Shown here one piece after another: positions 1-64,000 of a stretch of DNA of 64,000 nt. Source of the DNA: a virus; IMG/VR virus record IMGVR_UViG_3300041809_000571, positions 179,841 through 243,840 of that record; one strand, given 5' to 3'. The notes below the pieces were generated by a model. It did not search any database and was not told where the DNA came from. It saw only the letters and a program-made list of their open reading frames with translations. The position numbers were made by a program, and so were the translations under genes. How positions within the stretch are numbered: position 1 is the stretch's first letter; each line of letters begins with the position of its first letter.

Positions 1-515
1 GCAATACCACTAGGCCAGTGTTCCTTTAGTCGCTGAATGCTTTCCCAGTTGTGCTTGTCCAGAGAACTCATCTGTTCGGGACGCATCTGACTCAAACGTT
101 CCAAGTCCTGCTTCCCCTTCCGATAGCCAAGGTAATATTCAAGCATCTCAGCAATGGAATCTTCATCCGGCACCACATCACCCGCAAGGTCGGAACCTCT
201 GACTTCAAAGATGTACCCATAAGGGTCTTTCCCCTTCAAGAATTGGTCGGCGAGATTGGGGTGTCCCAATATCTGTCCACCCACGGCGTTAATGGCGGCG
301 TAACCAAGACTGGTCGTCAAGTATACCCGGTCGTAGACGGGGGTGTACCACTTGCTCGGCGTGGGCTTAGCCCCAATCAAGATGGACGCTGGCTGAATGC
401 CGCTCTGGAGAATGCCTTGTGCAGCCTTCTCCTCCGTGGTGCCGTGGTAGAAAGTAGTATCTTTGGCTCCCTCATGAAGAGGGGCAGCGGATTTATTGAG
501 CAACTGGCTTAACAC
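1..515 (-). CDS. Partial ADP-ribosyltransferase-fold protein (H-Y-E class, 'FYHGT' motif). N-terminal ~171 aa are present and the gene continues past the window start.
   Basis: The minus-strand frame is open from coordinate 1 up to a stop at 573-575. A GTG start at 513-515 is preceded by AACAGGAGGAGAGG (SD, 5-nt spacer). The translation '...HEGAKDTTFYHGTTEEKAAQGILQSGIQP...WYTPVYDRVYLTTSLGY...YGYIFEVRG' carries an HGT motif, a Tyr cluster and a downstream Glu, as in the PARP/diphtheria-toxin/Tpt1 ART fold. This ORF is absent from the supplied track because its stop lies outside the window. Confidence 0.5.
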   Translation of the reverse strand, partial: MLSQLLNKSAAPLHEGAKDTTFYHGTTEEKAAQGILQSGIQPASILIGAKPTPSKWYTPVYDRVYLTTSLGYAAINAVGGQILGHPNLADQFLKGKDPYGYIFEVRGSDLAGDVVPDEDSIAEMLEYYLGYRKGKQDLERLSQMRPEQMSSLDKHNWESIQRLKEHWPSGI

Positions 516-3500
516 CCTCTCCTCCTGTTTCAACCTCAACGTGGTCCGGCCCCGCTTCGGGAGCCGCTGGCGCTACCTGCACTTCTTGTACCGCAGGGGC
601 TTGCTGTTTCTTCCGCACAGTGTCCCGGTCAGTACCCTCCGCCTTGCATATCGGACAGTGGCGGGATAGACCTCCGCTGTTCTTGAGCTTGCGCTCGAAC
701 TCACGGGCAACGTTATCCCAAACCCGTGCCACGGTGAACTCCACTCCCCGCTCGTGGGCAACCTCCATAATCCTCGCCCTTGAGGTTCCCTTCATGTGCT
801 GAGCGATGCGGGCTTCGGCATTCTCCGCCCAGCCGCAGTAGTGCCGGACGTTTGCCTGACTACCGTGCCCCAAACCGCCGCCGAGGAAGTGCAGGAGATA
901 CACCTGACCAATGGTCTGGCCTACGGCTACCTTGGGATTCATGATGGCCTTATATTTCGTATCCAAGTACTCGTCCTTGTCGATATCCCCCTCTCTATCA
1001 TTGGGGTTGAAATCGTCATTAGACCCAAAGCCATACAGGCCCAGTTCGGAGAGAAGGTCTTCATTGAGTTTACGCCAGACCTTTCCATCCCACATCTCTA
1101 TCCGGCTGGCGGGGATAGTCTTCTGGGTAAAGAATGCCTCGGCACCAGCATCGCCAGTTCCGTACTCATCTTCCTCGAACCCGTAACGCTTATACTCCTT
1201 GATGCGCAGAACCACGGGAATCATGCCATCGGAAACAGGGCTATCCGAGTTATGGTAAGCCCACTCCTCCGCCCGACCCACCCAGAACCCCACCCCTCTT
1301 GGGTCGGAGAAGAATATACGTCCCTTGGTGTGCCAGCCGTAGTTTTCACCGATGACCGGGGGATGACCGGGTTCCAATCCCTGCCAAATGATGTCTTCCA
1401 GCCGATTGGCATAAGTCACATGGTAGACATATCCCACCTTGGCAGCTTCCTTGGGAATGACCCATGAGGAAGCGGCGGTGACGTTCTTCCAAGCTGCCGG
1501 GGGCTGGTGCCACTCATTTTCACTGGTCTCCTTCCAACCAAGTATCTGCGGGTGCGTTCCCTCCTTTAAGCGTATCTCCTTCTCTTCCTGCCCAAGGGAG
1601 GGGTCAAGATTCACCCAGACGGTCGCCTCCCAGTCAACATCCTGTTCCTGCACTTGTGCATGGATGATGTATTTCTGGTAGCCCGGCCCAAAGTTTCCCC
1701 AGTGTGCCTCGGCGGCATCCTCATCCCATGACCAGAAGACCCCGATACCCCGGCGCTTTAACCCCCTGATGTCCTTGAGGGTAACTACCCGGTAGACATC
1801 CAAGGGGAAGGACCACATGGAGTGGTCGCCAAGAACATCGTAGTATCGGTTCTCCAAATCCTCATAGGCCCGGCGCTCCAAGTACTCCCGTTTTTCTTTC
1901 TGCTCCAAAGCATCAAAGGCTTCCGTCTCCGCCCGGTCGTAAGGTTCCCATTGGTCCCAACTGGAGCCAAACCCATTGACAATCTTTACAATCCCGCCCT
2001 CCTTTTCAACAAACTCATCCCATGATGGGAAATGAGAGACGGGAGAGGCGGTCATCGTAAGCTTCGCCTGCTCTTCCAGAACGTTCATGGGGATAATCGT
2101 TTTGTTACCACCCTCGCATTCCGGTTGATTAGCGTATCCTTCTAGTCCCTCACCTTCACCCAAGCTCTCGAAGTCATTCTCCCTGTGCGGCGTCTGCTTG
2201 TGGGAGTCTGCCGTCTTATTGAAAGCCTCATCAAGCTTCCGTTGGAAATCAGCAAAGGTCTGAGGCTCCTGCCCAATATCATTCCAGTAATCGGTGGTAT
2301 CCGAGCCGGGGATAAACCAGAACACCCGGTTCTCCTTAGCCATTTCCGCCATCCGGCGCATCTGAGCAGAAGTCGGTGGGGCTACCACATGGAAAGAAAC
2401 CTCACCGATGTTCTCCTCTACCCGAACGGCCCCGGTAAGCCACATGAACTCCTCTATGGCATTCTGTTTTCCGGGTTCACATTGTAGCCCCTGAACCGCC
2501 ATATACTGATGGTCGGCACAAGTACGCAAGGGGGTACCATCCGAGAAGATAAAGGCCACATCGCAATCCGGCTCCTGCTTAAACATCTTACGAACTCGCC
2601 GTTCCGCCTCACTCCGGGCAGCGGCTATAACCATTCGGTTTGCCGGGCGGAAATTCTTATCCTTCGGCCCCATGACTCCGGTGAGCTTAATAGATGCCCC
2701 CTGCACCAACCGTATCTCCGACTCCTCCGGGTCCTTAACATTGGCGTGCAACGTACCTTCCCAGTCAATCTGACTTTCACTCTCAATCACGGCTCGGAGG
2801 GTCCAGAATTCTCCCTTCACTCCTCGCACGGGAGACCAGATAGAAGACGGCCCAAAGTAAGCCTGCGCTCCCTCTTGGCTGACGCTCCATGAGACCCCGG
2901 TGTGCCCGAAATCCACCCGACTTCCAGCTACTATCTCCAACTCCCGGTAAACGGTAATAGGAAGCTCTAAGGAGTTGAGGTAGTCTACCCCTTCTTCCAA
3001 ATTCCAAACGGCCATTTGCAGGTCAGCACTGGCAGACAGGTCCAGTTTAGACAAGTACTTGTTGACGTTACGGGGCATCTGAACCCGCTGATGAGCCGCC
3101 CTCTTTTGCTTGGGCTTAGGTGGGATAATCTTGGCGGTATCCGCCGCCATCCAACGATACTGGTCAAAGTTGGCAGCAACCCACAGGGCGGCATCCCTTA
3201 AATCCTCGGCGACGAATACCGGTTTGCCATTCCTATCCGCAGGTAGGTGCCAACCGCTGTCCACGTGATAGATGGGAACAATATCCCGTGCTGCCCGGCC
3301 CCAGAAGATTACTTGGTCCTCGTTGTCCCCCGAGTGATAAACGTTCACCCCGGAGGCCCGGAAAACCACGGCGTGTTTGCCATACTTGCCTTCCACCTGA
3401 TTGGCATCGGCCACGGGAACACCAAAGTTGTAGCCCCCTATCTTCTTTGCCTTTTCCGTAAAGTAAGTGGTGAGTCCGAGGCGTCCAAGGTCGTGCATAC

Positions 3501-6500
3501 CGTACAGGAATCCATCTCTGGCAATCTCATCAGGGTTGTCCGTCATATGGACTAGCCACTGATTACGAACGATTCCCTGATACGTCATGAGCATGAAAGA
3601 GGGGGCGTTCGCCGGGTCGTGTTGCATGACCCAATCACTACCGTGCTCTAAATACTCTTTGTATGTTTCCGGGGGAATGAGAGCAAGCACCTCTTCTTCA
3701 CCCTCCCGGAGAGCTTCCCAGAAATCCCTACCGGCCCTCTCCGCTTGTACATTGCGGTGGGATTCTTCCATACCCTTGGACCAGTTGGCATAAGCTTCTT
3801 TTTCGTTCCGGCCTTGAGCGATGATGTCCCCATAGTGGTTCTTTATCCCCACCTTGCCCTTAGACAGGTCCACGGGGTGCTTCCCACGATAGGTCCAGAA
3901 TTGCTCATCCCCTTTAAGCCTGACAAATCCCCAAGGCATCTTGTCCTTGGCATTCCACTTACCGGGGTACTCAGGGGGTTCAAAGGGTTTGGGCTGCGGC
4001 ACGGGGAGAGTGGGAGCCTCGAAATCTTGTCCCTCTAACCACTCAACAAATTCATCGGGATAGAGCCGGGCAAGTTCCTCCCCCTGTATGTGCTCATCCA
4101 TCTGGAGGTAATTCTTAAGGTCAACGAGAGTGTCAACGATGAACGCCTTTTTGTGGGTGGAAGCGGTGCGTTTCTTGGCAGCACGGGGAATCATGGAGTA
4201 TTTGTTGATGTTGGCGATTGCCCACCTTGCCACTTCCTCAATGTCAGGAGACTCAAACAGCACGTCCCCTCCTACCTCATTAACGAACCACTTTCCCTCC
4301 GTGTGATACAAGGGAATGATATCTTTGGCGGTCTTACCCCAAAAGATTATCTGATAAAACTCATCCCCTGAGTGATAGGTGTTGACCCCGGAGGCCCGGA
4401 AGAGTACGGCCTCACTTCCAAAGGATACATTATTCCTTCCTACCCCCGCCTCTATACTGTGTGCATCATTCACAGGAACAGCGAAGTTGTAGCCTCCACC
4501 CTTCTTATCCTCATCCTTGAAGTAAGTGGTCAATCCAAGATGCGCCAAATCGCTTACTCCACGGGTGAATCCCTGCTTCGCCACGGAGTCGGCATAGTCG
4601 GTGAAATGGACGAGCCACTCATTCTTGACGATGCCCTTGTAGGTGAGGTGGATGAACGAGGGAGAGTACGCCGGGTCGTTCTCCATGGCGAAGTTGGCGG
4701 CTGGCTCCAAGAACTCCTCGTAGAGTTGGTCCGGCACCGCCTTCCAAGCAGCCTCATCATAATCCTCAAGAGCGGTGAGGAAACTCCTCCACCCCTTGAA
4801 CTTCTTGGGTAGAACAAAGTCGTTATTCCGCAGCCAGTCGATGAAGTACCCCGTATAAGCACGGGCTATTTCCTCACCCATGTCTCTCCTGCTCATGGTA
4901 AGGTAGTTGACTAGCCAAGTGAGGTTCTGACTCACCCTCGCTTGTTTCCTGATGACATCCAACCCCACCTTCTGAGAAGAGGTCTTCTCCAACTCCTCCA
5001 TGTCTTCATCAGGTTGAGATTCCTCATTCACCACCCCGTTACCGCAGATGGGGCAAGCGTCTGCTTCATTCTCCGGGAGATACTGCCAGCAGTAGGCGTG
5101 GTAATCATCATACCCCGGCTGACCGAGCTTGACCACGTTGATATCGGGGGGTCCAAACTGGTCATGGGTGATGTCTATGATGGTTCCATCTTCCGAGACG
5201 TTCCAAACATGGTCGATTTGCTTGCCGTTGTCTTCCAAGTACAGCCCGGCGTAAACGTCCCAGCCGTATTTTTGAGATGCAGCATCAGCAATGAAACCGC
5301 AGTTACCCTGACCCCTTATAGCGGTGGTGTCTCCCATGCGTAACTCAGTACGCAAAGCCCGAGCTTCTTCCAAGACTTCGGGGGTGGGTTGGGTATTCAC
5401 GGCGGAGGCTTTGCTCTGCTGATAGGCATCCGACTTGTCCTTGAGGTCTTGAAACCACTTCTCGGTTTTCTTCTGTCGCCGGGCACGAGACCACTCTCTC
5501 ATCTTCTCATAAATCTCTTGCCGCTTGGCTTTCTCTTCGGCAATAGTTGCCGGGGGCTTTTCATCCCACTGCAAGCGGAGGTCTGGCATCTTCATCATTG
5601 CTTCGGCGGAGAGAATCAAACCATGGTCATCCCTGTGGGGGTACTCCCAATGCCTAGAACCGATGTTTGGGGAGTTAACAAAGTCTTGGTCAGTGGTCTG
5701 AGTCAGCCGGTACTCTTCCATGTTCTTGCCGGTCATCCAGATTTTCTGCTTACCGGAGATGCGGATGGATGCCTGCCAACGGGGAGAACCCCAGCTAGTA
5801 CGAGAAAGCAAAAGAAAGAAAGGCCGCTCGGTAAACTGCTTCTCGTAACTCTCGTCAGATTTCGCCGTAATGAAATCCTTACCGTGTTTAGCGTTCCAAC
5901 GGTCGGCTATTTCCTTAAAGACCCAACCATGCCCGCCCTCTTGCCTCACTCTCCTATCAAACCCCTTCCCTCCGGGGTAAGTTGACCACACCTTAAGCAT
6001 CTGCTCATGGTGTACGAGTTCGTGAGCGAGGACACGAGTAAGGGTCTCCTCATCATAACAGATGGCTTTTTGAAGGAGGATGACGGTGTTAGGGTCTCCG
6101 TGCTTCCACTCGGTCCGACCCAGCCACTTGGAACGGGTGTAGTCCGCAATTCTAATTTGCGGCTCCGGGAGGCTGGGGTCCACATCCGGCATGAGCTTGT
6201 GAAGCACATTGATGACCGCCCCATAATCCAGAGCTTCGTCGGCGGCGATGATTCCCCGCTCCTTCAAAGACTTCCTGAGTTCCCCGCCCTCCCCCGTAGT
6301 GCCACTGCTGACAATTTGCTCACCGGGAAACTCCTCTGTGAGCTTTTTGTACATGGCGGTCGCTACACCCCGACGACGGTATTCCGGCTGGACATGAACG
6401 TACTTTATCCAGATTTCGTCATCGTATTCCGAAAAGTCCACATATCCGACCCGTGTTCCCTGTTGGGTCTCCTTGCCGTCAGGACCGGTCACCCAGACGC

Positions 6501-6639
6501 CGCCGCCCTCCAGCCAAGCCTCTACCCTGCCGGAAAGCTCTCCCCGGTGGGAATCGTGGATTTCCAAACGGACTGTCATGGGAGGCGCTTCCCCGGCTGC
6601 CCCGGCTGTCGGTTGAAGCAATGGATTGAGTGAACGCAT
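493..6639 (-). CDS. Giant 2048-aa multi-domain 'polyvalent' protein, a candidate injected effector: GNAT acetyltransferase + HExxH Zn-metallopeptidase + papain-like Cys peptidase + 2 tandem ART-like domains + C-terminal Zn ribbon
   Basis: GNAT fold at aa ~20-150 ('IKYVHVQPEYRRRGVATAMYKKL'). HExxH at aa 205-209 ('VLAHELVHHEQ'). Papain-like Q...C...H...D at aa 443-490 ('GQGNCGFIADA...IDHVWN...DITHD'). Two homologous ~160-aa domains at aa ~655-815 and ~1008-1165 ('WLVHFTDYA...LGLTTYF...FRASGVNTYHSGDE...IFWG' vs 'WLVHMTDNP...LGLTTYF...FRASGVNVYHSGDNE...IFWG'). C-terminal 'RHCPICKAEG'. Confidence 0.6.
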   Translation of the reverse strand: MRSLNPLLQPTAGAAGEAPPMTVRLEIHDSHRGELSGRVEAWLEGGGVWVTGPDGKETQQGTRVGYVDFSEYDDEIWIKYVHVQPEYRRRGVATAMYKKLTEEFPGEQIVSSGTTGEGGELRKSLKERGIIAADEALDYGAVINVLHKLMPDVDPSLPEPQIRIADYTRSKWLGRTEWKHGDPNTVILLQKAICYDEETLTRVLAHELVHHEQMLKVWSTYPGGKGFDRRVRQEGGHGWVFKEIADRWNAKHGKDFITAKSDESYEKQFTERPFFLLLSRTSWGSPRWQASIRISGKQKIWMTGKNMEEYRLTQTTDQDFVNSPNIGSRHWEYPHRDDHGLILSAEAMMKMPDLRLQWDEKPPATIAEEKAKRQEIYEKMREWSRARRQKKTEKWFQDLKDKSDAYQQSKASAVNTQPTPEVLEEARALRTELRMGDTTAIRGQGNCGFIADAASQKYGWDVYAGLYLEDNGKQIDHVWNVSEDGTIIDITHDQFGPPDINVVKLGQPGYDDYHAYCWQYLPENEADACPICGNGVVNEESQPDEDMEELEKTSSQKVGLDVIRKQARVSQNLTWLVNYLTMSRRDMGEEIARAYTGYFIDWLRNNDFVLPKKFKGWRSFLTALEDYDEAAWKAVPDQLYEEFLEPAANFAMENDPAYSPSFIHLTYKGIVKNEWLVHFTDYADSVAKQGFTRGVSDLAHLGLTTYFKDEDKKGGGYNFAVPVNDAHSIEAGVGRNNVSFGSEAVLFRASGVNTYHSGDEFYQIIFWGKTAKDIIPLYHTEGKWFVNEVGGDVLFESPDIEEVARWAIANINKYSMIPRAAKKRTASTHKKAFIVDTLVDLKNYLQMDEHIQGEELARLYPDEFVEWLEGQDFEAPTLPVPQPKPFEPPEYPGKWNAKDKMPWGFVRLKGDEQFWTYRGKHPVDLSKGKVGIKNHYGDIIAQGRNEKEAYANWSKGMEESHRNVQAERAGRDFWEALREGEEEVLALIPPETYKEYLEHGSDWVMQHDPANAPSFMLMTYQGIVRNQWLVHMTDNPDEIARDGFLYGMHDLGRLGLTTYFTEKAKKIGGYNFGVPVADANQVEGKYGKHAVVFRASGVNVYHSGDNEDQVIFWGRAARDIVPIYHVDSGWHLPADRNGKPVFVAEDLRDAALWVAANFDQYRWMAADTAKIIPPKPKQKRAAHQRVQMPRNVNKYLSKLDLSASADLQMAVWNLEEGVDYLNSLELPITVYRELEIVAGSRVDFGHTGVSWSVSQEGAQAYFGPSSIWSPVRGVKGEFWTLRAVIESESQIDWEGTLHANVKDPEESEIRLVQGASIKLTGVMGPKDKNFRPANRMVIAAARSEAERRVRKMFKQEPDCDVAFIFSDGTPLRTCADHQYMAVQGLQCEPGKQNAIEEFMWLTGAVRVEENIGEVSFHVVAPPTSAQMRRMAEMAKENRVFWFIPGSDTTDYWNDIGQEPQTFADFQRKLDEAFNKTADSHKQTPHRENDFESLGEGEGLEGYANQPECEGGNKTIIPMNVLEEQAKLTMTASPVSHFPSWDEFVEKEGGIVKIVNGFGSSWDQWEPYDRAETEAFDALEQKEKREYLERRAYEDLENRYYDVLGDHSMWSFPLDVYRVVTLKDIRGLKRRGIGVFWSWDEDAAEAHWGNFGPGYQKYIIHAQVQEQDVDWEATVWVNLDPSLGQEEKEIRLKEGTHPQILGWKETSENEWHQPPAAWKNVTAASSWVIPKEAAKVGYVYHVTYANRLEDIIWQGLEPGHPPVIGENYGWHTKGRIFFSDPRGVGFWVGRAEEWAYHNSDSPVSDGMIPVVLRIKEYKRYGFEEDEYGTGDAGAEAFFTQKTIPASRIEMWDGKVWRKLNEDLLSELGLYGFGSNDDFNPNDREGDIDKDEYLDTKYKAIMNPKVAVGQTIGQVYLLHFLGGGLGHGSQANVRHYCGWAENAEARIAQHMKGTSRARIMEVAHERGVEFTVARVWDNVAREFERKLKNSGGLSRHCPICKAEGTDRDTVRKKQQAPAVQEVQVAPAAPEAGPDHVEVETGGEGVKPVAQ
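3145..4977 (-). repeat. Tandem intragenic duplication (two ~260-330 aa units with a ~160-aa conserved core, ~50% aa identity) inside the polyvalent protein gene
   Basis: Hand alignment of unit A (aa 555-815) and unit B (aa 835-1165) from the translated ORF. Confidence 0.6.
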
Positions 6640-6708
6640 ATAACCCTTGGCTTTTCAAGTCCGGGGACAAGTTTCCCCCTGATTGAGAAATGAAAAGTCG
6701 TGGGGCTA

Positions 6709-6987
6709 TCAATGGTAACGGATTACGGTCTTGGCGTGAAGAGGAATAACGGTGTAATCGTACTCATCCGCTTCCTCATTCTTCTCGGTTATGATGACTA
6801 AGTAGTGTCCTATCTTGGCGATAAGGCCGACTGCGGTAATCTTGGAACCAACAAATTCCTCACCCGCTTTCATTTTATCGAAGTCCGGCAGCGCCTTCCT
6901 GCCCTCCCCATAGGCGTCTTCCCAGTCCACCTCACCGGGGCGGAATCGCACACCTTTGATAACTACTCCCTTCGGCTTCATGGTCAC
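6709..6987 (-). CDS. hypothetical protein (92 aa)
   Basis: ORF with coding-like composition in the operon context; no motif recognised. Confidence 0.45.
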   Translation of the reverse strand: MTMKPKGVVIKGVRFRPGEVDWEDAYGEGRKALPDFDKMKAGEEFVGSKITAVGLIAKIGHYLVIITEKNEEADEYDYTVIPLHAKTVIRYH

Positions 6988-7044
6988 CTACCTATGAATA
7001 TTACCGGATTCTGGGTCCTTCAACCATGCGCCCGGAAGTTTTCT

Positions 7045-7881
7045 TTATCTCATTGAGTTCAGCACCTTAAAGTAGATGGAGCCGGTCATCGGCTTTTTCT
7101 CCAGTTTTTCTGAGGTTTCTGGTTTGGCCGGTTCAGACTTTTCTTCCTTCTTTGCGGGCTTTTGGGCGAACCGACACCAGTCATCGGCATCCACCTCAAT
7201 GGTGCCATCGGGAAGCTTTTTTTCTTGTAGCTCCGGGTCCGCCATAACCACGGGATGTTTGCAGGAGTCTACTTCTACCCCTTCGGCGTTCTTGGAGTGA
7301 GGCGTTCTGTGACGGCAGTCCATACAGGTCGCCGGGCCGTCATGCCAAAAACCGGTCAGTTTGGACCCCGCCATGTCGTACTCTGTTCCCTTGATTCTCT
7401 CCAAAATCCCCTCATCTGCCGATGTCTTTTTCATGTCCTTGTCCTTTTCCTGATGCTCTTCTACCTTACTGCGAAGAGAACCGATATCCGTCTCAAAACA
7501 GTCACCCAATCGACTGTCTCCCCATTCCTTGGGGTAATGGGACAGGTAGAGCTTTTGTGCTGACTCCAGATTCGGGACCCCGGCAACCAGCTTGTACTCG
7601 TCAAACTCCCCATCCTCGTCAAGCTGTTCAATGACGAAGACCTGACTAGCTTCCTTGTCGCCCCCGATGTAAATGTCTAGTGGTTCTGCATCACCCTTGG
7701 CGGATGTATCGTCAATGTATCCATAATCAGCTTTCATTTCCCGCCGCCACGTTCTGCCGTTTTTGTCCTTGCCTTCCCGGACACAACCCTTGGGCCACTC
7801 AATGACCACGGGAATTCCGTGGTATTCTACACTATGGTGTTGAGGCAGCTTGGCTTCTTTGGCGATACTGGCTTCCGGCAT
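7045..7881 (-). CDS. Inorganic-pyrophosphatase-like domain protein with a C-terminal Cys/His cluster (278 aa)
   Basis: The N-terminus 'IPVVIEWPKG...DYGYIDDTSAKGDAEPLDIYI...DEDGEFDEYKLVAGVP' resembles family-I PPase motifs (VVIEIP...NYGYI...DGDPVDVLV...DEAGEDAKLVAVP). The region between the K-Y-E and D-R motifs is shortened, so the domain may be inactive. Confidence 0.35.
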   Translation of the reverse strand: MPEASIAKEAKLPQHHSVEYHGIPVVIEWPKGCVREGKDKNGRTWRREMKADYGYIDDTSAKGDAEPLDIYIGGDKEASQVFVIEQLDEDGEFDEYKLVAGVPNLESAQKLYLSHYPKEWGDSRLGDCFETDIGSLRSKVEEHQEKDKDMKKTSADEGILERIKGTEYDMAGSKLTGFWHDGPATCMDCRHRTPHSKNAEGVEVDSCKHPVVMADPELQEKKLPDGTIEVDADDWCRFAQKPAKKEEKSEPAKPETSEKLEKKPMTGSIYFKVLNSMR

Positions 7882-8048
7882 ACACTTCTCCTGAATAAGA
7901 ATCGGGAATTTGTAGTATTAGACATCATGCGCAGAGATTGGTCCACCAAGGGGATGTAACGGCGAGTGCATGGAATGTACCCAAAACGCCAACTATCACC
8001 CCCATCAGTAGTGATAACGCCAAATAAAAACACCGCCACAGGAGGATT

Positions 8049-9320
8049 ATGAGTACAGAGAAGCCTACGAGGGATGAGTTTATTCAGGAGGCGCAGAGGC
8101 TATCCAACAACGGGAGCCAACCTGTAAGCCGTGATTTCTTTCGTAACAACAGCCCACTTAAGGACCGATGGGCTGCGTATTTCCCCACCTTCGAGGCCCT
8201 TCTTGATGCAGCCAACATAAAGCACGCCCGCAAGGTTGCCCAACCCGCCGCCAAAGCCGCCAAAGTTGCTCCACCCCCGGAAGAGCCGAGGGAAGTATAT
8301 CTGCGCCGGGACAACAGCCGTCTCAGAAACGAAGTAAAGAAGGCGCATGAGGAGCAGGGTTACTGGCAAGAGATGACCGACGCCATTGTGGACGCCATCA
8401 CTGGCTTGGACCCGTTACCGCCCGTGGAGTTTGAATCACCCATGGGTGCGGGTAGCGACATGGCTGCGTGCATCAAACTCTCCGACTGGCATATTGGCGA
8501 AATCATCAAGCCCGAGGAGACCGAGGGATTCGGCATTTACAACTGGGATATAGCACAGGAACGTATGAAGTACATTGCACAGAAGTTCCTCGGCTGGGTG
8601 GATACACACCGAACTACCTTCAATATCCCCAACCTGTATGTCTTCGGAGAAGGTGACTGGGTATCCGGCGACATCCACGAAGAACTCACCCGCACGAACG
8701 AGTTCCCCCTCCCCGTACAGGCAACGCAAGCGGGCAAGCTGCTGGCGCAGACCGTCTCCACCTTCGCTCCCCATTTCGACAAGATAACCCTCGTAGAGAT
8801 TGGGGCGGACAACCACGGACGGCTGGTAAAGAAGCCACAATCCAAGCAGAAGTCCAGCAACTCCATGAGCCATGTCGTTTACGAAATTGCCAATGCCTAT
8901 CTCCAGAAGCATGAGAACATCGACATCGTTACCACCGAGGGCATGAAGCATGTGGTCGATGTGGTGGGCGTGAAGTTCCTCCTCGAACACGGCGACACCG
9001 TAAAGGCATGGATGGGCATTCCCTTCTATGGCCTCGAACGTGAGCGGGGCCGGGAAGCCATCAAGCGGATGCAGGCAATGCTGGATGCTTGGCGGCAGGA
9101 AATGGAAGATATGACGAAGCTCGGCTTCGACTATATCTCCTGCGGTCACTGGCATGTCCCCGGTATTGTATCCGGCAACATTCTCATCAACGGAAGTCTC
9201 AGCGGCACATCGGAATTTGACCACGGCTGTGGACGGCACGCCCGCCCATCGCAGGTCAGCTTCCTTGTTCACCCGGAACACAAGCTGTTCGATTGGGTCG
9301 CTTGGACGCCGCCCATGTAG
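8049..9320 (+). CDS. Calcineurin-like metallophosphoesterase (423 aa) with an N-terminal ~130-aa extension
   Basis: Motifs LSDWHIGE (D-x-H), GEGDWVSGDIH (GD-x-x-D), GADNHG (GNH), LEHGD, SCGHWHVPG (GH-x-H). Preceded by AGGAGGATT-ATG. Lies on the opposite strand to its neighbours. Confidence 0.65.
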   Translation: MSTEKPTRDEFIQEAQRLSNNGSQPVSRDFFRNNSPLKDRWAAYFPTFEALLDAANIKHARKVAQPAAKAAKVAPPPEEPREVYLRRDNSRLRNEVKKAHEEQGYWQEMTDAIVDAITGLDPLPPVEFESPMGAGSDMAACIKLSDWHIGEIIKPEETEGFGIYNWDIAQERMKYIAQKFLGWVDTHRTTFNIPNLYVFGEGDWVSGDIHEELTRTNEFPLPVQATQAGKLLAQTVSTFAPHFDKITLVEIGADNHGRLVKKPQSKQKSSNSMSHVVYEIANAYLQKHENIDIVTTEGMKHVVDVVGVKFLLEHGDTVKAWMGIPFYGLERERGREAIKRMQAMLDAWRQEMEDMTKLGFDYISCGHWHVPGIVSGNILINGSLSGTSEFDHGCGRHARPSQVSFLVHPEHKLFDWVAWTPPM

Positions 9321-9372
9321 GTCGTATGAGTAAATTTCAGCAGGGGTTGAAGTGGACAATGATTTTCTGTTT

Positions 9373-9404
9373 CCTCTCGTATGTCATTTCCCGAGTACGA
9401 GAGG
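9373..9404 (+). other. Perfect 9-bp inverted repeat (CCTCTCGTA...TACGAGAGG, 14-nt loop) between the phosphoesterase and HNH genes
   Basis: Seen directly in the sequence; no U-tract follows, so it does not look like an intrinsic terminator. Confidence 0.4.
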
Positions 9405-9420
9405 ATGACAGGAATCACTA

Positions 9421-9873
9421 ATGGCAAAAGAACGTGGGATGCCCAAAGAGTGGGCAGACTTCCCCAAGAAGAAAGACGAACACGGACGCTGGCTCTGCCG
9501 CTTCTGTGGAAAAGTTCTAACCGGTCGCCGGACCTCGTGGTGCAGCAAGCAATGCACCATTGAAGTCCTCCTCCTCTGCGACTGGTCATTCATCCGCAAC
9601 AAAGTAAAACGCCGGGACAAGTACCGCTGTGTCCTCTGTCATCGGAATAAGCACGAGGCAGGCTCACTGGAAGTTGACCACACCGTGGAGTTGCAGGATG
9701 GTGGGAAGACGGTGATGGAGAATTTGCGCACCCTGTGCAAGCGATGCCACAGAAAGAAGACAGCGGCGGAGAAGAAACGGCGGAGGCTACTTAAGGAACA
9801 ATCCCCACCTGCCGAAGCTTGTAAAGAACATCCCTCTCCGCCATCCAAGCCACTAAATTCTTGTAGTCCTTGA
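9421..9873 (+). CDS. HNH endonuclease (150 aa)
   Basis: 'CRFCGK...CSKQC' Zn ribbon plus 'EVDHTVELQDGG...NLRTLCKRCHRKKT' HNH core. Confidence 0.75.
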   Translation: MAKERGMPKEWADFPKKKDEHGRWLCRFCGKVLTGRRTSWCSKQCTIEVLLLCDWSFIRNKVKRRDKYRCVLCHRNKHEAGSLEVDHTVELQDGGKTVMENLRTLCKRCHRKKTAAEKKRRRLLKEQSPPAEACKEHPSPPSKPLNSCSP

Positions 9874-10276
9874 ACTGCCTCCCAGTGGGGCAGATGAACA
9901 GGTCCATGGAAATCCCCTTGAACACTGTGTCGTGGTCATCGGCATGATTGTGAATGGAGAGCAAGGCGGTATCGAGTGGTGTAATCTCCGTTTGGGGAGA
10001 GTTGAGGGATTCTTCCTTTAACCCATGCTCCTTCCGATGTTCATGGACATCATCCCATGTCACGCCACGGGTGTGCCCCCCGGCATCCCTGATGATGAAA
10101 GACCCGGAGGTGTTGTACCCCATGGCGTCGGTATCCCAGTGGAAGTCTGGCATCTCATTCGGCTGGCCTACATAAACGCAACTGACTTCCGAAGCCCCGG
10201 CAGCCTCGCCTATCCATGGAAACTTTTGAAACAGAGCCGGTATTTCTCCCGGCTTATCACTTGAAAAGGATATCAT
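9791..10276 (-). CDS. hypothetical His-rich protein (start uncertain; I prefer MISFSS at 10276 over the TTG at 10360)
   Basis: The ORF converges on and overlaps the HNH gene end by ~80 nt. Contains 'HEHRKEHG' and 'HNHADDHD', so it may bind metal. The alternative start is coupled to a 31-aa TM peptide ORF. Confidence 0.4.
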   Translation of the reverse strand: MISFSSDKPGEIPALFQKFPWIGEAAGASEVSCVYVGQPNEMPDFHWDTDAMGYNTSGSFIIRDAGGHTRGVTWDDVHEHRKEHGLKEESLNSPQTEITPLDTALLSIHNHADDHDTVFKGISMDLFICPTGRQFKDYKNLVAWMAERDVLYKLRQVGIVP

Positions 10277-10360
10277 CATTCCTCCCGGATAAAACAGAAC
10301 CAATAGACAAGTCCGCCCATCAACAAGATGCCGAAAGCGATGTATGCAACAACTCCCCAA

Positions 10361-11164
10361 TCAATGTGCATCCCCTTTTTCCTTCTTGATGCGCTTCATT
10401 AGTTTTCGGTGAAAAGAATCCAACCACCTGCAATCAGCGCACGGACGGGCACACTTTCCCTCCCGAGCCAAGTTCTTTTTGAGCCGGTAATTTCCGTAGT
10501 GCTTAAGCGTCAAGTTGGCAAGTTCGATAAGGGCCTCATCGAAAGTAGGACCGCCGCAGTCAAGCTCCACGTCATGGAAGGGCATCAGGGTGGTACTGGT
10601 ATCCCACTCCGACACGTAGCCCCACTCCAAGTGACCCAGTTCCAGCCAGCACTCAGGGTTGACATTCTTGGTTCTGTCATCGTTGACTTCACCCTTGTCG
10701 TCCACGAGTGTGTAGAAGATACTGAGGTTCTCTTCAATAGCCCGGTGGAACTCGTGCCGCCACTCTCGCCAATGCTGACCATTCCTGTCCTTGATAACGA
10801 TGAATCCCTTTCGCTTGGAACGGGCGGCATCCGCAGGAGACTCCGGGGTTCTCGCTCGGCAGTTAAGCTTGGGGTGATAGTAAAGAAACCAGTAAGCATC
10901 GTAAGCGGTGTTGAAGATTCTCTTTTCCACGGTCCGGTCAATCTCCTCTGCCAGTTCCCGGAGGGATGGGCGGTTTGATTTTCTCAACCTGCATGGCAGC
11001 GTTCTCAAAACGGCCATTTTCTTGTAACGACTGGAGGAAGCGAGGGCATTACGAATCGCATCCTCTATCTCTCTAAAGGGGTGGTAATCACCATTAACAA
11101 AGGCCCGCAGGGCCTTGACGAGGAGTTTGTCGTAGAAAGCTACTCGTTTATCCACCATGTCCAA
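10361..11164 (-). CDS. hypothetical protein (267 aa) with a C-terminal Cys cluster
   Basis: ORF in operon context; 'CARPCADC' near the C-terminus. Confidence 0.5.
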   Translation of the reverse strand: MDMVDKRVAFYDKLLVKALRAFVNGDYHPFREIEDAIRNALASSSRYKKMAVLRTLPCRLRKSNRPSLRELAEEIDRTVEKRIFNTAYDAYWFLYYHPKLNCRARTPESPADAARSKRKGFIVIKDRNGQHWREWRHEFHRAIEENLSIFYTLVDDKGEVNDDRTKNVNPECWLELGHLEWGYVSEWDTSTTLMPFHDVELDCGGPTFDEALIELANLTLKHYGNYRLKKNLAREGKCARPCADCRWLDSFHRKLMKRIKKEKGDAH

Positions 11165-11187
11165 TAATACTGAATTTTATGGGAAAT

Positions 11188-11694
11188 TTAGTACTCTTCT
11201 TCCGGCTCTTCCTCGGGAGGGTTCTGCATCTGCTCCATGAACTGTCCCATCTGTTCAAGCATTTGTACCTTACGGGGGTCCTCTTTCCCGTCACCAATGT
11301 AGGAGAACAGGCCCGTGGAAGGAACGGGGGTCAGCTTAAATCCAATAGCCCGGAGAGCAAGGCCGTACATCTTGGTCTTGACGGAACTATGGGAAGCGAC
11401 CACCAGCATGTGGTACTGAGCAAGCCAGCGGGTGATGGCTTCCTTGAATGCCTTGCGGTCAAAGCTGCCCCAGCCCTTGGGAACGATGTGTTCCAACTGC
11501 TCTTCACTGGTGAAGTCCTGCCCCCGGCGCTGGAGACCAATCTGGTGAAACCCAAAGCGGGAGTCTACGGTGAGGAAAAGTTCGTAGTCTCCCACTTGTA
11601 CCTCATCCAAGACACGGTCCCCCGTCACCTTAAAGCGCTTCTGCGCTTCGGGAGTCAAGGGCATCGCCTGCTTGGGGCGGAGCAACGGATTCAT
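11188..11694 (-). CDS. hypothetical protein (168 aa) with an acidic C-terminal tail (PEEEPEEEY)
   Basis: ORF in operon context. Confidence 0.5.
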   Translation of the reverse strand: MNPLLRPKQAMPLTPEAQKRFKVTGDRVLDEVQVGDYELFLTVDSRFGFHQIGLQRRGQDFTSEEQLEHIVPKGWGSFDRKAFKEAITRWLAQYHMLVVASHSSVKTKMYGLALRAIGFKLTPVPSTGLFSYIGDGKEDPRKVQMLEQMGQFMEQMQNPPEEEPEEEY

Positions 11695-11719
11695 GGGGCC
11701 TCAATAGAGGCTTTCGTAG

Positions 11720-12337
11720 CTACCTTGGTGGAGTTAGAGCAACTTCAATTGAAGTCATGGTGCTCCTGAACTCTTTCCGTATCAACGTCTTGAGAGCCTC
11801 CCTTTGAGTTCTGTCGGAGGAGGAAGCATCAAGAATTGTCAGCACCCTGCCTTCCAATGACCGGAAGTAACCGAGGCTTGCGCTCTTATCCAACCCGGAA
11901 ACATGGGGAGGAGCGACATCCACAGCGAGATGTGGAAACCGCTTGAATTCCGAAACCTCGGCCTCGGTACTGATGGCCTCTGCCTTGGCGTCTGCATTTG
12001 CCACGGCGCAATGCATCTTCTCTTCATCCGCTTCCATCAGGTTTTCGAGTGCCTGCACGGGGCGGCTGACCTTTTCCGGGGGTGGGGGTGTTTCCACCAG
12101 TGGTTCCCCATTCTTCCCCTCATGGAAAAGGGAAGCAACCAAGGTCTCCGCCGTCTTGGGGGTGAGTTTAGGAACATCGGCACCATAGTCAAAGAAGTCG
12201 GCGGCACCGGCCTCGGCAAGTTCCTTCTCCAGTCTTTCTATTTCGGCTCTGAGTTTGGTGGTTTTGGTTTTGACAGTCTCCGTTTGAATTCCCTCGGGAG
12301 ACACACGGGTCTTACGAATCTTTCTCTTTGCGGACAT
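11720..12337 (-). CDS. hypothetical protein (205 aa)
   Basis: ORF in operon context; promoter-like GTAGTACAGTGGAGGATAT-ATG immediately upstream. Confidence 0.5.
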   Translation of the reverse strand: MSAKRKIRKTRVSPEGIQTETVKTKTTKLRAEIERLEKELAEAGAADFFDYGADVPKLTPKTAETLVASLFHEGKNGEPLVETPPPPEKVSRPVQALENLMEADEEKMHCAVANADAKAEAISTEAEVSEFKRFPHLAVDVAPPHVSGLDKSASLGYFRSLEGRVLTILDASSSDRTQREALKTLIRKEFRSTMTSIEVALTPPR

Positions 12338-12422
12338 ATATCCTCCACTGTACTACACTGAATTTGACTACACTAGGGGCATAATAGCCCCACAATAGAG
12401 GGTGTGATAGTTGTGATTTTGA

Positions 12423-13085
12423 TTATGCTAAGGCGTGAAACACGCCTCGGTCACCACTCCAATTGGCGGGTTTGTATTTAATGCTGACCATATGGGCATC
12501 GTTGAAACCAGCGAACTTTAGCCAAGATTCAACGCATGGGGGATTTGGTCCCCAAAGGCATGTGGGGTCACCGTAAGGCTTGTTTTTATCATAGAAACTG
12601 CATATGGGTTCTTCCTTGAAAATCCAGTCCAAATGGGTTTCCAAGATGAGCTTTCCCTTGCAGACGGAGTGAAGCTTCTGGAGGGCAAGAAGGGGGTTTT
12701 GAAAGTGGTGGAGCGCCCCAAGGCAAAGAACGAAGTCATACTTCCCAATAAGGTCCGGGTCCAAGTCATGAACATCAAGTTTTATCCCCACCACCTTGGA
12801 ATTTAACACCCGTGTGGCGAGGTCAAATCCCCGGCGTCCGGTGTCAAAGCACCACGTATCCACGGCAGTCACCGCAGAGGCCCCCCGGCGTTCGCACAGG
12901 AAGCTCCACCAGCCATCCCATGCACCTACATCCAGTACGCTCTTGCCGGTCAAATCCTCGGGAAGGTGCAGGCGCTTGAGTTTCTCCTCGCTGTCGGTGG
13001 TACCGGGGGTGGTGACCCCGTCGCCAAGGTCAATCCTGTGCCACCATTTGATAGTCTTTATTTTGTCAAGAGTTTCTTGGTCCAT
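12423..13085 (-). CDS. Class I SAM-dependent methyltransferase (220 aa)
   Basis: Motif I 'VLDVGAWDGWWS', 'TAVD', 'YDFVLCLGALHH'. Confidence 0.65.
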   Translation of the reverse strand: MDQETLDKIKTIKWWHRIDLGDGVTTPGTTDSEEKLKRLHLPEDLTGKSVLDVGAWDGWWSFLCERRGASAVTAVDTWCFDTGRRGFDLATRVLNSKVVGIKLDVHDLDPDLIGKYDFVLCLGALHHFQNPLLALQKLHSVCKGKLILETHLDWIFKEEPICSFYDKNKPYGDPTCLWGPNPPCVESWLKFAGFNDAHMVSIKYKPANWSGDRGVFHALA

Positions 13086-13086
13086 A

Positions 13087-14247
13087 TTATGACCAGAGGT
13101 CCTTAACCGCCTGAATGAGTTGGCTTACCCATCCGGGTTCTTCCACTTCCGGGACAGGCTCGGGAGCCGGGATGACCGGCTCCTCTGGCTCCTCATCGTA
13201 GAGGTAGTTCTTCCACAGACGAAGACCCTTGTGGTTGTGCTCGTTGAGAGCTTCCTTACCATCAAGCCACGCCCGTGGGTCGTCCAGAAGGTGAAGGCCC
13301 ACGTTGGCGATATTCTCCGGGCTATCGGGGTTTGCCTTCCACTGTTTGGGTGCCCATCGCACAGCGTCAGAGACCACGGTGGGAACTCCCATGACCACAC
13401 CATCCGCCGTCACGATATTGAACGACTCGGTGAATGACGGCTGGAACAGGAGGTCCATGGTTCTCACGAGTTCGGAGAACTTTTCCCACGGCATCCACCT
13501 GTGCTTGACTACATCGAATCCGGGGATAGCCTGAGACATCTGTTCAATCGTGTTAACAATGGCCTTGCCCTCAGACTCCCCTCCCTGATTGATATGGAAA
13601 GAGACGGGCACCTGCAAGCGGTTTTGAATGAGCAGACCGGCAGCGACCGCCGAGGGGATGTTCTTCTCCGGGCGGAGTGCGCCGAATGCACCAAGACGTA
13701 GAGGTTGAGACGAGAACCGTACCTTGCCCTCGTGATGGCCCCGGCTGGAATACAAGTCAGGCAGCAGGAAGGTATTGACCCCATAGGCTTCACTGAACCA
13801 CTGGGTGAATGAACGAGAGTTCCCGGATACCGAAAGGTTGGGAAGGTCGTTCATCAAGTCGGCGTACTGGCGGAAGTTTCCTATTCCCCGGTAATCGCCA
13901 TATAAAGCCGCCACGTTACAATGTGACTTTACGGTGAACTCCATGTCGGGGAAGTAGTTGACCAGTGCCTTCAAATCCAGCGGCGTAATCCACGGTGCCA
14001 TGATGACGCAGTGGGTCAACGGACCTTTGCCTTCTTTCGCTCGCTTGCCATTGTGAAAGAGAATGGACTGGAGAAGCTCAACGTTATCTTTAACGCCAAC
14101 AACGTAAGTCCTGATTCCATGTTGGTTAAGTTCTTCTGCTGTTTTCTTTGCTGCTACGGCGAGACCTACCGAACTGTATCCTGTCCAAAAGGCGAAGTCC
14201 TTGTAGCATAGGGCAACCGCCACGTCTTTCCTGCACCCCTCACTCAT
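13087..14247 (-). CDS. Glycosyltransferase, GT-B fold (GT1/GT4-like; 386 aa)
   Basis: 'FGALRPEKN' plus 'ESFNIVTADGVVMGVPTVVSD' (E-x7-E-like motif). Confidence 0.6.
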   Translation of the reverse strand: MSEGCRKDVAVALCYKDFAFWTGYSSVGLAVAAKKTAEELNQHGIRTYVVGVKDNVELLQSILFHNGKRAKEGKGPLTHCVIMAPWITPLDLKALVNYFPDMEFTVKSHCNVAALYGDYRGIGNFRQYADLMNDLPNLSVSGNSRSFTQWFSEAYGVNTFLLPDLYSSRGHHEGKVRFSSQPLRLGAFGALRPEKNIPSAVAAGLLIQNRLQVPVSFHINQGGESEGKAIVNTIEQMSQAIPGFDVVKHRWMPWEKFSELVRTMDLLFQPSFTESFNIVTADGVVMGVPTVVSDAVRWAPKQWKANPDSPENIANVGLHLLDDPRAWLDGKEALNEHNHKGLRLWKNYLYDEEPEEPVIPAPEPVPEVEEPGWVSQLIQAVKDLWS

Positions 14248-14300
14248 TGTTTCCTCCCCGAAATTTTTGCTTTCACTATGAGGATGATAGTCGAACTTCC

Positions 14301-14885
14301 CTACGCAGTTGCGTCTGCGGTGGGGGTGGACTCCTCTGCAACCGATTCAGGAGCGGAGGGACCGGTCGCATCCGGGAAGGCGGTGCCTTGGGGCACTACA
14401 TCAGCCGGATTTTCGTCAGCGGTGAACGTAGAAGGCCCCGCAGGCCCGCTAGGAGGCGCTCCCGGCGCAGGGGCAGGCGGTGGGGCGGGTTGAGCCTGCA
14501 TCTTGGCGAGTTCGGCCTCTGTAATGGCATCGTAGGAGAAAACGTAAGATTCGGCTTTCTCAGCGTCGGTGATTCCTTCCGGCAGTTCCCACTTGATGTT
14601 GATTGCCATGCCCTTGAACTGTTCGAGTTCCACCTTGCTGAGTTCCACCCTGCCCCCGGCGTGCTTGAGCAGTGTGGCGGCGAGAGCGGATAGCCTCTTG
14701 GCGGAGCCTTGTGCTCCCTGATAGGCGGTCGCCAGTTTGCCAACGATTTCATCCGGGTTGTTGTAAATCTTCTGGAGTTCTTCTTCGAGTTGTCTGCAAT
14801 ACTTTTGCAGGGAACTGAGGAACTGCTTTTTGACGGTGGACTTTTTCAATACAAAGGGCTTAGGCTGTAGGGATACTTTACTCAC
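14301..14885 (-). CDS. hypothetical protein with a Pro/Ala-rich C-terminus (194 aa)
   Basis: ORF in operon context. Confidence 0.45.
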   Translation of the reverse strand: MSKVSLQPKPFVLKKSTVKKQFLSSLQKYCRQLEEELQKIYNNPDEIVGKLATAYQGAQGSAKRLSALAATLLKHAGGRVELSKVELEQFKGMAINIKWELPEGITDAEKAESYVFSYDAITEAELAKMQAQPAPPPAPAPGAPPSGPAGPSTFTADENPADVVPQGTAFPDATGPSAPESVAEESTPTADATA

Positions 14886-14925
14886 ACTTCCTCCTATGGG
14901 GATTTTTTCTGTACGAAAACCGAGA

Positions 14926-15303
14926 CTACAAGAGTTCCTTGGACTTCATGAACCGGACGGCCTCGATTGCCTTCTTCACCATGATTTCGTAATCATCGGG
15001 GCCGCAGTCAAACAGGGCGGAACCCCAAAGCTCGGCGAAAGCCGCCTCGGCGGTCCGATACTTGTAATTGGGATTGAGGGTGGTAAGCCGGGTCTGAGGG
15101 TTAGTGATGAACTTGTCCTCAGTGTTGACCGGTCCTTCCGAGGGTATTTCGACCCCCTCAATTCTGGCATCAAACATGGGGTCCCAGTAGATTTCAATGC
15201 CGGGGGATTCCAAGCTCACGTAGATGCCGGGAGCGGTCTTCTTGTAGCTCGCCCCAGCCGCTTTGAAGTACCGACCAACCGCAATGCTATCAAATTTGCT
15301 CAT
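14926..15303 (-). CDS. hypothetical protein (125 aa)
   Basis: ORF with TGGTATTTATACAGTGGAGGTTGT-ATG upstream. Confidence 0.5.
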   Translation of the reverse strand: MSKFDSIAVGRYFKAAGASYKKTAPGIYVSLESPGIEIYWDPMFDARIEGVEIPSEGPVNTEDKFITNPQTRLTTLNPNYKYRTAEAAFAELWGSALFDCGPDDYEIMVKKAIEAVRFMKSKELL

Positions 15304-15354
15304 ACAACCTCCACTGTATAAATACCAAAAAATAACGGAAATAATCGGTCACAT

Positions 15355-15382
15355 TGAGGTATACTGTAGGTGGAGGGAAAAC
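15355..15382 (+). promoter_or_regulatory. Promoter-like motif family A (extended -10 TGnTATACT fused to SD): TGAGGTATACTGTAGGTGGAGGGAAAAC-ATG
   Basis: Near-identical copies at 16068-16094 (+), 57657-57690 (-), 51482-51509 (-) and 50664-50697 (-). Degenerate copies at 15304-15333 (-) and 12338-12365 (-). Every copy ends 0-10 nt before a start codon. Confidence 0.5.
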
Positions 15383-15676
15383 ATGCCAGCTTTGACCACC
15401 TGCCCCATTTGCAACTTCACCGGCTCCCACGGATTTACCGACACCGTAGGGGGCGTCATGATGTTCTACCACGGTGACGCCTTTACCCACCGGTTTTGGG
15501 TAGGCAATCAAAACACCTACCTCAGCCTCTCCGCCGCCTTCGAGGCCGAAGTCGCCCCCCGTAACCAAGATACTGAGGACAAACGGATTTGGTGCGAGGC
15601 ATGGCGTGCCCGGATTGCCGGGAAAGAGCGCCGGGCGAAGCGCCTCTTCAACAAGTGGCAGAATTACAACCGATAG
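15383..15676 (+). CDS. hypothetical Zn-ribbon protein (98 aa; CPICNF)
   Basis: The start is refined to the ATG directly after TGAGGTATACTGTAGGTGGAGGGAAAAC. Confidence 0.55.
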   Translation: MPALTTCPICNFTGSHGFTDTVGGVMMFYHGDAFTHRFWVGNQNTYLSLSAAFEAEVAPRNQDTEDKRIWCEAWRARIAGKERRAKRLFNKWQNYNR

Positions 15677-15707
15677 GTAAAAATTACCGGTTACACGGAG
15701 GAACTCT

Positions 15708-16028
15708 ATGAAACTTCTGCAAAACTCAGCGGGAAACTTTCTTAACATGACGCCTCAAGAGGCGAGGTTGCTTGCAGAACAGCTTTTAAGGGCAGCAAAC
15801 AGCCGTGAGGGATTCGTCAAGACCATCGTCATCCGTGAGGACCGCAAAGACTCTACCTTACGTGGTAATGACCCTAGCTTCTATGGCGAGCTTGACACCC
15901 TCCATGTGGGCGTCAGCCCATCATGGCTCGATATCCACCCAAGCCTCGAACCCCTGTTAAAGCCACGTGAACCTCTTGCTCAAAGCAACATCGACCGTAA
16001 TGCGGTCAATGTCGGATTGAAGGGCTAG
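15708..16028 (+). CDS. hypothetical protein (106 aa)
   Basis: ORF in the plus-strand cluster. Confidence 0.45.
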   Translation: MKLLQNSAGNFLNMTPQEARLLAEQLLRAANSREGFVKTIVIREDRKDSTLRGNDPSFYGELDTLHVGVSPSWLDIHPSLEPLLKPREPLAQSNIDRNAVNVGLKG

Positions 16029-16094
16029 GGATACAGGCAAGAAAAACCTTCAAAAACCGGATACACGGTGGTATACTGTAAGTGGAGGGAAACT

Positions 16095-16562
16095 ATGCAG
16101 GGAATGATTACAGACCCGAAACTTGCCAAGGAATTCATTCTCGCCGGGAACGCCACAGTGACCTTCGTCAGCAAGAAGAGCGGCAACCGCTTCACCTACA
16201 AAATCAAAATGGCTCCCCGGAAAGAGGGCGACAACCCCAACAGCACCCTCTACTTTGTCCACCTTCTGGTTGGGCAGGACAACGAAAACGACTACTCCTA
16301 CATCGGTGTGCTCACCCGATACGTCTGCCCGGCAGGCAGTGAATCCCTCAACTTCCGAATGACCAAAGCCTCCAAGGTGAGTTCCGACGCTCCCTCGGTG
16401 ATGGCGATGGAATGGGTTATCTCTTTCTTGGGTCAGGGGGATATGCCCTTCATGACCGAGATTTGGCACATGGGCCGCTGTGGACGTTGCGGGCGTGACC
16501 TAACGGTCCCCGAGTCCATCGCCAGCGGCATCGGCCCGGTCTGCGCTTCGAGGGGAGAATGA
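16095..16562 (+). CDS. hypothetical protein with a C-terminal CGRCGR Zn ribbon (155 aa)
   Basis: Start refined to the ATG after GGTATACTGTAAGTGGAGGGAAACT. Confidence 0.55.
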   Translation: MQGMITDPKLAKEFILAGNATVTFVSKKSGNRFTYKIKMAPRKEGDNPNSTLYFVHLLVGQDNENDYSYIGVLTRYVCPAGSESLNFRMTKASKVSSDAPSVMAMEWVISFLGQGDMPFMTEIWHMGRCGRCGRDLTVPESIASGIGPVCASRGE

Positions 16563-16762
16563 AATTTTACATCTGCGAAGCCGAACCCCACCAAGGTCCC
16601 TGCGTCTTTTCCGAACAGGGTTGGAAAAGGCTGCCATCGAATTCATCCACAGGCATGTCTAGGTGCATCCACCACGGCGAGATAATCGACATCATCAAGG
16701 ACTTTCCCGACCGGGAGACGGCCCGCAAGTGGGCGAAGGGAGAAAGCGTCAATGGCTGGTAA
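16559..16762 (+). CDS. hypothetical protein (67 aa)
   Basis: The ATG overlaps the upstream stop (TGAAATG). Confidence 0.4.
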   Translation: MKFYICEAEPHQGPCVFSEQGWKRLPSNSSTGMSRCIHHGEIIDIIKDFPDRETARKWAKGESVNGW

Positions 16763-16967
16763 CACCGGTAAGATGACGAGGGGAGCAATCGAGCGCCGGG
16801 GGCCGAGGATGTGCCTTGGCTATATGGTGGGAGACGAGGGGTATTTCATCTTCCGGGAAGGCCAACTGCCCCTGAAAAACAACTACTACCGGCTTCGAGT
16901 GCTGGCAAGGTCCTACAGCAAGTCCTACCTTATGCGGGTCGGACGGGCACAGAGCATCCTGCCCTAA
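16752..16967 (+). CDS. hypothetical protein (71 aa)
   Basis: ORF in the plus-strand cluster. Confidence 0.35.
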   Translation: MAGNTGKMTRGAIERRGPRMCLGYMVGDEGYFIFREGQLPLKNNYYRLRVLARSYSKSYLMRVGRAQSILP

Positions 16968-17527
16968 TCCTTGGCCTGCGTCAAATTCTTGTTTTCGGTC
17001 GGGTCACTATCATCCAACAATTGGTCCAAAGACTTTGCCGGTCCATCCGCCGCAAAGGCTACCCCGGATTCTTCTGCCGCCACACCCGCCAATTCCCGGT
17101 CTACCGCCGCCCCGGCTGCGGCAAGCTGCTCCTGATTCCGCTTGATGGTCTTAACAATGGGTGGACGCTTCGGCCCGGCGAGGGCGGCAACCTTCTGTAC
17201 GGCCTCACCATCAAAGTTCTCAGTCGGAGCCATGGGTACACCAGCAACTAGCCTTTGGGGCGCTGCTGGAGCCTTCTGCGCCTCCGCAACGGCCTCTTCC
17301 AGACGCTCCGCCATCATGAACTCCAGCATGGAGCGCTGCGGGTCCTTGGCGTGCTTCTTGCAGATGTCGTAGACCTTGCTGGCTTCCACCAAATCCTCTT
17401 CGCCCTCTTTGACGGGTATGGGGGCGAACGGCTCCTTGCAGAGCTTGTCTTTGAAGTCGGCGATGACCCCGCATCCGCATGATAACCTTACGCTAATCCT
17501 ATGAATACTAAGGCTTTCTACTTTCAT
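16964..17527 (-). CDS. hypothetical protein (187 aa)
   Basis: ORF. Confidence 0.45.
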   Translation of the reverse strand: MKVESLSIHRISVRLSCGCGVIADFKDKLCKEPFAPIPVKEGEEDLVEASKVYDICKKHAKDPQRSMLEFMMAERLEEAVAEAQKAPAAPQRLVAGVPMAPTENFDGEAVQKVAALAGPKRPPIVKTIKRNQEQLAAAGAAVDRELAGVAAEESGVAFAADGPAKSLDQLLDDSDPTENKNLTQAKD

Positions 17528-17528
17528 C

Positions 17529-17732
17529 TTAAACTCCCTTCATGAGTGCCTTGAAACACAGTTCGGAGGCATCGGTCAGCACCTTCTTGGCGATTTCGAG
17601 CTTATCCTCGTAGAGGATACCACAAGACATGTCGTTGTAAAACTCCAACGAGAGGAGGGGTGCATTATCATCCTCCGGGTCACTGGCGATGAATTTCTTC
17701 TGATTGAGAGTGCCGTAAATCTCTAATTTCAT
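17529..17732 (-). CDS. hypothetical small protein (67 aa), translationally coupled (ATGA overlap) to the upstream membrane protein gene
   Basis: ...CAC TTA TGA overlapping ATG AAA TTA at 17729-17734. Confidence 0.45.
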   Translation of the reverse strand: MKLEIYGTLNQKKFIASDPEDDNAPLLSLEFYNDMSCGILYEDKLEIAKKVLTDASELCFKALMKGV

Positions 17733-18613
17733 AAGTGTTTCCCCAGTTCGTAACCGGCTAATAGCGCACCGGCAATCTCCGCACCCTTCTTGGTGCCTGC
17801 CCAAATCTTCTGCCACTTCGTCTTGACGGCGACCGCCTTGTATTTCTTCACGGTGTCTTGACACTGCCCGTTGGCGAGCTTAAGCTTGTCGTCATCGGCC
17901 CTTAAAGCGTTAAAGTCCGTGGTCAGGCTGGCATTGGTCTTGGTCAGACCGTCAATAGTTTGGTTCTTAGTCGTTATCTGCTGGTTAAGGTTGTCCACAT
18001 TGCTTGCCAGCCGGTCCCGGTCCAATTTCGTAGCAGTGAATTGCTGCACGGTGGTGATGGGGAAGGTGAGCAACTGTTCTTTCGTCACCGGGTCGGCGGA
18101 TACATTAAGCGTAAGCGGCAGCGGGGTGTTTTTGTAAGAATCCTTCAAGTCCCCAAACACTTCCTGCGCTGACTTGCCCGGCTGGAGAACGGCGGTGATG
18201 GACTGGTCAACCTTGGTGTTAAGGTCTTTGAGTTGCTGGATAAGGCCAGCCTCCTTGGCGTTGGCGGCGGCAATCTGTGTGGCCCACTGCGCCCGGTCAG
18301 CGGCATGTTCCGTCGCCTCTTTCTGATACTGGCTGTCGGCCTGCTTCCACGACTGCTCATACTGAACCATGAGCTTCTCAGATGCCTCTGCACGGTCCAT
18401 GAGTTTGTTATAGCCCCTCAAACCAAACCATCCCCCGATTCCGGCGCAGGTGAGAACCAACAACAGAATTCCAACAACCACGTAGTTAAGGGTAATGTGG
18501 TGATTAGCCAGCTTGTTTAGTAGGTCCTGCGGGACCGTTACGTGCGTTGCGGATGTAGCCACAGTGACGGAGCTTGCATCCGGCTGTGGTGGGCTTAAAG
18601 GTGTGTTTGCCAT
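17729..18613 (-). CDS. Membrane-anchored coiled-coil protein (294 aa); possible spanin or lysis-associated protein
   Basis: Single N-terminal TM helix 'ITLNYVVVGILLLVLTCAGIGGWFGL', then long heptad-like segments rich in Q/K/A/L. Confidence 0.4.
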   Translation of the reverse strand: MANTPLSPPQPDASSVTVATSATHVTVPQDLLNKLANHHITLNYVVVGILLLVLTCAGIGGWFGLRGYNKLMDRAEASEKLMVQYEQSWKQADSQYQKEATEHAADRAQWATQIAAANAKEAGLIQQLKDLNTKVDQSITAVLQPGKSAQEVFGDLKDSYKNTPLPLTLNVSADPVTKEQLLTFPITTVQQFTATKLDRDRLASNVDNLNQQITTKNQTIDGLTKTNASLTTDFNALRADDDKLKLANGQCQDTVKKYKAVAVKTKWQKIWAGTKKGAEIAGALLAGYELGKHL

Positions 18614-18688
18614 AGTTTTCTCCTCTATTTTAGAGGGGAGAAAGATGTAAAACTCAAAAACCCCGCCCTAATATTCAATTTTTACTGT

Positions 18689-19873
18689 TCAATCCTCCTT
18701 GCTACTACCCAACGGAATTGGTAAGGACGGGTCCACCTTTGCTATCTGTTTAGCGGAGAACTTGTAGGTATCGCCGTACTTCTTCACCACTTCCCGGTAG
18801 TTTTTGAAGGCTGGATTTTCCTTTTTCACCCAGTGCTTCATGACGTTATCCTTCACTATTGTGTAAATAATGAAGTAGTTCTTAGGGGATTTGACCTCCC
18901 CTTTCTTAATGGCCTCCACAATTTTGGCAGCGATAGTGGAGGGAACGTGGATACCATCCACGAGAATGAGTTTGCGCACAAGGGCTGTGACCGTCTTCTG
19001 CCGGGACTTCTTGAGCGGCTCATGCTGGTCTTTCCGCTTGGCGGTGGGAACGAGGGGAGACTCTCCCAACTTTGTGTCTTCCCGGATGAGGCTTAAAGCC
19101 TCCTTGATATCCTTCGCCCGGCTGGCGGCGGCGAACTTCCTGCGGACAGTGGAGTCCTTGATTTCCCCAATCTCTTTTTCGGTAGTCGCTTCCTTGAGCG
19201 CCTCGGCCTCCTCGGCGTCAAACTCAGCGTAAAGCTCGGGGAGGGCCTTCTCACCTTCCTTTTCATCGTCTTCTTTAAGGGTGGAAACAAGGGGACAGTA
19301 GTAGTAAGTTCGTATGTCCTTGGGAACATAGGAGAGGTTGAGGAGGTTCCAAACAGGAGTCTCCAGCATGATACTCTTGGTCTTCAAGGTTATACGAATG
19401 ACCGCTCGCCCGGCTCCAATAGCCGTTACCGTCCCACAGAAATCTCGGGTCTCGCCGTTAAGAACCCGGACAAAGGACCCCACCTCTACCCCGGAGGAGT
19501 GTTCCCTGAACTGCTTCTCGGCAGGGGACATAAGCTTTTGAACTTCCGTGTCGGAGACCCTTATTACCTTATTTGGCCGGTTTGAATCTCCCTCAGTGAC
19601 CAGAGACACCACACCCGTGATGGTCTTTAGCCGCAATAGCCCTTGGAAACTATCACTGCGGACAAAGAGGTACGCAGCCGCCGTGAGGTCAAAAACGTCA
19701 AGGTCCCGGTGACCTACCGGTATGAACAATTCCACAGCATCTTCTCGAAAAATCTGAGGTATTTGTTTGCCTATCCGGCGTAGGGTGGGTTCGATGGTCT
19801 TCTCGCTGCGAACTTCCAGCATACACCACTCCTTGCCTTTCAGCTTGGAGCAGTCTCTATATGTTAGTAACAT
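18689..19873 (-). CDS. KOW-domain protein, a NusG/Spt5-like candidate transcription elongation or antitermination factor (394 aa)
   Basis: KOW motif 'VGSFVRVLNGETRDFCGTVTAIG'. Confidence 0.4.
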   Translation of the reverse strand: MLLTYRDCSKLKGKEWCMLEVRSEKTIEPTLRRIGKQIPQIFREDAVELFIPVGHRDLDVFDLTAAAYLFVRSDSFQGLLRLKTITGVVSLVTEGDSNRPNKVIRVSDTEVQKLMSPAEKQFREHSSGVEVGSFVRVLNGETRDFCGTVTAIGAGRAVIRITLKTKSIMLETPVWNLLNLSYVPKDIRTYYYCPLVSTLKEDDEKEGEKALPELYAEFDAEEAEALKEATTEKEIGEIKDSTVRRKFAAASRAKDIKEALSLIREDTKLGESPLVPTAKRKDQHEPLKKSRQKTVTALVRKLILVDGIHVPSTIAAKIVEAIKKGEVKSPKNYFIIYTIVKDNVMKHWVKKENPAFKNYREVVKKYGDTYKFSAKQIAKVDPSLPIPLGSSKED

Positions 19874-19896
19874 GGTCCTCCATTAGATAAATACTG

Positions 19897-21024
19897 TCAG
19901 ATTACCTCCCCTTTCAAAATTGCCTGACTGGAAGAGGCATTTCCGACTACATTCCGGGCGGGCAAAGTCCGAGTGACCGTCTTGCTGACCACCGGTTTTG
20001 ACACTCTCGCCGCCCCCATAAGCTCGTACACAAAGAGGGGGAGGGCATCAGCGGGAATGAACGGGGTCGCTAACCATTTTAGAAATATAGCGGAAGTCTC
20101 CTTAATGTTGGGGAGCGCCTCGGCAATACGAGCAAGCTCCGAGGCTGGCTCCGACCATGGGGACTTGGCATAAAGGGAAAAGGTAGTTTCAATGACCTTG
20201 GTTGGAAGCGCTACCCGTGCTCCATCGTCGGCGAGCTTGACGGCAGCGGCTTGGTCCCCGTGGCTTATAGCCAGCAGGATGCTGTAGCATACGCTTTCGA
20301 GGGGATTATCCAGAACCTTGTCAACGTTCTCCCTGTTAACCTTGCCCAGTGCGGCGGCGAATCCCAGCCAACGGACCGCTTCCCTTATGATGCCTTTGGA
20401 GTGTTTGGCGATGTCCTTGATAGCATCAAGCTCATAATCAATGCCGTTACGGGAGGCTATGCTTGCCATCAGGCCCGTAATCACGTCGTCTGTGGCACGA
20501 TAGAAAGTCAGCGGCAAACAGCGGGACTGGATGGTCTTGGGGATGCGGTTGTCATCGGTGGTAACGAACATGAAAATGCTGTCAGTGTCGGGACGCTCCA
20601 GTGGCTTGAGGAAAACATCCCAAGCTTCCGAAGAAAGCCGATGGGCTTCATCAATCACAGCGACCCGGCGCTTCCCAGTGATGGGCGGCTGCGCCATGCA
20701 GTCCATTAAATTGCGGGCATCTTGCACGCCGGGATGCTCAGCAGCATCCGTTTCAAAGAAGTCGGCGTCATGCTCAATTGTCTCTTGGTCGATGAAGCGA
20801 CAGGAGGGGCACGTTCCACAACCCAGTGGGTCACTCCCGGCGCACATGAGCGCACGGGAAAGAAGGTAGGCCACAGAGGTTTTCCCAAGGCCCCATGGAC
20901 CTTTGAGGATGAAACCACGAGGAAGAAACTTTCCCGTAGTCAGAAGACTCTTGAGTAAGGATACGACCCTGTCTTGTCCCACGACTTCGCTCCAAGCCGT
21001 GGGACGAAAGGAGATTAGATTCAT
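19897..21024 (-). CDS. dnaX: Clamp loader ATPase, DNA polymerase III gamma/tau (DnaX)-like
   Basis: 'VVGQDRVV...GPWGLGKTSVAYLLSRALMC...GCGTCPSCRFI...VAVIDEAHRLS...SRC': AAA+ Walker A and B, Zn module and sensor motifs. Confidence 0.75.
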   Translation of the reverse strand: MNLISFRPTAWSEVVGQDRVVSLLKSLLTTGKFLPRGFILKGPWGLGKTSVAYLLSRALMCAGSDPLGCGTCPSCRFIDQETIEHDADFFETDAAEHPGVQDARNLMDCMAQPPITGKRRVAVIDEAHRLSSEAWDVFLKPLERPDTDSIFMFVTTDDNRIPKTIQSRCLPLTFYRATDDVITGLMASIASRNGIDYELDAIKDIAKHSKGIIREAVRWLGFAAALGKVNRENVDKVLDNPLESVCYSILLAISHGDQAAAVKLADDGARVALPTKVIETTFSLYAKSPWSEPASELARIAEALPNIKETSAIFLKWLATPFIPADALPLFVYELMGAARVSKPVVSKTVTRTLPARNVVGNASSSQAILKGEVI

Positions 21025-21042
21025 AGCGTTACGTTACCTCTC

Positions 21043-21519
21043 CTATGCTTGTTTGGGAATAGAGGCAACGTGAGCCGCCTGCCTTTGCAGGACGGTGCTG
21101 AGCTTCTGGAATCCCTCCACGGCGATGTCGGTCATCTCATCTTGATACTGACCGAGGTCCCGGACATCAACCCATAGAGCATCGGAGTTACCGGAAATCC
21201 TGCCCATACGCTTGGCGAACACGAACACCACCAGCCGGTGGACCTGTTGGTCCTGTCGAATTTCCTCGCACACAAACAGGGCGTGCTGAGGGTCAATGTC
21301 CACCCCGGACCACTCGATAGCAAGACGACGGGACGTTTCAAAGAACGACTCGAAGGACATGATTTGACCGATGGGAACGGTTATCCGGTCTTTGTCGATG
21401 CCTTCCTTGGCTTTGCCGAGAAGCACCAACCCGTGTTCATCCATGACGATTACGGCTACCTCTGCCTGTGGCAGGGAGATGTATGTCTCCCCCTCATCAA
21501 AGTCTTTTTCGACTGCCAT
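21043..21519 (-). CDS. Nudix-like hydrolase (degenerate Nudix box)
   Basis: 'GQIMSFESFFETSRRLAIEWSGV' partly matches G-x5-E-x7-R-E-U-x-E-E-x-G-U. Confidence 0.3.
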   Translation of the reverse strand: MAVEKDFDEGETYISLPQAEVAVIVMDEHGLVLLGKAKEGIDKDRITVPIGQIMSFESFFETSRRLAIEWSGVDIDPQHALFVCEEIRQDQQVHRLVVFVFAKRMGRISGNSDALWVDVRDLGQYQDEMTDIAVEGFQKLSTVLQRQAAHVASIPKQA

Positions 21520-21546
21520 GACTGGCCTCCTTTGTATAATACTGCG

Positions 21547-21924
21547 TTATCTTGACGCCCGAGGGCAAGCCTTCGGGTGTTTCTTACACGCTGCGAGAAT
21601 TTCCTCCACGAAGGGAACAAAATGAACGTACAATCCCCATCCGTTGGAAGCATTGAATTTCTCAAACCGGGCAGGGTCGGCCTTCATCTCAGCTATCGCC
21701 TTGGTGAGCGGCTCAATAAGCTCCTCTGCCTTGGTGATGCCAATCTCCTCGGGTCGCCAGAGGTGCTTATAGATACCCGCTTCCGCTGCCATCCTGCCAA
21801 GATTGTGAGTGATATTGCTATCATACACAACCTCCCTTTCATCCAACTCAGGGAGAGTAGACCCGCACTCCGGGCAGTTCCGCAGCCGGTTTATCGGGTA
21901 CTCAAGGTAGAAATCAAGACTCAT
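21547..21924 (-). CDS. hypothetical protein (start refined to MSLDFY; SD AGCGAGGAG upstream)
   Basis: ORF; 'NCPECG' Zn-ribbon-like. Confidence 0.45.
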   Translation of the reverse strand: MSLDFYLEYPINRLRNCPECGSTLPELDEREVVYDSNITHNLGRMAAEAGIYKHLWRPEEIGITKAEELIEPLTKAIAEMKADPARFEKFNASNGWGLYVHFVPFVEEILAACKKHPKACPRASR

Positions 21925-23221
21925 CCTTAATCTCCTCGCTGGAATCCGCTTCGGTGCCAATCACCGCCAGTCCATAATTTCCCGCACCGTCTAATGCCAA
22001 GGCGTTGATAATGCTGTCAACGATGGTGAGCGTGGCATCATGCATATCGGTCAGCCAGATAGCCCAGAAATCCTTGATTTGCAATCCGCCCTGCGCCTTG
22101 ATGGCGAGCTTGACATGCTTCCTGAATTCCGGCATGTCGAATCCCCGGAGCAGTGCCGCCCCGGCGTCGAAGTTGTTGACGTTGGGATTGATGTCCACGC
22201 TCAAGATAGGCTTGTTGACAATCTTCTCTCCGCCGCCTTTGACCTTCTTGGCAATCGGCTGCACGAGGGTGAGATTCGCCCCGGCAAGTTCGGGGTCATT
22301 AGTCATCTCCATCAGAGTGAACGCCACAGAGGGACTCGTTACTCCCACGGGGTCGCTGACCTTGTGAATACGCACCTGTGACGGGCACCCAAGGCAGGCG
22401 ACAAATTCATTCTCCAAGGGAGTGAAAGCGAAGAAAGCGGAGACAACCTTCTCCATTTCTTTGTCTTCCAACTTCTCCACTTCATCCGGGCGGAACTTGG
22501 CAAGCTCATCCGCACGGGATTTCATCTCTGCCGCATAGCGGGTTCCATTGTAGATTTTATTCAAAAAGAAAGACGGCCATTCCGCTCCCCCGAAAGACCA
22601 ACAGAGGGAGAACGTCTTGGCTCCAAGTTCGTCCAGAGTGGCTCGAAGGGCTAACAGGTCATCCTTAGCCGTAGACTCGGCGTACACCCTGCCGTGCTGG
22701 AAATCCACGATGACGGGAAACTGTTTTCGGCTCATGACGGCGGAAGCATTGACCTGCTCCTCCACAGCTTCTTTTTCCTTCTTAGCGAGGAATTTGAAGG
22801 GACGACCGAAATGCTGGTAAGCAAGGTCTTCCTTCTTGCTCGCCGGGTCAGTCACATCTTTGGGGTCATTCATGACCATCCAAAAGGCAAATGCCTTGTT
22901 GCCGAGGGACAGGGTGCCTTCATTGGGGATAAGCTCCCGGATGGCGGTCCAATCGACTTCAACAGTCTCATCCTTCTCAATTGCCTTAAGCAGGGATAGG
23001 CATTCCACGGGAAACTCTTTTCCCACCTGTTCATCCAGCCGGGGCTTTCCATAGGGGTTCATGCCCGCCGTAGCTTGTCCGTGAAACTTGATGGCGGTGC
23101 CTGCGGCGAATTGTGAATTCTTGAACGCCAGAAGGTCCACACCGAGGCTTTCTTGAAACTTGGTTATGGAGTCCGGCTCCACTCCGAAAACTGCCCAATT
23201 ACCCCGACCAAAAATGCTCAT
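21914..23221 (-). CDS. hypothetical protein (435 aa)
   Basis: Long ORF inside the replication module; no motif recognised. Confidence 0.5.
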   Translation of the reverse strand: MSIFGRGNWAVFGVEPDSITKFQESLGVDLLAFKNSQFAAGTAIKFHGQATAGMNPYGKPRLDEQVGKEFPVECLSLLKAIEKDETVEVDWTAIRELIPNEGTLSLGNKAFAFWMVMNDPKDVTDPASKKEDLAYQHFGRPFKFLAKKEKEAVEEQVNASAVMSRKQFPVIVDFQHGRVYAESTAKDDLLALRATLDELGAKTFSLCWSFGGAEWPSFFLNKIYNGTRYAAEMKSRADELAKFRPDEVEKLEDKEMEKVVSAFFAFTPLENEFVACLGCPSQVRIHKVSDPVGVTSPSVAFTLMEMTNDPELAGANLTLVQPIAKKVKGGGEKIVNKPILSVDINPNVNNFDAGAALLRGFDMPEFRKHVKLAIKAQGGLQIKDFWAIWLTDMHDATLTIVDSIINALALDGAGNYGLAVIGTEADSSEEIKDES

Positions 23222-24072
23222 TCTTTTTCCCCTTTGGAATAGTAGTTTTCGGCCTTATTGCCGTCTTTCAAACAAGCCTTGATGTACTCTCTTGCCGCCT
23301 CTTCCCCGTCTTTCTTAAGAATGCGGGATACGGTGACGAGCATACTCACATAACCACCGCCCGGCAAATAGCTGCCCGGCAAGGTGAAGCCACGCTGAGC
23401 AGGCATGACCGTAGTCCCCGTCATCCCAAGAGTGGGACCATAACCAGTGGTATCATCCGGGTCCGGCGTTCCCTCTATCACTCCCGAACTAACGGGGGGT
23501 GAGGGATAAAGTTCTTCGATGATTTCCGCAACGAGGTCCCATGCCCTCGGGTCGGGACTCTCTTTACTTGATGTGTAAGCGACGATGTCCCGATTACACC
23601 GGGAACAGTGGTTCACCGTCATGGTGTTGGAGTAAAACTCATCCACCACCACTTCAAGGGTAGTCTGCTTATCCCAGTAGTGGAAGCAGTCTACGAGCTT
23701 GCAGCGAGAACAAAGACGAACGTACTGGTAGTACTTGTCATTGCCCTCGCAGGTGATAGTCTGCCACTTCCAAGCGAGACAGGCATTGACCCAATCGTGT
23801 CCCTTCCGCCAGCAATCAAACCACGTGCGGTCGTTGATGTCGTAGTGATGAGTCCTGACTTGCTCGTGATAGTGTCCCTCAAAGCTATCTACGACCATGT
23901 GTATGGACGGAAGTTCATTTGACACTGGGGGCCTCCATTTCGCACTCTCCCGGACCGGGCTGTTGCGGACGGGGTGGTAACGTGGCATAGGGATAATGGT
24001 CATGACCATCCCTGCCCGTTTTGGGATTAAAGTCCCGATAGATGTCTTTGCGCTTCCACCACCATGGAGCAT
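23218..24072 (-). CDS. hypothetical Cys/His-rich protein (start uncertain)
   Basis: ORF. Confidence 0.4.
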   Translation of the reverse strand: MLHGGGSAKTSIGTLIPKRAGMVMTIIPMPRYHPVRNSPVRESAKWRPPVSNELPSIHMVVDSFEGHYHEQVRTHHYDINDRTWFDCWRKGHDWVNACLAWKWQTITCEGNDKYYQYVRLCSRCKLVDCFHYWDKQTTLEVVVDEFYSNTMTVNHCSRCNRDIVAYTSSKESPDPRAWDLVAEIIEELYPSPPVSSGVIEGTPDPDDTTGYGPTLGMTGTTVMPAQRGFTLPGSYLPGGGYVSMLVTVSRILKKDGEEAAREYIKACLKDGNKAENYYSKGEKE

Positions 24073-24499
24073 CCTTGGCTATACCAATATGCCATCTGCC
24101 GGTGTTATCTTCCACGCACGTACCGGGAGTGGGAATGTTGCCGTCCCGGTGGTCTTGCATCTTGACTAACCCATCCTCCAAGTACACATCAAAGCGGAGA
24201 CCGCAGATACAGCAATCGAAATCCCTAGTCTCCCTTTGAAAATAGAGACTCTGGAACTGGTGACATTGAGGGCACTCAATTAGCCCAAAGTCTCCGTCCC
24301 GATTAACCACGTACACTGTGCGAGACCACCCGAGTTTCTTGCGCCGGTCCCGGAGTTTCCACTTGGTGTACTTGTCGGCTGCCCACATGTACCAGACCAT
24401 CGGACTAAGATGGTAAGTCCAGTGGCGATGCAGTCCTTTCCAAAACCCGAACCGCTGGATGGCGTAAATGAGATACCACTCCTTGAGCCTCTTTCCCAT
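23915..24499 (-). CDS. hypothetical protein with a CPQC...CCIC Zn ribbon (start refined to MGKRLKEW)
   Basis: GAGTATTAAAGAACAGGAGAGGGGC-ATG lies upstream of this internal Met. Confidence 0.45.
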   Translation of the reverse strand: MGKRLKEWYLIYAIQRFGFWKGLHRHWTYHLSPMVWYMWAADKYTKWKLRDRRKKLGWSRTVYVVNRDGDFGLIECPQCHQFQSLYFQRETRDFDCCICGLRFDVYLEDGLVKMQDHRDGNIPTPGTCVEDNTGRWHIGIAKDAPWWWKRKDIYRDFNPKTGRDGHDHYPYATLPPRPQQPGPGECEMEAPSVK

Positions 24500-24515
24500 G
24501 CCCCTCTCCTGTTCT

Positions 24516-25256
24516 TTAATACTCGAAATACTTGGCGGTTCGTGATTGTAAGTCTCTTGCCCACTCATATTTTTCCAGTGCCTTACTGGGGTCCTTTTTC
24601 GTACACTCACAGATTATAACCTGCATAACCTTGATGTTTCTCCGCTGCTGTTCCATGGACTCCTCACCCTGAATCTCATTGTCGTACATCAACAACAGCC
24701 GCTTCACCCCAAGGATACGAAGGTAGGCAATGTGATTCTTTCCTACCTTCTTGGTGAGGGGAGACATTATGGGAAAGCTCGGGCAAATCAGGCGCATTGC
24801 CAACAGGTCAAACGGGCCTTCCACGCACATAACCGACTGGGTCTCAATGATTTGCCTGATAGTCTCAGGGTCATTACCCAACCAGTTTGGACCAATGTAT
24901 TTTTCCTTATCCCCAACATACTGATATTTCCCATCTACACTCCACAGAGCGCTCCCCTCCAGCGGCTTGGTTTGCGCACGGGGGTAGGTCCCATCAGCGG
25001 AGCGCATGGGGAAGATAAACGCCGGGCCGGGGATAATGAGTTTGGGGATGTAGAGACACCCCAGTCGGGTTACAACATCCCTAAAGCGACCCTCGTATAT
25101 GGGAAGAGATTCCTCCCAGTGGCGCTCCTGTATAATTTTCTGAATGGTCGTCGCTTCGAGAGTCTTATCCGGGTACTTCTCTACGAGACGCTGATAGATG
25201 AGCTTGGTCTCGGCAATAATCCGGGGGACATCGGTGCGGAACCAATCATTTTGCAT
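24516..25256 (-). CDS. DnaG-type primase catalytic core (RNA-polymerase + TOPRIM domains); lacks a zinc-binding domain
   Basis: 'KYQYVGDK...YIGPNWLG' (cf. KYLNSPET...LF.K), TOPRIM 'VMCVEGPFDLLAM' (E-G-x-x-D) and 'LLLMYDNEIQG' (D-x-D-x-x-G-like). Confidence 0.55.
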   Translation of the reverse strand: MQNDWFRTDVPRIIAETKLIYQRLVEKYPDKTLEATTIQKIIQERHWEESLPIYEGRFRDVVTRLGCLYIPKLIIPGPAFIFPMRSADGTYPRAQTKPLEGSALWSVDGKYQYVGDKEKYIGPNWLGNDPETIRQIIETQSVMCVEGPFDLLAMRLICPSFPIMSPLTKKVGKNHIAYLRILGVKRLLLMYDNEIQGEESMEQQRRNIKVMQVIICECTKKDPSKALEKYEWARDLQSRTAKYFEY

Positions 25257-25446
25257 CTTTCATCTCTTCCAACAATCCAGCAAACTCCACAAACTGTGCC
25301 TCAGACTCCGGGTCGTCAGGAGGACACAGGTTGCACACCAGTTTCGGGTAAGGACGCACCGTACCGTTGTAGCATACATGGGTCTTCCCTTTAATATACT
25401 GCATCAGCAGTTGAATCTTCGGATTGTTAGACGGCAGGGCTGCCAT
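25246..25446 (-). CDS. hypothetical small protein (MAALPSNN...)
   Basis: ORF. Confidence 0.35.
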   Translation of the reverse strand: MAALPSNNPKIQLLMQYIKGKTHVCYNGTVRPYPKLVCNLCPPDDPESEAQFVEFAGLLEEMKDAK

Positions 25447-25822
25447 TTTCCGCCTTACTCTGGATGATGGCTTCGGGAACCGCAGCCGGGATATCAAACT
25501 GACCGAGGACCCACATGAACGCCACGATGTCCCGATAGTCCTGCAAGAGTACCTCCGGGTCCCTCAGTCCCCGGTTGAACTGCTCCACAAGCTCCTGTTT
25601 GGTGTATGCCGGTGTAAACCCCTTGGGGTTTTTACAGAACTCAGGGTTGGTGGAACCGCATACGACGCACCCTACAACTTTTCTTCCCACTATCTTAGCG
25701 TTCTTACAGTTGTAAGGACAGGGCTTGAGGTTCCTGAGAATGAAACGGCGTCGGTACCGGCGCACCAAGTTTTGCAACCGGACGAGAATCTCCGACACGG
25801 ATTTGAGTTTGACCGTGTTCAT
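25427..25822 (-). CDS. hypothetical Cys-rich protein (CPYNC...GCVVCGS...FCKN)
   Basis: ORF; possible metal cluster. Confidence 0.4.
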   Translation of the reverse strand: MNTVKLKSVSEILVRLQNLVRRYRRRFILRNLKPCPYNCKNAKIVGRKVVGCVVCGSTNPEFCKNPKGFTPAYTKQELVEQFNRGLRDPEVLLQDYRDIVAFMWVLGQFDIPAAVPEAIIQSKAENGSPAV

Positions 25823-25823
25823 C

Positions 25824-26492
25824 TCACCCCTGAAAATCTTCGTCCGTGATGCCGTCGTATTCCTTAAGCCGCAAAGAGGGAACACCGCCATCCATTACCA
25901 ACTCATAAATACGGGTAGCCGCCTCGGCGAGGCGCTTCTGCCCCGTGATGGCGAGAATGGTGAACCCAAAATCATTGGCAAGGCTGTGCAGCATCGTGGA
26001 CATCCGGGACTGATTCTTCGCCCCGTTGATGTTGTTGAGCGACTCATCCAAGAAGATGGCCTTCGCCAGCTTGAATCTCTTTATCATGATGATGCGAAGC
26101 AGGAAGGCGCATACGTTCTGCACCCCCCCGCCGAAGGTCGTCATGATGGGACCCACCGTCTCTCCCTGCTTGCACAGGAGACGGTAGTTGTACCCCCGAG
26201 CGGTCTCCTTCTTTTCCACAACGAAGGAAATAGGCTCGGGTTCATCCTTGAATACCTGTTGGAGTCCAGCGGTAACGATGGACTCAATCTTGGTGATACC
26301 GTTGGCGCTCACCACCTCTATGCATTTGTCGATAAGGCCCAGTGCCTTCTGGAGGTCCAGCTTCTCCTCTTCAATGCGCTTAATCTTGTCGTTGAGCCGG
26401 GAGATATTGGACTGCTCGTAGACGAGTTGCTGCTCAAGGCGCTTGGCACCAGAACGGAAGGTGGTGATGCGGTTGGTGATGGAGTAGTCCAC
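25824..26492 (-). CDS. ABC/SMC-type ATPase C-terminal lobe (coiled coil + signature-like motif + Walker B); possible C-terminal half of a split Rad50/SbcC-like protein
   Basis: 'FGGGVQNVCAFLL' (signature-like), 'AIFLDESLNNI' (Walker B), 'ILAITGQ' (H/Q-loop-like). No Walker A. Confidence 0.4.
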   Translation of the reverse strand: MDYSITNRITTFRSGAKRLEQQLVYEQSNISRLNDKIKRIEEEKLDLQKALGLIDKCIEVVSANGITKIESIVTAGLQQVFKDEPEPISFVVEKKETARGYNYRLLCKQGETVGPIMTTFGGGVQNVCAFLLRIIMIKRFKLAKAIFLDESLNNINGAKNQSRMSTMLHSLANDFGFTILAITGQKRLAEAATRIYELVMDGGVPSLRLKEYDGITDEDFQG

Positions 26493-26881
26493 TATTTCTT
26501 TCCTTTGAGAAGCTCTTTCAGACGGAAATTACGGCGATACAGCTTCTCCGCCTCTCCCTTGAAGTAGGCGATTTTGGAGGAGAGTTCCTTGTAACTCTCA
26601 TTGTCACAAGGGACGTAGCCGCCCACATAAATAGCCGCACGACGAACCGGCCATAGGTCCATACAGGTAATATCGAGTTTGATAGTGAAGTCCTTGTATC
26701 CGTGACGAATGAGAAAATCACGGAGAACTTCCATCTCCTGACCGCCTACAATGTCAAGCTCCACCCACATCCCATGCCCGCATGAGCAGGTGGTGTTCCA
26801 GCCGTTGTCCCGGAGAAGCTTCACCAATTTGCGGATGGGAGCTTCGATGCCCTCGTAGAACTCGTTAAGCTTTCGGGACAT
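26492..26881 (-). CDS. hypothetical protein (start refined to MSRKLNEF)
   Basis: ORF; the annotated N-terminal extension has odd Ser/Arg-rich composition. Confidence 0.4.
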   Translation of the reverse strand: MSRKLNEFYEGIEAPIRKLVKLLRDNGWNTTCSCGHGMWVELDIVGGQEMEVLRDFLIRHGYKDFTIKLDITCMDLWPVRRAAIYVGGYVPCDNESYKELSSKIAYFKGEAEKLYRRNFRLKELLKGKK

Positions 26882-27092
26882 CCGTAGCGACCGCTGCGGC
26901 AGGTGCTTCTGCCTTGACCGGGACTTGCTTGTTGTGGAAGGTGAGGATGTCATAGCTTCCCGATACCAGCCCGGAAGGATACACAGCGAACACCTTCTCT
27001 CCCTCCAAGGACCGCTTGTTGAGGTGGTCTTTGAGCAGGCGGCTTTGCACCGTCTCAAAATTGTACACTTGCACTTGCTTGGTTGCTGCCAT
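26865..27092 (-). CDS. hypothetical protein (75 aa)
   Basis: ORF. Confidence 0.4.
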   Translation of the reverse strand: MAATKQVQVYNFETVQSRLLKDHLNKRSLEGEKVFAVYPSGLVSGSYDILTFHNKQVPVKAEAPAAAVATDVPKA

Positions 27093-27100
27093 GTGGCTCC

Positions 27101-27274
27101 TTAGTCTGTTGCTGCCAACAGAGTCATGCTCTCAATCCGCTCGCTCGGGGACAATCGCCGCTCCGCCTTTTTCATGGCGAGCTTGAATGTAGCAGCGTGT
27201 ACCTTGAACGAGTCGTAATTGAACCCCCACCGTTTGTGTTCGGTGTTGATTTTGTAGATTCTCACTTGTCTCAT
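27101..27274 (-). CDS. hypothetical small protein (57 aa, MRQVRIYKINTEHKRWGFNYDSF...)
   Basis: Below the track threshold; preceded by GGTATTAAAGAGAAGGGAGTCTT-ATG. Confidence 0.35.
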   Translation of the reverse strand: MRQVRIYKINTEHKRWGFNYDSFKVHAATFKLAMKKAERRLSPSERIESMTLLAATD

Positions 27275-27289
27275 AAGACTCCCTTCTCT

Positions 27290-27901
27290 TTAATACCGGC
27301 TGTATCGGCAATCCAGTTCACAGCCGTCTTCAATAAGAACTTGGATGAACCTCTCCCGGTAGGTTTTGGCAATTTTGGATTCCGGCTGTTCTTGGCGAAG
27401 CTGATTTTCGTCCATCTCCGGGTCCAGCTTGGTGCGGCAGTGGGAACACTCTAAGTGAAACCCACCCTCCCAACTCATGAAAACATTGTTGTGGAGGTAC
27501 TTGTCCGCTAGTGCCTTCTTGAACTCTGGAGACTGCCTCGCCCACGATATCCGCACATTGTAGTGATAAACATCCACGTTCCGAACGTCATCGGACATAT
27601 CGCAGACGAAATGCCGCTCATATTCATTGACTTCAAAATCATCTTCCACGAATCCCTTGATGAGAAGATTGCGCACCTTAACCGGAACGCCCCCGGCCTC
27701 CCACGTGATGGCTTTCTTTCCCCGTTTTATGGCCTCGTCAATCTTGCCATCCAACTCCTTGCGGGTCTTGGGCATGTCGGCTAGACAGTCTTTCTCGTAT
27801 TCCTCCATCCAGCGACGATGCATTTCCTCATCTTTCAAACGTTTCTTTTCGGCCTGTACTTTCAGGTCTTGCTCCTTCTTCAATGCCTGTGAGGCGTTCA
27901 T
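27290..27901 (-). CDS. hypothetical protein (203 aa)
   Basis: ORF. Confidence 0.5.
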   Translation of the reverse strand: MNASQALKKEQDLKVQAEKKRLKDEEMHRRWMEEYEKDCLADMPKTRKELDGKIDEAIKRGKKAITWEAGGVPVKVRNLLIKGFVEDDFEVNEYERHFVCDMSDDVRNVDVYHYNVRISWARQSPEFKKALADKYLHNNVFMSWEGGFHLECSHCRTKLDPEMDENQLRQEQPESKIAKTYRERFIQVLIEDGCELDCRYSRY

Positions 27902-27909
27902 ATGACCCC

Positions 27910-28926
27910 CTATGGTATCAGCCTGAAATCAACCTCAAACAGCCCCCGGCTTATCCGCATGGAAGCGGGGCCGGACAGAGGGGTGATACTCTGAAACACT
28001 GCATCCTTGTCAGTTGACTGCGATAACGCCGAAACCAGTAGTTCGGCGCTGCTGCCGGATGTGGCAAACTTCGCCCACTCGGAAGCCTGTGGACCAAGGT
28101 CGAAGGTTGCCTCGTTGCCATACTTGTCCCGGCAGGAGAGACCCTTCTTGGGGCTGAACTCCACCCGGCTGGATTTCTCACACAGGAGGACGATGCTCTT
28201 CAAAGCGCTGACGAGCCGGATGGCATCCACCGTGGCGACAACTGTTCCCGGCACGTTGAATATCTGGCGCATCGGGTCCGGGGAAGTGTGCGAGGAGAAA
28301 CACCCCACCATTCCATCTTTGTGGGCTACCCAGTATCCGTTTTCACTGATGGTGAGGATTTCCGCCGCACCGCCGCTGACAAAACTGAGAAACGACTTTC
28401 TCGGTTGAAGAACAACGTTCTTTATGGAGTCGGGGACTTGCCACTTGACCACGCCCGCCTGCGTACCGAGGTACAGTTTCCCGTCGCCCAACGAAGGTTG
28501 GTTGGAAAGCTCGGGAAGAGCCTCTACGTCTATACCGGAGAAAACGGCGGGGTCAAGGCGCTCTTTGGCCGGTTCGCCAATGGAGTGATATTTGATGCCG
28601 GTGCTGACTTCCCGGACGGTGTGAACATGCATGAAATTCTTGTAGGGTCCATCCACCGATTCGATACAGACAATGCCCATGGCGTCTACCGACATCTCAA
28701 GGCTGTCCGCCGAGGCTCGCAGGCAGTCCTGCAAGTGGCTGTAAGAAACGAAGTGGCGGACGCCCACGGGGTTGAATCCCTTGGTCTGGATGAAGCTAAG
28801 TGAACTGGACCGGTAGAATGCGGGGGCCTTACCAGCGGGAAGCTGTACCGCCATGTAGGCGCACACGCTGCTGTCAAGAACACCTGACATTTTGAAAACG
28901 GAGGCAAGACTGGATTTCTTTACCAT
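27910..28926 (-). CDS. hypothetical protein (338 aa); speculative sliding-clamp candidate
   Basis: The size and position in the replication module suggest a clamp; no diagnostic motif. Confidence 0.25.
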   Translation of the reverse strand: MVKKSSLASVFKMSGVLDSSVCAYMAVQLPAGKAPAFYRSSSLSFIQTKGFNPVGVRHFVSYSHLQDCLRASADSLEMSVDAMGIVCIESVDGPYKNFMHVHTVREVSTGIKYHSIGEPAKERLDPAVFSGIDVEALPELSNQPSLGDGKLYLGTQAGVVKWQVPDSIKNVVLQPRKSFLSFVSGGAAEILTISENGYWVAHKDGMVGCFSSHTSPDPMRQIFNVPGTVVATVDAIRLVSALKSIVLLCEKSSRVEFSPKKGLSCRDKYGNEATFDLGPQASEWAKFATSGSSAELLVSALSQSTDKDAVFQSITPLSGPASMRISRGLFEVDFRLIP

Positions 28927-29210
28927 TTAACCTCTTCTCCCAAATGGGCTTCGGCTGCCTGTCGGTATGGAGACTGCGTTTCAAGTCTAACCGGCTGCAA
29001 AGGTTTGCCAAAGGTCATCAACACCAGCCACAGATTCCCACTGAACAGGATGCGCAGCCGTTCCCGCCAACTAAGTCTCCACCGGGTAAAAACATAGGGT
29101 TTGGCAATGATAGCCGGGAGAGGGGTGTATTGTGGTTGGTCTTTTGCAATGACGATTTCCTTGCCCTCAAAATAACAGATGTCGGGCAGAACGGGCGAGA
29201 CAGGCTGCAT
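28920..29210 (-). CDS. hypothetical protein (96 aa)
   Basis: ORF; GAGTATTATTCAACGGAGGGAGT-ATG upstream. Confidence 0.45.
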   Translation of the reverse strand: MQPVSPVLPDICYFEGKEIVIAKDQPQYTPLPAIIAKPYVFTRWRLSWRERLRILFSGNLWLVLMTFGKPLQPVRLETQSPYRQAAEAHLGEEVKW

Positions 29211-29237
29211 ACTCCCTCCGTTGAATAATACTCAGAT

Positions 29238-32200
29238 TTATATGGAAATCGCTTCGATGTTGGAAAATCCCGAGTCCCCATCGGCGGAAAGGGTCTGTAC
29301 TCGGAAGGTGTAGGTGTATCCCTTGGGGAGGCTTATGACGATACTTTCGATGGAGCCGTTGTTGACCGTGGAGGCCACTTGCCATGTCACCCCGCCGTCA
29401 ATGGAGGACTGAACGAGGTATCCGCTGGCGAGGTCCGGGCGGTTCTGACTCCACGACAATCCCACCTGCTCCAGATTGGATTGAAGAGGGTTTGGTCCTT
29501 TATCAACGGGAGCAAACAGCGTCGGAGACAAGGGAGCACCGGCATAAGCGCTTTCCGGCTCAAACAGAATTTCACCGCTGGTCACCTGCTGGTTGATAAG
29601 CTTGGTCTTATCCCATGTACCGATGATGGCATTCTGGGAAAGGTCGATGAGCGTTTCATAGGTCAGCCCACTGTTGGTTACAGACCCAAGGAAAATCTGA
29701 CCAGAACGAGTGTTCTCCACATTAGCAAGCCGGACAAACTGAATGTTGTTGGCACCGTAAAGAAGCTGGGAAGTCGTGCTGATTTCCAAGACCGCCTGCG
29801 GAACCAAGTCAGTGGTGCGTACCTGCAAGAGCAAGCAGCCATCCGGCCCGGAGAGAACCAAGACCCGATTGCCGCCGTAGCTCACCGTGGTGAATATTTG
29901 GGTAAAGCTCAAACTGGATATAGACGAGAGATTCAGGGATATATCCGGGTTATCCGAGGTGAGGGGAAGGTCCGGGAGGAAACGGTAAAGGTATCCGTTG
30001 CTCGCCAGCATCAGGGTGTAATCTTCCTCGGTGTGAACCGCATCCAGAACCGTGGGGAGTACTGGTGGAGACGACACGGTGTTCTGCGGCGGCAGGAGCT
30101 TGCGGAAGACACTGGACGGTGGGCTATTCAGGTAAAGGAAGACAAGCACTGAATAGGGGGAGATGTATACCAACCGGTCTTGCCCCTGCGTGGGCGGGCT
30201 GATGACCTGTAGTACCGATACCCGTTTGACGCCGGATAGGTCACTGTAGATGCTCGATATATCCAAGGCTCCCCACTCCATAGGTGGGCTGGGTGCGGTC
30301 ACATTCCGGTCAGCGATATTTCCCCACCACACGGACCGGCTAAGGCTCAGACTGTCGGTGGGAGAAAAATCGTAGGAGTCAATGGGGATAGCGACGAAAG
30401 CTGTTACCGGTGGGTTGACTCCATCGTTTACAACCAAGCTCCACTCAATCGTTTCCCCCTCCACGAGTGCTCCGTTAGTCTCAAAGGTCAGAACCGGGGT
30501 ATCAGTTCCGGTTGCCTGCAACGGTGTTCCTACCGGCTCCGTCCAAGTGTAGGTAGTGAGGTCATCCGCATCCGTATCTCCCGTGATAACCGGAGCGACC
30601 ACCACCGTAGAGTTCCTGTGTCCAACAAGGCCCACGGGCATGGTAATGACCGGCGTCGGGTTGAAAGGAACCACTAATCCTGCGGGAGGAGAAGTGATGG
30701 AATCAATCACCACATATTGAGGCTTAGTGATGGCAAACCCCGTATCCGCAGTGAATCCATAATCTCCCTGCACGGTGGGGATTGAGAAGGTCACTGTACC
30801 AGTGAATTGCAACCCCGGAGGAGAAAGGAGGGTACCGTCAGAAGTTACGGTTACTGTAGCGTTGTTGAACTGGGGGGCGATGTGCAGGCCATAAAGTAGA
30901 ATTTCTTCCCCGGCTGTGACCGTGGTCAGGGAATCAACCTGCACCGTGATAGTGTTGGTTCCCTGCACATACTGAATCCCCAAAACATGCATGGGTGGGT
31001 GATTGGGAGTAACACCTGTGTAGTCTACAGCAACAACCGCCACACCGATGGGGACAGTCGCTCCCCCAATAGTTCTGTCAACAAAAAGTTCAGCGGTGGT
31101 GCCCGAGTTACTCGGGGTGAGGGAGACATGGGGAGCATCCCCCGTGGGAACTTGCAGAGACCACGTGAACTGAATGGTGTCTCCCGTGTCCGGGTCATAA
31201 GTCCCACTGGCATCCAAAAGGAAGGGGTTGCCTCGAAGCACTGTTCCACTCAAAGGAGTCAATTCCACGGTGGGTGGAACGTTGAAGTGGGAAACGTAGT
31301 ACGGGGTTGACTGTAGGGGTGGAGACCCGGAGAATCCTGTGTTCGCCTCTCCAATCACCGCCCACAAGCTTTCATCGTCAACAACAGACTTAGTGCCCCG
31401 CAGCCACGTAAGGCTGAGGGCGGCGTATGTGGCAGGACTGATAAGCCCCAGTGTAACGGGGTTAACTTCTGCCGTGTAGAAAGGCCAAGCCACGGGGGTG
31501 ATACCCCAGTGAGCAGTATCCTGCGGCGGAGGAAGCAACGGGGTCCAATTGGTGGTATCAGTGACCGGAGAAGCTGCGGAATAACCCCCCAGATTGAGAT
31601 AATAGACGGGGATTTGTACCGTCTGCCCGGCGAGGTAACTCAGGAGGGGATTCCACGGAGCGGCGATGCTGACCGCCGTGGTCACTTCCCAGTTAGCACT
31701 GAGATTAAGAGGAAGGGCATTCTCAATCAGGGTAGACCCATCACTGCCCGGAGCCAGAGTGGCGGTAACCGAAATTCCCTTTACCACTACCGGGAATTGG
31801 GCGATAGCAGCGGAGAGGGTGATTTCCCCATTGATGATGATGGTATTTCCCGACACCACCACAGGACCAACGGCGGTTGTGTCAAAGGCAACCTGAATGG
31901 CACTTCCCGCTGAGCCGCTCACTTGGGCGGTGAAAATGATTCCCTGTGTATTTAATGTAGCCTGTGTATCCAACGAGGGTGGTAAGTTCTCGGGGTTTCC
32001 CACAACATGATTGAGAGCCACATAAAACACAGGAACCGCTGAGATATCGTTTAGTTTGTAGGTCAGCGTAGAAGACCACTGTCCCCGATTGACCATAGGG
32101 ATTAGGCAGAGATAATCGGTGCCATTGTACACCACCCGGTCATTGACGGCATAGCTGTCCTGCCACTGGGGAATAATTGTGAGATTTGAATATGACCATC

Positions 32201-33509
32201 CTCCCCGCTGATTGTAGACCGGGGAAAGAAGGTAGGAGATGCTCGTTCCCTGTGTTGAAGACACGGATAGAGCCGCCTGCATTGCGGAGCCGCCCAACGT
32301 AGAGCCGGAACTGGTTGTCCAATTCCAAGCCGGGGGAGAATCGGCAAGGGTGCTATAACCGATGAGGATGTTACCAACGATGGTGTTGGTTTGAACTCCC
32401 TGTGTAAAGAAGACCAAGGAAACGGTGCGGTTGCTACCCACGGGGAATACGGTCAGTCGGTTATCGGTGTAGCGCCCGGTGAATGTAGTAAGAATCTCAG
32501 TGCTCCCCCAAACAGTGCCGGGAGGAGAAAAGGAGACCACCCCGTCAATCTCATTGATGGAGAAGGTCTGGTCCTGAAACGTCACATTCTTGGGGTGACT
32601 CTCGTAATAGACCTCCACCGTAGTTCCATCCTGACAAACAGCGGATGTGGAGCCAAACACCGGTCCACTACGGGCAGGAGCGGACGCCAATGCCACAGGT
32701 GGTACAGCTATGGTGTCGTTAGGTTCAAGTTGGAAACCCAACAGGGAGTTACCCGGCAACCATGTGGCAAATCCCGACTCATACGCCGGGGGACTGATGG
32801 ATTGGGAGTAATCCGGGTATGGGACGTTGGCGGTAAAACTAAAAGAATTGGAACCGGTGACAGTGACACTAGTCCCGTTAAGGAATTGGGCAAGCTGCAA
32901 CCCCGAAAAGGAGACAGGCACTCCCGCTTGAAACAGGTTGTATCCAGTGACCGTGAGGACGCCGCCAATTATAGAGATGTGGGTGATTTCACAAACTGTG
33001 GGAATCTGGTCCACCACCACCGGATTGACTACTGCTGCAACCGCAAATGACCCAGAGGACAGACGGCAAACATCGTAGCCCTCCCGGACGGCGGAGGCAG
33101 TAGCAAGGACATGAGGACCGGTAAGCGTGTAGGGGGGACTACCCTGAGTGTCAAAGGTAAACTTGATGAGGTCTACCGGAAAAACTTGAGAGGTGGATAG
33201 CGACTCGGGAGGAGAGTAGCTACTCCGGTTATCCTGTGTCCCAATGATGTGAATGTACCGGCTGCCGTCATAAGCAATGACCGGGTCAAAAGATTCGTTG
33301 AGGTTGGGAAAGATGTACTCCGCTACCTGTGTAAAGCTCCACCCCGGACCGGGGTCCGGGGGGACGGCGTTGGAACGAAGAATGACAAAAGAATTGGTAG
33401 CCGGGCGAACCTGACTGACCACAAAGAGAGTTCCACTCACGTCTACGAAGGCAGCATTGCCCTCGTAGAGTTCGGGGGACCAAGTCGTGGTATCAAGCAG
33501 TGTCTTCAT
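29238..33509 (-). CDS. Large Thr/Ser/Val-rich virion protein (1423 aa) with a C-terminal fibronectin type III domain; tail fibre or host-recognition candidate
   Basis: Beta-strand-rich T/S/V/G composition. C-terminus 'LSWSQNRPDLASGYLVQSSIDGGVTWQ...YTYTFRVQTLSADGDSG' is FN3-like. Confidence 0.5.
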   Translation of the reverse strand: MKTLLDTTTWSPELYEGNAAFVDVSGTLFVVSQVRPATNSFVILRSNAVPPDPGPGWSFTQVAEYIFPNLNESFDPVIAYDGSRYIHIIGTQDNRSSYSPPESLSTSQVFPVDLIKFTFDTQGSPPYTLTGPHVLATASAVREGYDVCRLSSGSFAVAAVVNPVVVDQIPTVCEITHISIIGGVLTVTGYNLFQAGVPVSFSGLQLAQFLNGTSVTVTGSNSFSFTANVPYPDYSQSISPPAYESGFATWLPGNSLLGFQLEPNDTIAVPPVALASAPARSGPVFGSTSAVCQDGTTVEVYYESHPKNVTFQDQTFSINEIDGVVSFSPPGTVWGSTEILTTFTGRYTDNRLTVFPVGSNRTVSLVFFTQGVQTNTIVGNILIGYSTLADSPPAWNWTTSSGSTLGGSAMQAALSVSSTQGTSISYLLSPVYNQRGGWSYSNLTIIPQWQDSYAVNDRVVYNGTDYLCLIPMVNRGQWSSTLTYKLNDISAVPVFYVALNHVVGNPENLPPSLDTQATLNTQGIIFTAQVSGSAGSAIQVAFDTTAVGPVVVSGNTIIINGEITLSAAIAQFPVVVKGISVTATLAPGSDGSTLIENALPLNLSANWEVTTAVSIAAPWNPLLSYLAGQTVQIPVYYLNLGGYSAASPVTDTTNWTPLLPPPQDTAHWGITPVAWPFYTAEVNPVTLGLISPATYAALSLTWLRGTKSVVDDESLWAVIGEANTGFSGSPPLQSTPYYVSHFNVPPTVELTPLSGTVLRGNPFLLDASGTYDPDTGDTIQFTWSLQVPTGDAPHVSLTPSNSGTTAELFVDRTIGGATVPIGVAVVAVDYTGVTPNHPPMHVLGIQYVQGTNTITVQVDSLTTVTAGEEILLYGLHIAPQFNNATVTVTSDGTLLSPPGLQFTGTVTFSIPTVQGDYGFTADTGFAITKPQYVVIDSITSPPAGLVVPFNPTPVITMPVGLVGHRNSTVVVAPVITGDTDADDLTTYTWTEPVGTPLQATGTDTPVLTFETNGALVEGETIEWSLVVNDGVNPPVTAFVAIPIDSYDFSPTDSLSLSRSVWWGNIADRNVTAPSPPMEWGALDISSIYSDLSGVKRVSVLQVISPPTQGQDRLVYISPYSVLVFLYLNSPPSSVFRKLLPPQNTVSSPPVLPTVLDAVHTEEDYTLMLASNGYLYRFLPDLPLTSDNPDISLNLSSISSLSFTQIFTTVSYGGNRVLVLSGPDGCLLLQVRTTDLVPQAVLEISTTSQLLYGANNIQFVRLANVENTRSGQIFLGSVTNSGLTYETLIDLSQNAIIGTWDKTKLINQQVTSGEILFEPESAYAGAPLSPTLFAPVDKGPNPLQSNLEQVGLSWSQNRPDLASGYLVQSSIDGGVTWQVASTVNNGSIESIVISLPKGYTYTFRVQTLSADGDSGFSNIEAISI

Positions 33510-33527
33510 GTTCCGGCCACTCCTACT

Positions 33528-34346
33528 TTAAGACGGCAATAGACAAGATTCAGCCATTCGGGCTTCTCGTTTTTTAGCTTCCCGATTTTTGGCAATCTCA
33601 GACATTTTGGCACAAAACTCCGGGCCAAACTTTTTACCCTTTTTAATTTTAGACATATTGACACGGTACTCGGGGCTGGTGTTCGCCTTCCTGACAGCCT
33701 CAAGTGTCCTAGCATAATTTTCCTCTGACCAACCCTTCTTTCCTGCTACTATCGCTTTAGCGAGAGTTTCTGGATTATTCCAAATCCCTTTCCTTGCCTC
33801 AGCCGATTTGGCCTGAATTTCGGGGGTATGCAACCGTTTTACGGCCTCCACTGCCTTTGCGTGCTCTAGGGGGTCTGACAGTCGAACCCTGTTGGCCTCA
33901 GCCAGATTAGCCCGAGCTTGAGGGTCGGTCCACCCTTTCTCAAGACCTTTAACCATCCGAGCACGCATTATAGGGTCAGCCATAGCTTTTCTGATGGACT
34001 CAGAGGTTTTCTTACGGGAAGATTCGGTATGCGGCCCTGTGAACCCCTCCCCTCCCCGGCATATGTTATAACCATACTCGGGGTCTTGAGCTTTTAAGAA
34101 TTTAATAAATTCCCGTTCAACTTCATTGAGTTCTTCCCGAGTCTGAATATCTGACCGGAGGGCGTGGATGGACCAAATAGAGGGGTCTGAGTGTGCTCGC
34201 ATAGACTGATAAAGGCGAGATTGGTTTGAGATACCTCTTTGGGCGTGGTGAAACTTCTGCTGAAGATATTTCTTTAGATTGTTCCCCTTATGCTGACCGA
34301 CATAGTACTTACCGGTCTCGTGGTTAACAATGAGATAAATGAACAT
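33528..34346 (-). CDS. GIY-YIG homing endonuclease with NUMOD3-like C-terminal DNA-binding repeats
   Basis: 'IYLIVNHETGKYYVGQ', conserved R, 'ELNEVEREFI', 'YNICRGG'; repeated '..RKAMADPIMRARMVKG / RANLAEANRVR / AKSAEARKG' modules. Confidence 0.8.
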   Translation of the reverse strand: MFIYLIVNHETGKYYVGQHKGNNLKKYLQQKFHHAQRGISNQSRLYQSMRAHSDPSIWSIHALRSDIQTREELNEVEREFIKFLKAQDPEYGYNICRGGEGFTGPHTESSRKKTSESIRKAMADPIMRARMVKGLEKGWTDPQARANLAEANRVRLSDPLEHAKAVEAVKRLHTPEIQAKSAEARKGIWNNPETLAKAIVAGKKGWSEENYARTLEAVRKANTSPEYRVNMSKIKKGKKFGPEFCAKMSEIAKNREAKKREARMAESCLLPS

Positions 34347-34389
34347 AGCAACCTCCCTCTATCTATAATACCATTGGAAAGTTGTTTTT

Positions 34390-36951
34390 TCATACACCTT
34401 GTCCGCTGCCTTCCGGCCCTTGTTCAGGTTCCTCATCAACTTCGTCAAGCTGCAATCCCTTGATGACCCGCTTGACGACATCGGACCGCTCCATGACCAC
34501 TTGCCCGATGGAGTTGTAGATGTTGCTCAGCAACTCGTTGAACTTGGCGTCATTCACACCATACAAATCCTCTTCCAGCTTGCGCTTGGCATCTTCGGGG
34601 TCGATTTCCAAAAACTCCAAGATAATACTAACTGGAATACTACCTTTGGAATAAAGATTGTAAAGCATGTCGTAAACGTCCCCGGCGTCACGCAGAGCGA
34701 GCCTAGAGAACGATACCTTGGGGTATATCCAGCGGGGCTTATCCCACTTATCCTTTTCGTAGAATCCCTTCTTCATGGCGACGGGCTTGAAGATACTATT
34801 TTCAATGATGTCAGCAAGCACGTCACGGAACTGGAGATAGGAGGTTTCGATAAGCTGCAACTGGACCTTGTTGCCGGAATAGAGTCCTTCACCAATGAGG
34901 ATTTCCGGGCTGAATCCAAGACCGATGGACAGGTCGGAGTTAGTGTGCTGCCATTCTCCGTCCAGAGATAGCAACCTACCATCCGAACCAATCTCATCCC
35001 ACCGGGCCTCGTAGTTCAATACGACGCTGTAGTCCGGGTCGGCCTTGGCTTCGTCAATGTGCGCACGGAGAGCCATGACTTCGGCGGGCGGGATATCGGG
35101 GGCGATGACCAACGTTTTGGGCGTCATGTTACGAGACGCCAACGTGGACTGCACTTGTCGCAGCTTTTCACGGTAGATGACTGTGCGGATACAACGCTGG
35201 AGGATAGAACGACCGTGAAGTTCGTAGTCACTCTTCTTGCGGGCGAAGTGGATGACGTAAGAACCCTCGAAGGGGTCCTTGTTCAAAGCAACCTTGCCGT
35301 CCGCTTCCAACATACCCTTGACTTCGGAATCGACCTCGGGGTCTTCAAGGTATGCGGTTTTCTGCTTTTCGAGCGGCTTATAGTATACGGTCGGCCCGGC
35401 TGTCATGCTGTCCCCGGCCTCAAGCTCTATCTGCTCGGGAGGAAGGACGTTGATGGCGTCAAAGCCCTCGTAGTCTTTGTTCTCCAAGTGGGAGAAAAGC
35501 TCCTCCTCTTCCTTGCGCTGTTTGCGGATATCCTCCAATTCCTCCAAGACCTGCTTCTTTTTCTCCAGCAGTTTGATGATGCGCTTGAGTTCAAGGAGTT
35601 CCTTTTGCTTGGCGAGGGTTGACCCTTGGGAGATGGCATTCTGCACCGCCCCCACTTGGTCACCGGGGGTCGTCGGCTCGGGAGGCATTCCACCCCCTCC
35701 ACCACCTCCCATGGGAGGAAGCCCACCGCCTCCACCTAAATCTCCTCCTAAGTCTCCACCCAAATCTCCGGGAGGGAGGTCTCCACCGGGTTCTCCCATG
35801 GGGTCCACACCGGCAACACCTTCCAGCCCGGCATCCCCCATCGGTGCTCCCTCTCCACCAGCGGGTGGAGGTGCGCCCGCATCGGGAGGAGCGGCGACTT
35901 TCACCTGAATGGGATAATCATCCTCGGCCTCATCACGGGTGATGAGCTTGGACTCCTTATTCTCCATAGCCAGCTTGATAAATCCCTTGACGCTGGCCGC
36001 TTTCTTTGTGTAGCTGATTTTCTTCTTGCGGATTTCATTCTTGACGTTGGCAATGGTCTCGTCAGGAGCAAAGAGGTTGAACTTAATGCCTGCCTTCTTG
36101 ATTTCACAGATAATGGCGGACTTCTTTTTGAGCCAACTAGAACGCTTTTCAGGCTGGAGAAAGTCCAAGATGGCGTCCGATGTGCCGCCCATCATGGAGC
36201 CTTCGCCTTCCATGCCCGGCTCGGTAGATTGAGCATTGGGGCGCTTTTTGTTCTTCGCCTCCGCCTTCTCTATCTGAGCCTTTGCCAACTTGGAAGGTTC
36301 AACGGGTTCGGCTTCCTGAATGAAAATGAAAGCCTCCCCGATGGTCCAGTATTCCCGGACCGCCTGAATCAAAACCTGAAAGAACTTGGTGTCACTGATA
36401 AGTCCCTGATAGAAGTCGTAAACATAGTCAGCGAAGTCATCGCTGGAACACTTGGGCTTCTCTAATGCCCACTTGGACAAGGGAAGTTCGGTGTGCATGT
36501 CAATAGCACGTCCGACGATGGGGTCCCGGTCATAAGCGAGTCGATAGAACCGGAGTTCTTCCGCCCGGCTGGCGGGGAGTTCGAGGGCGTCTACCGGGAA
36601 CTCATAGCTGTAGTAACCGATGTTGTTGGAATCGGCGATGTCGGCGTTGCCGAGGGTGCCATCACTGAACAGGGCGGCGGTCTTCTGCCGGGTAAGCTCG
36701 TACATCCCCCATCCCTGCGCACCGAAAGGGGTACCTTGGGTCGCCATCTGGCGGACCCGGCTAACCAGAACGTCGGCAATCATTCCGTCATTCGTCATAC
36801 TGGTCCGGGGGCCTGCGGAGGCGTATTGCTTACCACCCTTGCTGGCAGCAACTTTTCGCTTTATTTCGGTGGTCCCCACACGCAAATTAGCTCCCCGTTC
36901 CCTCTTAACCAACACGCTCTTGGGGGTCGTCGTAGTTTTCTTTTCAGCCAT
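34390..36951 (-). CDS. Putative portal protein (853 aa) with an internal Gly/Asp/Pro low-complexity insert
   Basis: Size, acidic C-terminus and a loose resemblance to the T4 gp20 core; the resemblance is weak. Confidence 0.3.
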   Translation of the reverse strand: MAEKKTTTTPKSVLVKRERGANLRVGTTEIKRKVAASKGGKQYASAGPRTSMTNDGMIADVLVSRVRQMATQGTPFGAQGWGMYELTRQKTAALFSDGTLGNADIADSNNIGYYSYEFPVDALELPASRAEELRFYRLAYDRDPIVGRAIDMHTELPLSKWALEKPKCSSDDFADYVYDFYQGLISDTKFFQVLIQAVREYWTIGEAFIFIQEAEPVEPSKLAKAQIEKAEAKNKKRPNAQSTEPGMEGEGSMMGGTSDAILDFLQPEKRSSWLKKKSAIICEIKKAGIKFNLFAPDETIANVKNEIRKKKISYTKKAASVKGFIKLAMENKESKLITRDEAEDDYPIQVKVAAPPDAGAPPPAGGEGAPMGDAGLEGVAGVDPMGEPGGDLPPGDLGGDLGGDLGGGGGLPPMGGGGGGGMPPEPTTPGDQVGAVQNAISQGSTLAKQKELLELKRIIKLLEKKKQVLEELEDIRKQRKEEEELFSHLENKDYEGFDAINVLPPEQIELEAGDSMTAGPTVYYKPLEKQKTAYLEDPEVDSEVKGMLEADGKVALNKDPFEGSYVIHFARKKSDYELHGRSILQRCIRTVIYREKLRQVQSTLASRNMTPKTLVIAPDIPPAEVMALRAHIDEAKADPDYSVVLNYEARWDEIGSDGRLLSLDGEWQHTNSDLSIGLGFSPEILIGEGLYSGNKVQLQLIETSYLQFRDVLADIIENSIFKPVAMKKGFYEKDKWDKPRWIYPKVSFSRLALRDAGDVYDMLYNLYSKGSIPVSIILEFLEIDPEDAKRKLEEDLYGVNDAKFNELLSNIYNSIGQVVMERSDVVKRVIKGLQLDEVDEEPEQGPEGSGQGV
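35676..35790 (-). repeat. Low-complexity coding repeat (GDLPPGDLGGDLGGDLGGGGGLPPMGGGGGGG)
   Basis: Repeated AAGTCTCCACC/AAATCTCC units on the plus strand. Confidence 0.6.
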
Positions 36952-36985
36952 AAGTCCTCAATAAAGGGGATAGAAAGCGGAAAAA

Positions 36986-37633
36986 TTACGGTTTCGGCTC
37001 TTCCGTGGGCCTATCCACCGCCTCGCTGTTTCTGGGAAGTAGCCTAAAATGCTCCAAAATGACCTCGTTATCAAGGCCAACTGGCAACATCTCCAACGTC
37101 GGACTTCCGGCTCTTAGAATTCCAAACTCATTATTTTTCTTACGTTTATCCACAGACTCCTTGGCTATCCTCATCCGCACAGTGCGAGCCTTACGCCGCT
37201 CCTTTTCGAGTAATTCCTCCATCTGCACGGCATATTTGACTTTCTGGGCGGAAAGCTGCTCCAGACCATATAGGGAGGTTCCCACCATGGCGAGAATGGG
37301 AGAAATGTCGGTTTTGTCCTCCTCGTCCATGTTGTCAAGCAGCCGGGAGAGCCACTTCGCCGACTCCTTCATGGAGTTTAACGCTTGCACAGCACACCCC
37401 ATCTGAGAATAGACCCGTTGGGAGTTTAGCCGAAGAAGTGCTCTCTTTTGAACTACTTCCGTCTCACCATCCTCTTTAACATCCAACTCTGCTCGGAATT
37501 TGAAGGGGAGTTCCCCCGCCTTCAATCCCATCTGTTTTCGGGTCTTAAAGGTCCTGACGGGGGAGTGAGCGCACCTGTGGTGGTCGCCGTAGTAGGAGTT
37601 CCCGCACTTCGCACATATCTTGTTCAAGGACAC
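36986..37633 (-). CDS. hypothetical protein with an N-terminal CxxC...H..C Zn ribbon (GTG start)
   Basis: ORF. Confidence 0.45.
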   Translation of the reverse strand: MSLNKICAKCGNSYYGDHHRCAHSPVRTFKTRKQMGLKAGELPFKFRAELDVKEDGETEVVQKRALLRLNSQRVYSQMGCAVQALNSMKESAKWLSRLLDNMDEEDKTDISPILAMVGTSLYGLEQLSAQKVKYAVQMEELLEKERRKARTVRMRIAKESVDKRKKNNEFGILRAGSPTLEMLPVGLDNEVILEHFRLLPRNSEAVDRPTEEPKP

Positions 37634-37649
37634 CTCTATAAGGTATCCA

Positions 37650-40600
37650 CTAGGCAGGTTTCTTGAGGTAATGTTCGGGGATGTGGTCTATGGCTCGGTC
37701 GTGAAGGCACATCCGTATGCCATCATGAAGCACCCAGACGGACTTGTCCCCCTTACCCAGAGTGATGTCGATTTGCATAAGGGTAAGCTGGTCGGCCCCA
37801 GAAATATCGTACACGGTTACACCGGGAGGGGGTCCCTTGGTTTCCGGTACTTCGGGGGTGGAATCTACCACGGGAGGAGCTACAGTGGGTTCTGGCGGGG
37901 CTACAGGGAGGTTCTCCGCTGCGACGAACAGATTGAGGGTACCTTGGGTACCCCCAACCCCTTCTGACGCTTCCTGTGGTGAATTCCACGAAATCTCCAC
38001 TTTCAGGGGTTCGGGGACATAGCGTTTCACCGGAGCGTCTAAGGGCAGAGAACCGAGAGGTCCATATATCAAAGCTGCCGGGTTACGGTCAGCCGGTCCA
38101 AGGCCCATCCGAGTTTCGTACTGTTCCAAGGTCTCCAACTTCGCATCATCCTCGTCGGGCATATTGTCAATACGCCAGAATTCGTCAAGCTGAATGGCCG
38201 CTATGAGCGCCCGCTGGATTTCCTTGGGGTCGGTCTGGGGTACGACTTCTTTCTTCCCCTTCTTCTTGTTGAAGCACCACCAAGCCGCTTGGAAGGCCCG
38301 CTCGTGCAGGTTTTCCTTGAGGAAGGCTTTTGCCTTTTCGACCCGAGCTTCCACCTGAGAAGAGATAGCCTTTATCAGGTTCTTGATGGTCGCACTATCC
38401 CACTCTCCGGGGAGGTACCTGTCCATACCGGATACCCTTGTCCAAGCGGCGGGGATGTGGTCATCATCGCCGGTCACATGATGCTCAACGTCCCAACTGG
38501 GTCCATATTCCGCATCCGCTTCGATGGGCACCTGCCACTTCATAATCTGGTGCAGCTTGCGCAACTTCATCATGCGAGTGATGCGGGGGAGAACGAAAGG
38601 CACGTATTCATTCTTCACGGAAAAGTCGATTTCATCGTGAACCGAACAATGCAACATGAAGATGGTTGCAATAAGCGGGTCTGCTTCAACCCACTGGCGA
38701 ATCTTGTTGAGAGACATCCGCATGAAATCCCCGCAGAGTCCTTGAATGGGGGCATTGACGCTGACCCGCTGAATCTTGCCCATGAACTTGCTGTAGTCCA
38801 TGGCATTGCGAACACCAGTGTCGGGGTTCTTCCACATGGAATTGGCAAGGTTGAGATACTCTTTCCACCGGGGGTCATCAGCCTCCTTAAGCTCCTTCGA
38901 CTTTTTCATGTAATCCCGATACTGCCATAGGTTCTTCTTTTCCTCCTCGTTCGGGACATGAATGTGTAGCGCCTTCATGGCGGAGTCAAACTTGATGACT
39001 CGATTCGTAGTGGTGGTGCAGATGAGTTGGTCTCGGGCAATTGCTTGTTTGCGCTGGCAAAACTCGAAGAACACCGGCACACCCTTCCAGTAGTTTTCCA
39101 CCATTTCCTCACACCGTTGGAAAGTGATGTTGGGGTCCTGCTTCTTCATGTTCTCGTAAATGGTGTAGGCGGTGCCGCCGTAAAGCAGAGCGAAGTTGAT
39201 AATCTTCGCCAAGTCACGCAGGTGCTTAGCACGGTAGTTAGGACTCTTGGGGTCGGAGAATTCCGGGAAGACCTTGCTAGCAGTGAGGGAGTGGAAGTCA
39301 CCCTTGCCATGCAAAAACTCATTGATGAATTCCGGCTCACCCGAGCAGTTGGCGGCGGCACGCATTTCGATATTGCCGTAGTCAACGGTGAAGAATGTCC
39401 ATCCGGGCGGCGAGTAGAACAAGCAGCGGAGATTGACTCTCTGGTTGGCATCAATCTTACCATTCTCGATAAGGAAACCAAACTTGTCTTTGCAGGTCTG
39501 ACAGCCCGGCACCAGACAAACGGTATAACCCATGTACTGACCAATATGATTGTGGATAATACCGGGAGCCTGTTTACGAACCTTAATCTTTTTCTTTGAG
39601 AAAGAAGAAAGTGTAGGAAGGGGAGCAGTAAATTCTCCCTTTTTAAGTAGCTCCGGTTCTCTTGTATATATTTCTGGAACCCAATAAGCGGGCCTACCTA
39701 CATCTCCGGGGTCTTTCTTGAATTTCTTATTCTTCCCCTCATGGGCATAAACCCACCCTGTGATTTCAAAAACCCGAGGCCAGTCTTCCCCCTTATCAAT
39801 GACATTGGAGTTGACTACGAGACGAGAGTCCTCGTCCGAATCTTTTACCTTTAGTTCGCTCATTTTGTGACTACAGCGACCCTCACAAGGCGTGTCTCTG
39901 TAAACAAAATCAGGCTGTGTTCGATATGTACCGTTGGTAAAATCATACCTGATTTCTAACCATTTGGTTGGGACATATTCCCCGCAAACACCGATATAGT
40001 GAGAAAGTAGGGAGTCCCTGCCAAGATAATTCTTACGCTTCTCCTTCAAGGCCGTATCCAACCGTTGCTGAGCATAATCCTTCATGAGGGCGACCTCTTC
40101 ATCAGTCAAGGTCAGCCTTGGTCTGTCTCTCTCAGGTATGTCATCAAAAATTGTCTCTTCCTCTTCAACCTCCCTGAAACACGATGGGTGAAGCTCTTCC
40201 TCGGTGTGGGGTTCTATCTGGTCTTCGGGAATCTCATCAGGAATGAGGACATTTCCCGTCACCTTCCACATCAAGTAACCTTCCACCTTTTTCACAGCTT
40301 GGCTGTTAAGACCGAACCCACCATCCTTGTAAAAGTCACCGCCAGCGGAGGACAGGCGTCCCCCGGCGACCACATTCTGTTTAAGGTATATGCGGGCAGT
40401 GCCATCACTCGGGTCATAGTGGAGGCTGGAAGGGTGTAGGGAGATGTAGCTCTTGTAGTCTGAGAATACTTCAAGGAACTCATCCTCCGGGTGCAGCTTG
40501 TGAAGGTCTTCCACCACCTCGGCATCACACGAGGCTTTCTTAACGCCACTCTTCCCGCCATCCGTCATCTTGAGAGGAGCATAGCCTTTGACATCAAAGA

Positions 40601-41810
40601 AAAGTATGCGCAGGTCGTCATTGGAATCGGGATTAAAACGGTCATCAGGTAACACCACGCCGTCATCAGTGGCATTCTCTTTGTACCCAGCCGCTATGGC
40701 AAGGTCATACAGTTTCTTCTGAAATTGAGCGAGAACCCGTTGGTGCCCTTTGACAGTGCGGGTATGACGGTCGGTGTCGATAAGGAACCGCTGCCGTTCA
40801 ATCCAAGTGATGGAGTCAACAAGCTCATGGTCGATGCGATGCACGGTCTTGCGGGTCCGGGCAAGGGGATGGAGCTTTTCCCATAGAAGCCAAGTACAAA
40901 TGGCATCAGAGGCGGCGTAATAAAGGGCGATGTCTACGGGTATCCAACTGAAAGGAACAAAGTGCTGCTTAAGCCCGTGCTTATTCTCTTTCTTCTGCTC
41001 CAAGGTGCAGGAGCAGAAAGGAGAGCCGTTGTGGGGACAAGTATCCGCCTTAACCTTGGCGATTTCCTCAAGCTCGATTTGCTCAATACCCAGCAGGTTG
41101 CTGGACAACGCCTTCAAGCCGCCGCTATCCCCCGTATAGAACTGCTTGTCTTCCATGTCAGCTTTGGGGTCATCAATGTATTGCAAAACCTGCACATCTT
41201 CAAAGTGAGGATAAGGACGGAAGACAATGCCCATGGTGAGGCGCATGACTTCCCGGTCGAATTTCCCATTGTAAAAAACAAGGTGTACCTGATTGAAGAA
41301 CGGTTGGAGAATTTCAGCACATATTCTGCGGTCTATGTTGCGGGCCGGGGTGGTGAGAGCAAGGTCCTGAAACTCATGGGTGATGGGGATGTATATGCCC
41401 TTGACACCATCGGCAGAGAGACAGATGCCGGAAATATCGGTCTTGATTTCATACTCTTGGTGGTAGGAGCCATCAGGCAGCTTCACCATCCTGATAAAGA
41501 GCCGGGTGTCAAGGCTCACGTCTTCCGTATCCAATGCTACAACCGGTTCGGTGAACCCGTAAAACTCAAAACGGGGAGCATTGGTGAGAACCTCGTCAAC
41601 CCACTTCTGTAGGGCTTCGGGCGTATCGACAATCTCGAACGCCTTCTTACTCATCCAATCTTTTTTGACTTTGGCTACACCACCGCCAGCGGAAAGCTCG
41701 GCGAGAATCTCCCGGAACATGGTGCGAATGTCCCGGAGCTTGACGACTTTCTTCTTCTTAACCTTCTTCAAATCGTCGGTGGTGACTTTTTCTTTCTTAA
41801 CCTTTGCCAT
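37650..41810 (-). CDS. Family A DNA polymerase with 3'-5' exonuclease, large internal insertions and a ~350-aa C-terminal extension (1386 aa)
   Basis: Exo I 'VVALDTEDV', Exo II 'YNGKFDREVM', Exo III 'YYAASDAICTWLL'. Pol motif A 'DYGNIEMR', motif B 'RDLAKIINFALLYGG', motif C 'HCSVHDEIDF'. Confidence 0.8.
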   Translation of the reverse strand: MAKVKKEKVTTDDLKKVKKKKVVKLRDIRTMFREILAELSAGGGVAKVKKDWMSKKAFEIVDTPEALQKWVDEVLTNAPRFEFYGFTEPVVALDTEDVSLDTRLFIRMVKLPDGSYHQEYEIKTDISGICLSADGVKGIYIPITHEFQDLALTTPARNIDRRICAEILQPFFNQVHLVFYNGKFDREVMRLTMGIVFRPYPHFEDVQVLQYIDDPKADMEDKQFYTGDSGGLKALSSNLLGIEQIELEEIAKVKADTCPHNGSPFCSCTLEQKKENKHGLKQHFVPFSWIPVDIALYYAASDAICTWLLWEKLHPLARTRKTVHRIDHELVDSITWIERQRFLIDTDRHTRTVKGHQRVLAQFQKKLYDLAIAAGYKENATDDGVVLPDDRFNPDSNDDLRILFFDVKGYAPLKMTDGGKSGVKKASCDAEVVEDLHKLHPEDEFLEVFSDYKSYISLHPSSLHYDPSDGTARIYLKQNVVAGGRLSSAGGDFYKDGGFGLNSQAVKKVEGYLMWKVTGNVLIPDEIPEDQIEPHTEEELHPSCFREVEEEETIFDDIPERDRPRLTLTDEEVALMKDYAQQRLDTALKEKRKNYLGRDSLLSHYIGVCGEYVPTKWLEIRYDFTNGTYRTQPDFVYRDTPCEGRCSHKMSELKVKDSDEDSRLVVNSNVIDKGEDWPRVFEITGWVYAHEGKNKKFKKDPGDVGRPAYWVPEIYTREPELLKKGEFTAPLPTLSSFSKKKIKVRKQAPGIIHNHIGQYMGYTVCLVPGCQTCKDKFGFLIENGKIDANQRVNLRCLFYSPPGWTFFTVDYGNIEMRAAANCSGEPEFINEFLHGKGDFHSLTASKVFPEFSDPKSPNYRAKHLRDLAKIINFALLYGGTAYTIYENMKKQDPNITFQRCEEMVENYWKGVPVFFEFCQRKQAIARDQLICTTTTNRVIKFDSAMKALHIHVPNEEEKKNLWQYRDYMKKSKELKEADDPRWKEYLNLANSMWKNPDTGVRNAMDYSKFMGKIQRVSVNAPIQGLCGDFMRMSLNKIRQWVEADPLIATIFMLHCSVHDEIDFSVKNEYVPFVLPRITRMMKLRKLHQIMKWQVPIEADAEYGPSWDVEHHVTGDDDHIPAAWTRVSGMDRYLPGEWDSATIKNLIKAISSQVEARVEKAKAFLKENLHERAFQAAWWCFNKKKGKKEVVPQTDPKEIQRALIAAIQLDEFWRIDNMPDEDDAKLETLEQYETRMGLGPADRNPAALIYGPLGSLPLDAPVKRYVPEPLKVEISWNSPQEASEGVGGTQGTLNLFVAAENLPVAPPEPTVAPPVVDSTPEVPETKGPPPGVTVYDISGADQLTLMQIDITLGKGDKSVWVLHDGIRMCLHDRAIDHIPEHYLKKPA

Positions 41811-41827
41811 GCTCTATATAGTACTCC

Positions 41828-42508
41828 TTAAATTACCTTTCCATCAGCGATTGCCGCCAACTCTTCTTTGCCCAGCACTTCGGCAAGCCCTACCGTGGCT
41901 TGCAAGTGCAACTCCTGTGGGTCTACCTCATCGCTCCTCTCCGCATCCTTGGCGCTCTTTTCCAGCGTCAACCCAGTGAAGTAGATGCGGATGTAATCTT
42001 CGGCAAGCTCTGCATCCTTGGTTTCCTGAACATCTCGTTGTGCCTTCAAAATAAAGTGCTCCGCAAGGTCCCAGAAGCTTAAAACACCGCCCTCTTCTTC
42101 CTCGTCGTCAACCAAAACATTAGGCATGGAGGGAAGGTTGAAGGTTTTTTCCAGCCAGTAAAGAGCCTGCACCCGGCTGAGTTCCATATACTTGGATACA
42201 AAGGTTACATTGTCATACAACATGCTGCCGGGCGGACATCCAAAGCAATAAGCGTCATTGGTGCGGGAATAGAGGGTAAAAGACGGCGTGCGGTCACGAC
42301 CATGAAAGGGGCAGCGGATGACCGTATCACGATGACCGGTAAGCTCCGCTACGACATCCTGAAACAGGATTTCGTTGTTGGCTCGTTCCCACCGGTCAGG
42401 ATTGATGCCCCCATACGAGCTATGATAGAAGTTTTGAACGGCATCCCGCTCAAGACTAACCTCCTGCCCGACAAGCTCTTCGATTGCCGGAAGCTGTTCA
42501 TTTTCCAT
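41828..42508 (-). CDS. Primase zinc-binding domain protein (CHC2-type), stand-alone
   Basis: 'CPFHGRDRTPSFTLY...DAYCFGCPPGS' matches the DnaG zinc-binding domain consensus CPFH.E.TPSF...CFGCG.GG. Confidence 0.65.
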   Translation of the reverse strand: MENEQLPAIEELVGQEVSLERDAVQNFYHSSYGGINPDRWERANNEILFQDVVAELTGHRDTVIRCPFHGRDRTPSFTLYSRTNDAYCFGCPPGSMLYDNVTFVSKYMELSRVQALYWLEKTFNLPSMPNVLVDDEEEEGGVLSFWDLAEHFILKAQRDVQETKDAELAEDYIRIYFTGLTLEKSAKDAERSDEVDPQELHLQATVGLAEVLGKEELAAIADGKVI

Positions 42509-42804
42509 TACTGTGCCTGTTGAAATTGTTCGTAGTCTTTGAGCAAAGACTCACCGTTCTCAAGGGAGGCCATGAGGCTACTCAGGTTCTTTTCCAACTC
42601 CAACTGGGTATCCTCGGCGAGCTTCTTAAGCTCCTCCACCGACAGGCGCTCGGGGTTGCTGATGTTAAGTGCCCGGAGGTTATCATGGACCTGCTTGAGC
42701 TTCTGCTCCTCAACCCCCACTTCCCGGTTAAGCTGGTCTCGTTTGCCTGCCAAGGTTTTCACTCTTGCTTGAGCAGTGCGCAACTGTTCTTGGATGTCGG
42801 GCAT
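42508..42804 (-). CDS. hypothetical coiled-coil protein (98 aa)
   Basis: ORF; CAGTATTATAGTGAGGAGGATTAC-ATG upstream. Confidence 0.5.
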   Translation of the reverse strand: MPDIQEQLRTAQARVKTLAGKRDQLNREVGVEEQKLKQVHDNLRALNISNPERLSVEELKKLAEDTQLELEKNLSSLMASLENGESLLKDYEQFQQAQ

Positions 42805-42835
42805 GTAATCCTCCTCACTATAATACTGATTCCGG
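42805..42835 (-). promoter_or_regulatory. Promoter-like motif family B: CAGTATTATA(G) followed by an SD, or directly by ATG (leaderless-like)
   Basis: The plus-strand 'ATAATACTG' or a close variant recurs upstream of minus-strand starts at 21520-21546, 24500-24530, 27275-27300, 29211-29240, 34347-34378, 48885-48925, 49701-49727, 52562-52592, 58431-58447 and 19874-19905. Confidence 0.45.
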
Positions 42836-42843
42836 CTGGCCCC

Positions 42844-43440
42844 TTAAGGTCTAATCCACTCAAATTTGAGTATATTCAACAGTCGAATTTGATGGGGGGT
42901 GGGGTCAATATCATCTTCGCATAAAAAGGTCCCCCAGCATGTACCATCGCATAACCTCCAAAGGTCTTGGCGAGAACCCCGATGAAACATCAGAGCCAGC
43001 CTAAAGGAGATGTGACGTGAAGCATCCTCCTTACGATAACTGAAATCTGCAAGAAAATACTTCCCTTTTGGGACATCCTCCGTAAGGACAGTGTATGCAT
43101 TCAAACCATCAAGAGAGAAACTAAACTGAAAGAGCGCCGGGGAGTCCTTCCGTCTGTCAAATATGGAAACTGTGTTGTGTTTGAAGCAAGGGTGACCGTT
43201 GTGCATCACCCACGGATTGTCGCTCCGCTTCTCATCTCTAATTTCCACATCTCCCGTCACCCACTTACCTTCGGGATGACGTGGTCCTAGATAAACCTGA
43301 ACATCACCAAGTCCAACTTCACGGAGTTTTTTTGCCCAGATTCCCCGTTGGGACAGGAATTCAATTAAGGCAGATTTTCCGGGGTTATCATATGCATCAT
43401 AATCCTTATCCCGGAAATCAGCGCCCTCAAGTTTTCCCAT
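42844..43440 (-). CDS. hypothetical protein (start refined to MGKLEG, abutting the upstream stop)
   Basis: ORF. Confidence 0.4.
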   Translation of the reverse strand: MGKLEGADFRDKDYDAYDNPGKSALIEFLSQRGIWAKKLREVGLGDVQVYLGPRHPEGKWVTGDVEIRDEKRSDNPWVMHNGHPCFKHNTVSIFDRRKDSPALFQFSFSLDGLNAYTVLTEDVPKGKYFLADFSYRKEDASRHISFRLALMFHRGSRQDLWRLCDGTCWGTFLCEDDIDPTPHQIRLLNILKFEWIRP

Positions 43441-43442
43441 AT

Positions 43443-44681
43443 CTACCTCGATTCCGGTTGACAAGACGGGCAGCGTAGCTCCGTGCCACAGTCCGGGCAT
43501 TTCGGTTTGGATTCCTTGGACAGAAGCAACGTCAAAGAGTTAACCTTGGCGTTAGCGGCATCCAGTTCCTCTTCCGTAAACTTAAGCTCACTCTTCTTGC
43601 TGGGGAGCTTCAATGCCTCTGCCAACGAGTTGATGTTCTTAAGCGCCGAGAGGTAGTGAGCAATGACTCCGAGTAGGAAGTTGGCTTCTTGTAGAACACC
43701 CTCCAACTTCTCCCCACACTCCTTGGGGCTTGCTCCCTTTCTTTCGACAATTTCCAACAGGGATAGAACCGCCTGCTTGCGTTTGTACCCCTTAGCCACG
43801 AGGTCCCACTGGGCTATAGTATTGTCAATGCCATGTACCACCTGTCCCGTGACTTCCCGGCGACGGAGGATTTTTACCGCCTCGGCATACATCCGGGCGA
43901 GGCGCTCTTGCTTCTCAATGGGGGATACATCCGGCACAGACAGCTTAAGGACGAAGGACCGCATCTTCGCTATCCGATTCATCCTTGTAAGCGTCTCAAT
44001 CAGTGAGGTCAGCAAGGACTCATAGCTGTTGACCTTTGCCTCATAACCAGACACGGTGTGGGCGGAGTCCTGTGCCGAGGCATTAAACCTCTCAAGTTTA
44101 CCCCGGCGTTCCTCTGCCTCACGGATTTCTTCGGCGAGCGTTCGGGCTTCCCCGTTCTTTTCGGTAATGCGCCGGTTGGCTTCCTTCTTCCCTGCATCCA
44201 ATTTTTCGGTGGAGGCAAAGGCCCCAAGGATGGCATTCAGGTCGTTGGGCTTCCATGCGTCAGGGTCAATGAGAAATTGTGCCTTGTTTTGTTGGGAAAA
44301 GATGGGGTCGATGGTTGTGTCCCCCACTTTGACGGTGCCATACTTGAGCACCTTCATGGGTTCGGGGACACTATCGCCGAGGGCCTTATACTCTATCGGC
44401 TTACCCTTTTCATCTTCACCAATGGCGTACTTGGTGGAACCCTTGCGGGTCCGGGTAGCCTTGATGGGGTCGTTGACACCTTCAACCTCAAGAGTAACTT
44501 CCATCTTCTCGTCTTGTCCATTGCGGACAAAGTCCTGCGGCAGTTCGTTGCGGAACACGCCCCGCAGAGCACGGAAGATGGAGGACTTCCCCTTATTGGA
44601 CGGACCGACGATTAAAGTCAGCCCGTCTATGAGGAGGGAGAAATCCTTCCACGGCTGGAAGTTTTTCCCGGCTAGTTTCAT
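43443..44681 (-). CDS. SMC/Rad50/RecN-type ATPase N-terminal lobe + coiled coil + C-terminal CxxC..CxxC (zinc-hook-like); lacks a signature motif and Walker B
   Basis: 'FSLLIDGLTLIVGPSNKGKSSIF' (Walker A), long coiled coil, 'KCPDCGTELRCPSCQ' at the C-terminus. Confidence 0.5.
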   Translation of the reverse strand: MKLAGKNFQPWKDFSLLIDGLTLIVGPSNKGKSSIFRALRGVFRNELPQDFVRNGQDEKMEVTLEVEGVNDPIKATRTRKGSTKYAIGEDEKGKPIEYKALGDSVPEPMKVLKYGTVKVGDTTIDPIFSQQNKAQFLIDPDAWKPNDLNAILGAFASTEKLDAGKKEANRRITEKNGEARTLAEEIREAEERRGKLERFNASAQDSAHTVSGYEAKVNSYESLLTSLIETLTRMNRIAKMRSFVLKLSVPDVSPIEKQERLARMYAEAVKILRRREVTGQVVHGIDNTIAQWDLVAKGYKRKQAVLSLLEIVERKGASPKECGEKLEGVLQEANFLLGVIAHYLSALKNINSLAEALKLPSKKSELKFTEEELDAANAKVNSLTLLLSKESKPKCPDCGTELRCPSCQPESR

Positions 44682-44688
44682 AGGAACC

Positions 44689-46029
44689 TTACTTGAGTTC
44701 GTCTATCTCTGTTACTGCGTTTTCGGGAGATTCTGCACCGGGTAACTCACCAAAATCTTCCTCATCGGTAAAGTTCCCGGCTGGCTCTTCAAGGAATGCC
44801 TTCTCGGCTTCACTGAGGCCCTCCCCCTTGAACCGTTCGGTTTCGTCATGCTCCACGGCTTCCAGAACCATGCCCTTGAGCTTCCCGAGAACCTCCGGGT
44901 TCTGTTTGATAACGAGGTCTTCAATAAGCTCTGTCTTGCTGGCGTAGGTGGTGATGGCGTCATCGGCAGACTTACCGACGAACCACTTCTTCTTGTCGTA
45001 TTCAATGAAGCCGTACCCGCAGGCAAGCTCCCGGATGCTCATGTTCTCATCAAGGCCGAAGTTGGGGCGGACGTAGATGAATGCTTCCCGGTAGCCGCCG
45101 CCCGTCACCTTATTCTTGAGGGAGCGAACCCGGACCTTATTGGCGGTCGGATAGTTCTTGAGTACTTCGCCCATGGGTTGGATGAGAAGCCACTGTTCTT
45201 TCTTGTCCGGCATCTTATCCCAACTCCACGGCTTGATTTCCGTTTCCAGAATTTCTTCCAGCATCACGCTGGGAGCGAACCTCGCCATATACCCGCCCGG
45301 CAGGCTGTATTCCCGGTTGGTGTAGCTCCAATGTGAAGCATTCTCTGCATCGTCGTCCATACGGGCACGGGTCTGATTGATGATGGTCAGGTGAGCATCC
45401 TGCTCCATAAGGTGAGGAGTGAGGAATTTGTAGAACGTGGTGATGCCCTTGGCGTGGCTTCCGTAGTTGGCCTTGAACGCCTTGCCGCTTTCGATGTCCT
45501 TAAGCTCCACCTTCATCTGCATGAATGGAATGGAGTCGTCCACGAAGTAGCGGATGCCATACTTGGTGAGAAGCTGAATATGCCGCTTGATGGATTCCTG
45601 CAAGTTGGACGGCTGCTCGAAGAAACAGAGGTCCGGGTCAACGCCGAGGGCGTAAGCGTACTGAGCGCTAATGGCCGGTTCGTACTCGAAAATAGCGATA
45701 GGTTCACCGGTTGCCTGCTGGTAATTGGCGGCGTTTACAAAGGCAGTGGTGGTCTTACCAGCGCCTTCATTGCCGTGTATCTGTGTAACACGCCCGCCTC
45801 GGGCGATGCCGCCGAGCCGCAAAACTTTGTCGAAAATGAAGTGACCGTAAGGAACAAGGACTTCCTGAAAGTCTTTGCCATAGATGCGGTGGTCGGACTT
45901 GGTCTCCTTGCGTAAGTAAGCAAGGGCGTTACGCCGCTGTTCCACCGTCCACGTCCGGGGACTGCCAGTCGGCATTTCAAAATTAAGTTCCTTTTCCTTC
46001 TTTGCCTTCTTTGCGGCTGCCTTTGCCAT
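44689..46029 (-). CDS. RecA/UvsX/RadA-like recombinase ATPase (446 aa)
   Basis: 'RVTQIHGNEGAGKTTTA' (Walker A), 'AYALGVDPDLCFFEQPSNLQESI', 'FVDDSIPFM' (Walker B). Confidence 0.65.
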   Translation of the reverse strand: MAKAAAKKAKKEKELNFEMPTGSPRTWTVEQRRNALAYLRKETKSDHRIYGKDFQEVLVPYGHFIFDKVLRLGGIARGGRVTQIHGNEGAGKTTTAFVNAANYQQATGEPIAIFEYEPAISAQYAYALGVDPDLCFFEQPSNLQESIKRHIQLLTKYGIRYFVDDSIPFMQMKVELKDIESGKAFKANYGSHAKGITTFYKFLTPHLMEQDAHLTIINQTRARMDDDAENASHWSYTNREYSLPGGYMARFAPSVMLEEILETEIKPWSWDKMPDKKEQWLLIQPMGEVLKNYPTANKVRVRSLKNKVTGGGYREAFIYVRPNFGLDENMSIRELACGYGFIEYDKKKWFVGKSADDAITTYASKTELIEDLVIKQNPEVLGKLKGMVLEAVEHDETERFKGEGLSEAEKAFLEEPAGNFTDEEDFGELPGAESPENAVTEIDELK

Positions 46030-46039
46030 TATTCCTCCG

Positions 46040-47005
46040 TCAGATTAGATATTCTTTGTGGTCCAGCCTCGTCTTGTCGGACGAAGCATCACGAATAGCG
46101 AACAAGTAGTTCTTTGCGGCGTACTCATAGAAATACTCAGGACGATGCAAAACTCCTGCCGTTACGAAATGTTGATTGCGTCCTTTGCCCTTGGAGATTT
46201 GAGCGGAGTTGCAAAGGGACTGGAGCACTCTCTCCGGTATCTCACGGGGGCGACCGAGTAATATGCTGGATACATACCGCCCCATCATAGCCAAGAGAAC
46301 AGCGTCACAGGAATCGGGGTCCAGCGCCGGGAACCGGGTCTTGTCAATAAACTCATAAGCCTTGAGGATGTTCTCTTTCTTATTCGTGGTCCCCCGCTGC
46401 GACAGACCCATAAGGCTACGCAAAGTACTGGCGTTGATGGAAAGAACTTTCACCACAGCGAACTTTTTCCAGAGGTCCCCGTCAAACAAGACAAGGTGCA
46501 TGATGCGGTTCAGTGCCACGAGATAATCATTGGTCGGTGTGGGATGTTCCGTGGCGATGAGTAGGCCCATGGTGTGAAGGGGGGTGACACTTGGTTGCCC
46601 CTTGTTTATAGCAATGAAATCCTCGAACTTGATGGTCGTGGACGCCTCACTAAGACGCTCTCTGAGGAACAGGGAGATGCCCTTGCTGCGAATCCAAATG
46701 GGGTCCTTGGAGGAATCTGGCTTGACGCTTCCCACCTGCGTCCAGTCGGCGTAGGTGCTGAACATGCCCGCTGTGCGCCCGCACTCCTCACAGGGGTGGG
46801 ACACGTGGCTGAGACATCCGGGGTGTTTGCAAGGCTGACCTTTGTAGGGGTCCTCGGGCAGGATGATATGCATCATCGCATACCCGGTGCGGGAGAGGCT
46901 GGGGTCCAGCCCCATGACAAGCCAATGGTCCACGTCCGGCAGAGCGTCTGGGAACCGCAAGATGATTTCCTTGGGAGTCCTCACGACACCACCGGTTGCA
47001 CCCAA
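46040..47005 (-). CDS. RuvC-like Holliday-junction resolvase with a Zn-finger insertion (321 aa)
   Basis: 'WLVMGLDPSLSRTGYAMM' (RuvC motif I), 'LLIATEHP', 'SCDAVLLAMMGR'; inserted 'CKHPGCLSHVSHPCEEC'. Confidence 0.55.
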   Translation of the reverse strand: MGATGGVVRTPKEIILRFPDALPDVDHWLVMGLDPSLSRTGYAMMHIILPEDPYKGQPCKHPGCLSHVSHPCEECGRTAGMFSTYADWTQVGSVKPDSSKDPIWIRSKGISLFLRERLSEASTTIKFEDFIAINKGQPSVTPLHTMGLLIATEHPTPTNDYLVALNRIMHLVLFDGDLWKKFAVVKVLSINASTLRSLMGLSQRGTTNKKENILKAYEFIDKTRFPALDPDSCDAVLLAMMGRYVSSILLGRPREIPERVLQSLCNSAQISKGKGRNQHFVTAGVLHRPEYFYEYAAKNYLFAIRDASSDKTRLDHKEYLI

Positions 47006-47259
47006 TAACCAAGCGCCTTCTTACGAGTGGCATACTTGGAGGCTTCGAGATTGAGAACGGTTTCCGCCTTGGGCTTCAAATCCACCTTCTCGGCGAAGTT
47101 GATACCCTCGGGGTCGTCTCGATAATCCCACACCTTGATTTCTCCGGTCTGTGGGTTAACTTCGAGAGCCATGCCAAGCGGGTGGAAAAACTGCCGGTTG
47201 GCTTCCTGCAAATAGCCCTCGCTCACGAGGAGCTTGGGGTCCAGATATTTGATAGCCAT
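46981..47259 (-). CDS. hypothetical protein (92 aa)
   Basis: ORF. Confidence 0.45.
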   Translation of the reverse strand: MAIKYLDPKLLVSEGYLQEANRQFFHPLGMALEVNPQTGEIKVWDYRDDPEGINFAEKVDLKPKAETVLNLEASKYATRKKALGYWVQPVVS

Positions 47260-47283
47260 AGGTCCTTCCTTTAAGGTACTTAA

Positions 47284-47553
47284 TCAGTCGTTGGGGTCAT
47301 CGAACGTTAAAGCTTCGGCAACGACAATAGCGGTGTGAAGATTGTACTCCCCATCAAACCACGCCGTCGTGATGGCGTTATTGCAGATGTTTATCACCGT
47401 CATCGCCGGTCCGCCGCTTTCCAGAAAAACCACGTCTCCAAGCTCAAGGTCAGAATACGTCATGCTTTCCTCCTCGGTTTCAAGGTCTTGTTGTTCTAGC
47501 TGGGGGGAGACTGGCTCCCCCCAACCAAACAGGTTGTTAAATGCTTTCCACAT
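47284..47553 (-). CDS. hypothetical acidic protein (89 aa)
   Basis: ORF. Confidence 0.4.
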   Translation of the reverse strand: MWKAFNNLFGWGEPVSPQLEQQDLETEEESMTYSDLELGDVVFLESGGPAMTVINICNNAITTAWFDGEYNLHTAIVVAEALTFDDPND

Positions 47554-48511
47554 CGTCCAGACTGGCCTCAGCGGCTCCTACGGCGACACCGGAGAGAAGC
47601 GCTTTCCATTCGAGAATAGACTTCTTCGTACCAAGGCGCTTGGCAAGCTTCACGCCGCCGTCCCGGACAAAGGGTTGAACCGCTTCGGTGACGGCCTTGA
47701 CCACTTCGGGGTCAAGCTTCCAGCGGGCGACCGGCGATTTGATGTTGAAGTCGTAACGGTTGCCATTCATGACCATCACGTAATCGTAATCGTAGACGGA
47801 CTTGCCCTCTTGCGGCTTGTCCTTCAACGTGTTAAACTGAGAGGGGGAGAGGTCAACGAAACCAATCCTCCATTCGATTGGACCAGTGTACCCCTTCGGG
47901 TAGTTGCCGTTGGTGGGGTTGCAGTTGGTGTATTCGAGGGCAAGGTGGATGATGTGCGTCCGGCCCTCTTCCTGCAACTTAGTGCAGCAGAGTCCAACGT
48001 CATTAGTGCCATCGGCAAGGCAAATGCAGTTCCGCTTTCCGTCCTTGGTGGGAACGTAGTGACTGCGAGCGGCACGAGGAGCGATGCCGGGGCCGTAGGG
48101 CGGGGGGCCGATTAAAGCAAAACGAGATGGTTTCCCGCTGCCCTTCGCCGGGCGGATGCGACTCAATCCATCTCCCGTCTTCAAAGGCTCGGCGTTGTCG
48201 AAGTCAATAGCCCGTCCGACCAACTCTGTGCCGGGTGTGGCGGCAAAGGTGGGCGCTGCGGCGGTTGCTGTCCCTGCGGTGCCGGGAAGGTCCAAGTCTT
48301 CAATGGAACTTACTTTGGCGGTTTGAGGGGGAGCGGTGAATACAGGTGCCGGTGCTGGTGCAGTGAATACGGGCGCTGGCGCTGCCGTTGCCACGGGGGG
48401 CGGCGGAGCCTGCGGAGCAGGAGCGGGGGGAGGGGGAGGCGGTGCTGCTTGTTGAACGGGGGAAGTGGGTGGTACTAAGTCGGTCAATTCATCATCTGCG
48501 AACTGCTTCAT
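47537..48511 (-). CDS. hypothetical protein with a Pro/Ala-rich N-terminus and a Cys cluster (324 aa); speculative SSB candidate
   Basis: 'H...CICLADGTNDVGLCC' Zn-like site; position in the recombination module. Confidence 0.25.
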   Translation of the reverse strand: MKQFADDELTDLVPPTSPVQQAAPPPPPPAPAPQAPPPPVATAAPAPVFTAPAPAPVFTAPPQTAKVSSIEDLDLPGTAGTATAAAPTFAATPGTELVGRAIDFDNAEPLKTGDGLSRIRPAKGSGKPSRFALIGPPPYGPGIAPRAARSHYVPTKDGKRNCICLADGTNDVGLCCTKLQEEGRTHIIHLALEYTNCNPTNGNYPKGYTGPIEWRIGFVDLSPSQFNTLKDKPQEGKSVYDYDYVMVMNGNRYDFNIKSPVARWKLDPEVVKAVTEAVQPFVRDGGVKLAKRLGTKKSILEWKALLSGVAVGAAEASLDDVESI

Positions 48512-48530
48512 GTCGTAATCCTCCTAAAGG

Positions 48531-48884
48531 TTAGACGATTTGAGTTGGTAAAGAAAGCGGGGGGGCAGCGGGCAGGGGCTTGACTTTCTCCAGCTTGCGC
48601 AACTCTCCCAGTGAGACAAATTTGATTTTGTGTTTTTCACTCGTCATGCTAATCTTCCCGGTGAGGGGAATCTTTCGTAGGCTCGCCGCCCGGTGACGGA
48701 CAGTGAACTTTCCGAAACTGTGGAGTTTAAGAGAAAACCCGTCAGTGTTGAGGTTCTCCTTAAAGGTTTCTTCGAGGCAAGAGGCGACGGCGAGGACAAT
48801 TTCCCTTGCCTTATTCTTCCTCACACCCAAAGAGTGCCTGACTTTTTCGATTAGGATTTCAAGCCCTATGCGAGAACTTCCCAT
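48531..48884 (-). CDS. HU/IHF-family DNA-binding protein
   Basis: 'FGKFTVRHRAASLRKIPLTGKISMTSEKHKIKFVSLGELRK' matches the HU arm consensus. Confidence 0.65.
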   Translation of the reverse strand: MGSSRIGLEILIEKVRHSLGVRKNKAREIVLAVASCLEETFKENLNTDGFSLKLHSFGKFTVRHRAASLRKIPLTGKISMTSEKHKIKFVSLGELRKLEKVKPLPAAPPLSLPTQIV

Positions 48885-48926
48885 GACTTCCTTTCCACGA
48901 GATATAATACTCGATATTTTGAAAAT

Positions 48927-49700
48927 TTACGGTTGCCATATGGCCGAAATCTTCAATACGCAAGGATACGGGTCCGGGTGCTTGATGCGCCATTGGGACA
49001 GTTCCCGGAGCGTATTATGCACTCGCACGGAGTCCAGCTTGAGATTTGACAGGTACTTAAGCTTAGAGGGCGACAGGAATAGCCCGGCCTTCTTGAGGCT
49101 CTCCTCCTCATCTGCACTGATGAAGGCGTAGGCCGACAGGTCTCGGAAAAGGGTGTTTAGCCGGTAGCCGGGGTCTACCTCCGGGCGGAGCCAGCTTCGA
49201 TGGCTTTCCCATGGCTCCAGCCAACGTACATACTCGCCGGGGGCTGGTCCTGAGAGTAGCCCCACGGCGTTCCAGATGGCAATAGGGATGTCTTCGATGC
49301 CCTCTTGGGTGAGAGCATCGGCAATCTTCTGAACGACTGACCGGTCAAGCTCCTTGCCAAGAAGGTCAGCGGCATAGCGCACAATGGCGGAGGCCCCGGC
49401 GCTGCCCCGCTTCATGGGTCCGATGGACCACATGGAGACCTTCTCTTTAACCCCGTCCGACAGGTCTACCACCCGGCCCGTGGTTACACGAAGGAGACAC
49501 GGCTTGCCGGTCAGGATATCGGGGTCAGTTATGGTCTCTACGGTCTGGCAGGGGAGATTGAACACCCGCTCGGCGAACCGGACCTGAAAGGGGTCATCGC
49601 CCACCAGAATATTGTAAGCTTTGTGGTTCTTGCGAGACAAGAGTAGGGTGATGGGCGGGAATTCGGATACAGTGATGCCCGGTCGGAATTTTTCATCCAT
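48927..49700 (-). CDS. hypothetical protein (257 aa)
   Basis: ORF; leader-less-like CAGTATTATCTGGTATGG-ATG upstream. Confidence 0.5.
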   Translation of the reverse strand: MDEKFRPGITVSEFPPITLLLSRKNHKAYNILVGDDPFQVRFAERVFNLPCQTVETITDPDILTGKPCLLRVTTGRVVDLSDGVKEKVSMWSIGPMKRGSAGASAIVRYAADLLGKELDRSVVQKIADALTQEGIEDIPIAIWNAVGLLSGPAPGEYVRWLEPWESHRSWLRPEVDPGYRLNTLFRDLSAYAFISADEEESLKKAGLFLSPSKLKYLSNLKLDSVRVHNTLRELSQWRIKHPDPYPCVLKISAIWQP

Positions 49701-49730
49701 ACCAGATAATACTGAATCTCAGGATGAGGA

Positions 49731-50072
49731 TTATCTTCCGGTCAATCCCGCAGTAACGAGCCGACGCATGGTCAGCACCCGCAGCACAACTTCGGCATTG
49801 AGTTGCTGGAGCGTCTCAAACAACTCCTTCTCGTATACCGAGCAATCATCCACGGGCTTGCCAAACCCTAACTCGGTTTCTATGGGAGCCAAGTTGTGGG
49901 CCTTGGAGGTAGGAATGCGGTCAAGGGCATTCTGCGCCACTCGAAGTAACTCACCGTAGTGTCTAAGCCGGTCGGCGTTCACTGGCTTCCCAATGCCGAC
50001 GACCTTAACCTCGGGAACTTTGATGCTCCCGTATGAATCGAATTCCACCTTTTTCAAATTAACGTCAATCAT
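49731..50072 (-). CDS. hypothetical protein (113 aa)
   Basis: ORF. Confidence 0.45.
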   Translation of the reverse strand: MIDVNLKKVEFDSYGSIKVPEVKVVGIGKPVNADRLRHYGELLRVAQNALDRIPTSKAHNLAPIETELGFGKPVDDCSVYEKELFETLQQLNAEVVLRVLTMRRLVTAGLTGR

Positions 50073-50422
50073 TTCAGCCCCTTTCGAGTATACTCGTTGT
50101 CAATCAGGGTGAAGGCGGCGGTCAGTTCCTTGAACTTCTCTTCCGCCTCGACCTTGGTCATGTTGTTGAGGATGCAGCGGTCAGGATGGCAAGCCATCGA
50201 CAGACGGCGGAAGGTGCTCTTGACAACCTTCCAAGGACTTCCCTCGGGAACGCCAAGCACCGCCCACGGGCCGTACTGCTTGCCCACAAACACTTCCTCG
50301 GCCTCTTCCTGCGACATCCGGTGGGCAAACGCCGCCCGCCACTGCGCCGGGGAACCGTAGCCCTCGGTCTCGGGGTCGTAGGTCTTGTAGCCGTCCAGAA
50401 AGCCTTTCTTGGCTTTAGGCAT
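50069..50422 (-). CDS. J-domain (DnaJ-like) protein, re-annotated to start at MPKAKKG
   Basis: 'YGPWAVLGVPEGSPWKVVKSTFRRLSMACHPDR...EEKFKELTAAFTLI' with the HPD motif. The N-terminal 78 aa of the track ORF overlap another gene out of frame. Confidence 0.6.
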   Translation of the reverse strand: MPKAKKGFLDGYKTYDPETEGYGSPAQWRAAFAHRMSQEEAEEVFVGKQYGPWAVLGVPEGSPWKVVKSTFRRLSMACHPDRCILNNMTKVEAEEKFKELTAAFTLIDNEYTRKGLK

Positions 50423-50663
50423 GAAGTTTTGCCTCGAAGGGAATTTCGTTGCCGGGGATGCCGAGTTCCTTGAGATGGTGACAACGTCTCCACCGCTTCC
50501 ATCCGGGGCAGGAGCAACCCCAATGGCGTTTGTCCTTGTTCTGTGCGATGGTATAGCAGCGGTCGGAGCTTGAGGAATGAATCTCGAAGCGGTTGCCCCA
50601 TTGGGCGTTATCAGGTAGCCGTAGGGCATCAGATGGAATGTAAAGGGTAATTGCATTTGCCAT
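50415..50663 (-). CDS. SWIM-type zinc-finger small protein (82 aa, MANAITLY...)
   Basis: 'CSCPGWKRWRRCHH' (C-x-C-xn-C-x-H). Starts right after CACGTGGTATACTGAAAGTGGAGGGAAAC. Confidence 0.5.
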   Translation of the reverse strand: MANAITLYIPSDALRLPDNAQWGNRFEIHSSSSDRCYTIAQNKDKRHWGCSCPGWKRWRRCHHLKELGIPGNEIPFEAKLHA

Positions 50664-50697
50664 GTTTCCCTCCACTTTCAGTATACCACGTGACCGG

Positions 50698-50883
50698 TCA
50701 TTTTTGAGGATTTTTCTGGAGCTTGGCGGCTCGGCTGCGCTCTTGCAAATAGAGGATGGCGAGGTACTGAGGGACAACCTCACGGCTCACCGGGTCCACC
50801 CAATAAACTTTCTTGTACATGCCGCACTTCCGGCTTCCCACGTAAGAGAAACCGGCTTTCTTCAAACGCTCAGCTATAGTCAT
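50698..50883 (-). CDS. hypothetical protein (61 aa)
   Basis: ORF. Confidence 0.4.
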   Translation of the reverse strand: MTIAERLKKAGFSYVGSRKCGMYKKVYWVDPVSREVVPQYLAILYLQERSRAAKLQKNPQK

Positions 50884-50906
50884 ATTGTCCCCTTGCTTAA
50901 ATTGCC

Positions 50907-51053
50907 CTACTTGACCCGTGGGTCAACCGGGAACACGGCGATGGCCTCGGTGTGGGCGTCGGCAGCGGAGTATTCCTCTATCTCCACCAAGTGCTTGAAG
51001 TAATCCTCATAGGTGAAAATGTGGCAGCCACACTCGCTGCAAAACTTGTCCAT
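50907..51053 (-). CDS. hypothetical Zn-ribbon peptide (48 aa, MDKFCSECGCHIF...)
   Basis: Below the track threshold; SD AGGAGGG 4 nt upstream. Confidence 0.35.
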   Translation of the reverse strand: MDKFCSECGCHIFTYEDYFKHLVEIEEYSAADAHTEAIAVFPVDPRVK

Positions 51054-51061
51054 GTGCCCTC

Positions 51062-51481
51062 CTACGCTTCCTCGTCCTTGGTGAAACGAGGGTCGTTGAT
51101 GTCGAAAACGAAAACCCGAGGCCGCTCCCCGGCGAACTGCCAGAAGGTGGGGTCGATGATTTTGCCCTCGAACTCAACCCACGAGTGGCAGTGCTTGCCT
51201 TCGGTAGCGGCGTGCTCGTCGCAGCCAATCTCGCCAATGACGGCACTCAGGTCGCCCGAGAACCAGCCACGAACCCGCAGGGACCAATCTCCCCCCTGAT
51301 GGACGGAGCCGGTGCCGGTCAGCATCTCGGAGAGAGCGGTAGCGGTGGTTTCGCACTGTCCCGCAAAGACCTCACCATTGCTCATCTTGGAAGTAAAGTC
51401 CCGACCGTTCCAGCCAAATTTCTGGATGTGGCGGCGGATTTCAGTCAGGGTGGGAATCGTTTGGTTGGCTTTGCGCATCAT
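51062..51481 (-). CDS. hypothetical protein (139 aa)
   Basis: ORF; TTTAGTGGTATACTGTAAGTGGAG-ATGATG upstream. Confidence 0.5.
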   Translation of the reverse strand: MMRKANQTIPTLTEIRRHIQKFGWNGRDFTSKMSNGEVFAGQCETTATALSEMLTGTGSVHQGGDWSLRVRGWFSGDLSAVIGEIGCDEHAATEGKHCHSWVEFEGKIIDPTFWQFAGERPRVFVFDINDPRFTKDEEA

Positions 51482-51527
51482 CTCTCCACTTACAGTATAC
51501 CACTAAAATGGCCGTTTTAGGAGAAAT

Positions 51528-51686
51528 TTATTGCTTCCAGAGCCACTGAAAGACCCTTATTAAACCATAGAAAACAATGATAGATACAATGACGGTACCG
51601 GAGGGAAAAATGAAATCGTCAGCGGTCAGCATGAGGAGAAGGACCAACAGGACGACGAGGGGACCGTGGGCAGGAAAAACTTTCAT
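51528..51686 (-). CDS. Small hydrophobic membrane peptide (52 aa, two predicted TM segments), ATGA-coupled to the upstream gene
   Basis: MKVFPAHGPLVVLLVLLLMLTADDFIFPSGTVIVSIIVFYGLIRVFQWLWKQ. Below the track threshold. Confidence 0.35.
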   Translation of the reverse strand: MKVFPAHGPLVVLLVLLLMLTADDFIFPSGTVIVSIIVFYGLIRVFQWLWKQ

Positions 51687-52405
51687 ACCATGGAAAGATT
51701 CGGCTTCTCAGATTGGAACTTCTTGTGAGCGGCGGTAAGCTCGTTCAAGAAGGTTTCGGAGTCAATCAGGTGCAAGAGGACCCGGCGTCCCATGTCAGTT
51801 ATCTGGAATCCGCCCGGCGTGGCCCCGATGATGCCATACTGGGCACTTATCATCAATAGGCTCTCCGTGACTTGGTAGAGGAGCTTGCGGGTCAGCAAAG
51901 TGCTGCGCTCGTCAGTGATTTCCTCACCGTTCTCACCCATAGTTACTCTGAACTTGATGTTCTCTTCCAACGGCTCGATAAGGTACTCATGGGTGGGGTT
52001 ATCCAGTTCCTTGATGAGCAGGAGATAGATACTTCGCATGAAGGGGGCGAACGCCTGCATAGCCGCTTTGATGGGGTCAAGGATGAGCGCCCGGACGAGG
52101 ATAGTCACCCCAAAAGTCGCTCCCCACCGGGTGGACCCGGCAAGGTCGGGGTGGAACATGAACTCCGACAGGGTGGGATATTTGGCGTACTTCTCCAGCA
52201 GGGCAGTCTGCGCCTTGATTATCCGGCGCATTTCCTCCGGGGCGGATACCTTGCCCGTGGCAATCTCTTTCGCCGTGGCGGTCGCTATCAACTCCCGGCG
52301 ACACTCTTGTGCGATGGTCTTCTGTACGAATAAGACCCGCTTGAGGTCTTCCACGGTGTCAAGAGGGACCAGTTTAACCGGAGCGCTTGTGATTCCTTTT
52401 TTCAT
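51683..52405 (-). CDS. hypothetical protein (240 aa)
   Basis: ORF. Confidence 0.5.
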   Translation of the reverse strand: MKKGITSAPVKLVPLDTVEDLKRVLFVQKTIAQECRRELIATATAKEIATGKVSAPEEMRRIIKAQTALLEKYAKYPTLSEFMFHPDLAGSTRWGATFGVTILVRALILDPIKAAMQAFAPFMRSIYLLLIKELDNPTHEYLIEPLEENIKFRVTMGENGEEITDERSTLLTRKLLYQVTESLLMISAQYGIIGATPGGFQITDMGRRVLLHLIDSETFLNELTAAHKKFQSEKPNLSMV

Positions 52406-52408
52406 AGC

Positions 52409-52561
52409 CTACCGTGGGAAGAGGTTGGGTAGCCCCTCTTGGCGCACCGGAGACTTGGGAGCGGGCGGATTGCGATGTTCAATCTTGTGGTCCCGCAGTC
52501 TCCATGACCGGTTGGTCCTGAATCCACAGGGACAGATGTATCGGAAAATAGGCTTTGCCAT
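52409..52561 (-). CDS. C2H2-like zinc-finger peptide (50 aa, 'CPCGF...H..IEH')
   Basis: Below the track threshold; preceded by CACAGTATTAAAGGTAGAGGAGATATC-ATG. Confidence 0.35.
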   Translation of the reverse strand: MAKPIFRYICPCGFRTNRSWRLRDHKIEHRNPPAPKSPVRQEGLPNLFPR

Positions 52562-52577
52562 GATATCTCCTCTACCT

Positions 52578-55425
52578 TTAATACTGTGATTTTTCTAGTT
52601 TTTTTCGAGCGATAAAGTCCCGGAGCCAGCCTTCGGCAATAGCCCTAATCTTGGGGCCGCTTGGACCATGGTGGGGATTGGTGTAGAAAGCGATGAACTT
52701 ATCCACGTCGTGGATATCCGCTCCTGTGGCATACTGGCGGGCTTCCTGAATCAAGAGGGTGTCGGTCATCTCAACTGCTCATCGTAGGATTTCTGCCAGT
52801 CTGAATGCAACCAGTAATTAAGCGCTCCACAGGCCGGGCAGACCGCCGTGGCATTGTCAGTCACAAAGGACACCTTTTCATCAAAGGTATGCTCGCACTC
52901 ACCACAGACGACGGTGTATTTCTTCCGGTGAGTGAAGGGATTCCACAACCCGTTGGCGAATAACCTCCTCGGCTTGACTCTCTTCATGTCAGTCTTTCAG
53001 ATAACCCCGGTTATCCCGCTCCGCTCCCACAAAGGTGTCGGCATACCGGGCGGTCTTGATAGCCTGTGCGGCAAGCTGGAAGAGTTCCTCCCGGATATGC
53101 TCGGCATCCCGCTTCTTGCGCTTGAGGCAAACAATGTCGAAGAACTCCTTGTTAAGCTCCTCGGCGAGCAGGCCATATGCCTGATGGATACTGGCGAGGG
53201 GGCCGTACTCCTTCTCGCTGTGGGTCAGAATCTTCTCGATACGCAGGATTTCAATATCCGTGAGGCGTACCTCGGGATTGTCCGGCAAGGTCTCACTCAA
53301 CTGTTTCGATTTTTTCATAAGCTCCTCTCAGCATCCACCGCCCACACCAAAAATAACGGTGTCGGCGATGGTAAGCCACTTCTTGGTAATCGGCTTGGAC
53401 ATATCCAAGGGAACAACCTGCCCCCGCCGTCTCCAAAACCTCTTGCCCGTGTAGGTGCGGAACACCAAGTTATGGGGGCAAGCTGCCGGTTCGCCCGGCG
53501 AATTGCTGCATACGTGGGGGGCTTGTCGTATATCATTGACACACACTCAGCGTCGATGCCCTTCTTTGCCCGTTGGAAAAGCCCTTCCATGTGTTCCTTG
53601 TACCTGCTCATAACACTCCCCTTGCAGCAAGGTGGGCACGCAGAAATTTCAAAGCGGCCATTATCGACTTGACCCGTTCGTTGTACCTACCCACGGAAAC
53701 GTAGCAGTAACCTCCACAGTATACGTCTACAACCCATTCTATGCCGCCTGTGAGGCCCTGAAAGCGCCAGTTGGGGATAAGCTTCGCACTTTCCCTCCAG
53801 CCCATCACCATAGGTATATCCACGGGAATAGTCTGCTCCAGAGCCATCTTGTAGGACAGCACTTCCTGCGGCTTCGGATACCTCGGGCGAGCCTTCCGCA
53901 TCAGTTCACGTACTCTTTCTTCATCGGCTCCCTCTGAGCCTTAGCCTGTACCGCCCGTGTATCTGCCGCTCCGCACACGTGACACCCCCCGGCGTTGACG
54001 AGATATGCCTTCGTCATGCAACCGGGGTCCGGGCACTCCTGCACAATCTGGTAGTTGCCGTCCACCACGCATCCACAGGGGTGTGTCTCCCATGGCAGGG
54101 GATGGTCAGTGTCAACACAATCGGTCATTTTTCCTTCGGACATGGTTTACCCTCTGGTATTCCAATACTGCGCACTTCGGATTCTCCAAGGACCATCATG
54201 ACGAATGTCTCCACGGCGGTGAGGTCCTCTATTCCCATTTCCGCAAACTTCAAGCGGGTTTTCATTTGGTTCTGGAGCCGCTTGAAGAAGTCATTGCTGA
54301 ACTCGAAGAAGGGGTTATGTGGGCGCATGTAGACCTCGGACCCCTCGTCAACGTTGAGGGTGAGGGCGGCATGGATGTAGGCGACCTTCTCCTGCGCTTT
54401 TTCTAGTGGAGTCTTTTCCTTCATACGCCTCCTTCGGTGCTGAGAGCCTCGTCCACATCGGTTGTGCGCATGGAAGCCGTCTCCAGAGCGGGGCAGTCCA
54501 ACTCCCCATACTTACACACCCCGACGTATTCCCCCATGTTACAGTGCGTCATGTGAACCCCGATTTCCGGTGGTACGACGGGGTCATCAACCGGGAACAT
54601 ATCCACCTGTTCCTTGGGCATGTCTTTCACGTCCACGACAGCGCCGGGCAACTGGCGGCTGATGGAGAGGAACTGTCCCCGGTCCACGATTTCCTTCCAC
54701 GTCAGGAAGAAGGACGACGGTTGGCGTTTCGGTCGGAAGGAAATCCCGTCCGGCCCTATCCATACCAGCCAACCATTGGGAAGCTCTCGGCGAATAGTGC
54801 GGGTCATCTTGATGGTTTTCATGGTTTAACTTCCTCCAGTACTGTGACGTTGACGGGCATCATCTTGCCTCTGCCCCGTTCCTCTTCGGCCTTCGCCCCG
54901 TAGGGAAAGCACATGTCCACTTGCAGCCTGCTCGGGAACACGAAATGAAAGCTGTTATCCTCGCTGTTCCACCAGCCCCAATAGGAGCCGGATGGACCAC
55001 CGATGTTCTGCCCGGCATTGGGGTCGGCATTTTCAGAAACTTCCACCTTGAAGATGGGATGCGGCTCACGGGAATCTTGGCACATCTTGACAGACTTGGG
55101 ATGATGAAAAAAATGGAAGAACATCTTCCCCTTTGTAGTGGAGTCAAACTCCGTGCAATACATGATGGTCTTGAGTTCCATGTTAAGTCCTACTCAGACG
55201 CCAGTTCTTCACCGGCTGCCCGTTTATAATGACCCAATCTCCCCCCAAGGGAAGCCGTTGAAGCTTGCTATCGCAGACGGCGCTCTTGCGCTCCCGTGAG
55301 AGCGCTAGGCACGTCCCTATACCCCTCGCTATCATGGCGGGGGTGACCATGCCGTCCGAGGTCTTTTTCCAGCGGCCCCGCTCGATATTGTCCGACGTGT
55401 TGCCGGTAACAAACGTCAGGGGCAT
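52578..55425 (-). other. Cassette of ~10 tightly coupled small genes: 52578-52769, 52766-52987, 52989-53318, 53315-53611, 53608-53901, 53901-54143, 54125-54424, 54421-54822, 54819-55181, 55183-55425. All are hypothetical; several are Cys-rich.
   Basis: Consecutive ORFs of 63-133 aa joined by 1-4 nt start/stop overlaps (ATGA/TGATG), as in an operon. Confidence 0.5.
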
Positions 55426-55528
55426 GACGAGCTTAAGTCCCCCCGGCGAGGGCCGGTACGGGCTTCCATGCTGTCCTTACCGACCTTCACCAGCCAGAGT
55501 TCACCGTCTACCACAATTTTTCGCATCA

Positions 55529-55840
55529 TCAACCTCGCTTTGCCATTAGGGCGATTTCTTTACGAAAACTTATCATGGCGACGGTTAAAGACGCCCCGGA
55601 AAGTATACTTTGCAACGCTGACTCCACCGCTTTCAAGACTTCTTGGGGTGTACAGCCAGCGCACCAAGGCCAAACCCGCTGGTTGTATGGTGTACATTCA
55701 GAAAGGTAACGGGATGTTACCCCGTTATCCACATCTGCCATCGCTCTCTTATAGGCTGAGAGAAGGCTGAACAACCCAAGAACGGTTGCCCCGGTGGTTG
55801 CCTTCTCTACCGCACGAATCAATTGCAGGTCGGTCGGCAT
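55529..55840 (-). CDS. hypothetical protein (start refined to MPTDLQ)
   Basis: ORF. Confidence 0.4.
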   Translation of the reverse strand: MPTDLQLIRAVEKATTGATVLGLFSLLSAYKRAMADVDNGVTSRYLSECTPYNQRVWPWCAGCTPQEVLKAVESALQSILSGASLTVAMISFRKEIALMAKRG

Positions 55841-55841
55841 T

Positions 55842-57656
55842 CTACCAATCCTCCTTGTAATCGCCGGGGAACAGGATGGACTTGCTCCACCACGGGGAGA
55901 ACATCTTGCCCGCTCTCTGAATAAATACTCCAAACTGAGCGTCGATGATGTAGTGCTCGGCCTTATCTTTGTTGTGGCGGACGGTACGTCCGGTCGCCTG
56001 CTGGAGTTTCAGGGCGGTCGTCCAGTTGTACCAGTCGCCGTCACGAGCCATGCGAGCCTTCACGTAGTCGGTCATGAACTCGTAGGGGACCTTGCACACG
56101 ATGCCGAAGCGCCCGAGGTCGTCTTTCAGGTCCAGTCCTTCGGTCATGCTCGGGCTGATGATGACGGTAGGTTCGTTCACCCGGCGCTTATGTTCTTCGA
56201 TGATAAGCTCACGGGTGCCCTTGGGGCTGTTCTCGTCGTGGGTCAGGATGCGGTCACCGAACCCCTGCCGGGTCAGATAGTCCACGATGTACTTGGTGAT
56301 GGCGAACGTGTGGGTATGGATAATCCCCTTGTCGTTGGCGTGCTTACGGAGAATCTTGGCGCACTCGGCAGCGATGAGCGGTTTCGCCGCTTCGATGGTC
56401 TTGCTGGACATATTCGCCACGGGCTTGTAGTAGATGGGACGATTTTCCAGCGGAAAGTCGGAGTCCATGGCGAGCGTCACGGCATCTTCCTTCTTGATGC
56501 CGAGGTTGCGCATGAAGGTGTCGAAGTCCAAAATCGTGGCGGACATCAGGATGACCATATCCGCCTTCGAGAAGAGCAATTTGTCGGCGAACAGGGTAGC
56601 CGTCAAGGGCTTAATGACCATCTTGGCGGGCTGCAAGGGCACGGGCGCTCCGCAGCGGTAGCACTTCTTTCCGGCGAACTTGAACTTGGTGCGGCACTCG
56701 GGGCACGCCTTGGCTTCGGACTCAGACCAAACCATCCAGTCGTTGAAGTTCTCGGACTTGAGGAACAGGTCCAAGGACTGGAGGAAGCGCTCCAGACCGC
56801 CCGCCTTCTTCTTCATTTTGGCGGCGTCCTTCATGAGCTTCTTGTCCCGGAGTTCTTCCGCCTTGCTGGTCAATTCCTGAATGGCGGCGGCGGCGGCGGG
56901 ACGGAAAGTCTCGTTCAGATAGTCCAGAGCCACGCCCCGACCGGCTGCATCCGCCTTGATGAAAGGCAGGGACATGAAGTCGATTCCGACTTCTTCGCAG
57001 CGCCACTTGGTGATTTCAATGTTCGCCAGACCGAGAATTTGCTGCTCGGCGTTATGAGCTTCATCCAGAATCAACATGGTGCGGTCTTTCAACTGACCGA
57101 CAAAGTTGGACTCGGAGAGGTAGTAAGCAAAATTGGTAGTTCCAAGGGGAGTCGCACAAAAAGCCTCTTTCGCCAGCTTGTAGCCGTGGCAACCGCCCTT
57201 TTCAGCGTGCTCGGGGTAGAAGAAGTCCGTCTCTTCGCAGGACATCAGTTCCCCGCCCTCTTCCTCGGGGAAGTGGTAGCCGCAGTTGTAGTTCGCCCGG
57301 CCCTTGAGTTCGGCAAGGCCGTTCTTCTCAAAGTCGCCCATCAACTGAGCCGTCAGGGATTTCTGTGGGGAGCAGTAGTAAGCTCCCGGCTCGAAGTTGC
57401 CAGCAACCCGCACCGTCTTAGCCCAAGAACCAGCCGCCACGCCGATACCGGATTTTCCGCCGCCCGTGGGGATTTCGAGGACGACGTACTTTTTGTGCTC
57501 ACGGTGAGCTTTCTCAATGGCTTGCAGGGCTTCTTCCTGCGCTACCCGGATGGAAGGGAAGGGGAAGTGTTCACGAATCTTGGGGGAGTCGTTCTCGGTG
57601 AAATTCATGACCGGGCGGTCAGCAATTTCGGTGATGATGGCGGGGGAATCTCCCAT
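55842..57656 (-). CDS. SF2 helicase of the DinG/XPD (Rad3) family with an Fe-S-like Cys cluster (604 aa)
   Basis: 'EIPTGGGKSG' (Walker A), four Cys between motifs I and II ('CGYHF...C...C...C'), 'MLILDEAHN' (DEAH), 'QATGRTVRH' (motif VI). Confidence 0.7.
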   Translation of the reverse strand: MGDSPAIITEIADRPVMNFTENDSPKIREHFPFPSIRVAQEEALQAIEKAHREHKKYVVLEIPTGGGKSGIGVAAGSWAKTVRVAGNFEPGAYYCSPQKSLTAQLMGDFEKNGLAELKGRANYNCGYHFPEEEGGELMSCEETDFFYPEHAEKGGCHGYKLAKEAFCATPLGTTNFAYYLSESNFVGQLKDRTMLILDEAHNAEQQILGLANIEITKWRCEEVGIDFMSLPFIKADAAGRGVALDYLNETFRPAAAAAIQELTSKAEELRDKKLMKDAAKMKKKAGGLERFLQSLDLFLKSENFNDWMVWSESEAKACPECRTKFKFAGKKCYRCGAPVPLQPAKMVIKPLTATLFADKLLFSKADMVILMSATILDFDTFMRNLGIKKEDAVTLAMDSDFPLENRPIYYKPVANMSSKTIEAAKPLIAAECAKILRKHANDKGIIHTHTFAITKYIVDYLTRQGFGDRILTHDENSPKGTRELIIEEHKRRVNEPTVIISPSMTEGLDLKDDLGRFGIVCKVPYEFMTDYVKARMARDGDWYNWTTALKLQQATGRTVRHNKDKAEHYIIDAQFGVFIQRAGKMFSPWWSKSILFPGDYKEDW

Positions 57657-57725
57657 AGGTATTTTCTCCTCACTTACAGTATACCACGGGAAATGGGTTT
57701 TGAAAGGATATTTTTCTATACTTTC

Positions 57726-58430
57726 TTAGGAACAGAATGACCGAAAGCAGTCGGAGGTGCAGCTATAATCCCGGATATGCTCCCGCACCAGAACTAGCTG
57801 TTCTTCCTTGGGTAAAACGTCCAAAACGGATTCCATGGTCTGGTAAATCCCCTCCCGGAACTCCGAGGCACCAATTTTGTCCTTTTCCTCAATCTGGATG
57901 CCCAGATAACGCCGGGTGATGTTGACCAGTCGGGAGCAACACTCAGAGCAAAGCATGGGGTCGATACCCTCGCCCGCCGCCTCCCGGAGAAGCACTACGG
58001 CCTCCACCACCCTCTCCTCGGGGTCGTCTATGTGGTTGTAGAGGCAGAACAACTTGGCAACGACCTTCTGTCGTGGTTTAAGGGTATCCCACGAGGGAGC
58101 GGACTTGGCGGCGACCTCCGCCATTACGTCGCCGTACATGCCCTCGGTCTTCATCCAGCGCTCACTGGCGGCAAGCTCCTCCGGGGCGGCGGAGATGTAC
58201 CGGCTCAACCGGCGCTCCTTCTCCTTGAAGACCAGTCTCGGGGAGCAGGCGGCTAATCCGGCTGGACCGATGCAGCAGAGGTGGAGTTGGCAGTAGGGAA
58301 TCTTCTGGAGAGTCTGACGGTCGAACTTCTTCCCCGAGGCGATAAGCCCCGGCAACGCCTCCTTGAAATCCATGGAGGGAATGACGGTATCAACTTCGAC
58401 TTTGAGCGGACTGGAAATAGTGAACTCCAT
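57726..58430 (-). CDS. hypothetical Cys-rich protein (start refined to MEFTISS)
   Basis: ORF; CAGTATTATCTCCT-ATG upstream. Confidence 0.45.
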   Translation of the reverse strand: MEFTISSPLKVEVDTVIPSMDFKEALPGLIASGKKFDRQTLQKIPYCQLHLCCIGPAGLAACSPRLVFKEKERRLSRYISAAPEELAASERWMKTEGMYGDVMAEVAAKSAPSWDTLKPRQKVVAKLFCLYNHIDDPEERVVEAVVLLREAAGEGIDPMLCSECCSRLVNITRRYLGIQIEEKDKIGASEFREGIYQTMESVLDVLPKEEQLVLVREHIRDYSCTSDCFRSFCS

Positions 58431-58447
58431 AGGAGATAATACTGACT

Positions 58448-60742
58448 CTACTGACCTATGACGGTCCACAGTGAGCCATTGCTCCAAACCAGCACGGTGA
58501 AACCACCGGAGCCATTGGCAGTGCCGCCCCAACTGTTTACACCACTGTTGTTGACCGCTGCGATACGCCCCGCCTGTCCCACCGCTGACCCGAGGGAAGC
58601 AAAAGGCACGGGAGTAATGGGGGAGCCGCTGACCGGTCCGGTCGCACCGAGAGGTCCGGTATACCCCGTAAAATTACCGGGACCCGTTGGTCCGGTCGGA
58701 CCTACCGGACCCGTAGACCCGATAGCTCCCGGTCCAATGGAGATGATGTTGAAGTTCCCTTGGTTAATCGTTAGGGTAACAGAGCCGGTAGAGGTGCAAC
58801 GGGCAAAGATGGTGAAGTAGTCTCCATCTGCCATGCTGTCGATACCGGAGATGGCAAAGGCTATCTGTTCCGTGGTGCTATCTTCGAGAACATCAACCTC
58901 GTGCTCGGTGAGGATAGAGCCATTCTTAAACACCGCCAGTTGGTAGGTTTGATTGGCGGTGCTTACGGTGAGTGAGCCGGTAAAGAAAGTATCGCAACCG
59001 ATAGCGGGCAGACCCGTGGTACAGGTCAAAGTTTGAGTACCGCTGGTATTCCCAGTCATGTTGGAAAGCTGCCCGAGTGTCCAGTTGACTACCTGATACC
59101 ATGTTCCCTGATTTGTTAAAGACACAATCTCACTGGCGATGGTCATTTCGCCATAAGCAGAGGCTCCCTGCGGTCCTGTATAACCTGTGTAGCCGGTGAA
59201 ACCCGTGGGTCCAGTATAACCTGAGTAACCAGTTGGTCCTGAGTAACCCGTGGCTCCGGTATAACCTGTGAAATTACCCGGACCCGTGTAGCCAGTTGGA
59301 CCGGTGATATTGGGACCTGTGTAACCAGTGTAACCTGTGAAATTACCCGGTCCGGTATAACCCGTGTAACCACTGTAACCTGTAGGTCCACTCGGTCCAA
59401 TACCGGTGGTAGCGACGTTAAAGTTGGCTTGAGTAACGGTTAGAGAAACGGCGTTGGACGTGGTGCAACGAGCAAAGATAGCGAACGTATCGTTGTTCGC
59501 CATGGTATCAAGTCCCGACAAGGAGACGGGGTAAGTAAGAGCAGGGGCACCACCACCGTTGGGGGTAATGTTAACTGTCTGGTCAACCAACTGAGAACCA
59601 TTTTTGTATACGGATAGTTGGTATGTCTGAGAACCAGCGGAGACAGTTACGCTGCCGGTAAAATGTACCCTGCAAGTCAAAGCTGCAAGACCGGTGGTGC
59701 AAGTCAATGTAGCAGCGGACGAGGTATTTCCCGTCATGTTCTGGAAGAGACTTCCCAATGTCCAGTTGACTACCTGATACCAAGTATTTTGGGTGGTGAG
59801 GGTTGTGGCAGTGGCATTCGTTTGAATGCTCATCTCACCATAAGCAACAGGACCGACAGGTCCCGTGTAACCGGTGTATCCTGAGTAACCAGAAGGTCCG
59901 GTGTAACCGGAATAGCCCGTAGGCCCGGTGTAACCTGTAAAAGAGCCGGGACCAGTATAACCTGTGTAGCCTGTAGCCCCGGTGGAACCCGTGGGTCCCG
60001 TATAACCTGTGTAGCCTGTATGGCTGGGTCCAGTGTATCCAGTGTAACCCGTAAAATTGCCCGGACCAGTCGGCCCCGTGGGACCGGTATAGCCGGAATA
60101 CCCGCTGTAACCTGTGGCACCAGTAGCCGCCGCCGTTCCCGCCGCTCCGGTATAGCCGGTGTATCCTGTATATCCTGAGAAACCCGTGAAATTACCCGGC
60201 CCAGTTGGACCAGTATACCCGGAGTAACCCGTGTAACCAGAGGGACCTATGGGTCCTGTATAGCCTGTGAAATTACCGGGGCCTGTGTAGCCCGTGTATC
60301 CTGAGTAACCGGTGGGACCAGAAAATCCCGTGTACCCTGAGTAACCTGTAAAATTTCCGGGGCCGGTATATCCTGTGTAACCACTTGGTCCAGTATAACC
60401 GCTTGGTCCCGTATATCCAGAGTAACCTGTAAAATTTCCGGGTCCGGTGTATCCGGTATATCCGCTGGGGCCGGTAGGACCGGTATATCCTGTGAAATTA
60501 CCGGGACCAGTTGGTCCCGTGGCACCGGAGGAGGCGTACTGCGCCCACCATGTGGGAGAAATGTCGGGCTGATTTCCTGAGTTGTTGTCAAGGAGGGATA
60601 TCCAGAGAGAGCCGCCGTAGCTGGCAACATTGCCCCCAAGATAGACGGCACTGATACTCCACGTCCCTACGAAGGTGACGACGAGTCCCTCTACGGAGTC
60701 GATGAGTTTGGAAACCGGATTGAATACACAGACAAGTGCCAT
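58448..60742 (-). CDS. Collagen-like repeat fibre protein (764 aa). Three G-X-Y triple-helix regions separated by two homologous ~145-aa globular domains; BclA-like tail fibre or decoration protein.
   Basis: aa 73-299, 447-528 and 670-714 are pure G-X-Y ([19 protein letters not shown]). The two non-collagen domains share '...AYGEM.I...[11 protein letters not shown]...NMTGNTS...TLTCTTGL...YQL.V.KNGS...FAIFARCT...'. Confidence 0.8.
59846..60526 (-). repeat. Collagen-like G-X-Y triplet-repeat coding region 1 (227 aa). Regions 2 (59159-59404) and 3 (58601-58735) are shorter.
   Basis: Periodic GGN-NNN-NNN codon structure; the motif [10 protein letters not shown] recurs about 12 times. Confidence 0.8.
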
Positions 60743-60778
60743 GCCTTAGCCCTCAATTAAGAGGGCTATAGGCAGGTT

Positions 60779-63700
60779 TTACGTTGCGGTGGGAGTTTCT
60801 TCCAATTTTTTGAGTTCTTCGGCAAGGATAGCCCGGTCGGAATCCACCTGTGACCAACCCTTCCGGTAGACATCATCCATCACCTGAGTTTTGCTGAAAT
60901 GGTGATGAACTATCGTTGCCGTCTCAGAGTGGAGCGCCTGACCCAGCTTCTTGGCCTTTGCCCACAAGAGATTATCCACGCCGACGTGGTGGAACTTTTC
61001 GGAGAAAATTTCTCCCAGCTTCAAATACAAGTCCCGGCTGATGAGGAAATGCTCACAGATGTTGCCCTCATCCGGGTAGACCGGTCCGGCATTGAAAGAC
61101 ACTAGACCCTTGACAAAGGGATAATGCGGCGGGGTCTCGAAGGGATGAGCCTTGGGTGGGTTGCCCTGCCCTTCCTTGACCGCCCGGTACACGCACCATG
61201 GGTCGAACTCCATATCATTGGCCGCATACACGTAAGCGTCAAAATCCGGGTTGGCGGCGGCGAGCCGGTTGACCTTCTGACTTACCGTGCCCTCGCCTTC
61301 ATCCACAAACGCCTGAATCAGATGCTTGGGGTAGTAAAGGTGGTCCACCGACTCTAAGCACCTCTGGAGGCCCTCCGGGCGTCCCAGCGAGGGTATTAGG
61401 ACAGCGACACGGGGAAGGAAGTCCCGAGTGTAATCTTCCTTAATCCACGCTTTGGCGAAATGGTGGAAAGCCACGGTATCATCCCGTACATCAATCTCCC
61501 CATTCTGATGATTGTAGGGACAGAAGACATGAGCGGGAAGAATTTTGACCGTCAAGTCTGAGGGTGCTGCACTGCTTATCCTTGGAGTGAGGATTTCCTG
61601 TGCTGCTTGGAAAATGTAGTCATCATCACCCTTGAACTTGGCCTCCACTTCGGCGAGATGTTCCGCAAGGATGGGATGACCTTTCTTCGCCCCGATAAGG
61701 CTGTTGGCGATAAAGCCGTTGTCTTCCCGGCAAACGAAGAACGAGTTGCCAAGCAAATGGTTGAAATTCCTGTCCGGCAGGATTTCCATGTCGGAATCGA
61801 CATAGATGCCGCCGTACTCCTTCAACCACCAGATACGCAGGTAGTCCGCTGCCTTGACCCATTTCTTGGCAGCAATGGCAGCGTCCAGATAAGGAATGCC
61901 CTCGGGACAATCAGCTAATCCCAAGACCTTGTGTTCATAGCCGGGAATCTGCTGACTCTTGACGCACTTCTCTACGAGCGGCGGCAAGCCTTCCTTCTCT
62001 GACAACCAGATAGTGAAAATGCTCTTGGGGATGTACTGCTTTTGCTCGGGGAGCAGGTCGGCGTACAGTTCCAAAAGCTCTCTCTGTGGGGCTTGTAAAG
62101 TCCGGGTCTGCCCGAGGAAAATGGGGTCGAAGCTGGAGCCGGTATCGAGGCAGCAGATATCTTTCTCCGCCGTGAGGGCGTCAGCAATGAGCACCTTACT
62201 TATCAACCCGCAACTGAACATGAAGATGCCGTGGGTGTGAACCTTGGATAATACAGCATCCTTGATTTCCTTGTACTTGCTCCACGCATCATGCTCGGGC
62301 ACTTCGATAAGTTCGGCGTTGAGCATGTCGGCGGCACCCTGCAATTTCGCCGGGGCGATGAGAAACTTCTGCGCTCCACTCTCCTTGATGGCCTTGTAGA
62401 AGTTGTGCAAGCCACGGTTGTTAAGTTCCCGGTTTTCCCGGTGCAGAAGCAACCGTCCATCATTCTCACCTTCCAAGTAATCGTGCCAGTTGGTGATGTA
62501 GATATCCCCATCCAACTTGGTGATGGTGTCGTAAGCTTTGCGCAGGGCATAGTTGATGTCATACGAGTAGGGCTGGCCGTCAACCGTTGCTCCCTCTACG
62601 CACTCCATGCACTGCTGTTCGCCGTCGTTGAATTTCACAAAGCTAAAGAAAGGACTGCGCTCTTCTCCCAACACTCGTTCAATGAGTTCCCGGATGCCGG
62701 TGGGATAATTCCCCTTGATTTCCGGGATAGGAATGGCGGGGGTATACCAGATGCTCTCCGCCTTGTAGGTGCGATGGCAGCACTCGTCCACGGCTTGACA
62801 CACACCCATCCATGTTTGTGGCATGTAGTCATGACCGGAGAAGATGACCTTGGCAAGCGGACGCCAGAGTTCGATGTCTCGTTTCACTTCCTCGTAAGTA
62901 TGACCGGCGTCGATAAACACCATGTCAAATGTGCGTCCCTCGGCCCGGAACTTCTCCGCTGCCGCTGCGCTCTCCATCTGACAGATTTCGAGGTTCTTGA
63001 ACTCCCCGACGTTTTTCTTGAACTCGCCGAGGACATCCTCCTGCTTTGCCATGGCATTGGTTTGGTCACGGGGGTCAACCGAGCCTCTCCATGTATCCAC
63101 AGCAGTTAGCTGGCCCTTGCCGTTCAAGCCGGAAAGCAAAGCGTGGGTGGACCGGCCCTTCCAGCTACCTAATTCGAGAATGGTTTGGATTTCTTCCCGT
63201 TGTGCCTGATGGTACAGCCACTCAAGCTCGCCGTGGGTCATCCACCCTTGGATTCCCCCGCCGTCTGCGGCTTGACCTCCTCCGGGCATTTGATAGTCAT
63301 ATTTGGTCGGCTCGTAGAACTGCTTGTCGGCAAGATACTTGGGGTTAGTCGGGTCGTAGGCGAACGCCTTCCTCCAGTGTTCTTTCGACCTCTCCCGGTC
63401 GCCCAACCACCAGAGCGCCCAGTAAAGTTTTTCATGCGGCTCATACGTGTAATGCGCTCCCACGTTACAATAGCAATCGTTAGGTGGGATTTCCAAAGCA
63501 GCCATGCAGTAGCAGGCTACCCGCTGCGGATTGTTCTTCTTCCAGTAATAATCCGCCAGACGAAGCCACGGCTCACGCCGGGTATCATCTATTTGGATGG
63601 CTTTGTGCCAAGATTCGATGCCCTTGTCATCCTCCCCCAGTTGCATGTGGGCGTCCCCGATGAAAATCATGGACTGCCCCCGCTCCTGCTGCCAGCGGTT

Positions 63701-64000
63701 CATGTTGACATGCCGGGTGAGTTCTTTGATGGCTGACCGGGGATGACCGTTCCAGATAAGCTCCCGTCCGAGGTAGTGGCTGTTGCGGTCGTTATCCTGA
63801 TTGAGGTAGCAATCGAGGGACAGACCGGCGAGGTAGCGGGTGCGGTGGGTCTGCGGGGCTTGGAAGTGTTCCAAGAGAAGCACGGTGGGCGGCAGATAGG
63901 TGCGCTTGGCGTTGCCTGCCAGAACCTCATGCACGATGCCTTGCCAGTGCATGATACGCCGGTCATACATCTTGCATTGCCGGAACTGAACAGCGGGCTG
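60779..64000 (-). CDS. Multi-domain glycosylation enzyme, N-terminally truncated by the window edge (more than 1063 aa): TPR repeats + class I SAM methyltransferase + DXD sugar-binding GT (Gly_transf_sug-like) + GT2-like domain
   Basis: TPR-like 'AIQIDDTRREPWLRLADYYWKK...CYCMAALEI'; MT 'ILELGSWKGRST...TAVDTWRG...FDMVFIDAGHTYEEV'; 'YLRIWWLKEYGGIYVDSDMEILPD' (DXD); 'VAVLIPSLGRPEGLQRCLESV' (GT2). The frame stays open through coordinate 64000. Confidence 0.65.
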   Translation of the reverse strand, partial: QPAVQFRQCKMYDRRIMHWQGIVHEVLAGNAKRTYLPPTVLLLEHFQAPQTHRTRYLAGLSLDCYLNQDNDRNSHYLGRELIWNGHPRSAIKELTRHVNMNRWQQERGQSMIFIGDAHMQLGEDDKGIESWHKAIQIDDTRREPWLRLADYYWKKNNPQRVACYCMAALEIPPNDCYCNVGAHYTYEPHEKLYWALWWLGDRERSKEHWRKAFAYDPTNPKYLADKQFYEPTKYDYQMPGGGQAADGGGIQGWMTHGELEWLYHQAQREEIQTILELGSWKGRSTHALLSGLNGKGQLTAVDTWRGSVDPRDQTNAMAKQEDVLGEFKKNVGEFKNLEICQMESAAAAEKFRAEGRTFDMVFIDAGHTYEEVKRDIELWRPLAKVIFSGHDYMPQTWMGVCQAVDECCHRTYKAESIWYTPAIPIPEIKGNYPTGIRELIERVLGEERSPFFSFVKFNDGEQQCMECVEGATVDGQPYSYDINYALRKAYDTITKLDGDIYITNWHDYLEGENDGRLLLHRENRELNNRGLHNFYKAIKESGAQKFLIAPAKLQGAADMLNAELIEVPEHDAWSKYKEIKDAVLSKVHTHGIFMFSCGLISKVLIADALTAEKDICCLDTGSSFDPIFLGQTRTLQAPQRELLELYADLLPEQKQYIPKSIFTIWLSEKEGLPPLVEKCVKSQQIPGYEHKVLGLADCPEGIPYLDAAIAAKKWVKAADYLRIWWLKEYGGIYVDSDMEILPDRNFNHLLGNSFFVCREDNGFIANSLIGAKKGHPILAEHLAEVEAKFKGDDDYIFQAAQEILTPRISSAAPSDLTVKILPAHVFCPYNHQNGEIDVRDDTVAFHHFAKAWIKEDYTRDFLPRVAVLIPSLGRPEGLQRCLESVDHLYYPKHLIQAFVDEGEGTVSQKVNRLAAANPDFDAYVYAANDMEFDPWCVYRAVKEGQGNPPKAHPFETPPHYPFVKGLVSFNAGPVYPDEGNICEHFLISRDLYLKLGEIFSEKFHHVGVDNLLWAKAKKLGQALHSETATIVHHHFSKTQVMDDVYRKGWSQVDSDRAILAEELKKLEETPTAT

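Follow-up and report, generated by a model that had tools for sequence, protein, structure and literature searches.

Conserved −10-like boxes next to start codons in the replication region of a soil phage are candidate promoters of minimal or leaderless mRNAs

Why do short, closely similar sequences recur directly before start codons in this phage DNA, and could transcription begin there? We addressed this in a 64-kb stretch (the window) that covers the replication/recombination region of an uncultivated soil phage. The phage is a distant relative of Tunturi_5, a cultured jumbo phage of Acidobacteriota whose polymerase A is syntenic with, and 46% identical in amino acid sequence to, that of the window. 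Conserved short boxes lie directly 5′ of ∼20 window genes and are always co-oriented with the downstream gene. A sequence-only reading had described them as two families of promoter-like motifs. Most likely, the boxes are promoters of the phage’s replication/recombination and small-ORF region; −10 geometry, co-orientation, conservation, and a parallel in Tunturi_5 all speak for a promoter-like character, but the division into two sharply separate families does not hold.

The boxes are strongly enriched. In an unbiased hexamer test on positions −45 to −1 of 72 genes, the top hexamers were AGTATT, GTATTA, and TATTAT (p = 1.5e-11 to 6e-10), which outranked the Shine–Dalgarno (SD) hexamers GGAGGA and AGGAGG, so that the enrichment goes beyond a generic SD context. 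The motif GTAT[AT][AC]T was present in 14 of 74 sense upstream segments but in only 2 antisense ones, against an expectation of 0.6 (maximum 3) when each segment was shuffled on its own; no shuffle reached the observed counts. One could still see the boxes as chance, or as a by-product of A/T-rich intergenic DNA combined with generic SD context, given that intergenic DNA is indeed richer in A/T and that the general pattern TANNNT is not enriched in the upstream segments (37 sense versus 31 expected, with 40 antisense). This explanation is already refuted, however, by the enrichment of the specific boxes and by their retention at orthologous sites with diverged flanks, and we give it virtually no credence. 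A generic −35/−10 scan found sites no more often than chance, and only one copy of Family A passed it.

Family A had been described as resembling an extended −10 element (TGnTATACT) joined to an SD sequence, with at least seven copies on both strands, and both points agree with the sequence: TG precedes a near-consensus hexamer, GGAG follows 7 nt on, and five strict plus two degenerate copies make seven. The consensus TGGTATACTGTAAGTGGAGG has five matches with ≤3 mismatches (15357+, 16069+, 50669−, 51483−, and 57667−) and none in 100 dinucleotide-preserving shuffles; its core, GTATACTGNRRGTG, has five matches versus 0.01 expected. In all five strict copies, GTATAC is followed by 7 nt and then GGAG. 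Conservation extends across the discriminator and the SD (GTAAGTGGAGGG), and an A/T-rich tract lies at about −45 to −28. The distance to the start codon, put at about 0–10 nt, is 0 nt for the whole cassette or 4–10 nt from GGAGG to ATG.

On the plus strand, AGGTATACTGTAGGTGGAGGGAAAAC (15357..15382) leads into ATG 15383 of a 97-aa ORF, and TGGTATACTGTAAGTGGAGGGAAACT (16069..16094), the sole A copy for which an acceptable −35 element exists (TTCAAA, 17-nt spacer), leads into ATG 16095 of a DUF6011 protein. On the minus strand, TGGTATACTGAAAGTGGAGGGAAAC (50664..50688), which is kept in two relatives (L133 and L136), precedes ATG 50663. This is the start of the gene behind the 50669 copy, an 82-aa ORF rather than the 195-aa ORF given in the program-made list; its product carries a Cys/His motif that looks SWIM-like by eye, and a DnaJ-domain protein comes next. 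The remaining strict copies, also on the minus strand, are TGGTATACTGTAAGTGGAGAGATG (51479..51502; ATG 51478, 138 aa) and TGGTATACTGTAAGTGAGGAGAAAATACCT (57657..57686; ATG 57656, helicase). Both degenerate copies are on the minus strand: TGGTATTTATACAGTGGAGGTTGT (15304..15327; ATG 15303) and the weakest member, CAGTGTAGTACAGTGGAGGATAT (12338..12360; ATG 12337). The divergent 79-nt intergenic region 15304–15382 thereby holds one A box per strand, back to back.

Family B (CAGTATTATA) has seven matches with ≤1 mismatch, all on the minus strand, versus 1.06 expected, and its core AGTATTA occurs 11 times versus 2.4 expected, with 9 of the 11 in sense orientation ≤25 nt 5′ of a real start. The sequence-only reading had counted at least 10 copies; we find ∼12 when the variants at 19874–19898, 24500–24524, 29211–29233, and 34347–34373 are included, and two copies (11159–11172 and 58431–58444) lie beyond the range it gave. 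All of the following are on the minus strand. Three copies run straight into the start codon with no SD: CAGTATTATTGGAC (11159..11172; ATG 11158, 265 aa), CAGTATTATCTGGT (49701..49714; ATG 49700, 257 aa), and CAGTATTATCTCCT (58431..58444; ATG 58430, 234 aa), where the L136 orthologue has GGTATTATCccccATG at the box. Others are followed by an SD: CAGTATTATAcaaAGGAGGccagtc (21520..21544; ATG 21519, 158 aa, with the clamp loader next), CAGTATTATAgtGAGGAGGattac (42805..42828; ATG 42804, at the head of the primase/DNA polymerase A gene string), CAGTATTAAAggtaGAGGAGatatc (52562..52586; ATG 52561, a 50-aa Cys-rich ORF), GAGTATTATTcaacGGAGGgagt (29211..29233; ATG 29210, 96 aa, with a clamp-like processivity factor next), and the variant GAGTATTAAAgaacAGGAGAGGggc (24500..24524; ATG 24499). 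The SD is weak behind GAGTATTATAtctcgtGGAAAGGAAGtc (48885..48912; ATG 48884), a gene whose orthologues in L131, L133, L134, L136, and L138 keep (C)AGTATTAT upstream. At ATG 19873, which opens an orthologue of Tunturi_5 gp25, the window has the variant GACAGTATTTATCTAATGGAGGACC (19874..19898), in contrast to the canonical CAGTATTATActgtGGAGGacc of the close relative L004.

Three sites blur the picture. Before the GIY-YIG homing endonuclease gene (ATG 34346), TGGTATTATAgataGAGGGAGGttgct (34347..34373, minus strand) is a hybrid, with TGGTATTATA at 34364–34373; the GTAT core is common to both families, and these are better seen as the extremes of a continuous range than as sharply distinct classes. 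The site GAGTATACTcgaaaggggctgaa (50073..50095, minus strand; ATG 50072) is doubtful: it falls inside the 3′ end of the upstream DnaJ-domain gene and codes there for a conserved E-Y-T, and its L136 counterpart reads TATACC, not TATACT (reverse complement of site 8640(−), by eye). An orphan B-like box with ATG, AGTATTAGACATC (7914..7926, plus strand), lies in the divergent region 7882–8048; its ATG opens a 10-codon ORF only, and the box may serve as promoter of the exonuclease gene at 8049, whose leader would then span ∼120 nt. Family A sites mostly have small ORFans downstream, plus the helicase, and Family B sites mostly replication genes; the temporal classes that had been suggested would follow only this loose trend in gene content.

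Spacing between box and start is rigid and bimodal. The pattern GTATTA, 6 nt, ATG is found at 3 window sites and 13 Tunturi_5 sites, and L133 and L136 have two examples each; the second mode places ATG at +15 to +20 from GTATTA, with GGAGG beginning at about +6. After the same 6 nt, Family B is thus followed either by ATG without an SD (starts 11158, 49700, and 58430) or by GGAGG, as had been noted for the copies in which an SD follows, and at all B sites a purine stands sixth after the hexamer. In the leaderless-type copies, TATTAT begins at −11 and leaves a gap of 5 nt, not ∼9 nt, before the ATG, which is indeed very close. In-frame stop codons lie 21 nt 5′ of starts 11158 and 49700, and the window protein starting at 49700 and Tunturi_5 gp186 align at their N termini from Met1.

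Relatives preserve this arrangement. Among orthologues of the gene at 48927–49700 from eight lineages (38–77% amino acid identity to it; loci of 49–64% GC), GTATT, N4–5, and ATG/GTG are kept while the flanks diverge; the spacing is N4 (N5 in one lineage), and the sole invariants in the footprint are GTATT and the TG of ATG/GTG. At helicase orthologues, a box is always present and its type varies: Family A with SD in the window, Family B with SD in L136, leaderless Family B in L133, and a leaderless box of its own GGTATTAGC type in Tunturi_5. Tunturi_5 has two analogous families of its own, GGGTATTAGC-N4-ATG and AAAGTCATCTTTGG-N13-GTAGGTTGA-N4-ATG, with spacing identical to that in the window; its counterpart box, TATTAG, departs from the rule that T at −7 is normally invariant. 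L135–L137/L144 (64% GC), L003, and L006 retain the A core before unrelated genes, always in sense orientation and 3–10 nt from a start codon.

From these features, we infer promoter activity, the exact position of +1, and the reading enzyme; the boxes are probably −10-type promoter–RBS cassettes that give minimal or leaderless mRNAs. Each cassette would comprise a −10 element of the sigma-70 family preceded by G at −13: an extended −10 (TGG-TATACT) in Family A and a −10 only ((C/G)AG-TATTAT), with neither TG nor a −35 element, in Family B. Initiation by RNA polymerase would fall 7 nt past the hexamer in Family A and 6 nt past it in Family B. Because the box has a fixed spacing to the SD or AUG, the predicted +1 is the first base of one or the other: the A of AUG at 11158, 49700, and 58430, which would yield leaderless mRNAs, and elsewhere the first purine of GGAGG, which would yield a 5′-terminal SD and a 5′ UTR of ∼11–20 nt. 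An SD at the extreme 5′ end of an mRNA is unusual. The earlier claim of very short or leaderless 5′ UTRs thus agrees with the geometry and with conservation in relatives, the +1 itself being predicted from sequence. The putative host phylum offers a precedent: leaderless genes, marked by a TANNNT box ∼12 nt 5′ of the start, are predicted to make up 9.7–19.4% of genes in three of three Acidobacteria genomes (PMC3160421). In Deinococcus, a −10 box adjoining the ORF was demonstrated experimentally to be the promoter of leaderless genes (PMC12340547).

Family A would most likely be read by host RNA polymerase with sigma-A. Family B on its own would be too weak by E. coli standards; since it lacks both TG and a conserved −35, its reader could equally well be unaided sigma-A, sigma-A helped by a phage cofactor, or a phage sigma. 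That the boxes, especially Family B and the Tunturi_5 GGGTATTAGC box, are read by a phage-directed enzyme (host core with a phage sigma, or a holoenzyme remodeled by a phage cofactor) is a variant of the promoter reading that differs only in the enzyme, and we regard it as a tentative minority possibility. The GTATTA core is common to phages of the clade at loci from 49 to 64% GC, the Tunturi_5 box ends in G where sigma-70 requires T(−7), and the Family A core is not above chance level in bacterial genomes; Tunturi_5 moreover encodes an ECF-type sigma, gp211 (Sigma70_r2 and r4_2), and gp3 is also annotated as a sigma factor. Within the 64-kb window, however, we found no sigma factor or RNA polymerase gene and no homologue of gp3 or gp211, the window hexamers retain the sigma-70 hallmarks A(−11) and T(−7), and the host phylum is itself predicted to use TANNNT boxes beside start codons.

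Two further explanations do not require local initiation. The boxes could act at the RNA level within longer transcripts from further upstream, as a composite ribosome-loading signal, a translational-regulator site, or a processing site that makes short 5′ ends. A fixed distance to SD or AUG is equally expected of an RNA start-site signal, and Family A is conserved over GTAAGTGGAGGG, the part that would be transcribed, which exceeds the need of a −10 element and might mean that the cassettes were copied recently or that the sequence has a function in the RNA. In Tunturi_5, the −10 element could be an ATAATC block further upstream, which would place GGGTATTAGC within the 5′ UTR and in a hairpin loop with the SD as 3′ arm. 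We nonetheless consider this unlikely: the boxes have −10 geometry and a TG extension, both orientations occur in divergent intergenic DNA of only 79 nt, and in the window pairing of the upstream flank with the SD is not significant (mean z = 0.02), no upstream stem-loop is apparent (mean z = −0.13), and Rfam gave no match. Some 50 other genes have an SD without a box, and the box is therefore not a general RBS component. Alternatively, Family A copies would chiefly be repeats that serve recombination or mobility and need play no part in transcription, conserved through recent copying as mobile-cassette junctions or homing-endonuclease-associated sites. The two-gene segment 15386–16094, with A copies at both ends, is missing in four close relatives, which have a single A copy joining the upstream sequence of copy 1 to the downstream gene of copy 2; in L133, 50927–51484 is missing and homology breaks off where the 3′ edge of an A copy (51479..51502) lies; and the free-standing GIY-YIG homing endonuclease gene occupies other positions in relatives. 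Yet the relatives’ junction is not a simple crossover within the repeat, the A core stands before unrelated genes always in sense orientation near the start, deeply diverged lineages retain Family B boxes at orthologous genes, and in the PeSLs of T4-type phages recombination at repeated promoters is known to arise as a side effect of their promoter function (PMC2839356). Mobility as the main role thus seems improbable, even more so than an RNA-level one. Under the promoter reading, a secondary role remains plausible, in which A copies would mark or mediate gene insertions and deletions between close relatives, since each of these near-identical repeats stands at the front of a gene cassette.

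The cassettes resemble several known systems. Family A recalls extended −10 promoters, both those of bacteria in general and those of phages, for example the middle and late promoters of Thermus phage P23-45 (PMC3950348): it has TG at −15/−14, TATACT, and no usable −35, and it recurs 5′ of many genes of the phage. In P23-45, promoters of this kind allow phage genes to stay active while the phage shuts off −35-dependent host transcription (PMC3950348). No gp39-like factor was identified for the window phage, Family A adds the A/T-rich upstream tract and conservation through the discriminator into the SD, and Family B lacks the TG. A second parallel is the TANNNT box ∼10–12 nt 5′ of the start that marks leaderless genes in Actinobacteria, Deinococcus-Thermus, and Acidobacteria (PMC3160421). 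The layout, a −10-like hexamer with its first T 11 nt before ATG/GTG and no SD, recurs at three genes of the window, 13 of Tunturi_5, and several in relatives, but the window box, (C/G)AGTATTAT, is far more specific, stands at the same distance before GGAGG as well as AUG, and belongs to orthologous genes that switch between leaderless and SD forms. The Thermus phage phiYS40 reportedly has leaderless middle and late mRNAs.

As in the PeSL cassettes of T4-type phages (PMC2839356, PMC4122927), the stop codon of the preceding gene, an A/T-rich tract, a strong sigma-70-like promoter, an SD, and a start follow one another, and the window cassettes are concentrated among small ORFans and at the borders of indels between close relatives. 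Unlike PeSLs, however, they lack a consensus −35, the stem-loop terminator that defines PeSLs is missing from the window and seen only at some Tunturi_5 sites, and the hosts and phage lineage are unrelated to T4. T4 also has late promoters that consist of a lone TATAAATA read by gp55, and late genes masked by hairpins (e and soc). Family B is similarly a lone −10-type box with no −35, but its sequence differs and no gp55 or gp33 homologue was found; some Tunturi_5 boxes lie in a hairpin loop that would mask the SD in read-through transcripts only, whereas hairpins are not significant in the window. The proposed compact promoter layout is a familiar phage design, seen here in a little-studied group of phages.

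The window is phage DNA (64 kb, 54% GC) in which nearly all listed genes lie on the minus strand. Among them are genes for a family A DNA polymerase (37650-41810), a clamp loader (19897-21024), a UvsX-like recombinase (44689-46029), a helicase (55842-57656), a portal protein (34390-36951), and a collagen-like tail fibre (58448-60742). A megablast search of GenBank phage records with window positions 14000-24000 returned no closely similar record. By protein, the closest cultured relative is Tunturi_5 (PP885688.1), a 308.7-kb jumbo phage of the acidobacterium Tunturiibacter psychrotolerans; the two polymerases are 46% identical, and the window is syntenic with Tunturi_5 gp4-gp27 and gp180-gp193. 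Uncultivated relatives are present in IMG/VR and JGI metagenomes: four sequences (L001, L002, L004, and L005) show 90-95% nucleotide identity to the window, L133 is a mosaic relative, and L134-L146, L131, L003, and L006 are progressively further off. Rfam and tRNA scans gave no matches. The window also encodes a 2048-aa protein (493-6639, minus strand) whose sole match is an N-terminal GNAT acetyltransferase and a 1063-aa fusion of TPR, methyltransferase, and glycosyltransferase domains (60779-63970, minus strand). The 416 nt 3′ of the helicase gene (55426-55841) hold no convincing gene and contain the palindrome AAAGTATACTTT at 55600-55611. The helicase orthologue of the distant relative L131 (8714-11494) carries what appears, by eye only, to be an intein-like insert (CFCLD...VVHNS, ∼390 aa).

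Hexamer enrichment was tested in an unbiased way in the 45-nt regions that precede 72 gene starts. AGTATT, GTATTA, and TATTAT came out on top (p down to 1.5e-11), with Shine-Dalgarno (SD) hexamers below them and TGGTAT and TATACT likewise ranking after these three. When each upstream window was shuffled individually, which preserves local A/T richness, GTAT[AT][AC]T was found in 14 of 74 sense windows vs. 0.6 expected (maximum of 3) and in 2 antisense windows; generic TANNNT was not enriched in the upstream windows. Family A, the extended −10-like box joined to an SD, has five strict copies in the window vs. none in shuffles, and there are two degenerate copies in addition. Family B is represented by seven copies at ≤1 mismatch, all on the minus strand. 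Its core, AGTATTA, occurs 11 times vs. 2.4 expected, and 9 of these copies are sense-oriented and lie directly 5′ of real gene starts. The claim of the sequence-only reading that two motif families sit directly upstream of start codons is thus borne out, with two Family B copies falling outside the range that it had given. The hexamer ranking and the 14 of 74 windows show that the enrichment is higher than a generic SD context would give.

Several look-alikes were set aside. The stretch at 53718-53724, GTATACTGTGGAGG, is coding sequence for V-Y-C-G-G that is conserved at the protein level, and the one at 34623-34629 is internal to the portal gene. A third candidate, at 50073-50095, is doubtful as a genuine box because it encodes the conserved residues E-Y-T. 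A scan of IMG/VR with TCAGTATTATCNNNNATG proved unspecific, with at least 120 matching stretches spread over many contigs. The Family A core had 33 matches in bacterial genomes, scattered over unrelated phyla at approximately chance level by our estimate, and so gave no clue to the host.

Nine independent copies from the window and its relatives define the Family A consensus: an A/T-rich tract (approximately −45 to −28), ∼12 variable bases, and then GtG-GTATACTG-TAAGT-GGAGGG-Aaa-(1-8 nt)-ATG. TGG-TATACT, with TG at −15/−14, is found in four of the five strict window copies, all nine independent copies have G(−14), and TATACT (A at −11, T at −7) is invariant among the strict copies. Judged by sequence, TGnTATACT is a textbook extended −10 element. 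GTATAC is followed after 7 nt by GGAG in 5/5 copies. A canonical TTGACA-like hexamer 16-18 nt upstream of the −10 was not found in the window. A generic −35/−10 scan of the window gave sites no commoner than in shuffles, and the sole Family A copy to pass it lies at 16049-16077 (TTCAAA, 17 nt, TATACT).

Family B has the consensus (C/G)AG-TATTA(T/A)-N, with no conserved −35 element among the aligned sites. CAG or GAG precedes TATTAT, so that −14 is A and TG at −15/−14 is missing; the exception is a hybrid box, TGGTATTATA, at 34364-34373. Hybrids of this kind indicate that the two families have a common GTAT core and intergrade. At three starts (11158, 49700, and 58430), GTATTA is followed by 6 nt and ATG, with neither GGAG nor GAGG between box and start codon, and the first T of TATTAT is at −11. 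The distance from TATTAT to ATG is therefore 5 nt and not the "about 9 nt" previously estimated. In-frame stops lie 21 nt 5′ of starts 11158 and 49700; at 58430 the frame is open upstream, but the orthologue in the relative L136 begins at the same place. In the second arrangement, GTATTA is followed after ∼6 nt by GGAGG, with ATG 4-10 nt further on. At every Family B site the sixth base after the hexamer is a purine.

Combined with normal −10-to-start geometry, this spacing predicts a +1 at the first base of either the AUG or the SD; in Family A, transcription would begin with the initial G of GGAGG. We propose that the boxes are −10-type promoters sited so that transcripts would start at the translation signal. 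Three window genes (11158, 49700, and 58430) would then be expressed from leaderless mRNAs, and the remaining genes would have minimal leaders of ∼11-20 nt that begin with the SD. The proposal is supported by a 79-nt divergent intergenic region (15304-15382) that carries one box per strand, by the SD-less candidates, and by published work on leaderless genes (PMC3160421, PMC12340547). Motifs, spacing, and conservation are observed here, and promoter activity and the +1 position are inferred; the promoter and short or leaderless 5′-UTR interpretation offered at first sight is probably right in outline for the most part.

The architecture is conserved well beyond close relatives. Orthologues of gene 48927-49700 occur in eight other lineages, with 38-77% amino acid identity and loci of 49-64% GC. 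Upstream of these genes the only invariant bases are GTATT and the TG of the start codon; 4 freely varying bases (5 in one lineage) precede the start, which is ATG or GTG, and the flanks are unalignable. The window protein and its Tunturi_5 counterpart align from Met1. Likewise, (C)AGTATTAT is kept upstream of orthologues of 48531-48884 in five further lineages. The helicase gene always has a box directly upstream, and its type varies by lineage: Family A with an SD in the window, Family B with an SD in L136, leaderless Family B in L133, and a leaderless box of its own type in Tunturi_5. Despite these differing box types, a block AAGTATA(G/T)AAA is conserved ∼38 nt 5′ of the helicase −10 box in three lineages (window ∼57705-57716, minus strand; L133 ∼1185-1200; L136 ∼1180-1195), and this block may act as an UP-like element or as another promoter. 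The rigid rule for the predicted +1 and the interconversion of leaderless and SD forms at orthologous genes are, to us, the most interesting details.

Tunturi_5 does not use the window's own motifs: GTAT[AT][AC]T has six matches in 200 kb, none of them 5′ of a gene. It has two families of its own. In one, GGGTATTAGC is followed by N4 and then by ATG (13 genes) or GGAGG; in the other, two blocks, AAAGTCATCTTTGG-N13-GTAGGTTGA, are followed by N4 and then ATG or an SD. Examples among many are found in the Tunturi_5 stretches L007 (45380-45437) and L009 (12720-12760, minus strand). That the same architecture recurs with different box sequences in so diverged a phage argues strongly that the architecture is functional. 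The GGGTATTAGC class has an extra upstream block, TTTTTT-N5-(R)ATAATC, 21 nt away. Its box often occupies the loop of a GC-rich hairpin (z down to −4 vs. shuffles) in which the SD forms the 3′ arm, and a U-run sometimes comes next; this hairpin could be a terminator or could mask the SD in read-through transcripts. In the window, an anti-SD hairpin of this sort, with the promoter in the loop and the SD masked in read-through RNA, was rejected (mean z = 0.02 for pairing of the upstream flank with the SD); such pairing was significant only at some Tunturi_5 sites. The GGTATTAGC of the Tunturi_5 boxes is the reverse complement of GCTAATACC, which we take to be a conserved 16S rRNA stretch (E. coli ∼163-171), probably by coincidence. 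A Tunturi_5-like orphan box in the window, AGTATTAG + ACATC + ATG (7914-7926, plus strand), lies in the divergent region 7882-8048. Its ATG opens a 10-codon ORF only, and the box may serve as promoter of the exonuclease gene at 8049, whose transcript would then have a long leader.

Some Family A copies also mark gene rearrangements between close relatives, although only two cases were found. A segment bounded by two Family A copies (15386-16094), comprising two genes and the second copy, is absent in four close relatives (L001, L002, L004, and L005) that are 95% identical. Their single cassette joins the sequence upstream of copy 1 to the gene downstream of copy 2 and reads ...AAAACATG-ATGCAGGG, which places the junction exactly at the start codon. 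L133 lacks 50927-51484, and the break lies at the 3′ edge of the Family A copy at 51483. The possibility that the boxes are purely a recombination repeat is disfavored by their deep conservation at fixed spacing to start codons. A function at the RNA level is disfavored as well: the −10 geometry, the TG extension, and the divergent pairs all speak against it, and the window showed neither RNA structure nor an Rfam match. Chance or base composition is excluded by the strict Family A copies, which never arose in shuffles, by the first rank of the box hexamers, and by the excess of GTAT[AT][AC]T over individually shuffled windows. Promoters that would start transcripts at the translation signal are our preferred explanation. 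In a separate observation, a free-standing GIY-YIG homing endonuclease gene (33528-34346, minus strand) has its own cassette at 34347-34373, TGGTATTATA...GGGAGG...ATG. Homologous sequence lies elsewhere in relatives (L133 5783-6152 and 10775-11139; L004 5037-5339), and from these differing genome positions the gene appears to be mobile.

As for the enzyme that would read these promoters, either unaided host sigma-A or −35-independent recognition would be in keeping with Family A. Since Family B has neither TG nor a −35 element, a phage cofactor or phage sigma is a live alternative there. Tunturi_5 has genes for two sigma factors, gp211 of the ECF type and gp3, known as such from its annotation; the 64-kb window contains no homologue of either and no sigma factor gene was found in it. 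No phage RNA polymerase was matched among the window proteins submitted to Pfam or PHROGs, and the annotation of the first 200 kb of Tunturi_5 lists none. As for possible temporal classes, the genes behind the two families follow no more than a loose trend. Behind Family A boxes lie small ORFans (DUF6011, SWIM-like, DnaJ-domain, and unknown proteins) and the helicase; behind Family B boxes lie the polymerase string, the clamp loader, the clamp, and neighbors of the SSB-like gene.

The boxes also correct gene starts, as at 11158, 19873, 50663, and the GTG-initiated leaderless orthologues. A mechanically called 195-aa ORF (50069-50656) resolves into two genes in separate frames, as confirmed by the L133 and L136 orthologues. 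The Family A copy at 50669 precedes an 82-aa ORF (50663 to 50415, minus strand), in which a SWIM-like Cys/His motif was recognized only by eye, and then the gene for a 117-aa DnaJ-domain protein (50422 to 50069, minus strand). More generally, the boxes provide a usable promoter/RBS grammar for this phage group, predict operon heads, and are candidate parts for genetic tools in Acidobacteriota. The cultured Tunturi_5 system offers a directly testable case of leaderless or minimal-leader expression in infection. We know of no published transcription signals for phages of Acidobacteriota, and the words promoter, sigma, and RNA polymerase do not occur in the paper describing Tunturi_5.

Taken as a whole, a broader model is tentative, and we would not expect all of its parts to hold together. 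In it, a Tunturi_5-like clade, probably infecting Acidobacteriota, would use a hard-wired "start-at-the-signal" design, in which a clade-specific −10-type box (core GTATTA, perhaps with a phage sigma or cofactor) sets +1 on the first base of AUG or GGAGG. Orthologues would flip freely between leaderless and 5′-terminal-SD forms, and the cassettes would double as portable gene-shuffling junctions. Some Tunturi_5 cassettes would lie inside hairpins that mask the SD, which would restrict translation to promoter-proximal transcripts.

Such a feature is expected in a large lytic phage, and the boxes belong to known kinds, namely phage promoter families and leaderless or minimal-leader genes; what is new is this phage group. 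The promoter-early stem-loop (PeSL) cassettes of T4-type phages consist of a repeated strong promoter and an A/T-rich upstream tract, followed by an SD and start codon (PMC2839356). Family A resembles them in its order of A/T-rich block, box, SD, and start codon and in flanking gene insertions and deletions between close relatives. However, the window lacks the defining stem-loop: none was found in the 60 nt upstream of 15 sites (mean z of −0.13 vs. shuffles), and terminator-like sites in window scans were at chance level. We therefore do not claim membership in the PeSL family. The −35-independent recognition known from Thermus phage P23-45 (PMC3950348) would suit Family A. In bacteria, TANNNT ∼10-12 nt upstream of the start is a signature of leaderless genes, which were predicted in all three Acidobacteria genomes analyzed (9.7-19.4% of genes) (PMC3160421), and experiments in Deinococcus showed that a box of this kind is what leaderless genes use as their promoter (PMC12340547). 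The three candidate genes of the window have TANNNT at this position and no SD, in the manner of these bacterial leaderless genes.

Follow-up and report, generated by a model that had tools for sequence, protein, structure and literature searches.

In the Rad50/SbcC proteins of Mre11–Rad50 (SbcCD) complexes (in phages, T4 gp46/gp47), both lobes of the ABC ATPase head belong to one polypeptide: a long coiled coil, intramolecular and antiparallel, connects an N-lobe carrying the Walker A motif to a C-lobe carrying the signature and Walker B motifs, with the zinc hook at the apex of the hairpin, where one Zn is shared by two chains. Separately expressed halves of the P. furiosus Rad50 and SMC heads assemble in crystal constructs. 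Such two-chain constructs, for example Rad50cd (1F2T, 1F2U and 1II8) and SMC (1XEW and 5H66), are engineered truncations of one gene. In a different protein family, the subunits of the multisubunit RNA polymerase are split in phiKZ-like phages. Single-chain SbcC is retained by these phages (PMC5105663). [quoted passage not shown] We found no description of a two-gene split of Rad50 in the literature.

We analysed a stretch of 64 kb (the window) from a 364-kb phage genome, in which a sequence-only reading had proposed a Rad50/SbcC-like ATPase encoded in two halves, with a distant phosphoesterase as its nuclease. The three ORFs concerned are all present (Table 1). The best reading of the two halves, to which we assign a probability of about 0.8, is a two-polypeptide Rad50/SbcC-type ATPase for recombination and DNA-end processing. 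Like Rad50/SbcC, it has Walker A in an N-lobe and a signature-like motif plus Walker B in a C-lobe, together with a long helical arm and CPxCG; UvsX, SSB and RuvC-like genes lie nearby, and an SbcD/Mre11-type nuclease is linked to it in relatives. Unlike Rad50/SbcC, it consists of two polypeptides from distant genes rather than of one chain with a long intramolecular coiled coil, and there is no descending arm. As with jumbo-phage split genes, an enzyme that is single-chain elsewhere is divided here between distinct loci of a very large genome. Whereas the crystal constructs are engineered, the phage split is natural, conserved and ancient, and this layout is common to a large phage protein family that is apparently undescribed so far.

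Table 1 Features of the split ATPase, its neighbours and the distant phosphoesterase (positions in the window)
Feature	Position	Strand	Basis or remark
Metallophosphoesterase	8049..9320	(+)	phrog_284 'exonuclease' 5e-47
Rad50/SbcC-like C-half, 222 aa, GTG start	25824..26492	(-)	60-aa helix and C-lobe
H-loop position ITGQK, C-half	25938..25952	(-)	Gly where the switch His is expected
Walker B and catalytic Glu AIFLDE, C-half aa 145–150	26043..26060	(-)	Regex; D149 and E150 invariant
Signature-like FGGGVQN, C-half aa 120–126	26115..26135	(-)	F120, G121, G122 and N126 invariant
N-terminal helix of C-half, aa 3–62	26307..26486	(-)	AF2 helix
98-aa helix-loop-helix protein	42508..42804	(-)	Conserved companion of the N-half
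Rad50/SbcC-like N-half, 412 aa	43443..44681	(-)	N-lobe, helical arm and C-terminal putative zinc motif
Hook-like putative zinc motif CPDCGTELRCPSC, N-half aa 395–407	43461..43499	(-)	Family conservation and tail profile
N-half helical arm, aa 160–389	43515..44204	(-)	AF2 secondary structure
Candidate Q-loop region FSQQNKAQFL, N-half	44271..44300	(-)	Q131 invariant in alignment
Walker A GPSNKGKS, N-half aa 26–33	44583..44606	(-)	Regex
UvsX/RecA-like recombinase	44689..46029	(-)	Directly upstream of the N-half; Pfam RecA 1.1e-14, phrog_97 6e-29
RuvC-like resolvase homologue	46040..47005	(-)	Tunturi_5 gp184 'RuvC-like Holliday junction resolvase', 42% identity, E 8e-79
SSB homologue	47537..48511	(-)	Tunturi_5 gp185 'single strand DNA binding protein', 32% identity, E 5e-26

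The two half-proteins

The N-half has the Walker A lobe, the long helix (about 230 aa) and the CxxC end (a terminal CPxCG) that had been read from its sequence. A regular-expression scan found a single Walker A motif and neither a Walker B nor an xGGx motif. Residues G26, G31, K32 and S33 of the Walker A are invariant in an alignment of 42 N-half homologues, and two relatives carry an intein inserted at this P-loop, inteins typically occupying functionally critical sites. The Q-loop is a candidate assignment, made from position alone. The protein matches Pfam AAA_23 (8.6e-8) with a score of 33.5 bits, above the cut-off of 27, as well as phrog_16465 (2e-17). Its residues 164–402 align to positions 194–445 of the 878 in the NCBIfam archaeal Rad50 profile (PRK03918), the arm being colinear with archaeal Rad50 as far as the hook. 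In the AF2 model (pLDDT 77; pTM 0.32, the packing of the helices not being fixed by the model) the arm is made of helices 160–246, 253–313, 319–357 and 359–389, with breaks at a conserved 'PD' (P250) and near residues 314–318. The model matches the N-fragment chains of Rad50/SMC heads (5h67_A, 9a9j_A and 1f2u_C).

In the C-half, a helix is followed by the signature-like motif and Walker B, as the sequence-only reading had described, and no Walker A was found in the translation by regular expression; the H-loop position is a glycine. The FGGGVQ stretch aligns to LSGGEQ of M. jannaschii Rad50, from which it differs throughout the C-half family by a glycine in place of the canonical serine. The protein matches phrog_15167 (5e-11) and belongs to a stand-alone family of 1540 representatives, the best 150 of which are almost all stand-alone proteins of 197–267 aa. 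In comparison with the PDB, the family profile matches M. jannaschii Rad50 over its full length (3aux; 8–201 to 171–364, E 8.5e-5), whereas ABC transporters align over the Walker B/H-loop stretch only. When single sequences are compared, solved Rad50 structures are matched weakly (E 0.04). With the AF2 model (pLDDT 84), Foldseek matched the C-fragment chains 5h66_B, 1ii8_B and 1f2u_D at E about 1e-8, and the N-terminal helix aligns to the coiled-coil stub of 1ii8_B and 3qkr_B. The N- and C-models of the phage thus match the A and B chains, respectively, of the two-chain Rad50cd and SMC constructs.

Pairing of the two genes

The motifs of the two proteins, encoded 17 kb apart in this phage, are complementary: Walker A occurs in the N-half only, signature and Walker B in the C-half only, and these ATPase motifs are invariant in 40–46 homologues. 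All ten related IMG/VR contigs of at least 100 kb that carry the C-half also carry the N-half, as separate genes; on related contigs the two genes are spaced by 15–132 kb. Both halves are likewise present on two contigs of less than 100 kb and in Tunturi_5, LR745208 and Magritte. In P0507 (647 aa, from two samples), the C-half and then the N-half form one chain, a permuted fusion. In Bacillus phage 0305phi8-36, gp8 is an SbcD nuclease fused to the N-half, while the C-half is gp5, encoded three genes downstream of gp8 and annotated 'chromosome segregation ATPase'; gp5 is the segment missed in the published fusion protein. A fused version among relatives, which the sequence-only reading had suggested looking for, is thus the single chain of P0507, in permuted order; the ten large contigs have separate genes.

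The co-occurrence and fusion data place the pairing well beyond chance. The proposal that a single Rad50/SbcC-like ABC ATPase has its two lobes encoded by these two ORFs is supported by their complementary motifs, their matching folds, the strict co-occurrence and the two independent fusions. That the halves are functionally unrelated is hardly credible; in that case the N-half would suffice by itself as a P-loop/coiled-coil protein, and the C-half would be a small ATPase-like or structural protein acting independently. Their genes are indeed never adjacent in the clade, lie in different clusters and are sometimes on opposite strands, but neither half holds a complete nucleotide-binding site, and such independence fits poorly with the ten shared large contigs, the permuted fusion and the operon-like arrangement in 0305phi8-36.

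Zinc motif and arm architecture

The regular-expression search found CPDC/CPSC in the hook-like region of the N-half. C395, P396, C398 and G399 are conserved across the family, in which CPxCG forms a conserved C-terminal end, 5–15 residues from the terminus. As in the Rad50 zinc hook, the CxxC is preceded by a coiled coil, and a profile of N-half tails matches the P. furiosus hook (1L8D, 2.9e-4; 6ZFF, 2e-3). The proposed resemblance to the hook is thus supported at the level of sequence, and the motif would be expected to bind zinc. Whereas the Rad50 hook sits where an intramolecular antiparallel coiled coil turns back, this motif lies near a free C-terminus. It also differs in usually having four potential ligands (C4/C2HC): most family members carry all four themselves, as CxxC..CxxC or CxxC..HxC, and the CxxC stands alone in a minority.

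The sequence-only reading also made the hook the exact point of the split. It is indeed where the N-half ends, but the helix of the C-half is only about 60 aa long in the AF2 model, compared with about 230 aa for the N-half, and this is no simple cut of a two-stranded arm: the difference implies that the descending arm of canonical Rad50 is missing, not merely severed. We tentatively consider, as a possibility somewhat less probable than its negation, a single-chain arm per protomer with the zinc motif at its free C-terminus and no descending helix. Without that helix, something else would have to complete the arm: a fold-back of the three N-half helices on themselves, parallel pairing of two N-halves, or a third structural subunit, for which the 98-aa helix-loop-helix protein is a candidate. 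Among related loci, all 38 that reach far enough have a homologue of this small protein directly downstream of the N-half, as does Tunturi_5, and another follows the permuted fusion in L139 (8.4e-7); the match to gp7 of 0305phi8-36 is weak (1e-3), and family searches with the 98-aa protein gave no match. If true, the single-chain arm would be unprecedented among SMC-like architectures, and the covalent antiparallel coiled coil would be dispensable for Mre11–Rad50 function.

Genomic context

Of 42 related loci, 39 have a UvsX/RecA-like gene on the upstream side of the N-half. The RuvC-like and SSB genes are recognized by their Tunturi_5 homologues, a Pfam search with the RuvC-like ORF giving no match. 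The C-half gene is surrounded by sliding clamp, primase and clamp loader genes.

These surroundings bear on another reading of the pair, as an SMC-like module of defence or counter-defence (Lamassu LmuB-like or OLD/Gabija-like) instead of a recombination enzyme. PADLOC models match the N-half (LmuB 7e-9, Old 2.5e-7 and AriA 5.6e-7), and in the PDB its profile matches an OLD-family ATPase and a DUF3732 protein (9hqu), the CPMCG of the latter being aligned to the CPxCG of the N-half. The defence matches mainly cover the generic P-loop region, with the exception of one LmuB model, to which the N-half is colinear over positions 22–341 of 611, that is, along the first half of LmuB as far as its mid-protein CxxC. 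However, in LmuB one chain carries both lobes and works with the LmuA/LmuC effectors, whereas here the lobes are on two chains in a replication/recombination context, the C-half has no PADLOC match and we saw no partner of the LmuA/LmuC or Toprim-OLD kind. Conservation in the neighbourhood concerns UvsX, SSB, RuvC-like and SbcD genes, and in 0305phi8-36 it is SbcD that is fused to the N-half. We consider a defence role very unlikely.

Nuclease partner

The usual partner of the split ATPase is an SbcD-type nuclease encoded beside the N-half in most relatives (at most 6 kb downstream in 33 of 42 related loci). In the subclade of the window, the N-half has no SbcD-type gene after it; an SbcD HMM detected none in the 64-kb window, and none is among the matches listed for the rest of the 364-kb genome. 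Unlike the Mre11–Rad50 fusions, the ATPase of this phage carries no fused nuclease. For this particular genome, we infer the nuclease partner.

ORF 8049–9320 had been put forward for this role. DxH, GDxxxxD, DNH, H and GHxH motifs, resembling motifs I–V of Mre11, can be seen by eye in its translation. The ORF has no Pfam match at E ≤ 1 (Metallophos included), no NCBIfam match and no PDB sequence match, and the HMM for the ATPase-linked SbcD family does not match it. Its phrog_284 homologues come from phages of 34–170 kb with no Rad50-like gene adjacent, and none was found in Tunturi_5. The gene lies 34 kb from the N-half, adjoins an HNH endonuclease gene and exceeds its neighbours by far in conservation, suggesting a recent exchange. 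Moreover, two related contigs with local synteny carry a 97%-identical copy in addition to an SbcD-type gene, so there has been no simple replacement of one by the other. The proposal of this ORF as the ATPase partner is not supported: it belongs to a different, stand-alone metallophosphoesterase family unlinked to Rad50-like genes. Its motifs, its phrog_284 'exonuclease' match and the missing SbcD-type gene would fit a substitution for SbcD in this lineage, which we regard as unlikely in view of the homologues and of the two contigs.

Proposed working of the split ATPase

In the two-polypeptide Rad50/SbcC-type enzyme, the N-half would contribute the P-loop, the candidate Q-loop, the helical arm and the terminal zinc motif, and the C-half its helix, the signature-like motif and Walker B with the catalytic glutamate. 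The lobes would join non-covalently into a normal ABC head, as the separate halves do in the crystal constructs, probably with a shared β-sheet, and the C-half helix would presumably pair with the N-half arm at its base and pack on it. Two assembled heads would then dimerize around two ATP molecules. Physical assembly and ATPase activity of the two halves are predicted. In relatives, an SbcD/Mre11-type nuclease is encoded next to the N-half or fused to it. Working with such a nuclease, the complex would, in the manner of T4 gp46/gp47, process ends and hairpins of DNA in recombination-dependent replication and repair, and the products would be handed to the UvsX recombinase, the SSB and the RuvC-like resolvase encoded beside the N-half.

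Hydrolysis of ATP may be slow or different, because of the glycine at the H-loop of the window's C-half together with the signature glycine found family-wide. The H-loop histidine is kept by about 80% of the C-half family, whereas 27 members, including that of the window and its subclade, have 'TGQ' in place of 'T/SHQ'. This lends some weight to the view, improbable but worth considering, that the complex of this subclade binds ATP and hydrolyses it poorly, acting mainly as a DNA tether or clamp and not as a processive nuclease motor. On the other hand, Walker A, the Walker B aspartate and the catalytic glutamate are all intact in the pair encoded in the window, and the glutamine that follows the H-loop glycine may compensate.

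Each gene encodes one lobe of a Rad50/SMC-type head

The two open reading frames from which the sequence-only reading had rebuilt a Rad50-like ATPase are both present in the window, on the same strand and 17 kb apart; we refer to them as the N-half and the C-half. The N-half contains a single Walker A motif, GPSNKGKS, has neither a Walker B nor a signature motif in its sequence and terminates in CPDCGTELRCPSC; its Pfam AAA_23 score is above the threshold, and among the PHROGs it matches phrog_16465 ('exonuclease'). The C-half contains the motifs FGGGVQN and AIFLDE, and no Walker A. Single-sequence searches of the PDB were too weak to decide, and family profiles were needed. The profile of the C-half family matches Rad50 of M. 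jannaschii (E = 8.5e-5) from the coiled-coil stub through the end of the C-lobe, whereas its match with ABC transporters is limited to the Walker B and H-loop.

AlphaFold2 models based on the family alignments consist of a helix (3-62) and an alpha/beta lobe for the C-half (pLDDT 84, pTM 0.63), and of a beta-rich P-loop lobe followed by helices 160-246, 253-313 and 319-389 for the N-half (pLDDT 77, pTM 0.32). Against the PDB, Foldseek matched them to Rad50 and SMC heads crystallised as two separately expressed chains: the N-half model to the N-fragment chains 5h67_A, 9a9j_A, 1f2u_C and 3qkr_A, and the C-half model to the C-fragment chains 5h66_B, 1ii8_B, 3qkr_B and 1f2u_D (E about 1e-8, TM at most 0.74). 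From these motifs and fold matches, each ORF is one Rad50/SMC-type head lobe, and neither holds a complete nucleotide-binding site.

Across 42 N-half homologues, the conserved features are the P-loop, Gln131, a 'PD' break (P250) and a terminal C-P-x-C-G. Two relatives (L049, IMG/VR 3300044801_000208; L057, IMG/VR 3300044823_000365) carry an intein-like insert within Walker A (GPSxxGK|C...HN|S), which lengthens the N-half to about 755 aa and argues that the site matters. The signature motif of the C-half family has a glycine at the position of the Rad50 serine. At the H-loop, histidine is found in about 80% of the family, 'TQ(E/V)' in ten members, and a glycine ('TGQ') in the subclade of the window (27 members); with both glycines, hydrolysis in the window's protein may be slow.

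Features of the window discussed in the text
Feature	Position	Strand	Details
N-half	43443-44681	-	412 aa
ORF between N-half and 98-aa gene	42844-43500	-	
Helix-loop-helix protein	42508-42804	-	98 aa; conserved motif L(R/K)xLGIxxPE
DnaG-type CHC2 zinc ribbon	41828-42508	-	Pfam PF01807 1.2e-8; three genes after N-half
C-half	25824-26492	-	222 aa; GTG start confirmed by alignment
H-loop position of C-half	25938-25952	-	ITGQK
Toprim catalytic part	24516-25256	-	phrog_47 2.7e-8, Toprim_2 0.009; two genes after C-half
gp23-like protein	21914-23221	-	435 aa; 37% identical to Tunturi_5 gp23; between Toprim primase and clamp loader
HNH endonuclease	9421-9873		Pfam HNH 4e-13; adjoins the phosphoesterase
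Metallophosphoesterase	8049-9320		phrog_284 family

The window is a portion of a jumbo-phage genome, with a G+C content of 53.6% and no tRNA genes; N-half and C-half proteins identical to its own are encoded on a 364,142-bp metagenomic contig. The phage is known solely from metagenomes: no match to the N-half/UvsX region was found by blastn among 50,697 phage records, and the closest cultured relative, Tunturiibacter phage Tunturi_5 (308 kb), shares 42-47% protein identity.

The arm ends at a zinc motif and has no descending strand

In Rad50/SbcC and SMC models, a long antiparallel coiled coil connects one ATPase lobe to the other, and the arm relays signals between hook and head. The phage family differs in having neither the covalent link between the lobes nor the descending strand, and keeps the ties to SbcD and to recombination genes. 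A split exactly at the hook, as initially proposed, describes the N-half, which does end at a hook-like motif, but not the C-half, whose helix is about 60 aa long compared with about 230 aa in the N-half; the canonical descending arm is thus absent, not simply separated. The profile of the last 70 residues of the N-half family retrieves the zinc hook of P. furiosus Rad50 (1L8D, E = 2.9e-4; 6ZFF, 2e-3), and the arm is colinear with approximately residues 194-445 of archaeal Rad50, residue 445 being roughly the site of the P. furiosus hook cysteines. Mutual-information covariation gave no clean contact pattern in the N-half arm (116 sequences, Neff 85).

The zinc motif lies at a free C-terminus, including in the permuted fusion described below. 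It would presumably bind zinc, and most N-half members contribute four potential ligands from their own chain, with the pattern CxxC-x5-CxxC in the window and CPKCGKxxEHxC in the majority of the other members; a minority terminate directly after CPxCG.

Evidence that the two halves belong together

Three independent lines, namely co-occurrence, a permuted fusion and a nuclease fusion, indicate that the N-half and C-half belong together. Firstly, an N-half is present on all ten of the C-half-bearing IMG/VR contigs of at least 100 kb, and on two smaller ones; the two genes are 15-132 kb apart, in some cases on opposite strands, and never adjacent. Both are also carried by Tunturi_5, by the 485-kb uncultured phage LR745208 and by Microbacterium phage Magritte.

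Secondly, when 1.84 billion representative proteins (a library clustered at 50% identity) were searched with the C-half profile, 1540 relatives were retrieved at E<=1e-10. Among the 150 best, nearly all are stand-alone proteins of 197-267 aa, the exception being P0507, a 647-aa protein found in two samples. A fused version in relatives, which the sequence-only reading had suggested looking for, thus exists, with the order permuted: the C-half (aa 4-196) comes first and, about 15 residues further on, a complete N-half begins (aa 215-639; E = 3.9e-16), again with a CPxC end. A compact ABC head permits such a junction, in which the C-lobe leads at its end into the beginning of the N-lobe.

Thirdly, in gp8 of Bacillus phage 0305phi8-36 (769 aa), a full N-half (aa 344-759) with a CPTC end is fused behind a calcineurin-like nuclease (Pfam Metallophos, aa 10-239). 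Yoshida et al. (PMC3175470) listed gp8 among the Mre11-Rad50 fusions and noted that one P-loop NTPase segment 'was not observed' in it. The missing segment is gp5, a C-half (E = 1.3e-17) that lies three genes downstream under the annotation 'chromosome segregation ATPase'. That the N-half and C-half are functionally independent proteins is contradicted by these fusions. An assembly artefact or pseudogene was rejected as an explanation, the family being too large and too uniform in length.

Gene neighbourhood

A UvsX-like recombinase gene lies upstream of the N-half in 39 of the 42 related loci. Downstream, a helix-loop-helix protein of about 98 aa is encoded at all 38 loci with enough sequence, as well as in Tunturi_5. 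A homologue follows the P0507 fusion (8.4e-7; locus L139, from a 33% G+C phage), and 0305phi8-36 gp7 is a weak match (1e-3). The window's copy has no family match; the protein may belong to the complex as an additional subunit. The ORF between it and the N-half overlaps the end of the latter by 58 nt as called, an overlap that an internal ATG at 43440 would abolish; none of the 42 related N-half loci has a homologue of this ORF, which also matches no family.

The C-half lies in a replication cluster, in the order sliding clamp, C-half, gp21-like gene, Toprim primase, gp23-like gene and clamp loader. The primase is apparently encoded as two genes, the CHC2 zinc ribbon and the Toprim catalytic part being apart. 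The position of the gp23-like protein is conserved. Tunturi_5 gp23 is annotated 'exonuclease recombination-associated protein'; we rejected the window's protein as a nuclease despite this label, as it has no match in Pfam, PHROGs, NCBIfam, PADLOC or PDB sequences.

The probable nuclease partner

In 33 of the 42 related loci, a 334-aa SbcD-type phosphoesterase is encoded 1-4 kb downstream of the N-half on the same strand; at one further locus the distance is 6.6 kb. This enzyme corresponds to Tunturi_5 gp177 ('SbcD-like'). The HMM of its family also detects the nuclease portion of 0305phi8-36 gp8 (8e-19) and the gene that precedes the P0507 fusion (6.5e-27). Within the subclade of the window (L027-L030), and only there, the primase zinc-ribbon gene takes this place beside the N-half. 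None of the window's ORFs was recognised as an SbcD-type gene in an HMM scan, and a database search with the SbcD profile found none on the 364,142-bp contig among the best 120 of 227 matches.

The sequence-only reading had put forward the window's own metallophosphoesterase as an Mre11-like partner. This is not supported: the protein has no match to the SbcD HMM and no homologue in Tunturi_5, and its family, found in Bacillus, Staphylococcus, Bacteroides and other phages, is stand-alone there, with no Rad50-like gene alongside. Moreover, on two related contigs with local synteny, a copy that is 97% identical to it occurs along with an SbcD-type gene located about 79 kb from that copy, which suggests, without showing it, that the window's genome has such a gene outside the window. 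That the metallophosphoesterase is the nuclease partner is possible but unsupported, and we infer that an SbcD-type enzyme fills this role.

The phosphoesterase gene (segment 7894-9722) is 96% identical in DNA and 97% in protein to three IMG/VR contigs (L135-L137), whereas the flanking genes share only 53-74% protein identity with them; together with the adjoining HNH endonuclease, this points to recent exchange or to an unusually strong constraint. At another locus (L123, IMG/VR 3300018019_000005), the SbcD-type gene is not next to an N-half and apparently has GIY-YIG-like minus-strand ORFs on both sides, as judged by eye. Mobile endonucleases may have helped to scatter the SbcD/N-half module.

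Proposed mechanism and significance

The homology, the motif complement, the co-occurrence, the fusions and the neighbourhood lead us to consider it probable (about 0.8) that the two proteins form one ABC head that works with an SbcD-type nuclease. The halves would assemble as in the engineered two-chain Rad50 and SMC heads, and the resulting heads would act as an ATPase, dimerising around ATP. With the nuclease, the complex would process DNA ends and hairpins for recombination-dependent replication and pass its substrates to the adjacent UvsX, SSB and RuvC-like functions, like T4 gp46/gp47. The N-half also matches LmuB (7e-9), Old and AriA, as a defence-type SMC might, but the gene context and the SbcD fusion make such a role unlikely.

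The components themselves are not unknown, since automatic annotation already labels both halves, variously as 'SbcCD ATPase subunit', 'exonuclease', 'ATPase', 'chromosome segregation ATPase' and 'EcfA2'. In the phage literature we found no description of a naturally split Rad50/SbcC, nor of the permuted fusion, the lack of a descending arm or the small protein conserved alongside the N-half, and jumbo-phage reviews treat SbcC as a single protein. The present assignment corrects the annotation of the half-proteins and accounts for the 'missing' ATPase segment of the 0305phi8-36 fusion. Being already split by nature, the family lends itself to testing the need for the coiled coil and the hook, a matter relevant to research on SMC and Rad50 mechanism, and Tunturi_5, 0305phi8-36 and Magritte are cultured examples for genetics and biochemistry.

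Finally, the C-half model matches, in BFVD, short stand-alone Rad50 C-lobe-like proteins of eukaryotic large DNA viruses, such as the '16.8 kDa Rad50-like protein' of Spodoptera frugiperda ascovirus 1a (153 aa) and a 175-aa protein of Megavirus courdo7, and also short 'recombination exonuclease' proteins of Listeria and Salmonella phages. The splitting of Rad50-like genes may therefore extend beyond this phage family.

Follow-up and report, generated by a model that had tools for sequence, protein, structure and literature searches.

A phage multidomain glycosyltransferase–methyltransferase as a candidate modifier of its neighbouring collagen-like fibre

Introduction

Near one end of the 64,000-nucleotide stretch of viral DNA analyzed here (hereafter the window; IMG/VR record IMGVR_UViG_3300041809_000571), a gene for a collagen-like fibre adjoins a gene for a very large enzyme that combines glycosyltransferase (GT) and methyltransferase domains. 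This arrangement raises the question of whether the phage decorates its own fibre with sugars and, if so, on which residues.

Results and Discussion

A collagen-like fibre with duplicated heads

The fibre gene and its parts are as follows.

58448..60742 (-): collagen-like fibre gene, 764 aa (ORF with Pfam Collagen and PHROG tail-fibre matches)
60527..60742 (-): N-terminal domain, residues 1-72, in common with a 1277-aa fibre upstream
59849..60526 (-): collagen-like segment 1, residues 73-298, six GPGNFTG and one GPGSFTG among G-[Y/P]-[T/S] repeats
59402..59848 (-): TNF/C1q-like jelly-roll head domain 1, residues 299-447 (predicted structure and Foldseek)
59165..59401 (-): collagen-like segment 2, residues 448-526, two GPGNFTG and one G-P-N-I-T
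58739..59164 (-): TNF/C1q-like head domain 2, residues 527-668, duplicate of head 1
58448..58738 (-): short collagen segment 3 (one GPGNFTG), then a small C-terminal domain, residues 669-764 (sequence)

The collagen-like protein of the original prediction was upheld by a Pfam Collagen match (E=1.4e-26) and by matches to many PHROG tail-fibre families. Among its 101 G-X-Y triplets, Y is Thr in 59 and Ser in 21, and X is Tyr in 48, which gives a long G-X-Thr collagen-like region with T or S at Y in 80/101 triplets. The two globular domains, likewise anticipated as duplicates, share 53% identity over 150 aa (E=4e-52) and are internal rather than terminal. An AlphaFold2 model of head 1, built on a 30-sequence alignment, reached a pLDDT of 91.6, and Foldseek matched it in the PDB to EDA-A1 (4e-7, TM 0.71), BC2L-C lectin, a cyanophage fibre CBD and ExsFA/BxpB; on this modelled structure, the heads are assigned a TNF/C1q-like fold. 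Some homologues also match the Pfam families BclA_C (under the cut-off), TNF or C1q weakly, and the 764-aa fibre itself produced no Pfam BclA_C match. Residues 1-72 are probably an attachment or anchoring domain, exhibiting 41% identity with the N-terminus of the 1277-aa fibre (L001:1133-4966) and having relatives in loci L005, L007 and L208. Neither exosporium localisation nor an N-terminal targeting motif was indicated for the fibre, which is found in a phage context and has its N-terminal domain in common with a phage tailspike-like fibre.

Genomic context of the fibre and the enzyme

Two further features flank the fibre gene.

60743..60778 (-): enzyme-fibre spacer, 36 nt, with a 7-bp hairpin (AGCCCTC-TTAAT-GAGGGCT) and AAGG before the ATG
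57726..58430 (-): 234-aa ORF directly downstream of the fibre (gene call)

The fibre start lies 36 nt after the enzyme stop, and neither a T-tract nor a terminator-like site was detected in this spacer; since the hairpin lacks the T-tract of a terminator, the enzyme and the fibre are probably co-transcribed. The 234-aa ORF returned no Pfam or PHROG match, and copies of it, 65-97% identical, accompany the module in the closest relatives (L002, L005 and L007); it could be a fibre assembly factor. Just upstream of the enzyme gene, and just outside the window, is the second collagen fibre, of 1277 aa, which bears 19 GPGNFTG copies and a pectate-lyase-like tip, placing the enzyme gene between the two fibre genes. 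The enzyme's neighbours are these fibres, a LamG protein and a helicase, and the phage context genes comprise a portal-like protein, a family A DNA polymerase, a helicase and a RecA-like protein. Among the gene calls of the 364,142-bp parent contig (L001), no flippase, polyprenol-linked machinery or Gtr-like membrane protein was found around the enzyme, nor did we observe any association with nucleotide-modification genes or GtrA/GtrB/GtrC components. A methyltransferase and GT1 pair, formerly connected with the fibre, does exist at 12423-14247, but it is 44 kb away and nothing ties it to the fibre.

Domain architecture of the enzyme

The enzyme ORF (60779-63970, minus strand) runs off the window as expected, with no stop between 63970 and 64000, and the missing N-terminus was recovered on the parent contig, yielding a full protein of 1227 aa. 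Listed from the N-terminus, its modules are as follows.

63848..64000 (-): 3' end of the N-terminal GT2 catalytic domain, residues 155-205 (PF00535 and GmaR/SunS profile matches)
63263..63847 (-): TPR region, residues 206-400 (TPR_2, TPR_11, TPR_8)
62738..63265 (-): class I SAM-dependent O-methyltransferase, residues 400-575 (Methyltransf_24, 1e-16)
62078..62740 (-): GT-D (DUF1792-like) domain, residues 575-795 (profile match and D-G-E)
61493..62080 (-): GT-A DXD domain of GT32/bacterial-toxin type, residues 795-990 (Caps_synth and Gly_transf_sug)
60779..61495 (-): C-terminal GT2-like (GT-A) domain, residues 990-1227 (profile matches)

Four of the modules are GT domains, three of them wholly within the window. 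The TPR, Methyltransf_24, DXD and GT2-like parts agree with the earlier description of TPR repeats, a SAM methyltransferase and two GTs, but that count fell short by the GT-D/DUF1792 domain and by the N-terminal GT2, most of which falls past coordinate 64000.

The remainder of the N-terminal GT2, including its DXD motif (D118-x-D120), is found at L001:6281-6742. This domain matched PF00535 at 7e-12, and a profile of the GT2-TPR module compared with the PDB recovered two protein/peptide glycosyltransferases, GmaR (22ao) at 1.4e-15 and SunS at 1e-7, with the wall-teichoic-acid GT TarS reaching only 5e-5. Residues D39, D44 and D118-x-D120-E121 are invariant across 31 family members. The TPR_2, TPR_11 and TPR_8 matches fall at residues 264-309 and are joined by strong consensus-TPR matches in the PDB; TPRs occur in 81/82 related loci, and this region is presumed to be the substrate-recognition module. 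The C-terminal GT2 belongs to the family core (66/82 loci), with D1083 invariant and profile matches to the glucosyltransferase 9jma (4e-7), the GT2 6yv7 and TarS.

The remaining domains are more sparsely distributed. The O-methyltransferase is an accessory domain (26/82 loci) whose profile retrieved 6g7d (1.2e-7) followed by cation-dependent O-methyltransferases. The GT-D domain (19/82 loci) matched the GalT1 DUF1792 structures 4phr/4pfx (1.1e-6) and 5v4a (5e-4), and its D39-G40-E41 was invariant in 14 sequences; the Pfam DUF1792 model itself was unmatched at E<=0.1. The toxin/GT32-like domain (23/82 loci), with an invariant D-x-D, matched PF05704 Caps_synth (1.5e-8) and PF04488 Gly_transf_sug (1e-6), both over the cut-off, and its profile aligned with YeGT (1.5e-9) and PaTox (5e-9) as well as with SetA, TcdA/B and Och1. 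Across the enzyme family, the D-x-D, D-G-E, D-x-D and N-D motifs of the catalytic domains are invariant. No convincing transmembrane segment was detected in the enzyme. GT41 was absent from its Pfam and NCBIfam matches, no polytopic OST (PglB/STT3) gene was present among the called genes of L001, and the per-domain profiles returned GT-A or GT-D for all catalytic modules, which speaks against the GT41/NGT-type mechanism first suggested; judged by these matches, the TPR goes with a GT2 (GT-A) catalytic domain rather than with GT41/NGT.

Association between the enzyme family and G-X-Thr collagens

A collagen-like ORF was present within 10 kb of the enzyme relative in 66/83 phage loci, which are not phylogenetically independent of one another, against 2/120 random IMG/VR loci (Fisher p=1.5e-34); in 61 of the 66 the distance was at most 3 kb, and all real collagen ORFs near the enzyme lay on its strand. 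Thr accounts for 68% of Y positions in the enzyme-linked collagens, compared with 0.11-0.22 for T+S in the two control collagens, and Tyr for 38% of X positions overall. In the reverse direction, of 76 contigs with a GPGNFTGYT coding sequence at least 33 also carried the enzyme, and any other neighbour gene family was common to at most 31/98 loci. The link holds down to 27-30% identity of the enzyme relatives and extends to Clostridia MAGs, in which G-X-T collagen genes directly follow GT2-TPR matches of ~345 aa, and to the cultured Actinomycetia phage DSL-LC01, in which two GPT collagen genes are located ~3 kb upstream of a 358-aa enzyme homologue. No collagen ORF was found within the locus sequence covered in 17/83 enzyme loci, and the homologue in PaBG, annotated as an LOS glucosyltransferase, has no collagen neighbour. 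The genomic data strongly support a fibre-enzyme link in phages, with the 764-aa fibre as the predicted acceptor substrate of the adjacent enzyme, while synteny within a tail-fibre module can also reflect shared regulation instead of an enzyme-substrate relation. The literature yielded no published description of such a pairing in phages, and we know of no glycosylated collagen-like phage fibre demonstrated so far.

Comparison with known glycosylation systems

In architecture and gene order, the enzyme matches SgtA of C. difficile, a 358-aa GT-A plus TPR protein whose gene lies upstream of bclA3 and which adds beta-O-GlcNAc to Thr of the BclA3 GPT repeats in vitro (PMC7157674). Both systems present a GT-A/GT2 domain followed by TPRs and a gene adjoining a co-oriented G-X-Thr collagen-like gene, and the minimal relatives of our enzyme (358 aa in DSL-LC01, ~345 aa in Clostridia MAGs) are of SgtA size. 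The present enzyme differs in being phage-encoded and in carrying the O-methyltransferase, GT-D, DXD GT and C-terminal GT2 domains; the repeats, largely G-Y-T/G-P-T, are interrupted by GPGNFTG, and the product would be a phage fibre, not a spore nap. GmaR of Listeria monocytogenes, a cytoplasmic GT2 plus TPR flagellin O-GlcNAc transferase (PMC9638930), gives the best solved match to the N-terminal module once TPR structures are set aside, and shares the GT-then-TPR order and a repetitive structural protein as target, but it has an anti-repressor domain, acts on flagellin and lacks extra GT or methyltransferase domains. With a GT-A/GT2 domain, TPRs following it, GmaR homology and adjacency to a Ser/Thr-rich protein, the enzyme exhibits the features of a GT2-TPR O-glycosyltransferase, and transfer to Thr/Ser is predicted.

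The glycan of Bacillus BclA includes methylated sugars. The resemblance to the B. anthracis/cereus protein, drawn from the collagen protein, consists of a collagen-like GXT stalk and a putative TNF/C1q-like trimeric head, but the head of our fibre is related at the fold level only, BclA_C being matched weakly and by some homologues. Freeman and colleagues, in a 2023 study that PMC12582341 cites, reportedly described mycobacteriophage-encoded GTs that O-glycosylate the phages' own virion proteins; these are said to be separate small GTs directed at capsid and tail-tube C-terminal regions, targets that are not collagen-like fibres. GT-D/DUF1792 domains are known from serine-rich-repeat adhesin glycosylation, and the streptococcal dGT1/GalT1 proteins (DUF1792 GT-D plus GT2; PDB 4phr and 5hea matched) similarly fuse a DXE-type GT-D to a GT-A domain for stepwise O-glycan elaboration on a repetitive Ser/Thr-rich protein, although there the GT-B enzymes GtfA/B initiate and the substrate is a secreted adhesin. 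Another soluble viral multidomain enzyme, by description, is chlorovirus PBCV-1 A064R, a GT-GT-methyltransferase acting on the capsid glycan (PMC9614988) in which GTs are likewise joined to a sugar O-methyltransferase and modify a structural protein of the virus itself. A064R has three domains, against six modules and four GTs here, has no TPR or initiating domain, and extends the N-linked glycan of a eukaryotic-virus capsid.

Candidate acceptors and alternative targets

The 764-aa fibre contains nine GPGNFTG copies plus one GPGSFTG, and the longer motif [10 protein letters not shown], put originally at about 12 copies, was counted six times. Its N-x-[ST] sites number 26, against 10.4 +/- 2.8 in composition-preserving shuffles (2.5-fold), although these are not independent, because nine belong to one repeated motif and several more were duplicated with the head domain. 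The motif Asn takes the exact place of a Gly in 9/9 copies here and 19/19 in the neighbouring fibre, the G-X-Y register being otherwise intact, and 27 distinct DNA sequences underlie the 28 GPGNFTG copies of the two fibres, which indicates purifying selection on the peptide. These observations, together with the exposure expected of an Asn in place of the register Gly and the tight coupling of motif-bearing collagens to the enzyme family, would favor N-linked glycosylation in the cytoplasm, with the enzyme modifying the Asn of GPGNFTG and the N-x-T sites of the heads. We nevertheless regard this as very unlikely. The enzyme has no GT41/NGT- or STT3/PglB-type domain, the closest solved relatives of its initiating domain form O- or S-linkages, and the motif, present in 35/92 same-strand collagen ORFs beside the enzyme, is missing from the other 57, including neighbours of core-only enzymes. 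The Thr of NFT, moreover, shares the register of all the other repeat Thr residues, so the motif could be nothing more than a structural break or hinge. From the gene neighborhoods, the association tracks G-X-Thr collagen with or without NFT, and the N-x-T sequons find no support as the glycosylation sites. PaTox is a Tyr-GlcNAc toxin, and the match of the DXD domain to it and to YeGT, along with the frequency of Tyr at X, would suggest O-glycosylation of the G-Y-T Tyr; loci with the toxin/GT32-like domain do have a higher median Tyr at X (0.49 vs 0.35, p=6e-5, uncorrected for phylogeny), but this correlation is confounded by relatedness, the domain is accessory, Tyr-rich repeats also occur where it is lacking, and the same profile matches Och1-type sugar-to-sugar transferases, which leaves Tyr as a highly improbable acceptor. 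Taken jointly, the proposition that GPGNFTG, a Gly-to-Asn break in the triple helix that occurs on at least 76 phage contigs, is a dedicated site N-glycosylated by a GT-A/GT-D enzyme that is neither NGT nor OST, or that the toxin-like domain glycosylates the G-Y-T Tyr, is quite unlikely; in bacteriophages, either reaction would be a new chemistry of protein glycosylation.

The target might also lie outside the fibre. Phage GTs near tail fibres are customarily read as modifying a host envelope glycan (LPS, capsule or teichoic acid) so as to mask receptors or exclude superinfecting phages (PMC7029224, PMC10202952), the fibre module then being a hypervariable host-interaction region; GT2, GT32 (Caps_synth) and O-methyltransferase domains are frequent in polysaccharide synthesis, and the annotation of the collagen-free PaBG homologue agrees with this. 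We consider such a role unlikely given that a membrane anchor, flippase and polyprenol-linked machinery are missing, that polysaccharide GT2s score far below GmaR and SunS, and that it leaves unexplained the G-X-Thr collagen beside ~80% of loci across 27-92% identity, where other neighbours vary. The PHROG family nearest to the methyltransferase domain is labelled "DNA methyltransferase" (9.6e-20), and large phages often have glycosylated hypermodified bases (PMC13326640), but glycosylation and methylation of phage DNA bases by this enzyme is extremely improbable: the methyltransferase profile is that of O-methyltransferases rather than DNA methyltransferases, TPR, GT-D and toxin-type GT domains are without precedent in DNA modification, the gene resides in a structural fibre module away from nucleotide-metabolism genes, and the collagen association would again be unaccounted for.

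A proposed route of fibre modification

Our preferred reading, which we hold to be reasonably probable on sequence and analogy, is that the phage enzyme glycosylates and methylates its own collagen-like fibre by O-glycosylating Thr/Ser within the G-X-T repeats and then extending and O-methylating the glycan. The BclA-like self-modification originally envisaged is in this respect retained, given the two-way association, the GmaR-type homology and the SgtA-BclA3 precedent, and only its sequon/NGT mechanism is set aside. Alongside the observed domain content, conserved catalytic motifs, protein-GT homology and two-way genomic coupling to G-X-Thr collagen, we infer the acceptor residue, the order of steps, the sugars and the occurrence of modification itself. 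In the host cytoplasm, the GT2-TPR module would bind the repetitive G-X-T/S collagen region through its TPRs and transfer a first sugar onto the Thr/Ser hydroxyl at the Y position, as SgtA does on BclA3 GPT repeats and GmaR on flagellin. The conserved C-terminal GT2, assisted here by the GT-D and DXD toxin/GT32-like domains, would then build a short oligosaccharide, one sugar hydroxyl of which would be capped by the O-methyltransferase domain, resulting in a fibre shaft thickly covered with methylated glycans. Because GTs act poorly on a collagen triple helix once it has folded, the modification would have to precede trimerisation. A coat of this kind could make the triple helix more stable, withstand proteolysis or adjust adsorption, and the recurrence of the same enzyme-collagen pairing in hundreds of other phages suggests that these phages, like some spore-forming bacteria, may sugar-coat their own fibres.

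The fiber–enzyme locus

The 764-residue collagen-like fiber gene and the multidomain enzyme gene lie at the end of the window and were followed into locus L001, the 22 kb surrounding them on the 364,142-bp metagenomic contig ENA ERZ27249816 k141_1180871. This extension recovered the N-terminus of the enzyme missing beyond base 64000. The genes considered here are the following (L-prefixed coordinates refer to that segment):

58448-60742, minus strand: collagen-like fiber, 764 aa (Pfam Collagen, 1.4e-26; many PHROG tail-fiber families)
60779-63970, minus strand: enzyme reading frame in the window, incomplete, open to base 64000
L001:6281-9964: full enzyme gene, 1227 aa
L001:4967-6160: LamG/concanavalin-like protein, 397 aa, between the 1277-aa fiber and the enzyme
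L001:1133-4966: second collagen-like fiber, 1277 aa, with 19 copies of GPGNFTG, upstream of the enzyme just beyond base 64000
12423-14247, minus strand: methyltransferase (Methyltransf_23, 220 aa) and GT1 (GT-B, Glyco_trans_1_4, 386 aa) pair

The N-terminal domain of the 1277-aa fiber is the same as that of the 764-aa fiber, and its C-terminal domain is pectate-lyase/rhamnogalacturonase-like, which suggests a tailspike depolymerase. With one fiber downstream and the other upstream, the enzyme is thus flanked by fibers of the same repeat type. The LamG-like protein is conserved (59% identity) in the closest relatives only. Between the enzyme and the 764-aa fiber lies a spacer of 36 nt (60743-60778) without a terminator, and a promoter/terminator scan returned nothing usable. 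The same spacer holds a perfect 7-bp hairpin (AGCCCTC-TTAAT-GAGGGCT) right before an AAGG ribosome-binding site, a possible translational control element or RNA-processing site.

The methyltransferase and GT1 pair, originally pointed out as a second such pair, was set aside as unlinked, since its neighbors carry no informative domains and, as a rule, it is not inherited together with the module. None of the related loci encodes a homolog of its methyltransferase; a homolog of its GT1 occurs in L018 only, another large phage contig, where the gene for this 32% identical protein precedes the GT2-TPR gene by ~2 kb.

Domain architecture of the enzyme

Profiles built from phage homologs and searched against PDB sequences resolved six modules in the full-length enzyme, among them four glycosyltransferase domains, where the original prediction had proposed two, plus the methyltransferase.

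Modules of the 1227-aa enzyme and their supporting matches
Residues 1-205: GT2 (PF00535; GmaR, 1.4e-15; SunS, 1e-7)
Residues 206-400: TPR (TPR families, consensus-TPR structures)
Residues 400-575: class I O-methyltransferase (Methyltransf_24, 1e-16; 6g7d, 1.2e-7, then cation-dependent O-methyltransferases)
Residues 575-795: GT-D/DUF1792 (4phr, 1.1e-6; invariant D-G-E)
Residues 795-990: DXD GT-A of the GT32/toxin type (YeGT, 1.5e-9; PaTox, 5e-9; SetA, TcdA/B, Och1)
Residues 990-1227: GT2-like (9jma, 4e-7)

Among solved structures, GmaR matches the N-terminal GT2-TPR module best. All metal- and nucleotide-binding motifs of the enzyme are invariant within the family, and no convincing membrane segment was found in it. 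Across 82 related loci, the family core consists of the GT2 (81 loci), the TPR (81) and the C-terminal GT2 (66), with the methyltransferase (26), GT-D (19) and DXD (23) domains as accessories.

Colocalization of the enzyme family with collagen-like genes

The enzyme family comprises 268 clusters at E<=1e-5, and IMG/VR contains at least 563 relatives. Among 185,579 representative genomes of bacteria and archaea it is almost missing; in GTDB, at one genome per species, only 15 matches were obtained, every one of them on a MAG contig and scattered over unrelated phyla. The proposed link between fiber and enzyme was borne out by genomic coupling: a collagen-like ORF lay within 10 kb of the enzyme relative (43-92% identity) in 66 of 83 phage loci, compared with 2 of 120 random IMG/VR loci (1.0 Mb) used as control (Fisher's test, p=1.5e-34, the loci not being phylogenetically independent). 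In 61 of these 66 loci the distance was 3 kb or less, and all real collagen ORFs were on the strand of the enzyme. Every other neighboring gene family was shared by 31 of 98 loci at most, so the pairing does not simply reflect one conserved syntenic block. The link persists at 27-30% identity: in Clostridia MAGs, G-X-T collagen genes directly follow GT2-TPR matches of ~345 aa. Conversely, when IMG/VR was scanned exhaustively for sequences coding for GPGNFTGYT, 76 contigs were retrieved, at least 33 of which carry the enzyme; this figure is a minimum, as most of the others were covered only in part.

The enzyme-associated collagens have a distinctive composition: Thr accounts for 68% of residues at Y, and X is mostly Tyr (38%) or Pro (27%). 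In the two control collagens, a small sample for comparison, the Thr plus Ser fraction at Y was 0.22 and 0.11. Tyr, the commonest X residue in the collagen ORFs of the 83 phage loci (L001-L083), seems unusually prevalent; its median share at X was 0.49 in loci with a toxin/GT32-like domain versus 0.35 in those without (p=6e-5, phylogeny ignored). The cultured Actinomycetia phage DSL-LC01 (L308, OQ999401 101148-107690) encodes, in order, two GPT-collagen proteins (WJZ48556 and WJZ48555), a hypothetical protein, a halogenase and a 358-aa enzyme homolog (WJZ48552). The halogenase gene, annotated 'tryptophan halogenase' and placed between the collagen genes and the GT2-TPR homolog, echoes the predicted halogenase/dioxygenase neighborhoods of collagen-like proteins (PMC2938197).

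The repeat motif and the head domains of the fiber

The 764-aa fiber has 26 N-x-[ST] sites, 9 of them in one repeated motif, where shuffling gave 10.4 +/- 2.8. The roughly 12 copies of a ten-residue motif first reported were not reproduced: that form was counted 6 times, GPGNFTG 9 times and GPGSFTG once. The Asn of the motif occupies the Gly position of the G-X-Y register, always as G-[P/V]-G|N-F-T|G, in all 9 copies of this fiber and all 19 of the neighboring one. At the DNA level these 28 copies take 27 different forms, synonymous codons differing at every position, and TRF detected only weak DNA arrays in the fiber gene, indicating that the repeats are old and that the peptide motif has been selected rather than recently duplicated. 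GPGNFTG is therefore a selected motif, tightly linked to the enzyme family, and may represent a special site.

The two globular head domains of the fiber are duplicates with 53% identity. A word-indexed protein search with the head gave no match; an exhaustive HMMER search produced 138 homologs, many of them C-terminal in their proteins. Half of the homologs scanned also carry collagen repeats, and a few weakly match BclA_C, TNF or C1q. Since the head-domain profile had no significant match among PDB sequences, identification relied on fold search alone. The single-sequence AlphaFold model of head 1 was poor (pLDDT 57) and was replaced by an alignment-based model (pLDDT 91.6), which exhibits a TNF/C1q-like jelly roll whose best PDB matches were EDA-A1 (TM 0.71), BC2L-C lectin, phage receptor-binding domains and Bacillus ExsFA/BxpB. 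A G-X-T stalk combined with a TNF-like head makes the suggested BclA-like architecture real at the level of design. The head consensus (59393-59857) keeps N-A-T-A-T...L-T-T-Q-N-T-W-Y across 30 diverse homologs, so some of the N-x-T sites in the head are conserved traits of the family, irrespective of what they do.

Predicted O-glycosylation of the collagen repeats

On the observed domain content, conserved motifs and genomic coupling, the best-supported reading is that the enzyme O-glycosylates repeat Thr/Ser residues of the collagen-like fiber. It would place the first sugar onto Thr/Ser of the collagen repeats, its other GT domains would lengthen the chain, and the O-methyltransferase would cap this glycan. 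GT-D-type domains are known to take part in the stepwise building of O-glycans on serine-rich-repeat adhesins. SgtA-BclA3 and BclA provide bacterial precedents for the chemistry, and the predicted fiber glycosylation follows the logic of the spore glycoproteins BclA and BclA3. SgtA of C. difficile, set beside the phage enzyme here by description rather than alignment, is a 358-aa GT-A plus TPR protein encoded immediately upstream of bclA3, and transfers beta-O-GlcNAc onto Thr of GPT repeats in vitro (PMC7157674). Listeria GmaR, likewise with a GT domain followed by TPR, O-GlcNAcylates flagellin (PMC9638930), and the proposed extension and methyl capping resemble the chlorovirus PBCV-1 GT-GT-MT enzyme A064R (PMC9614988).

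The emphasis originally placed on N-x-T sequons, and on an NGT mechanism, is not upheld. The enzyme has neither a GT41 nor an OST domain; what the association follows is G-X-Thr collagen rather than NFT, a motif present in only 35 of 92 same-strand collagen ORFs; and the Thr of NFT is in register with the other repeat Thr residues. Phage glycosyltransferases near tail fibers are routinely annotated as LPS- or DNA-modifying. Modification of a host glycan, the customary annotation for such genes, leaves unexplained both the specific association with collagen and the soluble, TPR-bearing architecture, while DNA modification, for which a PHROG label is the sole indication, is contradicted by the O-methyltransferase profile.

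Taken as O-glycosylation of repeat Thr/Ser, the analysis predicts that a large phage enzyme family glycosylates the phages' own collagen-like fibers. The pairing is widespread in environmental phages, and the present enzyme, with four GT domains and one methyltransferase domain, is unusually elaborate. To our knowledge, phage-encoded virion glycosylation is known from a few mycobacteriophages only. In these, it is carried out by phage glycosyltransferases (Freeman 2023, as cited in PMC12582341). A literature search on phage collagen and glycosyltransferases returned no earlier account of a GT2-TPR family coupled to collagen-like fibers, the nearest published prediction being hydroxylation/sulfation of co-encoded collagen-like proteins (PMC2938197). 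Should the prediction hold, many 'auxiliary metabolic' glycosyltransferases of environmental phages would need re-annotation, the unusual G-Y/P-T composition of these phage collagens would be explained, and there would be a bearing on receptor binding, particle stability and immunogenicity; glyco-engineering would gain a TPR-guided collagen-repeat O-glycosyltransferase and a compact single-polypeptide glycan assembly line (four GT plus one MT).

Other features of the window

Judged by its gene content, the DNA is that of a phage, with the following genes:

34390-36951: portal-like protein
37650-41810, minus strand: family A DNA polymerase
55842-57656: helicase, accompanied by a RecA-like protein

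No tRNA genes were found in the window. When the region was compared with 50,697 deposited phages, Megablast gave no match, so that there is no close DNA relative among them; tblastn gave distant partial matches only. The DNA polymerase has 1386 aa, with its exonuclease and polymerase matches ~470 residues apart and a PHROG family of unknown function (residues 566-716) in the stretch between them. A 1423-aa ORF beside the portal-like gene (29238-33509, minus strand), with a weak CBM5/12 match (residues 451-478) and no PHROG match, may encode a large virion protein. A GNAT acetyltransferase domain at the N-terminus (residues 41-108) is all that could be recognized in a 2048-aa ORF (493-6639, minus strand), the other ~1900 residues being without annotation. 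An HNH endonuclease (9421-9873, plus strand) is encoded on the strand opposite to nearly all other genes, and near it lies a gene for an inorganic-pyrophosphatase-like protein (7045-7881, minus strand; PF18823, 6e-33).
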